From contig CM069154.1 of assembly GCA_035221665.1 (NCBI GenBank), forward strand, positions 34,224,001 to 34,288,000: a stretch of DNA of 64,000 nucleotides. Direction: 5' to 3'. The position numbers were made by a program, and so were the translations under genes. Origin of the DNA: Okamejei kenojei (taxonomy: Eukaryota). Below are positions 1-64,000 of this stretch, in pieces; the stretch's first letter is position 1; the number at the start of each line of letters is the position of its first letter. Under the pieces are notes generated by a model. That model worked only from the letters and a program-made list of their open reading frames with translations. It did no database searches and was not told the origin of the DNA.

Positions 1-774
1 TACCAGAAGTATGGCACTGTTCTCAACAAACACGTTTTGCATCTATTAAACCAATTCCACGTTATATTTAAACCTAGTGCCTGCAAATATAACCCCATAA
101 TGCTGTTTACCTTTCGCAATTGATTGAGGATCTGAAAATCAATTCTTTTCTGAGTGAACCATGTTTAGAAATACGTCCATGTCATTTTGAGTCAGTTGGG
201 AAAATTGGCCCGGTGGTTCTTGTACCTTGTGTGGTTTGGACACAGGAATACATGGGATGAGGATATGTGCCATGCCATGCATTGCAATGTCATTTTGAGC
301 ATGTTGTCCAAGATGCACCCATTGATAGACACTTGCTGGAAAATGTGGTGACCTCGGCATAGGACTCTGGTGAGTGAATAACTTAACGAGGACCTTGGGC
401 AAAACCGTTGCCTCAATAGCTCTCGAGTCCTTAAACTGTGACCACACATTCCCCCTCCTCTAGCCAATTTCTTGTCCTCCAATCCCTCATTCCCACCACA
501 CTGATGCCAATGTGATCCCTCATTCGCATGTTCACGCCAATGGCTCAGCGCCCTTAATCCCTCCCACTCCCACTCAATAAACTTGCCACATAAATCCCTA
601 GTCTGTTCTCCCTCCTCCCGCCCACACTCTGCACACCCCAATGCCAGTAAGTCCCTTGCAGGAGAAGGCCTGGTGGGTAAGTTCAAGCCACCAAGTGAGT
701 CTGGGGTGGAACTCTTGAAAACACCTGGTGAGTCGTCCCCACCTGTATTTTTATGCAATAGGAAATCAAACACA

Positions 775-874
775 ACAGACTATCTCCTTCGCTCCTTAGA
801 TGCTGCTGCACCCGCTGAGTTTCTCCAGCTTTTTGTGTACCCTCGATTCTCCAGCATCTGCAGTTCCTTCTTTA
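775..874 (+). mobile_element. Penelope-like 3' end fragment (subfamily B)
   Basis: Same sequence as the arms of the 52510-52730 element. Flanked by direct repeat ACAACAGACTATC at 772-784 and 875-887. Confidence 0.7.
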
Positions 875-1030
875 ACAACAGACTATCCCCCCCGACTGAG
901 TGCCATTCAAGCACATTTTAGTCCAGAAGGATAGTACCACTGCATTTGGATACTTCAGCAAATTAGATTTCAGATTATTAACATGTTATTTAATTTGACA
1001 CTTTTAAAACAACAAAATAATTCAGTGAAT

Positions 1031-1320
1031 AAACACAAAAAGCTGGAGTAACCCAGTGGGTCAGACATTATCTCTGGAGAAAAGGTGACTTTTCAGGTTG
1101 CGACCCTTCTTCAGACTTAGTCAGGGGACAGGGAAACAAGAGATACAGACGGTAATATCAATGTTATCTCGCGTTTTCCTTTCTCCAGACTCTGAAGAAG
1201 GGTCTCGACCCGAAATGTCACCTGTTCCTTTTCTCCAGAGATGCTGTCTGACCCACTGAGTTACTCCAGCTTTTTGTGTCTATCTTCGGTTTAAACCAGC
1301 ATCTGCAGTTTCTTCCGACA
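1031..1320. mobile_element. Inverted pair of Penelope-like 3' ends with hammerhead-like motif
   Basis: Minus copy ~1031-1160, plus copy ~1165-1320. CTGAAGAAGGGTCTCGACCCGAAATGTC at 1192-1219. TSD AAAATAATTCAGTG at 1014-1027 and 1322-1335. Confidence 0.8.
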
Positions 1321-1877
1321 AAAAATAATTCAGTGCATCAGTTTGCCACAGATGGAGCACACTGCTAACTTTGTGGCTCGCTTATAATTTGAGATGGTTT
1401 TGATTTAGTTCAGCAAAATAACTCACTGAAAGTTTTTGATTCAGTTTGAGTTTGAGACAAGTGGATTAAATACACTGATCAAAATGTTATTTTCTGCAAA
1501 GTTTTTCTGAGAATTATTGTATTCAGGAAATAAGTAAAATATATTAACTTACATTTACAGACTACTGAACAGGATAATGGAGGGCGAGGGGGATTCAAAG
1601 GCTCAGAACGACAATGTTTTTGTTGTATAAATAGGCAGTGCTGGAGATGGCTAATATTTGAGGTTTAAATTTCAGTCTTTGATTATAAAGAAACCTGAAA
1701 ATGCACTGCTAGGTTCAGTTCAAATAAGCGACAAGAGGGAAGGCATAGATAGCTGGCCATGAGAATTGGACCGGGGACAAGCATACTCATTTCGTGATGA
1801 TGTTAAGGAATTACTGTATATTCCATGTAAAAATATGTGCTGACCATTCCCAAGTAAGTAAGTTATGAAATAAGACA

Positions 1878-2137
1878 AGTCTGCTGTCTGTGCGGAGTTT
1901 CTGCATTCTCTCTGTGACCGTGTGAGTAGCCTCTGGGTCCACGGGGTTCCAACTACATCCCCAAGACGTGCAGGTTTGTTGGTTAATTGGCCTCTGTGGG
2001 CTACCACTAGTGTGTGGGGACTGGAAAGGCAGGATGGCATACAGCTCGTGTGGGTGAGTAATCTGTGGCTGGTGTGGTCTCGGTGGGCCAAGGAGCTGGT
2101 TTCTATGCTGTGACTCGAAACTAAACTAAGCTAAACT
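1878..2137 (+). mobile_element. HE1/V-SINE, 5'-truncated
   Basis: V-domain-like TGCTGTCTGTGCGGAGTTT...GCAGGTTTGTTGGTTAATTGG and a (CTAAA)n tail. Confidence 0.7.
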
Positions 2138-3102
2138 ACAGTGGACCCATATAAGTAGGTCTGAGATTTGCCAAGTGACAAATGGTTGTATGTCTATGGA
2201 CCACTCCATCACCAGAGTCCATTTGTAACCCAGTGGGAGAGCCCAGCCCTGTTGGGACGCTCCAACATCATGCTGGCCTCTCTGCCCATCTGATTCCACG
2301 TCAATCAGACCTGGTGCAGAATCGTGCAAGCCTTTTATTTCAAGGCTGCGATTCTCAGTCTGCAAAGATGAGGAAGGTCATTAATTTTAAATAATTGAGT
2401 TGAGGTGTTTCCATCGATTTGCAAATACTTCAATGTGTTTTTGGTTAACTTTATCTTCACCCCCAGCTTCAAAGAGTAATGCGGGGAAGGAAGGGGCAGG
2501 AGCACAGTGTGATGCTGCCTGAGGCCTCTTCACCCCTGACCTTGAACTGTCTCCCAGGCACGGAGGGTTGGTGGGGTCAGCCCCCTGTATCCGGCCCGTG
2601 TTGTACACTCAGCGACAGTGGGCAGTGATACCAGGAGGCGGGCTGGGCTCAGCATGGTCCAACCTCCTGACTCTTGGGCGTCTGCATCAGGCTGCGCGGG
2701 ATTGTAAATCACACTCAATATGCATGAAAGCCCCATGCGCACAGATTATCCTTCACCCTGCCAGGGGCAGGTGGCCTCATAACCAGCACTGGTTTCCTGC
2801 TGGAGCTGCTTTGTGTGTAATCCCTTGGTGGTAATGCCTAGAAATGGTTTTGAATGTGTTAATTTGACTGAAAATTACTTTTGTCGCTTTAACCGTTGAA
2901 GCAGTCTGAAGGAGCCTATCTCTCTGGAAATGTTAACTCAATTTCTGTCTCCAATGATACTACCTGGATTGCTGACTTTTGTTCCAGCTCTTGTTTGACA
3001 TAAATTTGCTCTCGATTTCATGCACGCATCATGTATTGTTTGTGTGTTATACTGCATTTCCAAAATATGGTGCCACCGATTACAATGGAACTGCACTGTC
3101 TG

Positions 3103-3300
3103 ATTTAGTTTAGTTTAGTTTATTGTCCCTTGAACCAAGGTACAGCAAAAAACTTTTGTCGTGTGCTAACCAGTCAGCAGAAGGACTATACATGATTACA
3201 ATCTAGTGTACATATATAAGATAAACTGAATAACGTTTAGTTCAAAATAAAGTCCAGCAAAGTCCATGAAAGATAATCTCCAATGAGGTTGACGGTAGCT
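3103..3300 (-). mobile_element. Rex1/Babar-type LINE 3' UTR/tail
   Basis: (TTTAG)n followed by the reverse complement of the tail seen at 43765-43876 and 47820-48045. Confidence 0.6.
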
Positions 3301-3609
3301 CATTATAAGAAGAATATGGGCCAGTTGCTTTAGGATTGCTTCCCACTGGGTTTGTGCCGAATGGCCCTGCATTCTCCCAGTCAGATCTTTCTCTGTGAAT
3401 TCCACCTAATTTGCTCATGGATGAATAGCCGCTATAAACAAATTATACCATCTTGTGCTGTAGTGTGGCATAAATATCAAATGCTGTGGTCTGGTGTAAA
3501 GGCAAGGCACATAAACAGTTTTCTAAAGGGAGAACAAAAAATGCTGAAAACACACAAACCCAGACATTCTTTAGCTATCAGAGATGGGTGTGCACTAGCA
3601 TGTGTGCAA

Positions 3610-3915
3610 TTAGTTTAGTTTAGCTTAGTTTAGAGTTACAGCGTGGAAACAAATCTTCGGCCCACCGAGCCCATGCCAACCATCGATGACCAGTTGGCAC
3701 TTGTCCTATGTTATCCCACTTTGGCATCAAGCCCTACACACTGGAGCAATTTTAGCGGCCGACAAACTCGCAAGACTTTGGGATGTGGGAGAAAAACCAG
3801 ACCACCCAGAAAAACCGGACGCAGTCACAGGGAGAACATGCAAACTCCACAAGGACAGGACCCGAGACCAGGGTCAAAACCTGCGGGACGGCACCTATAC
3901 CGGCTGCACCACCGT
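3610..3915 (-). mobile_element. HE1/V-SINE
   Basis: Reverse complement of the 13660-13970 copy, with (TTTAG)n tail at 3610-3632. Confidence 0.75.
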
Positions 3916-4199
3916 ACCAGAGTAACATTCTATCATGCGTGATGCACACTCAGCACCATCGGAATGACTTGCACAAGTAAACGCCACAAAGGCTGTCCTC
4001 CCAAAACATGCGAGTTGTGGAGCACTTGCAAATCGGGGATGGGCGGCAGTATGTGGTGAGAACTTCATAGTCAGATCAATGGTGTTTCGATGTGTAATTG
4101 GGTATGTTGGGGAGTTGTGGTGGGAGAGGGGAGTCAGAAATGTAATCTTACCAAGGTCAATGGGAATTACAATCAGGGGGCAGATTCAAATCAGCATCA

Positions 4200-4296
4200 A
4201 TGGTCTAAAGAAGGGTCTCGACCCAAAACGTCACCCATTCCTTCTCTCCAGAGATGCTCTCTGTCCCGCTGAGTTACTCCACTTTTTTGTGTCTAC
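4200..4296 (+). mobile_element. Penelope-like 3' end with decayed hammerhead motif
   Basis: CTAAAGAAGGGTCTCGACCCAAAACGTC followed by the conserved ...GAGATGCT...GAGTTACTCCA tail. Confidence 0.75.
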
Positions 4297-4444
4297 AGTG
4301 GGGGAAGTGGTCTGTATGTGTGAGGGAAAATTATAACACAAAAGAAAATAAAGAACTTCCATTAAAAGTTCCTGTATCAGCTGCAGAGGATCTAAAGAGG
4401 TGGATGAGTTAGGGGCTCATCCATTAACATTGCTAAATGTCAAT

Positions 4445-4790
4445 TTATCGAAGCAGCTGCCCTACATTTATCCTATACCCCCTCTGGCAGCTCATTCTAT
4501 TGACCCACAAGCCTCTATGTGAAAAAGCCGCCCCTCGGGTTTTTATTAAACCTTTTCCCTTCTTGGCTTAAACATATGTGTCCTGGTTCTTGATTCCTCT
4601 ACTTTGGGTAAAAGACTGCAATTACTCCATATATCCCCTCCTCATGACCCTATACACCTCTGTAAAATCACCCTCACCTTCTTGCACCCCATGGAATAAA
4701 GTCCAGCCTGCCCAACCTCTCCCGATAGCTCAGGCCCTCAAGTCCTGGCAACGTCCTTGCAAATCTTCTCCGCACTCTCTCCAGCTTAGT
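4445..4790 (-). mobile_element. CR1 (HER1-like) LINE 3' fragment
   Basis: Resembles the reverse complement of the CR1 ORF2 C-terminus (cf. 26832-27085). Confidence 0.6.
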
Positions 4791-6414
4791 TTTCAAAATA
4801 TATACTTCATCCCATTGAGATTAGATGGCAAAGGAAATGGAGACTTGAGATTCATATGAAGAGGCATTGAGTATAAAACCTTGGAGGTAATGTTGAAATG
4901 ATAAACAACATTGGCTAAAACACGACTGGACTACTGCTTCTAATTCTGGTGACTGCATTTAGAGTCATACATATAGTCAAAGAGCATGGAGGCAGGCCCA
5001 TCGGCCCACCTTGCCCACGCCAAAGGTTTAGAAAGGTTGTAAAGGCCAGGTGTGGGTGCCGGAGAGAGATGCTAGCACTGTTCCATGGCTGAAAGATTTC
5101 AGCTGGAAAGTTCAATTGGAGTAGCTGATATTGGTCTCCTTCCAGAAAATAAGTTTAAAAAGGTGATTTGATAAGATAGCTTTTAGCTAGGCCCCTGGAT
5201 TTGCAGGGAATGGAGGCAGACGAGAACTGTTCAGCTCGGCATCATCACAAACATTGTGGGTCGAAGGACCCGTTGATACTGGGCTGTACTGGTCAATGTT
5301 CTATGTGTAAGATCTTGACAGGTTTGAAGGGATAGAAAAAGTGTGTTTTGAGAGCCAAGGACATGGATTCAAAGTGATGGCCAAAATACTCTGCTGCAGT
5401 GTGGAAACAGCATCAGAAAGGCATGGAATAGCAAGAGAGAAAAATAACTCAAGGCTGGGGAAAAGAGCAGGAGAATGGGATTGAATAGATGTCGGTTCAC
5501 CTAAATTCATGGAGTTACATGGCATGGAAACACGGCAATCAAGATGCTTATTGAGGCTAGTTCCATTTTCTGGCATTTGGCCAATATCCCTCTAAACTTT
5601 TCCTGTCCATGTACCTGTCCAAATATCTTTAAATGAGTCAACTGGATTTTAATTCTATGATTTTGTGATAATCTTCTGTGGAGAATATTGTTGTTCAATT
5701 TTGCCCATAAAATACCTATTGTGGATAGCATCATACAAGTCAAAGGTTCACTGCCAAGACTTACTAAGACTGTACCACTACAATAGGTTGCTTCAGCACT
5801 ACTAAATGAATCAATCATAGAGCACATAAAGAGACTAGTTAACCTATCTTATTCTTTGGGAGAATTGTCTAATATACAACTTTACTTACTTTTCAAGAAT
5901 ATGTTCACAATGACACCAGTGACCCAGGTTCAAAGCTGATCTTGGGTCCTATTTGGAGTTGAAGCATTCTCCTCCAGACCAGGTATTTCAGTTTCCTTCA
6001 CCACCCCAAACCCTCACACCACTCCCCACCCCCACTCCCCAGCCTAAAAATGCTGGTGGGCAAATTAGCTACTGGAAGTTACACTTAATATTGGTATGTG
6101 GCAAAGAGAATCAAAATGATGTATTGGGCATGTAAGAGAGGATGTTTTCATTTTTCAGAAAATAAGAAGCGAATGGGACTTCTGGGATTGTTTTGCTTGG
6201 AGATGGTTTGGGCCTGACGGAATGAATAACCTATTTCTGTGTTAAAAAAAACAAGTTAATCCTCTTTTGAAAACTACCATTGAATCCGTACCCACACTCT
6301 TTCCTGACTTCAAAATAATTGTAATTCATTGCGTAAAAGTAAAAATTAACTTTCTGGTTCATTTACCATTTATATTAAATCTGTTGTCTGTCTACTAATT
6401 ATCCTGTAATAATA

Positions 6415-6845
6415 AAAATAGAAAATGCTGAAATACTCAGCAGGTCAGACTGCGTCTGTGGGAAGAGAAACAGAGAAGCTCACTTTTAAACAAATCGATG
6501 TTGGATCTCAGCACCAGGCAGCTTCTCAGGAGGGAAATGGATAGAAACATAGAAAATAGGTGCAGGAGGAGGCCATTCGGCCCTTCGAGCCAGCAGCGCC
6601 AATCATTGTGATCATGGCTGATTGTCCCCAATCAATAACCCGTGCTTGCCTTCTCCCCATATCCCTTGATTCCACAAGCCCCTAGAGCTCTATCTAACTC
6701 TCTCTTAAATCCATCCAGCCCTGGATGCAGTCTGAAGAAAGGGCTTGAAAGGATCGTCTTATGTCAAATTCCCATCGCAGAAGCTGCCTGGCCTGCAAAG
6801 TTCCTTCTTCAGCTTGCTTCTTGCTTAAGATTCCAGCAGCTGTGG
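6415..6845. mobile_element. Degenerate inverted Penelope ends interrupted by a minus-strand CR1 3' end (~6540-6718)
   Basis: CATAGAAAATAGGTGCAGGAGGAGGCCATTCGGCCC CR1 tail sits inside. CTGAAGAAAGGGCTTGAAA at ~6732. Confidence 0.6.
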
Positions 6846-7197
6846 ACCTCTTATTTTTCCACTTTGCTAACTCTCCCTTTGGTGGAAGTAATTCTTATTT
6901 ATTCGACCAGAATCACAGCAGATGCACTCTTTCTTTGTCACTTGTAGTTTTATCCCATGAAAGTTAGACGACCACTCACGAGTCTTTCATTGGAATCTGA
7001 GCGGCCCTATAACTGGACGAGTGAGGTGCCAAACACGCACTGCATGTTTAAAGAGGTATAACTGGTATAACTGTTTCTCGGGAAGAGATTAATTCTGTAC
7101 ATTGATAACATGTGATAACAATAGCATGAAACAGAAGTGAAGCCACTTGATTTATCTTCAACACATTGATATGTTTTAAGAGGTAACAGAATCCAAC

Positions 7198-7332
7198 CTT
7201 CAGGACGTAGGATGCAGGTGTGCTGGTTGTCACTGAGGAAGAAGCCCTCCCGACATCGGCACTCGTAGCTTCCCATCATATTGACACAGATCTGCTGGCA
7301 TCCACCATTGCTATCTCCACATTCATCCACAT
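7198..7332 (-). CDS. scube3: Internal coding exon (135 bp, phase 1-1) of a SCUBE-family gene; calcium-binding EGF domain; best match SCUBE3
   Basis: Translates (D)[44 protein letters not shown](x), with 6-Cys cbEGF spacing. [15 protein letters not shown] and RPE match recalled SCUBE3 better than SCUBE1/2. Acceptor ttttctttctccAG (AG = 7334-7333) and donor GTtgg (7197-7196) on the minus strand. Confidence 0.88.
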
Positions 7333-7424
7333 CTGGAGAAAGAAAAACAGAAGTCATTAAAACTCACTGATGACATTAAATCCCAATACATTGAACCCTT
7401 GTTGAGTGTCATTGTCTGTAACTC

Positions 7425-8100
7425 ATTTTCACCATTTGACCCACAGTTAACAATGGCCTGTTTCCTTTAGCATTATTACTTTATTGCATATGTTTCATTC
7501 ATTTGTTCTATATTTCTCTATATCACTGCCTACATCTCTCGTTTCCCTATTGCTGACCCTCAGAGTCTCAACCTGAAACGTCACCTATTACTTTGCTCCA
7601 GAGATGCTGTCTGACCCGTTGAGTTCCTCCAGCTTTTTGTGTCTATCTTCAGTTTAAACCAGCATCTGCAGTTCCTTCCTACACAACCCCTCTCGGTTGC
7701 TAGGTACAAGCTGATGAGCAACACATATTGCAAATGTGAACACATGGAGTGCTGGAGTAATTCACCATCTCAGTTGAACATGGTTAGGCGACGTTTTGGG
7801 TCAAGACTCTCCTTCAGATGTATTGTGGGGGTGGGGGGGGGAGAATAACTGGAAGAGATGAGAGGCAGGACAAAGGCTAGCAGATTATTTAGCCGACACA
7901 GGTGTGGGTTATTTGATAGGCAGATGGTTGTACACAAGCCAGAGAAGAAAAGACAGAAGGTGTGAGACAAAAGGATTGAAGAGTTGTGCACTGTGAAGCC
8001 AGCGGAAGGAATGTGGGTGGAAAGGGAGAAGGAGGGGAGAAATAGGTGTGAGTCCAGGTGGGGGCACAGGGAAGAGAGGGGAGGGAAAAGTGGCGGGGAT
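7425..8100. mobile_element. Two Penelope-like 3' fragments (plus ~7425-7685, minus ~7740-8100) just upstream of the exon acceptor
   Basis: 3' UTR and tail sequences match 19230-19550 and 15960-16380. Confidence 0.65.
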
Positions 8101-8639
8101 GTTATAAACTCAGAATGTTATGTCAAAAAGTGCAACAAATCCATATCCTCTAAGTAATGTCACACTGAGAGGCTTCTCCCAACCTTGCCACTTCTGTGGG
8201 AAGAAGATGCAGTGTGATTCTGGTTTTAGGTTCATTGAATCATACAGCACAGGAACTGGTGCTTCACTTCATCATGTCCGTGCCGATCATTAAGGATCCA
8301 CCTGTATTAATCCCATTTACCAGGACTGGATCCATGGCCTTTATGTGCTCTCCAAGATACCTTTCAAACACAAGAGCACTTATCCGAATATTATTTTATT
8401 ATTATTCGGATATATTATTTTACTTCTTTTAATTAAGTCCAATAGTTTTGATTAATTTATAAAATTATAATTGTAAATATATGTGCTATTTATTAATTTT
8501 CAAAATCATTTTTAATTTTTTGAATGTACTTCAATTATTTTCCATTTCTTTAAGCATTGGAGTAATTTACAAACAGAAGGCCTGTTTTCTGCACTTGATT
8601 TGGATTTCTAGCACTTTAACTTATATGCTCTGTTAAAAT

Positions 8640-9570
8640 GGCAAATCTTGTGCTCTGTCAAGTGGACACAAGTGGATTCAATAGCACTTGTCAAAGAGCA
8701 AAGCGGTTTGTCCAATGTCCTGGCCAATATTTACTCATCACTCAACATTTTCTCAACAAATCCATCTATCACCTCCTGACATTTAATTGTATGAACATAA
8801 TTGAATCTTCCACTATCAATTACCTCGGGGTTACTATTGACCAGAAACTGAAATGAAGTAGCCACATACACACTGCGGCTACAAGAACAGGTCTGAGCTA
8901 GGAATCCTGTGACGAGTAACTCACCCGTTAACTCACAAAGCCTGTTATCATCCACAAGGCTCAAGTCAGGAGTATGATGAATACTTCCCAGTTGCCTGAA
9001 TGTGTCCAGCTTCACCAACACCCAGGAAGCCTAACACCAGGCCGGACAATGTAGCCACTGGATAGGCATCCCATCCACCTATTCACTCACTCCACTACCG
9101 ATGAACAGTAACACCAGTGTGTACATCTACAGAAGGTACCCTGGCAACTCACCATGTCTGCACCTTCCAAACCCACAACCTCTACAATCTAGAAAACAGG
9201 GACAGCAAATGCATGGAACACCACCACCTGGAAGTTGACCTCCAAGCTACGCGCCATCCTGACTTGGAAATATATTACCGTTCCTTCACCGTTGTTGGGT
9301 TAAAATTGCTGAACTCCCTCCCTAAGAGGTAGTGGGTATAGCCACAACACAGAGACTGGCAGTTCTCCACCATCTTCTCAAAGGCAATTAGGGATGGGCA
9401 ATTAGATGCTGGCACAACCTGCATCGCCCATATCCCTTCAATGAATAATAAAAAAAATATACTTGTTTGTCAAGATTTGGTGTGTGAAAATCTACATTAC
9501 AACAGGAACAATACTTAAATGATGCTACATTGGGTCCTAAGCATTTTTCGGGCATTGAAACTGCTGAAGA
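8640..9570 (+). mobile_element. Deu-domain SINE (SacSINE1/AmnSINE1-like) split by a LINE 3' fragment (~8790-9457)
   Basis: Deu-like TGTCCTGGCCAATATTTA at ~8715 and SINE tail CTACATTACAACAG at ~9492. Insert encodes ...INYLGVTIDQKL... and ends GGCAATTAGGGATGGGCAATTAGATGCTGGC...GAATAATAAAAAAAA. Confidence 0.55.
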
Positions 9571-9614
9571 CACTAAGCCTCAAGCCTACTCCACCATTCA
9601 ATAAACCCATTGCA

Positions 9615-10155
9615 CAACTAGTAAAGTGACTGCCTCATAGTCTCAGAGACCCATCCAATCCTGACCTCGGGCGCTGTCCATGTGAAGTGTGCAGGTTCTC
9701 CCAATTTACATGGGCTTCCTCTGAGTGCACCGCTTTCCTCCCACATCCTAAAGATGTGCAGCCACAATGAACTGCAGATGCTGGAATCTTGCACAAAACA
9801 CAAAATGCTGGAGTAACTCCAGCAGGTCAGGCATCACCTCTGGAGGAAATAGATAGGCAACGTTTGGGTCAGGATACTTCTTCACACAGCAAGTCTGAAG
9901 AAGGGTCCCAATTCGAAACGTAGCCTGGCTATATCTTCTTGGGATGCAGCCTGACCCCGTGAGTTACTTCAGCACTTTAAGCTCTACTCCTAAAGATGTG
10001 TAGGTTGGAAGATTAGTCGGCCATTGTAAATTGTAAGTGTGTAGCTAGGTAGAGGAATCTGGAGGAAATTGTTGACAATATGAGGGAACTTAAAAAAGGA
10101 TCATTGTAGGAATGTTGTTTAGTTGATAGTCGGCATGGGCTTGCTGTTTCTGCAC
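9615..10155 (+). mobile_element. HE1/V-SINE with nested inverted Penelope end pair (~9762-9987)
   Basis: TSD TCCTAAAGATGTG at 9746-9758 and 9988-10000. SINE sequence continues on both sides. Confidence 0.75.
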
Positions 10156-12644
10156 TGTATCTCTCTGTGACTCTTCTAGCAGCTTAGCAACTTTCCTAAT
10201 GGGAATCATTCAGATCAAACAAACAGTTTACCAAAAAATGACAAAATGCAGTTTGTGATTAAATAGTAAAGACATATGGCTTGTTTTTACTTTATTTGAA
10301 ATACTTATTGCATCACGTCATTTTATCGTAAATGAACCTGTGATTAGAGTATCAACATTTGGAAATTGGAGTATGAAGGTTTAAACTGGCGTCACATCCT
10401 CACAGGACGAACATGAAGACATTCCCAACACCACTTTCCTTTTTGGGAAGAAAATTAATTTATGTTCTGAAGTGGAACTTGAAGTAAGCTCAAGGATTTT
10501 GGAGTAGATATGGGGAAGTACTAGACACGAGGGGAATATTTGTAAGACTGAATGAAGTAGCTCAGTAAACCTGCTCCTTCATGGTGAATCTGGCTAGCTG
10601 TCTGCGACAACATCCATGACTACTTTGTTCAGCCAACACCCCATGCATTTTGCACGGAACAGCGGCAGTTCCTAAAGATCTAATTAAATATCATTAACAG
10701 TTACAGTGATTTTATATCCAAGTCGTGTCTGAATAATTGGCATCTAATTGCAAATGTAGTAGTTTTGTTTAAAGTAAAATTGGCCTAGGATAAAAAGGAC
10801 AAAGGGATAAAATGGAAATCTGAAAATAAAAACAGAAAATGGCAGAAACACAAATCAATCAGAGCAGAAAAAAGGATAGTTTCAAGTGAGCCTCTTTGTT
10901 AGAGTCAATATTTTACAGATGGTGTACATGGCACCTGGAGCCATTATATTTATAATAGCAGCAACAAATAAAGAGCGTATTTAATGAACAGATCCACTGC
11001 CTGCAACGTTAACTGATTATCCCACATACCTATTTGTGTCAGTTATTATCCTGCCACATTCTAGTGTTAATATAAATGTTAATATAATTTGTCCAACATA
11101 TTATTGTCCAACGTATTAACATTAATTTTCCACCATATATAGTGATGTAAAAAAGATTTTACTGCTTTGCACAACTGCATTAATCTAAATTTCCTACTAA
11201 TGATTTTAATTTGTATTTCCTATAATGCAATTTTCCAAGTATATAATGTTTATGTGAAATAAGACCATAAGCAAGGAAGTTAATGGAAATTGCCTGTACT
11301 ACATTGCTATAATGTTCCAGGTAAATGCAGGTTTAAAAAAAAAAAAATTGTTTACTATGTACAAATGTTAATGCAATGTACCTGCTCCATGATCAATAAT
11401 AGTGAAAGAAGATGTAATTTAATAATGCCTGTTGTAATCATTAGTGGTTACCTCCAAAATCTCATCATTTAGGTAAATGTATTTCAAAAGTTGAGAAATA
11501 TCCGTAAAATAACTGTCATAAATTGTCATGTGTCATACATTATGAATAAAGCATTTTTAATAGATTCCATAGTAATGGAAAATGGTTGGTACAATTTGCA
11601 TGATGTAAGTGATATGTGTTTTTATTAATTATCAATAATGGGTAGCTTGCAATAAAATCTGCTTTAAAACATAGTTCATAATTTAAAGCACACATTTTTT
11701 TTCTCAGGCATAAAGACTTAGGTGAAAAAACATAGGCACTGTGTTAGAATTGAGCTCAGCAGTAAGACAAGGAGTACGGTTAAACATCCACCAGTCAGTC
11801 ACCCACACCAGTTAGTATTGATCCACTGATTACAAGCTGGCTTTCCCCACTGTACGGATTTGCTTCAATGCCTCTACAGCCTCTTGGCCACGTCAGTAAT
11901 AAAGGGTTTTGAAGATGATCTTTTTCTTGATTAGAACTGTCGCCTTATAGTAGGCTGAAGTGCTCTCTTCATTAACTCCATGGGCAGGTGATACGACCAG
12001 CCATTTTATGTGGGTCTGTAGGTGAGCTGCATTATTATCTGGTGATCATTGTTGCCATGCACTGTCAGCAAGACTTGCTGAAATGTGACATTCCCATTAT
12101 AATCAATTGCATCCTCATTGTCAATGCTAAACGATTAAACAATATGACAGTGAGATTTCAAGGACTACACACTCAACATTCATAAATTATTTTTTTAAAT
12201 GCATATATTAATGTTCATTTGCCTACAACGTTCACAGATAAACTGGAGCACATCCACCTCTGTGACAGATTACTGTAGGTTCCAGACTGAGTCTGTGCTT
12301 TAAGTCCATAACTTGGACTCAGATTTGGAACAGCAGAGGTCTTGAGGAAGGAATTAGTCTTTAATCAATTCAGCTAAATGTGTGCAAGTGCAGAGGCCAC
12401 AAGTTCAACCCCCCTCCTGCACACTGATGTTAATGTAATTGAATGTGACAAGGTGATGAAAACCATTTTCTTACAAGGTTTATCTCTTTCTTTAATTCAA
12501 AAGCTCTTTCTTTGGTACAGGGAATTATGAAAGATTCCTATAACAGATTCTTCATTCATACTGGATTACTACCATCAAATTAACTGGTCATTTATTTCCC
12601 AATAATTGTAGGGTAACATATAATCCCATGTTTGCTCATAGAGA

Positions 12645-12943
12645 GCGGCACAGTGGTAGAGTTGCTGCCTTGCAGCGCCAGAGACCTAGGTTTGATCCAA
12701 TCAATGGGTGCTGTCTGTATGGAGTTTGTATATTCTCCTTCTGACCATGTTGGTTTTCTCTGGTGCTCCGGTTTCCTCACGCATCCCAAAGATGAGCAGG
12801 TTTGTAGGTTATATAGGATCTGTATATTGTTCCTTGTGTGTAGGATGCGAATATGGGATAACACAGAACTAGTGAATGGGTGATTGTTGGTCGGCACAGA
12901 CTCGGAGGGCCAAAAGTGTTTCCACGCTGTTTCTCTAAACTAA
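12645..12943 (+). mobile_element. HE1/V-SINE
   Basis: tRNA-like head GGCACAGTGGTAGAGTTGCTGCC...GGTTTGATCC, V-domain and CTAAACTAAA tail. Confidence 0.8.
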
Positions 12944-13659
12944 ACAACAGTGACTCTCCTTAATTGGCTGTGAACAATTTTTAAATGTCCCAAGGCAATG
13001 AGAAATTCGACATCCCTGTGGAAAGTGTGAGGTCTTCTTCTAATCTGCCCCAACATGATCAGAGCAACTATTTTGATTTCAGAGCTAAATGAAGAGTCAC
13101 CACAGCGCCACAATAAAGGTTTAAAGCAAAACAACATCACAATCCAGGTTGGTACCTGCATTTAGAAAGTGCAAGCTAAATACTGACTATTTAATGCTGA
13201 GAAAAGACCCATATTCTCTTCATTAGTCTGTCATGAAAGACAATTTTGTTGAGGATTTACATTATCAAATAAATATTTTGACCCTAAAAAGTGTTGGATC
13301 CATGTGTGAAGGACTAAAGTCTAAATTCCAGCATTGTATGGTTGTAATTTGCTCTGAATGTTGAAGGAATTCATTGTTATCGTCCAAGAAAGTCACCTCC
13401 AACAATCCTTTCCCTTTTCCATTATCAGCTGCTGCTGGCATCAGTTCCAGCAAATCCCGATAAACCAGCATCTCTGATTCTATCAAGATGGTTTAACAGC
13501 CAATCTAAATAAAGAATCCTCACGGCATAGGGGAAAGTAGAAAGCCCAATTTTAAGTGAATCCTTAAAACATCTGGGAAATCCAGGTCAATGCTTGCCTG
13601 GGGGACATTGGCCTGATACAGTGATTGGGTCATGGTCCATGGCAAGATATGAGGAAAGG

Positions 13660-13970
13660 GGGGCACGGTGGCGCAGTGGTAGAGTTGCTGGCTTGCAGAG
13701 CCGGAGGCACGTGTTTGAACCCGACTATGGGTGCTGTCTGTATGGAGTTTGTACGTTCTACCCGTAACCGTGTAGGTTTTCTCCAAGATCTTTGGTTTCC
13801 TCACACACTCCAAACACGCACAGGTTTGTAGATTAATTGACTTGGTAGAAATGTAAATTGTCCCTGATGTGTGTAAAATAGTGTTAATGTGCGGGGATCG
13901 CTGGTCGGTGCAGACGCGGTGGGGCAAAGGGCCTGTTTCCGCGCTGTATCTCTAAACTAAACTAAACTAA
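13660..13970 (+). mobile_element. Full-length HE1/V-SINE (tRNA-derived)
   Basis: A-box TGGCGCAGTGG (13669-13679), B-box-like GTTTGAACC (13713-13721), V-domain, CR1-like tail GGGCCTGTTTCCGCGCTGTATCT(CTAAA)n. Confidence 0.88.
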
Positions 13971-14479
13971 AAAAACAAATGTATGTGAGCCCTGACTAGG
14001 TCTCTGTGAGATAGAGGTCAGTGAGTTCTAGCCATACCAGCACCACCCTTGTCAATGGCTCGTGACGGTATCAGGGCTCGTCTTCAGTGAGAAGAGTGGT
14101 GCACTTTCAGGAAGAATAGATTAGAGTGAATAAGGAGTATGAAAAATTGAGATGGTTGATGTTGCTCGTGCAGTTGATGATTAATACATTTAGGGAGGGG
14201 GGAAGCCAGGAGGAAGGGTTCAGAAGATTCCAACATTCTGGATGTGCGAGAAAGACAATTTTTACTATTTTCAAATGCATTCAATAAAAACATTAGACTC
14301 TGGCAACTAAAGCTAGTTCAGGAAAATCTGCCACCTAACGATTGAAAATCTAAGTTAAAATTTCCGCAGGTATTCTTGTTTGTAAAATACTCTGATTTGT
14401 GGTATATTTGTGTTTCGAATATTATGTTAAATTTGCATAGAAGACGCTCTCATCCCAAGGAAAATCAATTGTACGTCTT

Positions 14480-14870
14480 AGGAACGATGATGAGGAAGAA
14501 CTTCTTTAGCCAGAGAATGGTGAAGATGTGGAATTTATGGATTATGGTCACTGTGGAGGCCAAGTCTTTTAATCGAGTCCACATCACAAGATTAGAAATT
14601 GTTCAGCCAGAGCTGAACACCCTTCTCGGCATCTGCATACAATGGCGCCTTGCACTTCCTGTGCGTAGTGGTGGAAAGATTGGTGGAAAAAAGGCTTGAC
14701 CCCGAGGCCAAGTCATCGGGTATCTTTAAAGCAGAGATTAATCGGTTCTTGATTGGTAAGGGCGTTACTGGTTGCAGGGAGAAGGCGGAAGAATGGGGTT
14801 GAGAGGGAAAAATACATCAGCCTTGATCGAAAGGCAGAGAAGACTCGATGGGCTGAATGGCCTAATTCAT
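14480..14870 (+). mobile_element. CR1 LINE 3' fragment, interrupted by ~130 bp (~14570-14703)
   Basis: Encodes MRKNFFSQRMVKMWN. GAGGCCAAGTC is duplicated around the insert. Tail ATGGGCTGAATGGCCT. Confidence 0.6.
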
Positions 14871-15959
14871 AATTTCCCAGATAAATGTTTAATAATATAA
14901 TGTTTTGGATTTCCCCGAGGGGACTTGCTGCATGCAGTTGATTACCAGTTACTCCAATCCCTCAAACAAACCCTCTAAACACCAAAAAGGCTAATTTTAC
15001 TGATCCAGATACGGGAGCTGACTAGGCCCCGAGCAGCTTCATGGCTCCACATGTCAGCAGGCCAGATAAATTCAAGTATACTCAAGGAGCATTCATCTTA
15101 TTCTTACCTTCAACCTCAATATCTCCCTACTACGGCTCGTCTCGTGTAAGTGCTGGGGAATCGCAGCACACTCCTGCTCTGCCACTGGGCTCCACAAGGA
15201 GTTGAGGCAGAGGAGTGGAGCTGGAAAACACTGGCAGAGCTCGGCCACTAGGTTTGGGACTTCCACATTCACATGTTCATGCTGAAAACTAGCAGCATTT
15301 ACACTGAGAAAGAGCAGAAACCTCATGCAAAATTACTGGCAAGACACAGCAAAATCTTGGCCAAAATCTAAATTATCACTGTTGCAGCACATACTGAGGG
15401 TGCTTAACACTTTAATGAAGCACACCTAACTGCTGGATATCGGTATCACAGCTTTGATGTGCAGCGTATTAAGTGTTACCATACCGAACATGGAGTTAAG
15501 ATAAATCAGCTGTGATCTTACTGAGACTTCAGAGACTAAATGACCTACTTCGGTCCGTGTAGACTTGATTCAGTATTTGACAATAAATCAACAATAATAA
15601 GCATGTGCTTTTGCTTAAAGAAATATATCTACGAACCATGAACGTTCTCACCACCTTATTCATTACACGTCAACCCTGAGCCAGTACAAATATAATATAT
15701 TTTGCTGTTGAATTATAATGACATATTCTGACAACTATTAAGTAATATTGAGTGAAAATGATGTAACATTAATTATCACATAAACTCTACTTCTTCCTTT
15801 CCGATGATATATTTTTAGCCAAGTGCTTTTCATTTCCATTTAGACTGCAGATTTCCTAAATGTACATGGTTTCCTTCCTTATCAGACTTCATGCCTATGT
15901 ATCTATATTTGATGATAATTTGATAATTACAGATAATTTGCAAACTTTTCATGAAATAT

Positions 15960-16905
15960 GGAACCAAGGAACTGCAGATGCTGTTTTACAAAAAAAAAAA
16001 GACACAAAGTGCTGGAGTAACTCAGCAGGTCAGGCTGAAGAATATGGATAAGAGACTTTACGAGACAAATCCTTCTTCAGACTAAGCGGGGGGTGGGGAG
16101 AGAAAGCTGGAAGGGAGATGCAGCAGGACAAAGCCTGGCAGGTAATAGGTTGGTACAGGTGAGGTTTCTTTTTTTGATAGGCAGATGGATGACGGCTGAA
16201 GAAAAAGAAAAGACAAGGTGCGAGACAAAAAGATTGAGGAGCTGAGAATTATGAAGCTAGAGGAAGGGGAGGGGGAGGGAGAAAATAGGTGCGAGTCCAG
16301 ATAGCACACTGGAGAGCGAGTGGTAGGGAAGAAGAGGATTGTTTTAGGGAAAGAGGTGGATGGGGTTTATAGTTACCTAAAATTGAAGAAATCAATGTTC
16401 ACACCATTGGGTTTTAAGCTACACAAGCGGGATATGAGGTGGTGTTCCTTCAGTTTGCATGTGGCCTCATTCTGACAATGGAGGAGCCCAGAACGGGAAG
16501 GTCAAGATGAGAAAGGGAAGGGGAGTTAAAATGGTTAGCAATCTGGAGATCAGGCAGGTCTGGGGGGACTGAGCATAAGTGTTCGGCAAAATGAGTCTAT
16601 GCTTAGTCTTGCTGATGTACAGGAGGCTACATCGGGGACACTGGATACAGTAGATGAGGTTAGAGGAATCTCTGTTTCACCTGGAAGGATTGCTGAGGTC
16701 CCTGGATGGAGGTGAGGGAGGAGCTTTTGGGACAGGTGTTGCATCTCCTGTAGTTGGAGGGGCAAGTACCTGGGGAGGGGATGGTTGAGTAGGAAGGGAT
16801 GAGTGAATTAAGGAATTGCAGAGGCAGCAGTCTCTGTGTAAGGCAGAATGCGATGGGCAAGGGAAGATGTGACTGGTGGTGGAATCATGTTGGAAGTGAC
16901 GGAAA
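15960..16905 (-). mobile_element. Penelope-like element 3' ~950 bp with decayed GIY-YIG endonuclease
   Basis: Broken frames read PGTCP..RRCNTCP..SSLTSIQGPQQSFQVKQRF..., continuing into GIY-YIG-like residues, then 3' UTR and the hammerhead-bearing tail. Confidence 0.8.
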
Positions 16906-16954
16906 TGTATTTTCTAGTGCAAGTTATCTGCACAGCATCCGCATCTGTACCAAA

Positions 16955-17238
16955 GGGCAGCACAGCTGTGCAGCAGCAGAGTTGATGCCTTACAGCACCA
17001 GAGACCTGGGTTCGATCCGGACTACGGGTGCTGTCTGTACGGAGTTCGTAGGTTCTTCCTGTGATTGCGTATGTTTTCTCCAGATGCTTCGGTTTCCTCC
17101 CCTACTCCAAAAAATGCAGGTTTGTACATTCATTGGTTTCTGTAAATTGTCCCTAGTGTGTAAGGTAGAATGGGTGATCGATGGTCGGCATGGGCTCGGC
17201 GGGCCGATGGGCCTGTTTCCACACTAAGTTTAAACTAA
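16955..17238 (+). mobile_element. HE1/V-SINE
   Basis: B-box GGTTCGATCC at ~17009, V-domain and tail. Confidence 0.8.
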
Positions 17239-18159
17239 TCAAGTGTCTTTTTGGGCACATAAATAATTCCAGCTCATTATTCCTTTAAAAATGAATGAAA
17301 CTAAAATCACTGTGTCTTTCAATTCCAGGTCAATGCGTTATTTATTAATAACTTTCTGTTACATTTTCATATCTCCCCTTAAATTTGTTCAGTACATATC
17401 CGTGCCTGCATTTGGCTTCCTCTAATGACCAGGTATTTTGAAAAAAAACATCTTGCTTTCATTTCTGCAGTGGTGCCCGACTACCTTGATGGAGCTCCAC
17501 TAACACTAGCTAATTCACCAAATACAGCAGAATTGCACAATAGAATGTGCAGACTTTCATTTCAAAATCAAACAAAAAAACATACCGAGTTTTTGGCCTT
17601 TGCAAAATGTTTTACTTTAAGCAAAATGTGCGATTTCAGCATAGTATCGATATTGCTAATTTTAAATAAAAGACACTGGGAAGCATAGACACTGGCATAG
17701 AAATACATAAACGCACCACACACAGACGTTATTCTGTGCCCACTCATCGCATGCAATTTTAGACAAAAGATCTTTCTGTCCTCAATGGCATTTTACAAAT
17801 TATGTTCCCCCAGATATAGTCTGCCTACACAGGATGAAATGTCACTTTTGATGTGGTTGCTGTTTAATTCTCTTACCTCTTGATCTTGTCACTTTGATTA
17901 ATCTAATGTTATCTGCCCTCAAGTACAGTTGCCTTTTTTCTTTGCTTGGCTGAGAGGTTCAAATTAAGCTTTTATGCACTCCCTCTGGCTTTCCCCTACT
18001 TTTAAAAAACAGTCTGCATCCCCATCCATCACAGACATTGGATACCAGAGTGCAGGAGCTTTTCTAATGTTGCTGGATAAATGACACGTTCTCCGGAGAA
18101 ATTGAGCTTCCTACTTTGTGCAGCTCCACCTCAGTTATGTGAAAAGTCCCCACCACAGC

Positions 18160-18480
18160 AGCACAGTGGCAGCGGGTAGAGCTGCTGCCTCCCAGCGCCG
18201 GAGACCCGGGTCCAACCTTCACCTTGGGTGCGTCTGTTTGCTCGTTTCCCCTGTGACCACGTTTATTTCCTCCGGGCGCTCCGGTTTCCTCTCACATCCA
18301 AAGACGTGTGGGTTTGGAGGTTAAATGGCCCCTGTATAATTGCCTCCCTGTGTAGGGAGTGGATGTGAAAGTGGGAACAACACAGAATAAGTGTGAATGG
18401 GTGATAGATGGTCAGCATGGATGTATTGGGCCGAAGGGCCTGTTTCCATGCTGTATTCTAAACTAAACCAAATTAATCTA
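18160..18480 (+). mobile_element. HE1/V-SINE
   Basis: Head, V-domain and GGGCCGAAGGGCCTGTTTCCATGCTGTA tail. Confidence 0.8.
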
Positions 18481-19039
18481 AACACAGCATGGGGCATAGC
18501 AGTAAAACATTTGGATTTCCAGCCAACATATGTAATGCAAAATTGCTTCATGATCAATGCATAGAGAAAGCTGCAAAAACAAGATAACAAATATCCTTGC
18601 GAGCATCAAGGAAAGGGAGCTACTGTATTTCTGGTTGATATAATGGCCCAGATTTCACTTGGATTTATAGCCGTGGATGTTGTTTAATTTCAGGATTATT
18701 GGTACCGGCAAGTGTCGTTTCACATACCAGTTCAAACACGTCTTCTCGAGGGCCTGCTGGATGCTGGCACAGCGTATCTCCTTCTTACAACTAGGTTTCT
18801 GATTCGCAGTTTCCTCAGGTGAAGCGTAGAGTTAGAAGCTGGGCCTTTGCAGTACGACACAACCAAAGAGGCCTCTTTTTGCCACCTCTTGATATGATGA
18901 TCTTCTCCCCTCCATAGGCCAAAGAGCGGTGCCCATTTGGGTTATAGCCGGATTGTGCATGAAGATGAGTGATCTTCCCAGTGGTGTTCTCGAGCGAGGC
19001 TTCACACCAGCCCAGGCCCCAGTCCAATGACAGTCTTCA

Positions 19040-19550
19040 CTATGTCCGTCTAGGCCTGCACAATCTCCCCGTTGCTAAACACTTTAATTCCCCTTCCCAT
19101 ACTGACCTTTCTGTCCTGGGTCTCCTCCTCTGTCAGAGTGAGGCTAAAGGCAAATTGGAGGAACAGCTCCTCATATTTTGTTTGGGCAGCTTTCAACCCA
19201 GCAGTATGAACATTGATTTCTCTAACTTCCTAACCCTTGTATTCCCCGTCTCTCTCCGTCCCTGCCCCACCATACTTCTCCGACTAGTTTCACTGTCTAC
19301 CTGATTACTGTTTACTGTTATTTACTGTTTGTATGCCTGTTGTCACCTTCCTCTCAGCCAACAATGAACCATTGTACATTTCCTTGACCATTATCAGCTT
19401 TGTTCTGTCATTTTCACACCTTACCCTTCCATATCTCCAGTTTCCCTCTCTTAGTCTGAAGAAGGGTCTCGACCTGAAACATTACCCTTTCCTTCTCTCC
19501 AGAGGTGCTGCCTGTCCCACTGAGTTACTCCAGCATTTTGTGTCGATCTT
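19040..19550 (+). mobile_element. Penelope-like 3' fragment: GIY-YIG C-terminus, 3' UTR and hammerhead motif
   Basis: LPVAKHFNSPSHTDLSVLGL...KLEEQLLIFCLGSFQPSSMNIDFSNF, then CTGAAGAAGGGTCTCGACCTGAAAC at 19456. Confidence 0.82.
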
Positions 19551-19674
19551 CATTATAATGTAGACAACCATGGGAAGTTAGCCTGATCCCACCTGATACA
19601 TGACATCACTGTTAGAAACATTCCCTTTGTCCCCGTCCCATCTTCTCTGATCCCTTGGCCAACATGTTTCTTTG

Positions 19675-19960
19675 TGCAGAAAGGAATTGCAGACGCTGGT
19701 TCATACCAAAGATAGACACAGAGCGCTGGTGTGACTCAGCGGAGCATCTCTGGAGAAAAGGGATGGGTGACGTTACGGGCTGCGACCCTTCTTCTGACCC
19801 CTTGAACTGAAAGAACCTGATTCTTTCTTTCTCAGTTCTGAAGAAGGTTTCCTCATTTGAAATGTGAACCGGTGAAAGTGTCCCGATCCAAAACATCGCC
19901 TATCCATTCTGTCCACAGATGCTGCATGACCCGCTGAGTTATTCCAGCACTTTGCGTTTC
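19675..19960. mobile_element. Inverted Penelope end pair with extra partial motif copies
   Basis: Minus arm 19675-19800 and plus arm ~19835-19960. Confidence 0.65.
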
Positions 19961-21381
19961 ACTTTCACATACCAGCATGGGCATCAAATCACCAACTGCC
20001 CACACACATCTGACATATGCAGGCAAAACACAAGCCGTCACATTGCTCAGGTTGCCAGGTAGCACAGCTCCCACTCAAAATATGCACTCAAGCTTTGTAA
20101 ACTCACTGGTACACATGACACCAAAAAAGCAGTCCATTTCAAAGCTAGAATTTCCAAACTTCCATGCATTACTCCAAATGTGACTTTATGATTCATTGCT
20201 TCAAGTCACAATAACTAGTTTCACCATGATCAACCATCCTTGAAATGCCTCCAAGTACATTTTCATGGTTACTAACAGCTTCAAATTAATTTAATATACA
20301 GAGCAAAGAGTAAAAATGATTTCCACTTAAGCAATTCATTCCAATGCTGATAGCTCATGGATAGGAAATTCTTACATATTATTAACTGTAGACCATATTT
20401 TAAGATGTCTCTCACATATGACCCAGTTTATAATTTATTTAGACTATTACCGGCTAATTTATGTATGGTGTTAAAAAGAATTTGTGAAAACTTTGCTAAG
20501 TACAAAACCATTGCCATCAAGCACTCAACGAATGCATCAATCATTCCTTAGTGTTGAATATTTTTGGCTTTTACTTTTAAACAAAGATCTGGGAATTTTA
20601 GCTGATTTATTTTCTAGACATTAAAACTAAGTTGATGGGAGAATAAAAATAAAGGGAAAAAAAACTGAAATTGGTGAAAAGAAGTGGTTATGTATTGTAT
20701 ATTAGCTTTCTCATTTATCACATACTTTTCTATGTCATAGAAACATACAGTATGGAAACAGGTCCTATATTCTAACTTATCCATGCTGACCACGATGCCC
20801 CATATACTGTACACACCTGCCTGCGTTTAGCCCATATCTATCGAAAATGCCCTATCCGAATATCTTTTATGTGTTTTCTATGTGTTGTCGAATCTTTGTC
20901 AGATGGGATAACTCCTCATACTATTCTTTCTCCAAACCCTCCGCATTGCAGAATGACTGTCATGGACTCAGGGGCTCCATCTTTGAGGGACCATTTGTTT
21001 GGCTTGCACTCCATGAGCCGCGGGTAGGCAATAGGACTGTTAGGGACGCCGAGTTCTCACACCATTCTCGCCCCTACGTCTGACTTCTGCTTTGAACTGG
21101 AGATGGCTGGCGTCCTCCCTGGTTTCCCCACCACGGACCAGGAGCTGCGCTCTGCCTTCCACTCTGCGGAGGCTGAAACCCCTCCTGCAAGGATTCCTCC
21201 CATGCTGAGCCCTTCCCTGGAATCTTCCATTCTGCACCAGAGGCTGCGCCTCTCATTCTCCATGGGTTCCTTCCATCCTGATCCCAAGGATTGTCTTTCC
21301 TCCTCCCAAGCTCGTCCCAGTGATCCAGAGGCTGTGCCCCAACCCAGGATGCCTCCCCCCTCCCCCGACCAAATGCATCAT

Positions 21382-21529
21382 AGATCATTGACCAGAATAG
21401 CACAGAAACTAGCTCTTTGATCCACTATGTCTCTACTAGATAATGATAACTATACAGAAACAGATCATTGACCAGCATAGCACAGAAACTAGCTCTTTGA
21501 TCCACTATGTCTCTACTAGATAATGATAA
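21382..21529 (+). repeat. 68-bp direct repeat (period 80, one mismatch)
   Basis: AGATCATTGACCAG[A/C]ATAGCACAG...GATAATGATAA at 21382-21449 and 21462-21529. Confidence 0.95.
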
Positions 21530-22782
21530 ATGCAAGCCTGCTAGATGAACCCATGCTGATCACGATGACAATTTAAACCTCCCACCTGCTTTGCTTGCGT
21601 TAGTTCTCAATTGTCCCAATAAAATCCAGTACATTTTCTTCACAGGGAAGAAATGAGCAAACATCACTGTTCATCACCATGCCATTCAGTAATAGAGGGT
21701 GGTTTAACAGTGAGATTTGGTGAAATCCAAACATTTCTGGGACTTTCCCTCAGTTGGTAAATGCATCAAACAGTAGCCTTTATGTGCAATCCTCCCTCTT
21801 TGAAATCTTGTTCAATTGACTTCAAAACATTTCAAATTCAAAGTGCCCACAACTTAAGCTGCAAATGCATCCGGAAAATGAAAAGCATAACTGCATTTGT
21901 CTCCCAAAACCTCAGAGATTTGTTCAAAGCCCATTAAGGATTAAAATCAAAGGTAGCCAAAAGTTCGTAATCCAAATGGAGAAATTAAACATGCCAAATA
22001 AATCAAAATATGTGCATGAATGTAATATTTTAAATGTTATATTTTAATGTAATTTTCAATGTTATTCCTCCATTTTCATTTTGTCAATCGATTCCCCTAC
22101 ATCCTGGTCTATTTTTTTTTATTCCACGAAAGCATCAGAATCTTATTCCATCTGTTCTCAAAGGGTTAAACTAGTATAGAGACAGCTTTATGACTAGTTT
22201 TGTTTGCTTAACAATGAAGGAGTTGACCTACTGTAAAAGTGATCAGCTTGTAGTACAGCTATAACTCTCCATGCATATAATTTCCTGGCAACCCAGACTC
22301 AAAATGAGTAGGAAGAGACTGATGACAGTGACCTCTTTGTCAACTGTGCAAACATGAATTTTGTTTAAAATCGAGTGTGGTTTTTAAATGTTACTGAGGT
22401 GAGACATTTTAGTGCAAACATATTAAGACATTTGGACAGATTTGTGGCAGAAATGCTACTTAAAGCTATTTCAGTAAGCTATTTCTCAGCAAGGTATTGC
22501 ATTCAATGCTTTCTCTGCACTGATATCCAGAGAAGAACTTCCAATATTCATCTGCAACCATTTAATGCAAGTATACTACATTCCTGCTCGTCCTGCTTTC
22601 ACACAAACTGGATGAACAATTGAATATGAAATTCAACTATGAAATGAACTATCATCATGGAACTGGTGGCTCCCTCCGTTGATAGATGGTGCCAAATAAA
22701 AAGAACTGGCCCAGACCTTAATTAACAGAACTAATTAGTTTCAGTACTTAACTTTAGAGATTAAGACACACAGTGCTGCACA

Positions 22783-23097
22783 GGGCGGCACGGCTAGTAG
22801 AGCTGCTACTTCAGAGCCTGAGATCAGGGTTTGATCCTGAACTTGGGGGCTGTCTGTGTGTAGTTTACACATTCTTCGTGTGACTGCGTGGGTCTCCTCT
22901 GGGTGTTCAGGTTTCCTCCCACATCCCAAAGACATATAGGTTTGTAGATTAACTGTCCCTTGCAATTTGCCCCATATGTGTATTGATTGGATGAGAAAGT
23001 AGGATAACATAGAACTAGTGTGACCTGATGGCCGGCACGGACCCGGTGGGCCAAAGGGCCTGTTTCCACATTGTATCTCTGAACTAAACTAAACTAA
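22783..23097 (+). mobile_element. HE1/V-SINE
   Basis: Head GGGCGGCACGGCTAGTAGAGCTGCT, V-domain and (CTAAA)n tail. Confidence 0.8.
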
Positions 23098-25387
23098 GAC
23101 TGTGAGACGATGGAAAAGAATGAGATAATAAACTAAACTAGTTATTAGACCAAATATTTCAGGCATCTTGCCCAAATCACAAAATAAAGAAATAATCTCT
23201 AAAAGTCTGAAGAAGTGCTCCTGATCCCAAAACATTATCTGACCATTTCCTCCATGGATGCTGCCCGACCCGCTGAGCTCCTCTGGTACTGTGCGTCTTA
23301 ATCTGCAAAATTGCTGTCTACTAAAATAATTAAGTCAATATGACTGTAATTTAAATGAAGAATAATAATCATCACTTGAAGGACATCCTCAGGCTATGAA
23401 AAATAAAAATAAAATTTGAAATACTACTGATCCATCCAAATCCAACCTCCCCACAAGCCCTTCTGAAACCCGTTGTCATCGCCTTATGCACGAGCGCACA
23501 CGTTTGCATGGCTGAAAATGATGTTGAATGTGAAAGAGATAAATAAAGACAGGGTGAGTCAAATACTCCAAGAAACACAATCACTCCCACGAAGAAGGAA
23601 CCAAGCAAATATTATTCTTGAAAATAACCACTCGGTTTAAACGGTTGAGGAAGAAATTACAGGTTGAAAAATAGCATTTTCATCATCTCCCGCTCTCTCT
23701 GGGAAACAGGCAAAAATATTTCAAGACCTTTCCTCAGAAAATTAACTGACTAAAATAATAACCATTCTGGGAAAGATCCATGAAGGAATCACCTTGATAG
23801 CCTGAAGGTTCCTGTTCTGTACTCTGCTTCACATTTCACCAGCATGGATTAGGTTTTTTTTTAAGTCTGAAAACTCATTCCAAAGAGCTAGATTATTCAC
23901 CAGCCTGCTCAGCCATTTAAGGAGACCATGAATCAATTCCATTTATCCAACTTTTGTCCTACGCTCTTCAGATATTATTCAAATGCGGCTGCACATGCAG
24001 GCTGGCATTCATCGCCAGCCTCTAGCTTTTAGCTGTTGACACCGGGGAGTGGATACATACTCATCTGAAATCAATTTGCTTTCTGTTTACATAGTAAAGA
24101 CAGATCCACAGGATCAAGTTCCTTCTCCCTGCATCTTGCTACAATAATAAACCAGGAAAACAAAGTAAAAGAGCTGCAAACTCCATGCTCAGAGCACACT
24201 GAGAGAAAGCCAAGGAAAATTGGAAAGAAATGGGCACATGATTCCATTGGGAAAACCGCAGCCCCAATTAGGCTTGTGCAAAAGATACAGAAATAGTAAA
24301 GCACCTACTCAGACTGACTTTTATACTGTATTTGGCAAATAATGTGGAGGAAAGACATATACCTCCAACGGAACAAAGGCAGAAACCAAAATTCCTGGAA
24401 AATAAATGTTTTGTCACTTTGAAGTCTAAATGTGTAAGTTGTAGATTCTAAAATATTTTCATTATTCTAAGTTTATTGAAGTCACTGGTTGGAAAATTCC
24501 AAAAAAGCTAAAATCTGTTTTACCCCCAAAATGTGTTAGAATAAATTCACTCATATATCCCCTGCAATGCGCATTAAACCCAGGTCTCCCTTCCCCCTGG
24601 AAGTTTCATGATTGGTCCTGAACCTTCCAGTGCAGGGAAATCCTGGCTCAGTTATCTAAACTCAACCTAAAAAACAGCTGTGGGGTTAACGATTTTCCTT
24701 CTGAAACACAAATTACACTGAAGCATTAAGCCCATTTTGGCTAGTGGCTTCAGATGGATCTTGTTTCAATATATTCTTGCTTAATGTATCATTGGACTCG
24801 AAAACTTTAAACCAAGGTGTCCCAAAAAAAAAAACACATTTATGCAAACAGCAAATTAAAAGTGCTACAAAACAAAATGTAACTCATTCACATGGGAGAT
24901 ATTTAGAGCAAGTGACCAAACACTTGGCAAAGAGTCAAATTTTAAGCTCAAAGGAAGAAAGAGCCACCAGCGATACTTAAATGCCTTTTGAAATATTATT
25001 TAGTTGTACTACAACACTACCTATGCACAGAGAAAGAATACAATTGGGCAGACAATCTGCCATTGATAACGAGTTAACCAATATGAGATATAAAACTACT
25101 TGACTTCATCCATATATATTTGCCAGTGGTGGATCAATCACAATAATACTTTATTATCCAAGTATGTGTTGCAAAACATACGAGGAATTTCATTTGCCAA
25201 GTCAGTCATACAAATGAAAAGCAACGGAACACACAATACACATTTTAACATAAACATCCACCACAGTGACTCCTCCATATTCCTCACTGTGATGGAAGGT
25301 GAAAAAAAGTTCAAATCTCTTCCGTTCTATGCGCCTACCTATAACATTATTGGTAAAAGTAACCACAGCAGAATCTTTGGGGAGACT

Positions 25388-25572
25388 TCAAATAGCCCTT
25401 GCTTTCCCTCTCTATCCCCTCCCCCTTCCCAGTTCTCCCACCAGTCTTACTGTCTCCGACCACATTCTATCTTTGTCCAGCCCACTCCCCTGACATCAGT
25501 CTGAAGAAGGGTCTCGACCCAAACGTCGCCCATTCCTTCTCTCCAGAGATGCTGCAGCATTTTGTGTCTACC
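25388..25572 (+). mobile_element. Penelope-like 3' end with hammerhead motif
   Basis: CTGAAGAAGGGTCTCGACCCAAACGTC at 25501. Flanked by CTTTGGGG(G)AGAC direct repeats. Confidence 0.75.
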
Positions 25573-26029
25573 TTTGGGGAGACAAGTTTGTCCATTCAAA
25601 CTATCAAGTTTTGTGGCACCTTGATTGTAGTGGGATGACTACATCACCACATTAAATGAGATTGATTTAACAGACCAGACTAACAGATGGAAGCAGAGCA
25701 TCCAGGAGCTGTGGGCCTTCAACAGCAGCAGATAAACACAGCACCATGATCTGCAGCCTCATAGCCAGGCAGATCCCCACCTTCAATGATAATGGCCCCC
25801 AGCATGTAAAAGCTAAAGACAAACACACCCGTCCACAAAAAAGTGATCCACTGTTACTTCCTGCTGAAAGCCCCACCATTGCTGAAGCCAGTCAATTTAT
25901 TCAACATAATATAAGATACTGCTAAGGGCAGTCGTAATAGGGTGGTCACATACCTTCAAAGCTACCCCAGACTACATATTAGGTGTAGTTTTGAAGGCAT
26001 GTGCTCCAGAATTAGATGCTCCTCACAAA

Positions 26030-26545
26030 GGCAGCCTAAATGATCAAACATCCACATTCCCCTGGCCACGCACTTATTCCGGCCCCGACAGCCAGAGAAA
26101 AGTTGCAGGAGCCATCGGCATCTAGAATAGCCTCTTCCCAACAACTAGCAGACTCTTGATTGCCTTCCCTCACAGTGGGAAACGTTGATTCCGCTGTGTG
26201 GGGATGTTCATGTTAAACTCTATCGTGTATTGTGTTCCTTGTATTCGTGTATGGCTGTTTGTAGCTCAAATCTCACTGTACCAATTGGTGCATGTGACAA
26301 TAAATGTAACTTGAACTTGAACACTGCAAAATACTAACCTCAGCAACTATGAACTTCTGTGACTGTCTTTGGTTGCACTAAGGACTTCTGCTTTTTAACT
26401 CTAGTATGATGCTTATCAATTTACTGCATTTTCTTAAATTGTTACATTTTACTGGTGTTTTTTGCATTTACAAGCCTGCTAAGCTGCTGCAGGTAAGAAT
26501 TCTTTGTTCCGTTGTCAGTATATGACAATTAAACACTCTCAACAT
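26030..26545 (+). mobile_element. Rex1/Babar-type 3' fragments/tails
   Basis: Decayed HPGH-LF..P ORF end, then tails GTGACAATAAATGTAACTTGAACTTGA and ATGACAATTAAAC. Confidence 0.55.
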
Positions 26546-26634
26546 TTTCACTTACCTTGACCTCTCGGTTTACAGCTGCAAAGATGGCATCTTACAGATA
26601 ACATGGAAAATTATCCAAGTATCACAAAAAGTAG

Positions 26635-26755
26635 GTCCACAGCCAGACTAGCCAGAAAACGCCTGATCGTGACTGATCTTGAAAGCTAAGCAAGATCAGG
26701 ACTGGTTGGTACTTGGATGGGAGAGTGCCTGGGAATACCAGGTGCCATAGGCTTT
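26635..26755 (+). pseudogene. Dispersed 5S rRNA pseudogene (full length, 121 bp)
   Basis: Colinear with vertebrate 5S rRNA: GTCCACAGCCAGAC...GATCTTGAAAGCTAAGCA...GTACTTGGATGGGAGA..GCCTGGGAATACCAGGTGCCATAGGCTTT. Multiple substitutions, single copy, no T4 terminator. Confidence 0.9.
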
Positions 26756-26831
26756 CTTGGACTGGATGCCTGAAGCATGTGTCAAGATTTGGCGCTCGGC
26801 CCATTACTGTTTGTCACCTATTTCAATAATA

Positions 26832-27720
26832 TATATGGAGAGGCTGAGCAGGCTGGGACTCTATTCCTTGGAGTGCAGGAGGATGAGGGGTGATCTTATA
26901 GAGGTGTATGAAATCATGAGAGAAATAGATTGAGTAGATGCATAGAGTCTCTTGCCCAGAGTAGGTTTAAGGTGAAGAGGGAAAGAATTAATAGGAATCT
27001 GAGGGGTAACTTCTCACACAAAAGATGTTGGGTGTATGGAATGAACTGCCAAAGGAGGTAGTTAAGGCAGGGACAATTATAACATTGAAACATAGAAAAT
27101 AGGTGCAGGAGTAGGCCATTAGGCCCTTTGAGCCTGCACCGCCATTCAATATGATCATGGCTGATCATCCAACTCAGTATCCTGTACCTGCCTTCTCTCC
27201 ATACCCCCTGATCCCTTTAGCCACAAGGGCCGCATCTAACTCCCTCTTAAATATAGCCAATGTACTGGCCTCAACTACCTTCTGTGGCAGAGAATTCCAG
27301 AGACTCACCACTCTCTGTGTGAAAAATGTTTTCCTCATCTCGGTCCTAAAGGAATTCCCCCTTTTCCTTAAACTGTGACCCCTTGTTCTGGACCTCCCCA
27401 ACATCGGGAACAATCTTCCTGCATCTAGCCTATCCATCCCCTTAAGAATTTTGTAAGTTTCTATAAGATCCCCCCTCAGTCTTCTAATTTCTAGTGAGTA
27501 CAAGCCGAGTCTATCCAGTCTTTCCTCATATGAAAGTGCTGACATCCCAGGAATCAGTCTGGTTCGTTTAAGAAACAATTAGACAGGTACTTGGATAGGA
27601 CATGTTTAGGGAGATATGACCCAAACGCAAGCAAGTAGGACCTATTGTAGATGGGACATGTTGTTTGGTGTGGGTAAGTTGGGCCAAAGGACCTGTTTCC
27701 CTGTTTCTGTGACTCTACGA
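26832..27720 (+). mobile_element. CR1 (HER1-like) LINE 3' end hosting a nested CR1
   Basis: Encodes ERLSRLGLYSLECRRMRGDLIEVY, resumes at 27564, and ends GGGCCAAAGGACCTGTTTCC...GTGACTCTA. Confidence 0.75.
27086..27563 (-). mobile_element. CR1 LINE 3' end (younger, open frame)
   Basis: ORF 27174..27578(-): TRLIPGMSALSYEERLDRLGLYSLEIRRLRGDLIETYKI...RTRGHSLRK...FFTQRVVSLWNSLP, the typical CR1 ORF2 C-terminus. Confidence 0.88.
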
Positions 27721-27724
27721 CTTA

Positions 27725-28300
27725 CGTCGGACAAATCCAATCTAGACAATTATTGCCCAATCCACTTATTACCAATCATCATCAAAGTGACGAAAAGTGT
27801 CAACAACAGAGCTAACAAGTGGCATTTACTGTCAGGAACTGTCTGGTCATTTGGCAGCATCTATTGGCTCCAGACCTTATCACAGCTTTTGCTTGAAACA
27901 AGGACACAAGAGCTGAATTCCAGGGGTGAAGCAGAATGACTGCTCTCGACAGCAAGGCAGCATTTGACCAACTGTGACATTGAGGTGCTCTGGTGAAACT
28001 AAACTCAATTGTCATCAGACTCCAGTGATTGGAGCAAATTCTTTCCACAAAGTAATGTTGCAGGAAGGAACTGCAGATGCTGGTTTAAACTGAAGACAGA
28101 TACAAAATGCTGGAGTAACTCGGCGAGACAGGTACCATCTCCAGAGAGAAGGAATGGGTGATGTTTCGGGTTGAGACCCTTCTTCAGATTCAGATGCTCA
28201 ACATCACCCATTCCTTCTCTCCAGAGATGCTGCCTGTCCTGCTGAGTTACTCCAGCATTTTGTGTCTATCTTGCACAAAGTAAGGTGGTTGCGAGTCATT
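27725..28300 (+). mobile_element. LINE RT fragment with nested inverted Penelope end pair (~28060-28272)
   Basis: Encodes DKSNLDNYCPIHLLPII and an ALD..AAFD-like RT motif. TSD CACAAAGTAA at 28046-28055 and 28274-28283. Confidence 0.65.
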
Positions 28301-28629
28301 TAGCATGTCACCTGTCATGGGAAAATGCTAGAATCACCCAGTAGAAAGTGTCATCAGGTTATCTGAAAGATCACGATGCAATCCAGCAGACTCAACATAA
28401 TTCTGATAAAGTCAAACCTTGTTTGACAGACATTATAGTTTTTTTTAAGTTGATAATGAGCTGTGTAAAGGAACATCTGAAAAGTTAGTACATATGAACT
28501 TCAAGAGGCATCCAATAAGTTGCCACAAAGAAAATTACCCCAGAGGTAAGAGCCTGTGCTATTAGTCAGTACAATATTTTAATATATGGATGGGCAAGTT
28601 TACTGGAAACATTTGGGATAAATAAGTAA

Positions 28630-29003
28630 AAAACAAACTGCTGGGGGAACTCAGCAGGTCAGGCAGCATCTGTGATTGCAAACAGACAGGGGAGACAGCA
28701 AGGCTGGAGGTCAAAAGTAGAGACGACAAAAGGGCACAAATGGTGGAATCTAATTCTCGTCAGTCTTTGTTACCATCTCTATCCTCTCCCACCCCCCGGC
28801 AATTAATTAACCTAACACTTGCCAATTCTTGCCCCACCCCTTCTTCTCATCTCATCCTACCAGTTCTCTCCCCTCTCCTCCATCAGTCTGAAGTAAGGCC
28901 CTGACCCAAAATATCACCTGATATCTCCCTTCCAAAGATAGGCTTAGTTCCTCCAGAAGGTTGATTTTTACTCAACATTGCAGCACCAGTTGTCTCTCAT
29001 GTC
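28630..29003. mobile_element. Degenerate inverted Penelope ends inside an old CR1 RT fragment
   Basis: TSD TGGGATAAATA at 28614-28624 and 29006-29016. Confidence 0.55.
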
Positions 29004-30689
29004 TCTGGGATAAATAGGTCATTTTTAGGTTGGCAAGATGTATCAAGTGAGATGCAATCAGGTAAGTGGCTGGGGAATTTGAGGGATCCTTTATATGGAG
29101 ATTGGGGCCTACATGAGGGGACATGAGGACTGAGGGGTCAGGATAGATTGCATGGTCTAAGAGTAATCAGGGGATTGTTGAGGAAATCGATGGGTGATGA
29201 GGGATTGGTGGGAGGAAGGAAGTCATGGCAGAGATGGAGGGGGGGGGGGGGGGGGTCAGATTGTGGATTGGAGAATAAGGCCAAAGCTTTTGAAGGGCAT
29301 GGAGGTTCAATACTATAATGAAGGGGACAGAATGATAAAAGGTGAATAAAGGTAAGTATGAGACTTATCTCAGTGGGATAGCAATGACCGTCTCTGCGAG
29401 GGCAATGCAGTTTAATTTCATCTTCAGTGTTCCACAGGGGGAAAAGAAATGAGGGAATTTGATCTATGTCTGATGTAGAAATAATGTTTGATATGCAAGT
29501 GTGACATATGTTGGGAAGCATCCAGTTAAATGTCTTTATTGGCAGAACATGACTCAGAAACGGCTATTATACTGTTTTGCTACATGCCCAGTCCATTGTT
29601 AATTGTATTCTTCAGAAATAAACAGTTTAAAATGATCTAATGGTTAGAAAAATGTTAACTATGACTTGTAAAGTGATGGATAAAATAGTGCTTCAAATGT
29701 TACCCCCATCTTTCAACATCAGGACTATATTTTACATAGTGTCAGAAAGACAAGATATCATTATAGTACAGTTAGTTTATTATAGTGTTGGGTAAACTGC
29801 AGTTAAGGTTACACTGCTACAGGACCTGTAATCATGAACTTCATTACAGCCTGCTCATAAAAAGGGCATCGTCCACATTATCCCTGAAGACCACTAAGGC
29901 TACACCCACAACATGAACACATTTAACGCACAAAAAAACGGACATCTTTTGTCAGCGGCCAGGTGGCTGTACTACAAAGGCAAGTCGGTCACATCTGTAG
30001 TTAAAAATTGTCCAATCTTCACATACCAAGCACCTTGAGGAACCAAAAGGACTTTTGAATAGTTTCAAAAAACAGGCTGTGGGATGAAAGGAACAACAAG
30101 AGAAACATTCGTATTGAACCACAAACACAGTGGACAGCACACTAACCCAAGGAAGTAAATAGAGCAAACCAACCACAAAATGATATGTATTTATTTATTT
30201 CTAACTGTCTGCCTTCGGCTCTGAACCCCTGCAGTCTGACTGTCCACATAACGTACAAATCTACAAGCCCATGGTTCCACTAAGTCTAGCTTTGTACCCA
30301 ACAGCCTTTAAAGTGCTGAAGATTTAAATCATCAGTATTATAAAAACTCAGACTTTTCTCCATCTAAACCTATTTGCTGTGACAATGTTCCATTTTCAGA
30401 ATGTCATTGGCAATAAAGGACGAGTGCACTAAATGTCCAATTTGTGAATGTACAAAAAGCAGGATAAAGATAATACAATCAGATGGTTCTGCATCAGTCA
30501 GTCACTCACTTGATCTTTACATCATAAAGGATGTTCATGGCAAATGTTATCAACTTGCAAAGGAACTTAGGAAAGGGTCCATCATCTGTGAAACTGGGAA
30601 CGGACTCCTCCAATTGATCGGCAGGATGAGTCACATTCAAAATCAAAGAAAAACCGCATATAAGTAGATTTAAAGCCAACATTGTATAA

Positions 30690-30872
30690 AAGGATAGACG
30701 CAAAGTGCTGGAGTAACTCTGCGGGTCAGTCAGCATCTCTTGAGGACATGGATAGGCAACATTTCGGATCAGGATCCTTCATCAGACACCATTGTCCCGA
30801 CCCAAAACTACGCCTATCCATGTCCTACAGAGATGTAATCAGACCCACTGAAATACTCCAGCACTCTGTGGG
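30690..30872. mobile_element. Inverted Penelope end pair
   Basis: AGTGCTGGAGTAACTC...GATAGGC and GCCTATCC...TACTCCAGCACT arms. Confidence 0.65.
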
Positions 30873-31339
30873 TATTTTTTCCAAGAAGATACAGACTATC
30901 AGAAAGTAAAGCAAAGTATTCAAAGAACATTCAGTATGGTGCTTTGAGAGCCATGATGATTTTCATCCTAGCTGGTCAAATTCGGAAATTATAGTGTCAA
31001 GGGGCATCTGTCCAAATCACCTCATGTTAGATTTACCACTCTTATCAATTCTGACAAAAACTTGATTATGGATAATTGGGCACTCATTCAACTCACCACA
31101 TACAACATCAGAAGTTTCAACACAGTTAGATAATGCTTCAGAATGTCTCCATTTAGTGATGCCTGTGGTTAGTTCATGATTCAAGAGACTCCGTGGAATT
31201 ACCAATGTTTCTTGTGTTATATGCAATATCCAACCAAGGATTCAGCGTGGTTCGCAAGCAAGTAAGTAGATCTTAATTTGTGAATCTGACATCAGAGGTA
31301 GGCAAGCTACTGGAAAAACTCTGATGTACAAGATTAATT

Positions 31340-32495
31340 TACATTTTGAATGACAGGGATTAATCAAAGATAATCATCATGGCTTTGTCGGGGAGAGAGC
31401 CTGTTTGATCAACTGAAGATGTACCATAGCATATTAAAGGGCAGTGACAAAGATATAGTGCACGTGGACTTCAGTAAGGCCCTTAACAAGATCTCACATA
31501 GGAAACTACATCCAAAGTTATCTTGGTATTTGGCGGCAGAGTGTGATGGCAGATAATGACTTTTCTCATTGTAAACCTGTGACTAGTGTACACACTAGGG
31601 TCGCAGCAATAAATGTTGGGACCCTAACTGTTGTTACATTTGTTAGCAATTTGGACGCGAAAATAGGAGGTGTGGTTAGTACATTTACAGATGACAGGAA
31701 AACTGATGGTGTCCTTGATAGTGAGAGGTAGTACAAGACAATATTAATCAGTTGGTAAGGCGGGCAGAGCAATGGTAGGTGGTATGTATTGCTGATCAAT
31801 ATGAGGCGATGCATTTTTAGGAACACTAATAATGATAGGACACACACACACAATGCATGGTAGATCCCTAGGGAGTATTTAGGGACAGTGGGGCTTTGGT
31901 GTACAATTCAAAGGATCCTGAAAGCAGCCACATCAGGAAATAAGGAGATTAGGAAGGCATATGGGATACTTGCTTCCCTTGGCCAGGGCACAGGTTCTGG
32001 TCCATGTTTACAAACAACTAGAGTACTGTGCACAATTCTGGTCGCCACACTTTGTGAAAGACATTGTTTCACTGGAGATGAGATTCATCCAGATGTTGCC
32101 TAGGATGAAGCTTTTCAGTTATCCAGAGAGAATGGGTTTGTTTTCCTTGAGTTAAGGAAGCTGTTCGAAAGGTACAAAATAATGAGTGCCATAGATACGG
32201 TAGATATTGGGAAACTTTTCCCCATAGCAGTGATGTACAAAGACAAAACCATTGGCTTAGAGTAAGGAGGAAGATGAGAGGGATTCTGAGGAGAAATATT
32301 TTCACCCAGAGGATGGTTCTAATCTGTAAGGCACTTCTTGAATTGGTAATGGAATGAGCAACTTCCACAAAATTAAAGGAGGACATGGATCTCCAAAGTA
32401 CAGAAAGCTACAAACCAAGTGCTACAAAATGGGATTGGTGTAGATGGGTAATAGATAGTCAGCATGGACTTGAGGGTCTTAAGGGTCTAATACTT
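31340..32495 (+). mobile_element. Degenerate CR1 LINE RT-to-3' fragment
   Basis: Decayed motifs HGF, VDFSKA, FTDDRK (FADDTK), LEYCAQFWSP and IFTQRMV. Confidence 0.7.
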
Positions 32496-33824
32496 TGCCA
32501 TAAAGATTGATTACTCTTATATATTAATGAACATCTCCTTAATAAGAATATTCTGCTTTGACAGAGCCGAGATAATCAATTTTGCTTCCCAAGTGGCTGC
32601 TGAGCATCAACTCTTTCTTCACCTCTAGCTTTTGTCACGTACTCCATCCATTTGCCTATCAAACTCCTCTCACCTGTATCCACCTGTCACTTATTAGGCT
32701 TTGTCTTGCCCCGCCTTTCTTTTCCACCTCCCCTCCCCACACTTGAATCAGCCTGAAGAAGAGTCCCAGCCCAAAGCGGTGCCAGTCCATTCCCTTCCGC
32801 AATGTTGCCTTAACTCACTGAGCTCCGCCAGCACTTTGGGCTTTGTTTCTTCTTCCCTCCAGTGCTGGGCATGAAACCACACCTTTGCCTTTGATCACAG
32901 CAATGTTCTGCAGCTTGCCACACAGAGTTAGTGCACTGCCTGCTCCCTCCAGTCCCTGCAGTAAAACCCTTGGATGAGGTTCAAACCTCAAAATATGCTA
33001 AATATTTCACCGACATTCTGGCAACTCAAATTTGCAACTTTTGGAACATCTCGTAGATGCTGAGAATGGGGTTGTGTTGTGGTGCCAAAAGACACATTTT
33101 GAATGGATATGCTACTTGAACGAAATGTAAACCACCTAATTTGTTTCACTCAAAAATAATCAGAATTTACGATTTACTTGAGATAAAGGATTCACAAGCA
33201 TTGCTAAAACTGTGCATTCACATGCAAAATATTTTGGCAATGGTTTATGAAGTAGACGTCTTTCCAGTCAGTTGATCCCACTTTTAACTTTTCGAGGACC
33301 TAAATAACCATTTGGCTGTGTTGTCTGGTGTTAAAAGGTTTTTTTTCCCTCTCGACTTTCAGTGTGTTGACTTTAATGCATTCATCAGAGTGCAGAATCT
33401 TGCATGTGTAATGTGTTATGGAAATATAAACTGACTGATTCTTTCTCTTGCCTGGAATTAAATGTCTGTGAGAAAATTGTGAGTGCCATCATTATTTTAT
33501 TACTTTTACTGGCACTGCTATATCCAAATGTGGTTTCTAAGCCAATGCTAGACTTCTCATAATTTTAAACAGAGGCAGCCCCATTTTAACTAGGAGTAGC
33601 TGTAGAATTCAGTGGACGTGCAGTCCTAGACACACCATTTCTCTCAACTTCTGCATTTCTTCTCTCCTCACAAATGGGCCAGCCAAGCGAGATTGATAAT
33701 GATCCCCGAGCTGGAGTGTGGATTGAAACAAGGCAAACTCTTGAGAATATCGACTGTGGGCCTTGGGTCAGTGGATAAAATTAACATTTTGGGTCAGGAG
33801 GATGTGGCCACAGATTTCTGGGTA

Positions 33825-34160
33825 CTGAACTGTAGTGGCTAGTGAACTGTAGATCCAGTGATAAGAGTTCAAATCCCACCAAAGCAGCTAGGGTATTTAA
33901 ATACAATTAAATAAACCTGGTATTAAAGCTAGGCTCTGTAAATACTGTACCAGTGTGAAACTATGGGATTGTTATAAAACCCGCCTTGTTCACTAATCTC
34001 CTTCAAGGAAGAAAATGTTCTTCCTACCCAGTCTGGGCCATATTTGACTGCAGACAACCAAAGTGTCTGACTCTCAACTGCGTCCTCTTTCCTAGATCAG
34101 TATGGGAGAGACAATAAATGCTGGCACCATTACCAACACCTTTATCCATAAACAAATACA
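33825..34160 (+). mobile_element. tRNA-derived SINE whose tail resembles the LINE at 8790-9457
   Basis: B-box GAGTTCAAATCC at ~33865 and tail CAATAAATGCTGGC. Confidence 0.55.
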
Positions 34161-34204
34161 TTTAACGAAGGTACACCGTCACGTACTCAAAACTCTTGGC
34201 AGTC

Positions 34205-34290
34205 ACTCGAGTGCAATGCTCAGGGAGTGTTGTATTGCTACCACTTCTATCCAAAATGAGGCATTAAACCAAGGCCTTGTCTCACTTCTG
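34205..34290 (+). mobile_element. Deu-domain SINE fragment
   Basis: CACTCGAGTGCAATGCTCAGGGAGTG...ATGAGGCATTAAACCAAGGCC resembles the Deu domain. Confidence 0.5.
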
Positions 34291-34547
34291 CTTTGGTGCA
34301 GTGGCCCGGATGTTGCTGAGCTTTGCTGGCAGCTCGACACACTGCAAATATATCCGTGTAAATGCCCGTGAGTTTGAGTCCACTCAGAGCGAAGAATCTG
34401 CTTTTGGATCTTGCTTGAGAAGGAACTGCAAGAACGTTTGCTCACGTTGCGGGGAAGAGGGAAAGAATAAACTGTGTTATGTTTTAAATTATTTGTGTGG
34501 TTTTTAATAATTTCCCTTTATTTGAACAGTTGTAGTTGAACAGTGTA

Positions 34548-37165
34548 CGCATGGACCGTACACTGGCATCTGGGAAAGGGAGAGGAGGGGGCGTCTGCCT
34601 CATGGTCATCTCTGCGTGGTGCTCAGACGTGGCAGTCCTGTCCAACTCCTGCTCTCCACACCTCGAACATCTGGCAGTGAAGTGCCGTCCCTTCTACCTT
34701 CCGAGGGAATTCACCTCCATCATCCTGACCGCGGTCTACATCCCACCCCAGGCAGACGTCCGTCTGGCACTGGAGGAGCTGCACGCCGTGGTCAACAAAC
34801 ACCAGACGTCTTACCCCGAGGCTTTTACCACCATTGCTGGGGACTTCAATAAGGCAAACCAAAATAAATCACTCCCTAACTTCCACCAACATGTCTCCTG
34901 CTGCACCAGAGGACCAAACACCCTCGACCACTGCTACACCACCATCAAGAATGCCTACTGCTCTATCCCTCGCCCTCACTTCGGTAAATCCGACCATACC
35001 GCGGTGCTGCTTCTCCCTGCCTACAGGCAGCAATTAAAGAGCGCACCCCCAGAGGTGAGGACAGTACAGAGCTGGTCGGGGGGGGCAGAGGAACAACTAC
35101 AGGACTGTTTGGAGTCTGTAGACTGGGCAATGTTCAAGGACTCGGCAACGGACTTGAATGAATACGCCACAGTTGTTACAGACTTCATTAAGAAATGTGT
35201 GGAGGACTGCATCCCTACAAAAACCTTCCGAGTGTTTCCCAATCAGAAATCTTGGATGAACTGTGAGATCCGCACTTTTTCTGAAGACCAGACACCGGGC
35301 GTTCATGTCTGATGATACACTGGTCTACACGAAGACCAGATACGACCTTGGTAAGGCCATCAAAAAGGCCAAAAGGGACTTCTGCTCCAAGCTGGAGATG
35401 AGACAGATGTTCGGCAACTGTGGCAGGGACTGAATGCAATCACCTCCTACAAGACGAAACCAGGAGGCAGCTCGGATGTTGACGATACATCACTCCCTGA
35501 TGAGCTCAATGCGTTTTACGCTTTGATGGGGAGAACACCGATGTGCCTTCCCGAGCCCCCATTCGCTGTGATGGTATTTCAGTCTCAGTCACAGAGGCTG
35601 ACGTCAGGAAATCCTTCAGAGGGGTGAACCCTCGAAAAGCGTCTGGACCTGATGGTATACCTGGTCGTGTTCTAAAAACCTGTGCGGACCAACTGGCTGG
35701 AGTTTTTACGGACATTTTCAACCTGTCACTTCTGAGGTCTGAGGTTTCCACCTGCTTCAAAAGGGCATCAATAATACCGGTGCCCAAGAAGAGCAAGGTG
35801 ACGTGCCTCAATGACTATCGACCTGTGGCACTAACGCCTGTGGTGATGAAGTGCTTCGAGAGGTTGATCATGGCGAAAATCAACTCCTACCTCGACAAAA
35901 ACCTGGACCCACTGCAGTTCGCTTACCGCCACAACAGATCAACGGTGGATGCGATCTCGCTGGCCCTCCACTCCGCTCTGGACCACTTGGACAACAAAAA
36001 CTCATATGTCAGGCTGTTATTCATCGATTACAGCTCGGCATTTAACATAATCATCCCCTCCAAGCTGGTTACCAAACTCGCAGAACTGGGTTTCTGCGCA
36101 TCCCTCTGCAATTGGATCCTCGACTTCCTCATTCACAGACCACAGTCTGTTCGTATTGGTGGAAATGTGTCAGACTCGATAACAATCAGCACGGGAGCAC
36201 CTCAAGGCTGCGTGCTCAGCCCCCTGCTGTACTCACTCTATACTCATGACTGCGTAGCCGGTCATAGTGCGAACTCCATCATCAAGTTCGCTGACGACAC
36301 CACTGTTGTGGGACGTATCACTGATGGGGATGAGTCGGAGTATAGAAGAGAGATCGAGCGACTGTCCATATGGTGCCAGCACAATAACCTGGCCCTCAAC
36401 ACCAGCAAAATCAAGGAACTGATTGTGGACTTTGGAAGGAGTAGGATGGGGACCCACAGTCCTGTTTATATCAATGGGTCGATGGTTGAAAGGGTCAAGA
36501 GCTTCAAATTCCTGGGCGTGCACATCTGTGAAGATCTTTCCTGGCCCGAGAACACAGATGCAATTATTAAGAAAGCTCATCAGCGCCTCTACTTCCTGAG
36601 AAGATTACGGAGAGTCGGTCTGTCAAGGAGGACTCTCTCTAACTTCTACAGGTGCACAGTAGAGAGCTTGCTGACCGGTTGCATCGTGACTTGGTTTGGC
36701 AACTTGAGTGCCCTGGAGAGGAAAAGACTACAAAAAGTAGTAAACACTGCCCAGTCCATCATCAGCTCTGACCTTCCTTCCATCGAGGGGATCTATCGCA
36801 GTCGCTGCCTCAAAAAGGCTGGCAGCATCATCAAGGACCCACACCACCCTGGCCACACACTCATCTCCCTGCTACCTTCGGGTAGAAGGTACAGGAGCCT
36901 GAGGACTGCAACGACCAGGTTCAGGAACAGCTACTTCCCCACAGCCATCAGGCTATTAAACTTGGCTCGGACAAAACTCTGAACATTAATACCCCTCCAT
37001 CTGTTATTTGCACTTTATCAATTTATTCAGTCATGTGTGTATTTACGTATATAATTGTAGTCAATGCCTACTATGTTCTGTTGTGCTATGCAAAGAAAGA
37101 ATTTCATTGTCCTGTCAGGGACACATGACAATAAACTCTTTTGACTTGACTTTGACTTTTGACTT
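34548..37165 (+). mobile_element. Rex1/Babar LINE, 5'-truncated, AP endonuclease plus RT, frameshifted between domains
   Basis: EN ORF 34536..35312 (GGGVC, AVYIPP, IAGDFN, TLDHCY, SDH). RT ORF 35543..36982 ([33 protein letters not shown]). AATAAA plus (TTGAC)n tail. Confidence 0.92.
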
Positions 37166-37254
37166 TATTTTTAATTTTATTTTCATTTTTAAAACATTTA
37201 AAAACTGTTAAAAACGTATTTCTTAATGGCAGAGACATGGGCAGGGCTTCTTGG

Positions 37255-37950
37255 TATTGCTTTATTATTGTCATGTGTGCCAAGATACGGTGAAATATTT
37301 TGTTTTGAGTGCAATCCAGGCAGATCATACTTTATGAGTACAATCATTACGTACATGAGTACAACAGGTAGTGCGAAAAGAGAAGGGAAACAAAGAGCAG
37401 AATATAATGTTACGGCTACACAGAAAGCGCAGATTAAAAGTAAATACAAGAGTCACAATAAGGTACATTGGGGAGTCGGGAATGCATCTTTAGCATTTGA
37501 GAGGTCCATTCAAAAATATGATAAAGGTATGGACAAAGCTATTCTTGAATCTGGTGGTATGTGCTTTCAAACATTTGTATCTTCTGCCTGATGGGAGAGG
37601 GGAGAAGAGAAAATGATCATGTTTGGGTGGCCATTGACAATGTGGGCTGTTGTCCCACGATAGAGTGATGTGTAGATGGGGTTGATTGGAGGAGGAGAGT
37701 GGGGATTATACCAGTTTGTGTGATGGACTGGTCTGTGTCTATAACTCCCTGAAATTTCTTGTGGTCTTGGGAATAGCAGTTGCCATACCAAAGCTGCATC
37801 GTATCCCAATATATTGCTTTTTATGGTGCTTCTACATGCATTGGTAAGAGTCATTGGATTCACACTAACTTTCCTTAGTAATCTGAAGAAGTAGTGGAGT
37901 TAGTGTGTTTTCTCAGCTGTAGCATCGATCATGTTGGACTACGTCGAGTG
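37255..37950 (-). mobile_element. Degenerate Rex1/Babar 3' fragment
   Basis: Decayed LTNACRSTIKSNIL and FSSPLS, with tail ...CACATGACAATAATAAA. Confidence 0.6.
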
Positions 37951-38309
37951 TTTGGTGACGTATTCTCCTGGTCAGCCCATGTCAAGTCAATGCATCATTC
38001 GAAACCTGCCTCTGCTCAGGTTCTCATTACTTGATTTGGGATCATGGCAGTTCCTGAAACCATCACCTATCCTTATTCTCCAGGGATGCTGCCGTACCTG
38101 CTGAGTTATTCCAGCATTTGGTGTCTTTTCCTGAAACCGATCTTCCTGATTTGAGAAAGATGTGTTTGGAGCAATGGGAATTGTGGGCAGCATATGCAGA
38201 CAGGCAGCTGGCCCTACTCTGGAAAATCCAGGCCAAAAAAGTCCCAAATTCACTATCAAAGTGCAGCTGAGCAATGTTTATCACCATTAATGAAAGAAGC
38301 AACATTAAT

Positions 38310-38482
38310 AATCTTACTGTTATCAGATTAGTATTTGATGAAGCTTGCTGCGAGCAATGTGTCTGTTACATTTCTAATATTACCAGTGACTACACTTCAA
38401 GGGTCAGTCGTTGAATGTAAAGCACTTTGGAAAGCACCCAGAGATCAGGAAAGGCACAATATAAATGCAAGCATTTTCTTGT
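38310..38482 (+). mobile_element. Deu-SINE/L2-type 3' tail
   Basis: CAGTGACTACACTTCAA...GTAAAGCACTTTGG...AAAGGCACAATATAAATGCAAG. Confidence 0.55.
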
Positions 38483-40751
38483 TTCCTTCTGCACAAAACC
38501 TCTGGTATTCTTTCTTTTGCCTTACCTGCATTCTTTAAGCATGAATGAATAACACACAGATACAGTAGCTGAAACAGAGAGCGCATTGAATTTCCATATT
38601 CACCACTTTCATTTCCACCCCACAAGTAGGGGAAGATAAATTCAAGTTTAACACGGCATTCACATTTAACTGATTGCATTTGGGAGAATTCTTTGGACCT
38701 TTGACATTATTACTTATTAATGCTGGTGTATGTATCCTAATAAATTAGCCATCTTCACAGTTCAGCACCTGGCTAGGCATTGTAAAATCAATATGAACTA
38801 AAAACTCCAATTAAAATGGAATAAAAAACAATACCTGAATTGTATTGAAGAAATGGAAACACAATTCATTATTAATGCATCTGAGCACATAAAGGCCTTT
38901 GGATACACAATATATAATCGGCCATGATACTGCATCTGCACCACTTGCCCCTAATCTCTTTTCAAACTGAGTATATAATACAGCTGGACTACAGTAAATT
39001 CTTTACTATTCTCGCCCTAATCATCAAACAAAACAGTTTTAATGTTTTTTTTATTTTCTTCATCCAGCTGTATAAACTTTAGATCTATTGTAGTAAAGTG
39101 CACATCAGGAATTAGGAGTAACGTACAACCCATGTGAACTCTGGTGGACAGACAGACCTATCCATAATATCACATACAGCTGAAGAAACGGGGAGTAAAC
39201 AATTGACATCCCTTCTTTGACTTGCCACGAGCTTAGGTTTTGCATGACAAACCTGCAGTTACCAACGAGTAATCGTTGATTAACAGTTAACAAGAGTTAT
39301 TCTTATTAGATGGGTACTGATGTAGTCAAATGGGAAAGCAAGGGCGCTGGTAATCACATCCATACTTCTGTGTATAGCACAAAAAAATGCAGATAATGGA
39401 AGTCTGAAAATGCTGGGACACACATCAGGTCAGGCAGCATCAGAGGAGAGAGTACTGGGGTTGGTTTCAATAATCTTCACCAGAATTGATACAATCATTA
39501 AAAAGAACGACTATGAATTAATGTCACTTTTGTGTTAACTTTTTTGAACTATAAAATCCCGTTTTCCAAAATCTGCAATCAATTATAAATTACTAATCTC
39601 TCATCAGTTCAACCTTGACTTTTCACAATACAGAACTTTTGTTATTCATAAATATTTCACCACATCATAGCATTTATGCACTTTAAAGTTGTGCACTCCA
39701 GAGCCAGCACTGAAGACGCAACAACTAAGGTTCAGCCTTGTTCTGGATTCTCTACAAGGCAATGCCAGGGGAATGGCAGTGCGGTGATGCAGCAGTTAGT
39801 GCTGCTGCCTCACAGGAAGGGCAACCCAGGTTTGATTCCTTTTGGTTACCCTTCCATTTACCCAACAACTTTCCCTAAAACTAAGCCTGGAAGATCTCCT
39901 TGCTGAGATTACTACATTCTGAGTAAAAAGGTTCGCTTCAATGCCCATTAAGGATTCTTTACCTTCTACGTATTTTACACCATTATTGTGCAGGTTAGTG
40001 TTAGAGTAATGTCACTGTCTTATTATTATTGCGTTTCTCAAAAATGTAGATATTTGTTCTCTGTCTCTCACTTCATGTGCCAAAGGTACTGTCCCAACAT
40101 TATAGAACCTTTCTCTCAATGTCAGAAAGACAAAGGATGTAGTGATCAACTCCAGGAAGTGAAGCAGTACATATACCCCAGTTCTATTGATTGCACCAAA
40201 GCAGAGATGGTTGAAAACTTCAACTTCCTAGGAGTCAATATCACCTACAACTTCTGACCACCCATATTGAAGCAATGACCAAGAAGCACCACCAATGCCT
40301 TTACTTCCTTAGAAGGCTTATGAAGTTTGGCATGTCCACTACAACTCTCACTAACTTCTACAGATGCACCATTGAAAGCATTTAATCAGGATGCATCACA
40401 GTTTGGTTTGGGAACAGCTCCACCCAAGACAAAAATAAATTGCATTTGTGGATACAGCCCAAACAATCACACAAACCAACCTCATATTGACTCCATTTAT
40501 ACCTCACAATGCCTCGGCAAGGCCAGCAGCATAATTAAGGACGAGTCGCACCCTGGCCACTCCCTCTTCTCCCCTCTCCCCTGAGGCAAGAGATATAGAA
40601 GTGTGAAAACGCACAACTCCTGATTCAAGAACAGTTTCTTCCCAGATGTTATCAGGCTACTGAATCATCCTACCACAGAGTGCAGCGCTGAACGATCTAT
40701 CTCATTGGTGACCCTCGGACTAAATGTTATCTATCTCTACCAGTGACGTGT

Positions 40752-40999
40752 ATTGAATAGAATAGAATCCTTTATTGTCATTGTACAATATACAACGAAA
40801 TTTCGTTTGGCAGCATCTCCTTCTGTAGCAGCACCAAGCATAAATCGTAAAAAGAGATAAAAATAAAATAAATAAATAAAAAGTACAGTAAAAACAGTAA
40901 AGTGCAAGTACAGTTAGGTAAATGAATGAAAAAGATTGTGTTTTTTAAGTGCAGAAGTTATTGTCCGTTGGCTGGAAGGTGGTAGTGTGTGTGTGTGTA

Positions 41000-41031
<32 letters not shown>

Positions 41032-42330
41032 GGGGGGGGGGGGGTGTCATAGTTTACTGTAGCAGACTCTTCACAGCCATGGGGAAGAAACTGTTCTTCA
41101 GTCTGTTGGTACGTGCTCTCATGACTCTGAGTCTGCCAGAGGGGAGGATGGAGAATAGAGAGTGCCCTGGGTGGGTGGGGTCATCCTGGATCTTTTTGGC
41201 CCGATGGAGGAGACGGCTTGAGTAGATCTCCTCCAAGCGTGGAAGTGGGGAGCCGATGATCCACTGAGCAGTCTTGATGACCCGCTGCAGTTGTTTCTTC
41301 TCAGATGCGGTGCAGCTGGCATACCACACCGTGCATCCGTAGGTCAGGACACTCTCTATTGTGCAATGGTAAAAGTTTTCCAGCAGAGGTGGAGGGAGTC
41401 TGTTTCTCTTCAGCGTTCTCAGGAAGAACAGACGCTGCTGGGCCTTTTTAATAATGTGGGTGGTGTTCACAGTCCAGCCCAGGTCCTCTGAGATGTGCAG
41501 TCCGAGAAATTTGAAGTTTTTGACCCGCTCCACCTCTTCCCCGTTGATGTTCAGGCCTGAATGTAGTGTAGTCCTTGTCCTCCGGAAGTCAATGATGACT
41601 TCTTTTGTCTTCTTGGTGTTAAGGTTGAGGTGGTTGTCGCTGCACCAGGCCGTCAGTGTTCGGACCTCCTCCCTGTATGGTGCCTCATCCTCTTTGTTAA
41701 TCAGTCCAACAATGGTTGTATCATCTGCAAATTTGATGAGGGTGTTGGAGCCATGGGTGGCAACGCAGTCGTGGGTGTACAGTGTGTACAAGACAGGACT
41801 CAGAACACAACCCTGGGGAACACCGGTGTTGAGGACAATGGTGGAGGACGTGGTGGTGCCCATTCTGACATACTGGGGTCTGTTAGTCAGGAAGTCTTTT
41901 ATCCACAGACAGAGGGAGGTTCCAAGTTGCAGTGTCTGTAGTTTGTTGATCAGCCGGCTGGGACTGATGGAGTTGAATGCTGAACTAAAGTCAACAAATA
42001 GCATCCTGATGTATGTGTTGGGACTTTCAATATGGGTGAGAGCGGAGTGGAGGGCAATGGAGATGGCGTCGTCTGTGGATCTTTTGGACTTGTAGGCAAA
42101 CTGATGTTGGTCAAAGCCAGGTGGGATATGGGCCTTGACATGTTGTAACACCAGCCTCTCCATGCATTTCATGATCACCGGTGTCAGGGCCACAGGCCGG
42201 TAATCATTCAGTCCCATGATGGCAGAGGTTTTGGGCACAGGGATTATGGTGGCAGTTTTCAGGCAGGTGGGGACTGTGGCTTGCTGCAGCGAACGGTTAA
42301 AGATGTTAGTGAATACTGCAGCAAGCTGAT
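40752..42330 (-). mobile_element. Rex1/Babar LINE, 5'-truncated, uninterrupted RT ORF
   Basis: ORF 41054..42238(-), extending to ~42330: [33 protein letters not shown]. 3' UTR with (CA)n, AATAAA and (ATTCT)n tail. Confidence 0.92.
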
Positions 42331-42383
42331 GGCTGATTGATCACCGCATCTCCCCGAGGAGAGAGAGGGGGGAGCCGTGGCTG

Positions 42384-42685
42384 NNNNNNNNNNNNNNNNN
42401 NNNNNNNNNNNNNNNNNNNNNNNNNNNNNNNNNNNNNNNNNNNNNNNNNNNNNNNNNNNNNNNNNNNNNNNNNNNNNNNNNNNNNNNNNNNNNNNNNNNN
42501 NNNNNNNNNNNNNNNNNNNNNNNNNNNNNNNNNNNNNNNNNNNNNNNNNNNNNNNNNNNNNNNNNNNNNNNNNNNNNNNNNNNNNNNNNNNNNNNNNNNN
42601 NNNNNNNNNNNNNNNNNNNNNNNNNNNNNNNNNNNNNNNNNNNNNNNNNNNNNNNNNNNNNNNNNNNNNNNNNNNNNNNNNNNNN
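42384..42685. other. Assembly gap (302 N)
   Basis: Run of N flanked by GA-rich sequence. Confidence 1.
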
Positions 42686-42986
42686 GAAGGGAGAGAGAAA
42701 GGAGAGAGAGAGAGAGAGAATGTGGAGAGAGAGCGAGGAGAGAGGAACGATGGCACGTTATAACCCGCAGCCATCCCATTCTGACCACCGCCGAACCCCC
42801 CACCGCACCTTTGCCCCCTTCTTCACTGCGGCCCAGTGATGACTCGGCTCTGACAATTCGAGGGATCTAACCGGTAACAACACTAAGAGCAGCCCCGGGC
42901 CGCCGCGCTTCCCGACTCGAATCTGAGCTTGACAAATCAGGTGGTGGGCCTGACGTGTCCCGCGGGCCATGATTTGGAGACTCCTG
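42686..42986. mobile_element. One end of a hAT/Charlie-like non-autonomous element
   Basis: Ends CCCGCGGGCCATGATTTGGAGACTCCTG (reverse complement CAGGAGTCTCCAAA), a Charlie-type terminus. The other end is not seen. Confidence 0.55.
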
Positions 42987-44724
42987 CCTTACATGAACTA
43001 AACAAAAATGTACAGAAGTACAAAAATTGATTACTTTATTATTGTGATAAGTATAGATCCATTTTTATTTTAATCTAACAACTTTCTAATGTACCGACAT
43101 AGTCTACCTTCCCAAGTGGCGTATCGTGTTCCGCTCCATGATCTTTGGTCTGTGCCGCCTCTACTGAAGCGAGCTAATGTAGAGGGAGAGTGAAGCAGCG
43201 TCAATTACGTGGGCAGAGCCTAGTAATTGACGCTCGCTCTTCCTCCACTGGGCTCATGACATGCCCCCTTGTGAGGCAGATGTGATCGCTGCCTCCCCTG
43301 GAGCTTTTTCAATGCAGTTTTATGTGAGACCAGCGAGCACAAATTTAATATCTTTATATGTGAAATACGTTACCTGCACTATGGAAGGTAAGGACATGTA
43401 ATGAAGGGGTTTACACACATTACTTTGGTGACATACATAGAGATAGTAACAGGCACACGCTTATTGCCGGCACTCCATGCAGTTTCTAAGAGGTTGCGCA
43501 ATCAGAGGGGAGGCTCAGCTCGCCGCTGGCTCACCTCTCATCTCTCCATGTATTTGCAGCGGAGCTGTGGAAATTTTGCAATTTTTACTTTAAAAAATGT
43601 TTAGATTCATATAGAAATGACATTTATAACACAGATCAGTGGAAAAATATTTATATTTATTTTATTTTATTATTATTTTTCTTTACTTTTCTTAACAGCT
43701 ATTTTCATTGGGAGTATGACAGGTGAGGCTCTGCCTCCCCTGACTGCAAGTCCCTGATCTCTACACTGTAAATTACTCGATTGTAATCATGTATTGACTT
43801 TCCACTGACTGGTTGGCACGTAACAAAAGCTTTTCACTGTACGTCGGTACATATGACAACAAAACGAAACTAAACTAGAACATGTTATTTGGCCCCTTTA
43901 TCACATCTCTAATGTTTCCTGAACCAACAAATGCCCTTTTCATCCTCTTTTATTCTCATCTGAAAACAATACTATAGGAACATGGCACTGCCACTTCCAC
44001 CCATCCACAGCCAAGTCTCAGAAATGACCACAATTTCACACTGCACTCAGTTTATTACCTATATTTCCTCTATTCCTACCATTAAAGTACATACAATTAA
44101 GCACTTAAATGCACGTAATTTAATGCAGGGAACTTCTAATCGTGTTCGCTAAACCATTATTTTTCACATCCAACTTTGCCAACATTGTGAATATCATGAT
44201 TTTGTTCCTCAATTCAACCTACATGGCATCACTTGTAGAACTGAAAGTGTTGTCAAGTTCCTATCCCACTACAAGCTTGTATGAACTTTCCCAAATGTCT
44301 ATAGTAAACCTAGCTACAAGAATAGTTTTTCTGACCCTACTGAGGTGCAATTGTGCAGATGATATAAATGTCACCTCTCGAGGAATCTAAAGCCCTGCTA
44401 CCTGCAATATTACATCAGTCACCACACATTTATATAAACATACCCCAAATTAGGCAATGCAGTAGGACAATCAAACTCACTAGGTTGCCCTGCTATTTAC
44501 TAACATTATAGCAGATTTGATTGTAACTTTACATCCATATTCACACCTATCTGCGATAACCTTTCACCCCTCTGCTTAACAAGTGTCATAGAACTTAGAA
44601 TGGTACAGCAGGTACAGGCCCCTCAGGCCACAATGTCTTGCTGAACATGATGTCATGATAAACTAATCTCATCTGCATATGATTTATATCCCTCAATTCG
44701 CTACATATTCAAAATTATCCATCC

Positions 44725-45117
44725 AGCATAGATACAAATTGCTGGAGTAACTCAGCGAGACAGGCAGCATCTCTGGAGAGAAGGAACGGGTGACGTTTCG
44801 GGTCGAGACCCTTCTTCAGACTGATGTCAGGGGAGTGGGGGGTACATAGAGAAGAAAATGTATGGATAAGGAAGTGTAAGGTGTTTAAACAGGACAAAGG
44901 GAATGGAGATCAAGGAAAATGTAGAATAGATCATTGTTAGTTGGGAGAAGGTAAAAATAAAGTAAACAGAGATCAAATGAAGCCGGAGACAGTACAACTG
45001 GTCGGAGAACTGGGAAGGGGGAGGGGACGGAGAGTGAGGGAAAGCAAGGGTTACTTGAAGTTAGAAAAGTCAATGTTCATACCGCTGGGGTGTAAGCTGT
45101 CCAAGCGAAATATGAAG
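44725..45117 (-). mobile_element. Penelope-like 3' fragment with intact hammerhead motif, inserted in a minus-strand CR1 fragment
   Basis: 44792-44819 is the reverse complement of CTGAAGAAGGGTCTCGACCCGAAACGTC. Upstream frame ends FRLDSLHPSGMNIDFSNF. Confidence 0.82.
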
Positions 45118-45574
45118 TCTATCTATCGAGCTCTACCTTAAAACTATTCAATAATTCTGGTTCCACTTCCGTTTGAGGAAGACGGTCCCAAAGATCCACA
45201 ACTCTTTGAGAGAATAAATGTTACTACTTTTGAGGTGCAGCTTTTTATTCTCATTCCTAGTTACCTGGATGCTACCTGCACCGTTCATCCTTCTTTCTGT
45301 TCATATCAATGATATCGAAATGGACAACCTGGCTGTGCACCCTCCCCTCGGAATACTGTGTTCAGCAATATCCCTCACCCTACCACCACAATTATTGACC
45401 TCCCACGTCACCAAATCTGTGGGCTTGTCGGTTAATTGACTCCTGAGTGTGCAGGTGACTGGTAGAATCAGGAGGTGTTGATGTGAATGTTGGGGGGGAA
45501 TAAAGACTACATAATGCCCACTATGAACAGTGGGTAAAACAGCCTGTTTCTGTGCTGTGTGACATTATGAGTTA

Positions 45575-45770
45575 TATCATAATTTTTGTCCCCTAATTTG
45601 AGGAAGGACATTCTTGCCATTGAAGGCTCTTAAGGATAGCGGAGTCAGGGGATATGGGGAGAGGGCAGGAGTACTGATTGGGGATGATCAGCCATGATCA
45701 CAATGGATGGTGGTGCTGGCTCAAAGGGCCGAGTGGCCTACTCCTGCACCTATTGTCAATTGTCTATTTA
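45575..45770 (+). mobile_element. CR1 3' fragment (internally deleted)
   Basis: GATCAGCCATGATCAC...AAGGGCCGAGTGGCCTACTCCTGCACCTATT tail. Confidence 0.65.
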
Positions 45771-46129
45771 AATATATGTTTATAAAAGAGGCAGTTGTTA
45801 TATTGGAGATTTTGACAATTTTTTGCAGAGCAATAAAGTCTGATCAAAATTATTCTCCACATTTCTCTCACCATACATTAAGCGATGTTTAAATTTAGTC
45901 TTTCATTAATTACCAATGATTTGTGGTTTTGTATTTCTGACCCTGAAGGAGGCCATAATTTTAGTTTCTGTCAAAACAAATCTACCCCATCTAATCGTCA
46001 CGAGCACCATTGAACGTGCCGATCATCGTTATTCAAATAACTGTCAAGACGATTTCTTATTTCACCACCTTTTCTTGCACTGCTTTCTAGATCCACACCA
46101 ACTTTTGGATAAACAATAATTTTTCTCAT

Positions 46130-46690
46130 TTCTCCTTAGCACCATGAGACTTGCCTCAATGACTACTACAATAATGAAATGCTCTGAAAAGTTGGTTGTG
46201 GCACCAATCCATTCCTGCCTCAGAAATGGCCAGGTTACATTACAAACGGTCGACCGCAGAAGCTATCTCACCGACTCTCCACCCTGTTCTGGACCGCCTG
46301 CTTAACATCAGGCTGCTGTTCACCGAATACAGCTCAGCGTTCAACACTATCATCTCCTCCAAACTCATCACCAAGCACCGAGTCCCGTGTACCTGCCTTT
46401 GCAGCTGGATCCTTGTCTTCCTTGTGCGGCCTGCCAGCAACATCTCTTGCACTACAATGGACTTGCTTTTCTAATTGTCCATTCTTTTGCACTAACTTCT
46501 CCCCCCCCCCCGCCCCAGTCTATTTCTTTTCACAGTATTATAGAATTTATGTGTAGTTTTTGTATAATTTATGTTTTTGTGCGTTTGTCTGGGACCTTGT
46601 GCTTGTGATGCTGCAGCACTCAAAATTGTCATTGTATCTACCTCACCATACTTGTGCATATGACTGTAAACTCGATTTGACGACTCTAAT
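46130..46690 (+). mobile_element. Degenerate, deleted Rex1/Babar fragment
   Basis: Encodes RSTAEAIS...IRLLFTEYSSAFNTIISSKLITK...LCSWIL. Confidence 0.7.
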
Positions 46691-47819
46691 CCTACTTTAA
46701 ACCTATTAACCTGGCTTTTAACCCTTTTGTTAATGGAAATATTCCTTAACCAAAGTCACCTTTGGTTATATTGCCTTCTTGAATGTTCTTGTGGTGGTTT
46801 ATTTTGCTTTAAACTTCATGTTATAGATTAATACTGCACAATTATTGGTGAATAGATGTTGAGTTCTGGACGGACATTTTCTTAAGGCACAAGAAAGCTT
46901 TGCAATAAAATTCCTTTAGTCCTTTAATGGGTAGTTTAAAATGTCATAACAACTAGCTGCAGTAGTAAGAATCTGAAAGTTATTTTACTGGATTTGTGGA
47001 AAAATTACAAAGTAGGATATCATTGGAAAAGACAGTTTAAAGTCACCAATAGTCCACAAATTCCACTATAAAAAAAGTCAAAAATTGAAAACTAAATCAA
47101 AAAGTTCATGCTGCAGCACATTGAGAGTCTGCTGAAATCAAATGTTCCCAGATGTGTAATGACGCAGCAGTTAAACCAGATCCTTGCTAATTTTTGCAGG
47201 GATCTATTTCTCAGAATTTTTCAATGAGGCAACACATCCCTCTCAATATTTTTCTGCAAAAGGTATAAAACATACTTAAAGAATTCCATTCTATAGTACG
47301 CTAATATCAATTATACACTATTCAGTGAACATGGAATTCTAAAAGTAAACCAAAGTCATAGATATAAATTTCAGCTTAGTTATGTGCAGTTTGGTCGAAT
47401 AATCTGAGGTCAGAATGCCTGTATTCATAGGAATCCCAGCAGATTCTGGAGGTAAGTTTCAATTTCAACAAGAAGTAAACCTGATGGCAGTGGTGTAGTT
47501 CCTGTTATGTACTTGATTAATCTTCATGTGTGATTTATCAGAGACAGGAAATCAGGTAGATTCATCTCTGCCAAGTTAGATGTGGGAATGACCTCTTGTT
47601 CTTTGCTTTGTCATGAGGTACTATTTGGCATTTTGCCTGGTTAAGTTTAATACCTTTGGGCTGAGGTAAGATGGGCTATGTTTTCATATCTAAAAAACAT
47701 CCACTCTGCATCTGACAAGCTCAAACTCAAAAAGTAAAGACAGAACCTCCACAATTATTTAAAACCCGAGATTTTATTTCCTCAGGAACAAATCCTTCAG
47801 CAGAATTAGTGAATATCAC

Positions 47820-48045
47820 TGAAGCATCCTACCAACCACTATCTACCTCATTGGAGACCCTTGGACAATCTTTGATCAAACTTTACTGGACTTTATCCTA
47901 CACAATGTTATTCACGTTATTCCCTTTATCATGTGGGTGGCTCGAATGCAGTCATGTATTGTCTTTCCGCTGACTGGTTAGCACGCTACAAAAGTTTTTC
48001 ACTGTACCTCGGTTCACGTGACATTAAACTAAACTCAAACTCAAA
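47820..48045 (+). mobile_element. Rex1/Babar-type 3' UTR/tail
   Basis: Similar to 40660-40730 plus 43765-43876. Confidence 0.6.
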
Positions 48046-48920
48046 TATTACAAAATTGGAGAATTAGATAATATACATAAAGGAAGAAGACAAAGGAAAG
48101 GGGGCAAGAGATAAACGCAACATAAAATCCAAATCGTATAATGAACGTAAATTGCTAGCATATAACAACATATTAAGTAGGTACAATATTATTTGTGAGA
48201 CAGGAAGAAGCCTGGTGGGTGAAATGAAAGAAATTTAAGAGAAACAAGGTGTGAATGTCAAATGATGAAGGGAAAAGGAGGCAAAAGAGATAGATGTAGA
48301 AGAAGACCAAAGGAAGCTGCACCTAACCAACAGCTAAAGATGTAGCAGGTTGGCATAACTCGTGCAGAATACTCCATCAGCACAGGAGACTCGCCCCGTT
48401 TACCAAGATTCCAGTCTTGGTAGTCATCTCTTTCCAGAGATGCACAATAGGTTTGCGGTGGCGATAGCTCCTGTGTATAAATGAAAGCAAGTTAACAATT
48501 TGTCCGGGTTTACACAAGCGTCACATGATGTTGGGTGTCAACACTGAAGCTTCTTTATTTTAATACCTCAAAACAATTCTTAAACCAAGTGAGTTAATTC
48601 TGATAGAATGTTAAAGGCCAAAGAACAAGTATTGAATTCTAATAAACCATTAAAAAGTAATCATTTAAAAAAAATCAGTGCGCAAATGTCTCATTGGAGT
48701 CCATAACCTGAATTGAAATCTTTCACTTTTTCTCTTCCTATCCCCTCCTCACTTGCATTCCTACACATTAGATACTTCCACTCTGTGAATAATAAAACAA
48801 GACACTGAAAGTGCAGAAACAAATGGACAACTGGCAGATCAGGCACATCCAATGGACAAACCAGGTGATCGTTCCCCAGCAGGGCAGCAGGGTGGTGCAG
48901 CGGCACAGATGCTGCCTTTA

Positions 48921-49035
48921 GGGCCTGTCCCACTTGGCCGACATTTGCGCGTCACTGAGATGGCGCGCGATGATTTTGTACAGCACAATATCCTGCGACG
49001 GCCGGGCGTCACTGCCTATGTCATCCTATTGCCTC
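48921..49035 (+). mobile_element. Left end of a PIF/Harbinger-type MITE
   Basis: TTA target followed by GGGCCTGTCCCACT, a Harbinger-type terminus. CpG-rich. Right end missing. Confidence 0.5.
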
Positions 49036-50122
49036 CTTAATGCAGGTATAAGAGAGCTCTCAGCACCTAGTCTTTCCATCACCTTTGGAAACTTTTATTG
49101 CTTTTTATCAACATGAGGACCAAAGTTGTGCCAATTAAAGTCAAAGAAGCCATTATGAGACTGAGAAACAAGAATAAAACTGTTAGAGACATCAGCCAAA
49201 CCTTAGGCTTACCAAAATCAACTGTTTGGAACATCATTAAAAAGAAAGAGAGCACTGGTGACCTTACCAATCGCAAAGGGACTGGCAGGCCAAGGAAGAC
49301 CTCCACAGCTGATGACAGAAGAATTCTCTCTATAATAAAGAAAAATTCCCAAACACCTGTCCGACAGATCAGAAACACTCTTCTGGAGTCAGGTGTGGAT
49401 TTGTCAATGACCACTGTCCGCAGAAGACTTCATGAACAGAAATACAGAGGCTACACGACAAGATGCAAACCACTGGTTTGCCGCAAAAATAGGATGGCCA
49501 GGTCACAGTTTGCCAAGAAGTACTTAAAAGAGTAACCACAGTTCTGGAAAAAGGTCTTGTGGACAGATGTGACAAAAGTCGGGCCCAGAGCTTCAGCAGC
49601 GGGACAGCATGGACTTTCCATCGCAGAGCGGGGCGATCACTTGCCGGGGATCGCCAGAGAAGAGCTCCGACCGCCGGCCTATACCATCCTGAAGCCGGTA
49701 ACCTATACCATCCTGAAGCCGTGGTCTCCGGTAAGGAAGTGGCCGATTCAGGAACTCTAAGCCACGGAGTATGTTCAATCTGTCCCAAAGTCGGAGCTTC
49801 GATCATCCCGACGAGAGGGCTTGCACATCGGGCCGTCCGTAGCGGCGACTACGGAGGGTCAAGGCCCCCAAACACGGGTGAACAAAAGGAGGAAGGCCAA
49901 TTGAACATTTTTGCCTTCCATCACAGTGAAGAATACTGTGGTGGATATTTATGTTAAATTCTATTGTGTATAGTGTTCTTTTTAATTGTTTGGCTGCATG
50001 GTAACTCATTTCACAGAAACTTAATTGGTGCATGTGACAAATAAATGTGAACCTTGACCTGGTGATGTCCATGAATCGCAGAAGTCAAGCAGTCATTGCA
50101 TGCAAAGGATATGCAACAAAAT

Positions 50123-51335
50123 TGTAAACCTGTCGGGTCCCTGTCACACAGGAGGCTTGTTCCCCCAACGCGATATTCCACCACTCACCCATAGCCCCCA
50201 ACTGAACAGGCGTAGCTCATTTCCCCTCATCCCCAGTACTCTCGCCCCCTCCTCTTCACTCTCCCTCTTCTATCCCCTCCTCCCCCCCCCCAATCCCCTC
50301 CCTCACCTCTCTCTCCCTTTCCTCTCCCCTCAGTCACTCCCTCCCTCCATAACTCCTCTCCCCTCCCTACCCCCCTCCTATCCCTCTATCCCCCACCTCA
50401 CTTCCCCCTATCCCTCCACACCTCCCCCACTGCCCTCCTCTCCATCTATTCCCCACTCCCTAGCTGCCCCCCTCCTCAACTCCCCCCTCCTCTCCCTCTA
50501 CTCCCCCTCCTCCTCCTCCTCCTCCTCTATTCCCCCTCCTCTCCCAATCTCCCTCCTCACCACCTCCCTCTTCTTTTTCCTCTCCTCCTACCCTCCCCCA
50601 ATCCCTCCCTCAACTCTCTACCCTCAGTCACTCCCTCCCTACTCCCCTCCTCTCCCTCTACCCCTCACCTCCCCGGAGGAGCATCAGCCTCCGTGGATCC
50701 TCGGCCTGGCCCGGAAGCACCAGCAGCTACACCCACGCCGGCGTGTGGGCTGGGGGTGGAGAGCTCGGAGAAAGGGCGGAGGAAGAGCCATGGGGGAGAG
50801 GGGCAGACGCCAGCAAGGGGAACCGGGAAGGGGCTGGAGCTGCAGGATGTTGTGATGGAGGCGCATTTGGGACTCACAACGGGCGCTGCACAACGGGCCC
50901 TACACCGGGATCAGATTCTCCGCTTTCCGTTTGGCGACATCTCCGATTCCGGGCCGGGCCGCTTCTGGTCCCATCGAAAATTGTGTCCGGTTGGAGACTT
51001 CCGCCGGCCACCTACAGCGTCCCGCAGCTCCAGTAAAGACGCGATGACACAGGAAGGGGCGGACCGTCCCGCGGAGTGACAGGAGGAGAGACCAATCCAC
51101 GCTGCGCTGACGGGCAGGAGAGATCGATCTGCACATGCGTTTTTTAAGATTTTTAAACCTCGTTAACTTTTACCATATACCACCAATCGGAACGAAACAT
51201 GTTGCACTCGCGGCACATGAGAACGATGAGTGAGCTGGCGAAAAATCGTAGCCCTATCGCGTACTGTTTTTATGCAAATAGAAAAAAACGCGCAAACCGG
51301 AAGAGCACAAGATCAGAGTTTTAGTTGTGTCTAGA
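50123..51335 (-). mobile_element. Non-autonomous Helitron-like element
   Basis: Minus strand begins A|TCTAGACACAACTAAAACTCTGATC at 51335. Its 3' part matches the hairpin end at 57576-57660 but lacks the last ~10 nt. Tc1 sequence resumes at 51336. Confidence 0.65.
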
Positions 51336-51414
51336 TGGCTATTTTAATTTACATGGCATTGCTGTGTCCCAAATATTATGGTGCCCTGAAATGGGGAGGT
51401 CTATGTATAAAGGC

Positions 51415-51680
51415 TATGTACAAAATTGCTGGAGATTCTCAGCGGGTGCAGCAGCATCTATGGAGCGAAGGAAATAGGCAATGTTTCGGGCCGAAACCCT
51501 TCTTCAGATGATGCAGGGTGGGGGTGGGTGTGGGAGGGGGGGGGGGGGGGGGGGGGGAAGAAGAAAGGAAGAGGAGGAGCCAGAGGGCTGAGGGGGAGCT
51601 AAGAAGGGGAGGAGACAGCAAAGGCTATGGGAAATTGGAGAAGTCAATGTTCAGCCATTGGGGTGCAGACTACCCAAGAC
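51415..51680 (-). mobile_element. Penelope-like 3' fragment (subfamily B) inside the Tc1 right inverted repeat
   Basis: Reverse complement of CTGAAGAAGGGTTTCGGCCCGAAACATT at ~51480-51507, preceded by a ...NIDFSNF frame end. Confidence 0.75.
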
Positions 51681-52509
51681 TAAACACTGCTGTAATTTCT
51701 ACATGCTGAAACCTAAGTGTATAAAAATGACTTTTATTAAAATCTGACAATGTGCACTTTAACCAGATGTGACTTTTTTCTATTCACAAATCTCAAATTG
51801 TGGAGTACAGAGACAAATAAATAAACGATGGGTCTTTGACCCAAACATTATGAAGGGCACTGTACAGTTTTGTAGGTTAATTGGCTTTAGTAAAATTGTA
51901 AATTCTCCCTAGCGTGGTCAGCATGGACTCGGTGGGCTGAAGGGTCTGTTGCGGCACTGTATCTCTAAACTAAACACTCCGTCAGACACTTCCAGAGCTG
52001 TGCAATGTTGTCAGCATTTTATGTCCTTGTAGGTTATTTCACATTTATGTTTTTAAACATGAAGATGACAGGTGAATCGCTATTTGTACTGACAAACACA
52101 GAAGATGGCAAATCTCCACCTGTGACCTGGCCCAGTCATAGTCTCACTTCCAGCCCCTTAGAAGGTGTGAATCTGACAGTGTATCTGCTTTATTAGGACA
52201 GCATGCTTGGATTATACAAAACTTTGTTGTACATATGTCTATGATTTCTTAGCTTATGCCAGCAAAACCACAAAGCAATTCAGAAGGCAGCATTTCCCAA
52301 CCTGTAGCCTGTACCACCAAGAAGGACCAGGACAGCACGTTCAAGAGAACATCTGTAGATTTCCCTTCAAGCTGCACATCTTCCTGAATTGGGAACATAT
52401 CGCTGAGCCTAGATTGTCACTGGATCGCAATCCTGGACTACACTCCCGAACAGCAGTATGGGAGCACTTTCACCTGAACTCAACTCACCATTATCTTCTT
52501 AGGGTATTA

Positions 52510-52730
52510 AAGAAGGAACTGCAGATGCTGGAGAATCGAGGGTTACACAAAAATCTGGAGAAACTCAGCGGGTGCAGCAGCATCTAAGGAGCGAAGGAGA
52601 TAGGCGACGTTTTGGGTCGAGACCCTTCTTCAGACTGAAGAAGGGTCTCGACCCGAAACGTCGCCTATCTCCTTCGCTCCTTAGATGCTGATGCACCCGC
52701 TGAGTTTCTCCAGCTTTTTGTGTAACCCCC
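52510..52730. mobile_element. Near-perfect palindromic Penelope end pair (subfamily B)
   Basis: 94-bp arms 52540-52633 and 52635-52728. TSD ATCTTCT[T/C]AGGGTA at 52493-52506 and 52732-52745. Inserted in an old LINE tail. Confidence 0.88.
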
Positions 52731-54227
52731 CATCTTCTCAGGGTAATTAGGAACAGCAATTAATGCTGGCCTTTTCAGCGAGAGCCAGAGCGTATAAATG
52801 AAGTTTCAGGGAAAATGCGTTGACATGCAATGGAAAGTATGCATGGGCCAAGTATCATATGTTTTAATAAACTATTTCACAGTCCTTTTGCCCACAGTAC
52901 ACTCAACTTGGCAGTGCTGATGCAAATATTGCCTCAATATAGGAACCATATTTTCTGTGGGAGTTAGGACAATGCCCTTATCAGGAAAAAAAGGTACCAT
53001 GATGGAAACCACAAATACAGCAAAAAATGTCTGTGGTACAATCAAAGAGAGGAGAACGAGTCAGTACTTCAGAGATGTCGAGGGGTTCAGATATAAGATT
53101 ATTACATTGGTTTTGTTTATTGGGTTCCATTTCCAATATTTTCTGTTTTGAATTCAGATTTGTAGCTGATTATTTTACTTTATTTACTGTGGCTTCAACT
53201 TTTCATCCTCCTACTGAGCTTGCTAATTAAATATGAGTCAGAGTCTTATGTTATGCATTCTCATTGATGCAAATTCATTTAGTTTAGTTTTTGTTGTGCA
53301 ACTTTCTAAGGCAGATTACTTTGATCTCATCAGATCTGGGTGGCTCCAAGTTCTGTTTGATTCTTCAGAGATCCCGCAGACCTATTGATTCAAGACTTTT
53401 AATTGAATTTCCCAGATGAAACAGCAATATTCCACCCACTGCTCCTTCACATTGCCATTTTTTTCCCTACAATTGTTTTCCTCTTGTTGATGTTTTCCCT
53501 GAGGGCAGGGTTTTTGTTAGATGTTAGTTCATGAACCTCAAATGCCCTGTGCTACTTTCGTTATGCATAAATATTAAACAGGCTATTCAACTGTTGAAGG
53601 AAATTACAGCCAGCACCACCAATTTACAAGCCATTTTTAATGTCAACAGCAAGTTGGAATTCTAGCAAATTTCCCCTCCCTAACCTAGGTGCAGAGAACT
53701 GTTCAAGCAGATCACTGCTCAACTAAGATGTTTCACCTTATCACAGATTGACAATCGAAATGACTCCATATTTATACTCCATATTTATGATTCAGTTGTC
53801 CTTTGGTAAGACTTGTTCGACAGATGGGCTTGAAACTAAATGGTGCATGATAATGTAGACTAATATTTATAGTCCATAATCTTCATGTTCATCAATAAAG
53901 GTATCTCCCACTTCAAGTCCGCAATACTGAATGTATTTTGCAGACACATCTTTGCATTGTTCTGTGCTCCAAAATGTATCATTTGAGCTTTGATTCTTAA
54001 ATCTGGCGAGTACCTTCTTGGTCAATAACAGTACAACGTTCAGCATCAGTAAAACACAGACACAAAAATATGTGCTTCCACTTTTAAGAGTGCACAGAAT
54101 TAGAAACGATAAATTTAAGCTGTTCACCAATGATCTTGTCAGGAATTCAGCAGATTCTCATTAAAATTCAGAAATGATTGAAAATGGTACTTGCTATTAC
54201 AAAATGTACCTTGGCAACCAAAGGAAA

Positions 54228-56366
54228 TTGGTGGCTGGTTTGGCTCAGCCACCAAGCACGACACCTGGAGGCTGCAGCGAATCATCCGATCAGCAGAGAA
54301 GATTATTGGCTGCAACCTTCCCTCCATTGATGAACTGTACACTGCAAGGGCCAGGAAGCGAGCGGGCAAGATCATCTCTGACCCCTCTCACCCTGGCCAC
54401 AAACTCTTTGAATCACTTCTCTCTTGATGGCGACTCCAGACTGTCAATTAAATATTGCCATAAATATTGCGACTCCGGACTGTCAATTAGAAGCTGCCAC
54501 AGCCAGACATACCGTGGCTTGCGAAAGTTTTCATACGCCTTGAACTTTTCCACATTTTGTCACGTTACAACCACAAACGTAAATGTATTTTATTGGGATT
54601 TTATGTGATAGACCAACACAAAGTGGCGCATAATTGTGAAGTGGATGGAAAATTATACATGGTTTTCAAATTTTTTTTTACAAATAAAAAACTGAAAAGT
54701 GTGGCATGCAAAAGTAGTCAGCCCCCTTTACTCTGATACCCCTAAATAAAATCCAGTGCAACCAATTGCCTTCAGAAGTCACCTAATTAGTAAATAGAAT
54801 CCACTTGTGTGTAATCTAATCTCAGTATAAATACAGCTGTTCTGTGAAGGCCTCAGAGGTGTGTTAGAGAACATTAGTGAACAAACAGAATCATGAAGCC
54901 CAAGGAACACACCAGACAGGTCGGGGATAAAGTTGTGGAGAAGTTTAAAGCAGGGTTAGGTCATAAAAAAAATCCCAAGCTTTGAACATCTCACGGAGCA
55001 CTGTTCAATCCATCATCCGAAAATGGAGAGTATGGCACAACTGCAAACCTACCAAGACATGGCCGTCCACCTAAACTGACAGGCCAGGCAAGGAGAGCAT
55101 TGATCAGAGAGCAGCCAAGAGGCCCATGGTAACTCTGGAGGAGCTGCGAGATTCACAGCTCAGGTGGGAGAATCTGTCCACAGGACAACTATTTGTCATG
55201 CACTCCACAAATCGGGCTTTTATGGAAGAGTGGCAAGAAGAAAGCCATTGTTGAAACAAAGCCATAAGAAGTCCCGTTTGCAGTTTGCCACAAGCCATGT
55301 GGGGACACAGCAAACATGTGGAGGAAGGTGCTCTGGTCTGATGAGACTAAAATTGAAGTTTTTGGCCTAAATGCAAAACGCTATGTGTGGCGAAAAACTA
55401 ACACTGCACATCACGCTGAACACACCTTCCCCACTGTGAAACATGGTGGTGGCAGCATCATGCTGTGGGGATGCTTTTCTTCAGCAGGGACAGGGAAGCT
55501 GGTCAGAGTTGATGGGAAGATGGATGGAGCCAAATACAGGGCAATCTTGGAAGAAAACCTGTTAGAGTCTGCAAAAGACTTGAGACTGAGGCGGAGGTTC
55601 ACCTTCCAGCAGGACAACGACCCTAAACATACAGCCAGAGCTACAATGGAATGGTTTAGATCAAAGCATATTCATGTGTTAGAATGGCCCAGTCAAAGTC
55701 CAGAGCTAAATCCAATTGAGAATCTCTGGCAAGACTTGAAAATTGCTGTTCACAGACACTCTCCATCCAATCTGACTGAGCTTGAGCTATTTTGCAAAGA
55801 AGAATGGGCAAACATTTCAGTCTCTAGATGTGCAAAGCTGGTAGAGACATACCCCAAAAGACTTGCAGCTGTAATTGCAGCGAAAGGTGGTTCTACAAAG
55901 TATTGGCGGGGGGGGGGCAGAATAATTTTGCACGCCACACTTTTCAGTTTTTTATTTGTAATAAAATTTGGAAACCATGTATCATTTTCCTTCCACTTCA
56001 CAATTATGCACCACTTTGTGTTGGTCTATCACATACAAATCCCAATAAAATACATTTACGTTTGTGGTTGTAACGTGACAAAATGTGGAAAAGTTCAAGG
56101 GGTATGAAAACTTTTGCAAGCCACTGTAAAAACAGTTTTTATCCACGAGTAGTTGCTCTACTCAACAGTCAAAAATCTGTAGCCTCCCTTTGATCTGGCA
56201 TTTTGTTGGTTCACATACTTGATCAATGGTGTTTTATCATTAACGTTTTATTATTATGTTTTTGAGTCATTCGTAATTGTCACTGTATGTCATGCTGTTA
56301 CTTGTGGGCGGAGCACCAAGGCAAATTCCTTGTATGTGAATACTTGGCCAATAAACTTACTTACTT
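54228..56366 (+). mobile_element. Rex1/Babar 3' fragment hosting the Tc1
   Basis: WFGSATKHDTWRLQRIIRSAEKIIG...DPSHPGHKLF, resuming after the Tc1 as KNSFYPRVVALLN. Tail AATAAACTTACTTACTT. Confidence 0.8.
54512..56126 (+). mobile_element. Full-length (1615 bp) Passport-like Tc1 DD34E transposon, transposase frameshifted
   Basis: TA TSD at 54510-54511 and 56127-56128, ~215-bp TIRs. ATG 54893 MKPKEHTRQV. ORF 55316 has WSDETK...QQDNDPKH...LNPIE with 34 residues between D and E, ending AKGGSTKY. Confidence 0.93.
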
Positions 56367-57575
56367 AGAAGAACAGCAGTTGGAGCAAACACATGAACAC
56401 AGTCCAGTTTTAGGGCTGTGAATGTTATAGGGTGGCAGGGCATATTGGATAATTGTAGAAAGCACACAATAGCATAATTGTCCTCGTTATCATATTACTC
56501 CTTTAAACTGCATTCCCTCTGATATCCTTAACATGTTTAGCCCCTCTCATGTATGTGATTCATTAACAAATTTCACTTGCGAATCCACAAGGTGAATTTA
56601 TAACACTGGCCCATTAATCTTACAGCCATCTGTCAGCACTGTGGATGTGAACCTCTCACAGCCCAAGCTTCAAAAGAGAAAGACAATTCCCAACGTAAAT
56701 CAATGGGAAATATTTCAACATCTAATGTCTGGAGGTGACAACAAAAAATGCTATTAAAGAACAGTTTTTAAATACATTTGGGCTGAGATAAAATAACAGT
56801 TTTACATTATGCCAGAAGTCATGTACAGATCTATAGCCTTGAAGGACCACAAAAGACAAACATTTCACAATGAAAATATGAAACAACACCACAGCTCTCA
56901 GACTTTCGATATAATGAAACCCCCGAGAGCATGTTTATCACATGAGGTAATGTTTTGAATGGCAGTTGTACTGCTTACCTTATACATTTGTTAGTCCCAA
57001 TGAAAAATATACATTTATTCACACTGATTGCAGACACATGTTATGAGTGTTACAGTACACTGCATTTGTTACAGTTCCTTCGCACTAAATGTTAACATTT
57101 TTCATCTGTTCTTATTTACTGTCTCCTCCAAACCAAAGAAAAATTAGTTGTATTTCAACACAGATTTCCTTCGCTAAAAAGCATCTTCGCTTTATTGTAA
57201 AATGTTTATACAATGAAATCTATAAATTCTTCCTGGGCTAAAACCTCTTTCTTTCTCCATAGAAGCTACTTGAAGTCCTTGTTATTTTCAGCATTTTACG
57301 TTCTTCTTTCAAATGTCCTCCTCTAATTCCTTCACACTGCTATGAAGTACCGTGACGTGTTTGTTGCTTTGTGGTTGAATCAAATGGAAACAGTTCCAGG
57401 AGTTTCGTTTTTTGTGAAATTCGAAGTTACGTGAACATAATAGGAGCAGGAGTCTACTGCTCTATTCTCTCCATACCCATGACTGCGTGGCCGGCTCACT
57501 AATGCCTCGACTTCCTTAGAGGTTTGAGGAAATTTGGCACATCATTGTATACTCTAACAAATTTCTATAGATGTA

Positions 57576-57660
57576 CCAGACTAAGTGGAACCCGTTGGGT
57601 CCCAGTCACATGGGATGCCTGGTCCCCCAACGCAACCCATTCCCCAACGCAATATTCCAG
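57576..57660 (-). mobile_element. Helitron-like 3' end
   Basis: Minus strand GGGACCC-AAC-GGGTTCC hairpin, then ACTTAGTCTGG|T (CTRR terminus before T). Confidence 0.65.
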
Positions 57661-57908
57661 GGGGGGGGGGGGGGGTGTTGCGGAGGGGGGGGGGGTGTGG
57701 GAGTTGTGTGGGAGGGGGGTGTGTGGACGGGGGGGTGGGCGGGGGTGTTGTGGGGTGGGGAGGGGTGTGTGGGCAGGGGGGAGTGGGGGAGGGGTGTGTG
57801 GGCGAGCGGGTTATGGGGTGGGGGGGTTGTGGGGTTGAAGGGTGTGGGGGCGGGGGGTGTGTGTGGGTGGGGGGGTGGGCAGGGGGGAATGGGTGTGGGG
57901 GAGGGGAT
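57660..57908 (+). repeat. G-rich low-complexity tract (G4-prone)
   Basis: More than 20 G-runs of 3 or more separated by short GT linkers. Confidence 0.9.
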
Positions 57909-58095
57909 GGGTGACATTTTGGGTCAAGACCATTCTTCAGACTAGTTACGGAAAAGGGAAACAAGAGATATAGGTAGTCTCCCTTTTCATGAAACGTCAC
58001 CCATTCCAGAGAAGCTGCCTGTCCTGTTGAGTTACTCCAGCTTTTTGTGTCTATCTTCAGTTTAAACCAGCATCTGCAGTTCCTTCCTACACATC
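57905..58095. mobile_element. Inverted Penelope end pair
   Basis: GGGTGACATTTTGGGTCAAGACC..CTTCAG and GAAACGTCACCCATTCC...CAGCATCTGCAGTTCC. Confidence 0.7.
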
Positions 58096-58663
58096 AAGGC
58101 TCTGAATTGGCTTAAATTCTGAAATTCCCAATCAAGTAACTTTGAATTAAATTTGCTCACTTGAAAAAGTAATAATCATTGCAATGATCATTAACTTTTT
58201 TTTAAACCCAATTTAAATATTCAGAGCGAATGGCACAAAGCAAAAGATAGAGCTTGCAACAAAAGATTTATGCTGAGCTAACAACACAAGCCCAAACGTT
58301 TTAATTCTTAGTTTGGACTGTTCTTATCCATGAGTTAATGAAAAGACAGCAGCAGAACCATTTGCTTGCGTTTATGTTGTAAGATATCTGGTCCTCCCTA
58401 AAACATTCCAAGACACAAGGACACTTTTCTACATGGCATTCAATTAATTTTACTCTCACGGCAACTACAGACTTTAGAAAGAAGATTTTGTTTTAATGTA
58501 AAATGCTGATTGCAAGCATGGAATGATAAATAAGAACAAAGATGCTTTTAGGGAAAGGTTACGGTGGGTGGGTGGGGGGGGGGGGGGGAGAGGGTGATGG
58601 ATAGTGAGAGTAGTAAGAGAAAGAACAAAGAATCACAAATCATGACTGGATCTAATCTCCATT

Positions 58664-59030
58664 CACTGTTAAAACTCTGACACTCCAGTATCCAATTGTC
58701 AGGATAGCCAGATGGTCTAGCATCCAACTCACTCATTTGTCTGGAGTACGAGTCAGGGGGTCTGAAGCGCAAGCAGGGTTTGGACTATCAGCCGGATGTG
58801 CAGCCGGAGTCAGAGTGGACTGGTACTTACAAGCTGAAACTCACTGGGTTCTATTGCCTACTTCCTTTACTTGGCTCACTGAAAAATATCTCACACGGTG
58901 GAATGATTGACGAAAATAGTGAAATAAAAATTTGCTGAGGTATTCATAAAAGTAACATCCAACAGTACAGAAAACCTGCTAATCCCCACCATCAAAGTCG
59001 CAAGGTGCCAATTATTGGAGTTTACAGTAA
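58664..59030. mobile_element. Possible degraded Tigger/pogo-type MITE
   Basis: Weak terminal inverted similarity: CTGTTAAAACTCTGA... and ...GGTGCCAATTATTGGAGTTTACAGTA. Confidence 0.35.
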
Positions 59031-59179
59031 TTAAATTCAATGCTTTTTTTCTTCTTAAGCCATAAGTGAATCAGTGAATAGCATTCACAGATGGCTTTGC
59101 TGGTTCTGTAACATTTCAGAGTACGAGTCTGCCACACCTGCTTTTATTGCTTTGTAACCAACATAATTGCTTTTTAATC

Positions 59180-59315
59180 TAAGATAGGCAGAAAAAGCTG
59201 GAGTAATTCAGCTGTTAGTGGTCGGACAACAGCTCTGGAGAAAAGGAATAGGTGTTGTTTCGGGTCAAGACCCTTCTTCAGTTTAAACCAGCATCTACAG
59301 TTCCTTCCTACACAT
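59180..59315. mobile_element. Penelope end with inversion
   Basis: Minus hammerhead-like GTTTCGGGTCAAGACCCTTCTTCAG joined to plus-strand tail TTTAAACCAGCATCTACAGTTCC. Confidence 0.65.
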
Positions 59316-60599
59316 TGCTTTCTATTTACTTCTTCTCATAGCTTCCAAACCAATGCTAAACACTGAATTATTGCAGCTATTTTCATTAATGCACGACTAT
59401 AGGCAAAGATATAATAAACAAAAAAAATGCTTCACAGCTGTTACCTTGAGGCAAGCAGATAGCATTTGATGTGATTTACTTTGCAATTAGTACCAGTAAA
59501 AACAAAGGATTAAACGTGACATCCATACAGATTAAATGATTTGGAACGGTTTTTATCTGGGAATAAACCCCAGGAAAATGATCATTCAATTTGCTGCCAT
59601 TTGAGTAGCGAGTGACGAGGAAATAACGTTTTCCAGATAAAAAGGAGTGACTTTCCAGACATTACAAGAAAAATAAAATCACAATGAAGAGAAATTGAAG
59701 AGAAACTGATGTGTAAAATAAAATAATGAGATTTAATAAGGCAATCAGAGAGGGAAATAATGAGGTACCTGTAATCCTAATGCAAGCAAAGATAGAATTG
59801 ATTTAAAAAATTCAGAATGGAGGGTAAAGGACATTACTATGATCATCATTGGAAGAATGCAATGGCAACATTTCCAACGCACAAGAACTCAAGAGGCTAC
59901 AGAGAGTTGTTGACTGAGGGTGCAGTCCTGACCCGATCTCCACCATCAAAAGCATCTACCATCTATCATCAAGGATCCCCACCATTCAGGACCCATACCC
60001 TCATATCACTGCTACTATTCGGCAGGAGGTACAAAAGCCTGAATTCTCACACTACATCAGGTACAGCTACTTTCCTACAACTATCTGGTTCATGAAACAA
60101 TTTGCAAAACCCTAATCATACCTCAGCCACAGAACACCACAGGCACTTCTCGCACTGCCATGGACTTTCTAATTCTGTTTTTGCACTAATGTCTTGTTTA
60201 CACAGGTTTTTTTCACAAGCCGTCAGCTGACTTTGAATGAAGATTTATGGAGGGTAAAGAAAGGAAGGAACCCCAGCCTTGAACAGCCTACTCCAAAGGT
60301 GACATGGGCTACAGCAGAAAAGGAGCTGATGGGAGGCAGAGCCGAACAACGTTACAGAAATGGAAATTATTTCAACAGCTTCTTCACTTTAATGGAGCTA
60401 AAACATTATTGGAAATTTTGGTGAAGATGGGCATGGATTTTAGAGGCAGTGTGTGGATTTTGGACTGGCCAAGGGATTTGACAATAAAATGGTGGTCAAC
60501 GGTTATTTGCCTTAGGACATGAATGGTGATGACAGGTTTGAGTAATAGGAGAACAGATCCTAAGGAAAACTATTAATAATTTCACAAGAAGTAATGCCA

Positions 60600-61195
60600 T
60601 GTTACCAGGGCCTTAAAAACACAAGATCTTATTTTGAGAGATATATTTTTGAAAAGCATGTAAGTTATACTAAAACTACATCAAATCTTGGTTAGACCAC
60701 AGTTGTGTATTGCGTATAATACTGGGGTCTATAACATAGGAAGGACTCACAGGCAGTGAGAGGGTGAAGAGAAAATTAACAAGGATTATAGCAGACATGT
60801 GAGGCCATACACATTTTTAGGAAAGGAAGATCAGACTTCTTTCTCTGAAGAAGGCTGACAAGTGACCTAATGGAGGTCTGGGAAAGTGTTTTCAAAAAGA
60901 ACGCGTCCATTTGTAGAGATGAGCATAAGTGGATTAATAAGTCAACATCTGTATGTTAATTACAAATAAATGCAATAGGGAATTCAAAAGAAGGTTTTAT
61001 CCAAATGTGGAACTTGTGACTGGCTAAATAGTACATTCACAGGAGGTTGGACGAGACCACGATGAAGAAGGAACTAGAGGGTTATGATGATAGATCCAGA
61101 TGAGGAAAGAGAAGGAGAGGTTTAATTGGAAGACAACCACCAGCATAAACATGTTGGGCCAAATAGCCGGTTTCTATGCTGTATGTTTAATGTAA
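60600..61195 (+). mobile_element. Old CR1 3' fragment
   Basis: Decayed LVRP.L.Y motif and tail GGGCCAAATAGCCGGTTTCTATGCTGTA. Confidence 0.5.
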
Positions 61196-61244
61196 CCCAA
61201 TATAAGTTTGTAATCAGGCCAATGGTAATCGATCACTGAAAAAG

Positions 61245-61472
61245 CCTGAAGAAGGGTCTTGACCCAAAACGTCACCCATTCTTTCTGCCTATCCCGTTGA
61301 GTTGCTCCAGCATGTTGTGTCTATCTTTGGTATAAACCAGCATTTGCAGATCCTTCCTACACATAGGAGATTTATTTAAGGTAGACACAAAATGCTGGAG
61401 TAACTCAGCGGGACAGGCAGCATCTCTGGAGAGAACGAATGGGCGACGTTTCGAGTCGAGACCCCTTCTTCA
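61245..61472. mobile_element. Two convergent Penelope 3' ends
   Basis: Plus copy 61245-61365, minus copy 61380-61472 with TTTATTTAA direct repeats. Confidence 0.75.
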
Positions 61473-61499
61473 TTCTTTATTTAACCTGGTTTTACTGAA

Positions 61500-62010
61500 A
61501 CTACCCTGTTACATCCTGTAACATCTATCATCCTCACCCCTGTCTCAGTCAAAATACTTTTGGAAATTCATCCAAGATTAACGTTTCACATTCCTGGCCA
61601 GCTTCCTTTGTTCACCCTTCATAATCTTGAAGTCATCCAAATGTTCACACACCATCGTATGTTTAGTGATTTACACTGAATTTCGTTGAAGCCTTGCTTT
61701 TAACATTTATATTCTCATTTTAAATGATTTTCATTGCTGTTGCTCACCATATCTCTGTAATTCTCCCATAAATTGTAATCCAATGCAGAATCTGCACCCC
61801 TCTAATTCTATTTTGCTCATCCTCAAATGTAATTATTCATCCATTGGTTTATTGTCCTTGAGGATGCTGTTAAAAACCTACCTCTTCACCAAAGTTTTGA
61901 TAATACTCAAGTACCTCCACATATGGCTATGCAAAGCTTATTTAATAACACTCCGTGAAGTGTCCTAAAAGATTTCCCAGAATTAAAGGCATTATAAACT
62001 ACAAATTGTT
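61500..62010 (+). mobile_element. Old L2-type LINE 3' end
   Basis: TTAAAAACCTACCTCTT and tail GTGAAGTGTCCT...TTAAAGGCATTATAAACTACAAATTGTTG. Confidence 0.5.
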
Positions 62011-62574
62011 GCAATGGGTATATCCACTAAGTTATGAGGTCAATTTAGTGCACATGAGGAGAGTATCTATTTAACGATACTGTACACAATCTGATAGAAA
62101 ACCGAGTTTTATATTCTTTCAATAAATAAGTGAGTAGGCAATATGCCAAGCATTATAGCTCCATGTAATTTGAGTAATACTCTGTTGGAAGTACTTTAAT
62201 GTCAAAAATCCTCATTTTGGGAGCAACTTAATTAAATACATAAGTAAAACAAGGACATGAACTTCATTGCCATATACTGAGAACGAGAAAAACGCGTAGC
62301 CATTAATGTTAGTATATGATTAGGAGGTCAGATGTTTAATTCAAACCACAACAACATTATTAAACTTCAATTTAAATTTATAATGGCTTTTAAACAAAAT
62401 GACCAACAACATTGGTCATGTGGAAACACACCCGCTATTGCCAAGAAGTGACCACTCAAGCATTGACATAGAATCAAATATCTGGGACAAGCATCATCAT
62501 CTGTGAGACTCTCTCTCACTGCTCCCAGTCTGTAAATCCTGCTGCTCTCCTGGTCTTCAGCCATATTCCGGCCC

Positions 62575-62730
62575 AGATCTTACTTGCTAGGCTTTATCCC
62601 ATCCCCACCTTTCCTTTCCAGCTCTCTCCCCCTACTACACTCAGTCTAAAGAAGAGTCCCAACCCAAAATGCCACCTATCTATTCCCTCCACAGATGCTG
62701 CCCGACCCACTGAGTTATTCCAGCACTTTA
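62575..62730 (+). mobile_element. Degenerate Penelope 3' end
   Basis: TCAGTCTAAAGAAGAGTCCCAACCCAAAATGCC...GAGTTATTCCAGCAC. Confidence 0.6.
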
Positions 62731-64000
62731 TATTATTACATTTTTTTAAAGGGTTGGCTGAGGGACAGAATATGTACATAGTCAAAGTGGATTATGTTTT
62801 CCACTTTGAATGATTTTAGTTTAAACAAATCTTTCAATGCAAGTTTGTGATCATTAGGAGTTCAGGACATTGTGCTGAAAGGGTTTACATTCTCACTACA
62901 GACATCCTTCAGGGCAAACATTACATGGGAATCCTGCTTCTCTGTTCAAAGAGATTTAAGGCTTAAATAGGAAGGCGGCAAAGTTGGAATTCTAAAAGAA
63001 CAAGAAAATGAAGGAAAGGCCTTGATCGTTAAAACTAATCACTTAGGTGTCAGACTTCAACAAAAACAAACTCAGAGTTTTAGCTTAATTGTAATTATTC
63101 ATTGCTATTTCACGATTAGTTTTCAAGATAACCAATATCCAGGGAGAACAGCCTCAACTCAGCAAAGCTATTAAAATACTCAAATCTTCTGGGCTGCTCC
63201 ATTGATAAAGCAAAAGAGATAAGAGCCTTTTTAATTACAACAAAATAATTAAGGACAAATAATAGAATGTGCGATTATGGTAAAATGGAGATCTGCAGTA
63301 GCATATCATATTCGTACAATGCAAACAAATCGCAAAACAAAGAAAATATTTATTAAAAAATCATTTATTTATCCATAGTTGTAGATCCACGATCAAAACC
63401 TCAAAAATAAGGAAAAAAATCAAAGAAAAAGACCATTGCACTATCTTAATCTAAAGGAACAAATCTTCTATTGACAAATTTACATCGTATTGGCAGACCC
63501 CAGTAGGGCTGATCATTCTTTCGAAGTAGCTCGTCCTTCTGATGCGCCATATGTAAATTTACTACTTCTATCATACTCATGAGTGGTTCACAGGTTCTTG
63601 CTATGAACTTCCACAATTTGATTTATCGAGGTACAAAATAAATGCATTTGAAGCAGATAACAATGTGATGAAACGCGACAGTGTCAATTGTGAGCTCTCA
63701 GCACCATGTGACAAGGAAGTGGCCATCGTTTATGGAAGGCCAATATATCTTGTTGCAAGTTTTGTCATGCACAGATATAGTTGATTCAAGGCATTTTAGT
63801 CATTAACTTGATGTTTCCACTAATAGTGAGCAACATTGTTCAAAAATTGGAGTAGCCAAATGGCCTCCTTCAGTGCAAGAATCTTCCTTAGATACTAGTG
63901 ACTATATCAGATAAAGTACATGTTCTACAGCAGGTGCTGTAGAGCTGTAACACTAGGTGTCCTCAGCAAGCTATACAACACATGTCGCTCTCTGGAAGGA

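Follow-up and report, generated by a model that had tools for sequence, protein, structure and literature searches.

Minimal hammerhead motifs in a skate SCUBE-type gene are mostly broken stubs of a Penelope-type element

The motifs that recur across a 64,000-nt stretch of the Okamejei kenojei genome (the window, that is, the whole stretch of DNA analysed) are mostly broken stubs of a Penelope-type element and are ordinary in this genome. They are probably minimal hammerheads in the pLTRs of a Neptune-type Penelope-like element (PLE), with most copies being decayed stubs that are likely inactive and likely derived from uncut RNA. A search with the 28-nt motif at up to eight mismatches yields 21 matches in the window, which bears out the recurrence in both orientations reported in an earlier note on this DNA. 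The copies described there as intact, 44792-44819(-) and 52635-52662(+), are exact, and each of the variants named at 1192, 4205, 19456, 25501, 28160-28187, 51480, 61246, and 61445 was found. A profile HMM identifies 33 pLTR pieces (15 minus, 18 plus), five of which pass the hammerhead descriptor. The span of 775-62730 given for the motifs does hold motif copies, but the piece at 775-882 (pLTR piece 780-882(+)) lacks a hammerhead, and the core at 15960-16093 is degenerate. No tandem of intact cores is present in the window.

The consensus takes on the minimal hammerhead (min-HHR) core of CUGAnGA, GAAA, and UH with a closed stem II. The extra nucleotide 9/10.1, the G10.1-C11.1 pair, and the palindromic 15.2-16.2 listed as criteria in PMC4209133 are all present. 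The core, the type I design, and the palindromic ACGU stem III proposed earlier hold, but stem II has 4 bp, not 5, with a 4-nt loop (one of 2 nt cannot form) and an additional A inserted between 9 and 10.1. Stem I is as weak as had been suspected (2 bp), and a longer stem I was rejected, since positions three and four are unpaired in long copies. The hammerhead identification rests on the descriptor and the PLE context; an Rfam search of the window with E-values up to 5 matched no hammerhead family. For other hammerhead families, a relaxed descriptor gave 34 matches in the sample, all from the same family, and none in the control. Stem II is invariant across the subfamily consensuses, and therefore no compensatory change is seen between them. 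The changes that occur are one-sided only, from U-A to U-G in 11/199 in stem II, and for the first pair of stem I the counts are 23 versus 14. A comparison of subfamilies that left out CpG decay finds variation in 1 of 28 hammerhead columns, located in loop 2, and in 18 of 60 downstream columns (P=0.005). The conservation of the 28-mer could partly come from an overlapping internal promoter.

The parent element is built as pLTR, ORF, 3′ UTR, and pLTR with a unit of 3,374 bp, and the hammerhead occurs in both flanking repeats; one locus holds a tandem unit (L083) and another an inverted 5′ copy (L082). The single ORF encodes an RT, a CxxxxCxxC linker, and, at its C-terminus, a GIY-YIG endonuclease, and the DKG motif is present. 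Pfam matches to RVT_1 and GIY-YIG are weak and under the curated cut-offs, and the Atlas score to RT/HTH_animal/GIY-YIG clusters is 0.98. Further traits of EN+ PLEs that are present are pLTRs, partial tandems, an inverted 5′ copy, a 30-40-bp tail, and target duplications. The linker between RT and endonuclease in one copy (L078) reads C-X4-C-X2-C, which fits the CX2-5CxxC of Neptune and suggests a Neptune-type parent, although the available part of PMC8557442 also places this linker in Nematis. The main ATG of the ORF lies at +135, 135 nt past the cut site. An ATG 23 nt past the cut site was discarded as ORF start, being out of frame in 25/25 hammerhead-bearing copies (30 copies checked, 5 without a scored hammerhead).

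Three truncated ends tie the motifs to this element. A PLE protein from the same genome matches 19035-19229(+) and 16379-16907(-) in tblastn, in agreement with the Penelope origin suggested earlier. The first match belongs to a truncated PLE at 19035-19563(+), in which an endonuclease C-terminus, 63% identical to the PLE protein, is followed by the UTR and a hammerhead with a 15.2-16.2 mismatch. The second lies in an older truncated PLE at 15961-16907(-) with a zinc-finger-like linker, GIY-YIG, and a degenerate hammerhead. The 5′-truncated end at 44728-45117(-) consists of the last endonuclease codons, a pyrimidine-rich 3′ UTR, the hammerhead, and a pLTR remainder of ~65 nt. The GIY-YIG C-terminus claimed for 44725-45117 is reduced to the last ~20 endonuclease codons, which tblastn missed.

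Most other copies in the window are short, and many are paired. Two short pLTR copies lying head-to-head at 52507-52731 (both strands) form a single insertion, which is flanked by a 14-bp target duplication (52493-52506 and 52732-52745), carries a tail on just one arm, and is predicted to fold into one hairpin of ~100 bp. Further head-to-head pairs are found at 1031-1321 (cores 1087-1114 minus and 1192-1219 plus; 17-bp target duplication), 9762-9987 (16-bp target duplication), 19668-19966 (neither core intact; no target duplication detected around the pair), 28055-28287 (15.2-16.2 mismatch in the minus core), 30682-30880 (minus core 30758-30785 passes the descriptor, with A-U replacing G-C in stem II), and 57902-58097 (simple sequence between the copies; core broken at G12). 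Target duplications surround 3/7 of these pairs. The copies at 61233-61473 are arranged tail-to-tail with both cores broken. A short stand-alone copy at 4200-4297(+) begins at the hammerhead edge and has mutated G5 and G12; U16.1 is mutated in the copy at 59171-59303(-), and a subfamily variant at 51401-51509(-) shows a U-G closing pair and a UUCG loop in stem II along with a 15.2-16.2 mismatch.

Genome-wide, the exact 28-mer occurs 48,215 times (control 0). The profile HMM finds 304 pLTR pieces in an 800-kb genome sample and none in the reversed sample, from which ~1.05 million pieces are extrapolated for the genome, and the density in the window is typical. The same 800 kb contains 27 descriptor matches (reversed control 0). 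The 226 copies with flanks, from 231 anchored ones, comprise 94 short stand-alone copies, 77 head-to-head copies, 10 tandem copies, and 45 copies with the 3′ UTR.

The window lies inside a SCUBE-type gene, probably SCUBE3 judging by its exon sequences; the domain matches of the host exon are EGF_CA/FXa-type only. The location within this gene stands, but the window covers two introns instead of one, split by an exon at ~7202-7333(-) with a calcium-binding EGF domain. This exon sets the strand of the gene, so that minus-strand copies are indeed sense in the host pre-mRNA. The idea that sense copies are working ribozymes that cut this pre-mRNA and tune the gene can draw on the exact sense copy at 44792-44819(-) and on a stem I of at least 2 bp in ~19/27 descriptor matches per 800 kb (tens of thousands genome-wide). 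It is very improbable. Only 44792-44819(-) is intact, sense, and outside a fold-back; its stem I has 2 bp, and its stem III needs a partner. The only other descriptor-passing sense copy is 14 kb off and inside a fold-back. The other exact core, 52635(+), is antisense with a stem I of 0 bp and is part of a fold-back of 99 bp in which G12 of the sense arm is mutated. Folding predictions do not give hammerheads (z ~-0.9 to +0.3), and published monomers of the min-HHR class do not cleave, with dimers cleaving weakly (PMC4209133). Across the host gene, 41 sense and 51 antisense copies are found (P=0.35; intact copies 3 versus 5), a balance that has low power. Given the typical density, the balanced strands, and the single free intact sense copy, there is no sign of a role in the host gene, in which the copies are likely idle.

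The earlier note had viewed the very short copies as a possible non-autonomous, ribozyme-defined family. Such a family, resembling retrozymes or SINEs and having master genes of its own, would account for the prevalence of short or paired-short copies (171/226) and for the target duplications of their own with which they insert, and non-autonomous PLE derivatives are known (available parts of PMC8557442 and bioRxiv 10.64898/2026.07.22.740005). The subfamilies speak against it. Each of the three main clusters mixes long and short members (97 copies with 26 long, 33 with 4, and 25 with 6), and a fourth of 6 degraded copies has no long member. The diagnostic bases are the same in short and long copies, and young stubs have the pLTR sequence of the parent. 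Only 10/226 copies are tandem, whereas a retrozyme is by definition a tandem array containing a minimum of two complete hammerheads. A separate family is thus unsupported, because the short copies match their parents, span three subfamilies, and have their own target duplications, and we regard it as improbable. Transcription of solo pLTRs, followed by copying in trans, may still occur.

The ends of the stubs suggest how they were made. Their 3′ ends fall at two sites, ~65 and ~100 nt past the cut site and ~35 nt apart; in the young family, 26 end at +52..71 and 13 at +93..102. The 5′ ends lie at -5 to +10 relative to the first base of the core, as in 30/39 young copies, and only 1/39 comes as close as 2 nt to the cut site; among profile matches, 3/306 start at that site. 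Of 30 copies bearing the start of the ORF, 5 likewise begin at +1..+3. The four upstream bases of the element itself are absent from 21,090 of the 48,215 exact cores. Stubs therefore begin just ahead of the motif and not at the cut site, which suggests copying from uncut RNA. Target duplications of 9-25 bp adjoin 23/58 short copies (shifted control 0/58). With these duplications 0-10 nt from the core, an upstream exon would not fit, and a splice acceptor before the core, like the pyrimidine tract and CAG of D. virilis, was therefore rejected for stubs. At -163, 5′ ends seemed to cluster, but this was an indel artefact of ungapped extension.

The copying of uncut RNA may proceed as follows. The RT of the element would start internally at two sites, as published for an anole element, and priming in the 5′ pLTR of uncut RNA would let it run 95-135 nt off the RNA start, yielding stubs. 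Head-to-head pairs would arise if this happened twice, from both nicked strands. For long copies, the ORF would have to lie upstream of a pLTR in the template, which tandem read-through, a jump, or a circle could provide. In master elements the ribozyme would be kept intact, likely working as a dimer or with the protein of the element, and it would decay after insertion. The available part of PMC11167929 reports that RT begins internally at two sites, that the template is mainly uncut RNA, and that cleavage needs protein.

A start of the RNA at the edge of the hammerhead finds modest support in a cap-derived G. The first departing base is G in 20/30 stand-alone copies (9.2 expected, P=5e-5) and in 9/14 of transversion-only classes (P=0.015). 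Genome-wide shares are only 37% (2,143/5,806; ~26% expected) and 49% (3,308/6,796; ~29% expected), with inversion junctions at 7/25 and 9/25 of the G-class loci examined. A non-templated single G is found in 3/23 copies defined by target duplications, and a single T in 1, the sets being base-selected; most full-length L1 insertions carry a cap-derived G (PMC11702581). Counting against an RNA start at this edge, the 5′ ends are scattered over ~10 nt, and ORF-bearing copies begin at +1..+3 (5/30), not at -3. Of the ORF-bearing copies, 20/30 extend past the edge in the upstream direction, in 19 cases by at least 75 nt; many templates therefore do not start there.

Alternatively, the 5′ pile-up of the same element might mark a stop or template-switch hotspot of the RT on a longer RNA, either at a small palindrome before the core or at the protein-bound fold of the ribozyme. 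The ~10-nt spread, the low share of cap G, and the 77/226 head-to-head copies with junctions in the edge zone fit such a stop, and palindromes at inverted junctions have been interpreted as self-priming (available part of PMC3846280). We nevertheless regard it as unlikely. The G excess persists in stand-alone copies, and the whole ribozyme has already been traversed when the RT stops, whereas structural stops usually occur where the RT meets the 3′ base of a helix. The bases at the 5′ edge fit the initiator consensus, which also counts against a stop. Penelope of D. virilis has an internal promoter within its pLTR (PMC2377424). A more specific form of the RNA-start reading is tentative and rather doubtful: the stubs would be Penelope strong-stop DNA integrated directly, the RNA starting 2-4 bases before the core. 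Both the ~1 million stubs and the twin-primed hairpins would then come from uncut capped RNA primed internally, while cutting and circularisation of the RNA by the ribozyme would let the same priming site copy the whole element. A literature search covering few subscription journals found no paper joining Penelope-like elements with strong-stop DNA.

The skate motif shares with the min-HHR of metazoan PLEs the type I, core-only design, the extra base 9/10.1, G10.1-C11.1, the palindromic 15.2-16.2 without a loop 3, and the occurrence mostly as single dispersed copies with some close opposite-strand pairs. Such ribozymes are also found in fish Neptune, Poseidon, and Xena elements. The 2-bp stem I resembles that of D. 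virilis and differs from the 4-5 bp of Schistosoma; the 4-bp stem II is unlike other min-HHR, and the skate subfamilies vary little in sequence. With different descriptors, ~90,000 descriptor-passing copies (1 million in total, both extrapolated) compare with 4,000 in coelacanth and 9,000 in Xenopus. One searched supplement file of the min-HHR literature makes no mention of shark or skate.

As far as the available part of Frangieh et al. 2024 (PMC11167929) goes, the Anolis Poseidon element PAc likewise starts RT downstream of the hammerhead at two sites separated by about the length of a tail, shows no ends at the cleavage site, and cuts and extends both target strands. It differs in its clade and in an ORF that begins inside the ribozyme with RT starts within it, whereas in the skate element the putative RT starts precede the ORF, a difference that counts against the proposed copying route. 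That part describes no 5′-end pile-up at the front edge of the ribozyme. In the available parts of PMC8557442 and PMC3846280, EN+ PLE insertions similarly show strong 5′ truncation, partial tandems, an adjacent inverted 5′ copy, a tail of 30-40 bp on one end, target duplications, and the CX2-5CxxC linker of Neptune/Nematis; unlike these, pLTR-only stubs and stub pairs form the majority in the skate, and their 5′ edge is fixed. Animal non-LTR retrozymes, surveyed with one chondrichthyan included (available part of bioRxiv 10.64898/2026.07.22.740005), are also non-coding, hammerhead-bearing, and derived from PLE pLTRs; the skate copies differ in being rarely tandem and in matching an autonomous pLTR.

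This class of ribozyme has been on record since 2014, and the window is ordinary for its genome. The copy number is apparently ~10x the counts in the paper that defined min-HHR, and the fixed ends of young copies provide a large natural data set on PLE copying and on the purpose of the PLE hammerhead, which is left open in the available part of PMC11167929. If the RNA does start at the hammerhead edge, the start of the promoter would be placed, and mutating the ribozyme would be predicted to alter how many stubs form relative to long copies. If the stubs are strong-stop DNA, the stub-to-long ratio would preserve, as a fossil record, how active the ribozyme was in vivo.

The motif forms the front portion of a unit about 95–135 nt long, the end repeat (pLTR) of a Penelope-like element. 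A scan of the window with the 28-mer yields 21 matches with up to 8 mismatches, of which two are exact: 44792-44819(-) and 52635-52662(+), the copies that the earlier note had called intact. A profile of the motif and about 100 nt downstream finds 33 pieces (15 minus, 18 plus). Reversed-sequence controls for the 28-mer count, the profile, and the hammerhead descriptor gave 0 matches, which excludes chance as the source of the motif matches. Piece density in the window (one per 1.9 kb) is near the one per 2.6 kb in eighty 10-kb stretches chosen at round coordinates, where the profile search finds 304 pieces, extrapolating to about 1.05 million genome-wide. In the 2.76 Gb of the genome there are 48,215 exact copies of the 28-mer.

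Behind the hammerhead core come an extra A, a 4-bp stem II capped by a tetraloop, GAA, the palindrome ACGU, and C17. Stem I, at 2 bp, is as weak as had been suspected. This anatomy matches the consensus given for minimal hammerheads in PMC4209133; there, monomers failed to cleave and dimers did so weakly. Only 27 of the 304 sample pieces and 5 of the 33 window pieces satisfy the descriptor, so the motif decays after insertion; CpG decay (199 copies) accounts for the commonest changes. With CpG decay set aside and the last 8 ragged columns excluded, subfamilies differ in 1/28 motif columns, which falls in loop 2, versus 18/60 downstream columns (P=0.005). Master elements thus keep the motif intact, and a promoter overlapping it could contribute to this conservation. 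No subfamily consensus carries a compensatory stem II change.

Parent copies were reached by searching the genome with the endonuclease piece and the reverse transcriptase (RT). They harbor one long ORF with a DKG motif, YIDD, a C-X4-C-X2-C linker, and GIY-YIG, followed by a pyrimidine-rich 3′ UTR of ~240 nt, the motif, ~65 nt, and an optional tail of ~35 nt. These are features of endonuclease-bearing Penelope-like elements. Pfam matches of the protein are weak and under cut-off; it groups with RT/HTH_animal/GIY-YIG clusters in the Atlas (score 0.98). The linker points to a Neptune or Nematis affinity (PMC8557442). One parent copy (L083) is arranged in tandem with a unit of 3,374 bp, and in another (L082) an inverted copy adjoins the 5′ repeat. 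In copies L286-L315, an ATG 23 nt past the cut site opens an upstream frame of 57 codons. Of the 25 young copies that were scored, most have it overlapping the main ORF start out of frame, and it is shorter in 3 that have indels. This frame could dampen translation.

Copy classes were scored on 231 anchored copies from the sample and a 254-kb neighbourhood. The 226 with flanks comprise 94 short stand-alone, 77 head-to-head, and 10 tandem copies and 45 with 3′ UTR. Target duplications of 9-25 bp adjoin 23/58 short copies (two of these represent a single insertion that was duplicated; control 0/58) and bracket 3/7 head-to-head pairs in the window; stubs (short pLTR-only copies) and stub pairs are therefore complete insertion events. 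The proposal that the short copies are a separate non-autonomous, ribozyme-defined family fared less well: each of the three main subfamily clusters mixes long and short members, which argues against a separate lineage.

In the young family, 30/39 copies start at -5..+10 of C3, the first base of the core; 6/39 extend at least 462 nt upstream, and a single copy (1/39) has its start no more than 2 nt from the cut site. Genome-wide, 21,090/48,215 exact cores lack the element's own four upstream bases, partly through mutation and subfamily variation. Since the short copies run past the cut site and end just before the core, their templates were probably uncut. The 3′ ends of the young family fall into two groups, +52..71 (26) and +93..102 (13), which RT starting internally at two sites on the pLTR would set. 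This agrees with the anole element, for which PMC11167929 shows two internal RT starts that define the tail, uncut RNA as the main template, cutting and extension of both target strands, and hammerhead cleavage only when protein is present.

At the 5′ end, the simplest reason for the stop before the core would be that the element RNA begins at the core's front edge, halting RT there. The bases at this edge match the initiator consensus. Among ORF-bearing copies, 5/30 likewise start at +1..+3, and an internal promoter within the pLTR of D. virilis Penelope is described in PMC2377424. An RNA cap is expected to leave an extra G at insertion, according to PMC11702581. G is the first departing base in 20/30 stand-alone copies (9.2 expected) and has genome-wide shares of 37% and 49% versus about 26% and 29% expected, an excess partly from inversion junctions; a single extra G is found in only 3/23 duplication-defined copies. 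The cap-G signal lends modest support to an RNA start, and the 5′ pile-up may rather be a structural RT stop or a template switch. Besides any templates beginning at the edge, tandem, jumped, or circular ones also exist, as 20/30 ORF-bearing copies pass the edge upstream.

The host gene lies on the minus strand; the tools annotate EGF domains only, and we take it to be SCUBE3. The window had been placed within one SCUBE3 intron. An EGF exon at about 7202-7333 and others beyond the window (+79.1 and +81.3 kb upstream; -51.7, -58.2, and -67.5 kb downstream) mean that it spans portions of two introns. Outside the window on the plus strand (locus label G000:C24, near 34,326,000), some 102 kb from where the window starts, part of the host gene's second EGF exon recurs in inverted orientation together with its acceptor flank; this duplicate ends in a stop. 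Across the mapped gene span, 41 copies are sense and 51 antisense (P=0.35), and the intact ones number 3 and 5, respectively. The one intact, sense, and free copy in the window is 44792-44819(-), for which energy minimisation did not give the hammerhead fold; the head-to-head pair at 52507..52731 is predicted to be locked within a long hairpin. The strand-balance test, of low power, and the fold predictions give no sign of a role for the copies in the host gene.

The window also contains a 5S rRNA-like copy at 26635-26753(+), which scores 45.8 bits in Rfam (gathering 38). Many of its pairs are broken, and it is likely a 5S-derived repeat or a pseudogene. LINE-type endonuclease/RT frames at 34536-36982(+) (258+492 aa) and 41054-42340(-) (428 aa) are largely open, so these insertions are fairly young. 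A Tc1/mariner transposase fragment (Pfam HTH_Tnp_Tc3_2) lies at 49071-49535(+). At 54510-56128 there is another Tc1-like element, whose inverted ends are ~180 bp long. A mir-624 match at 61298-61407 (Rfam 39.4 bits, gathering 100) was rejected, as it reflects no more than the hairpin formed by two pLTR copies lying tail to tail.

With about a third of the flanked copies head-to-head, very many intronic hairpins of ~100 bp are expected genome-wide, on which A-to-I editing or small-RNA pathways might act.
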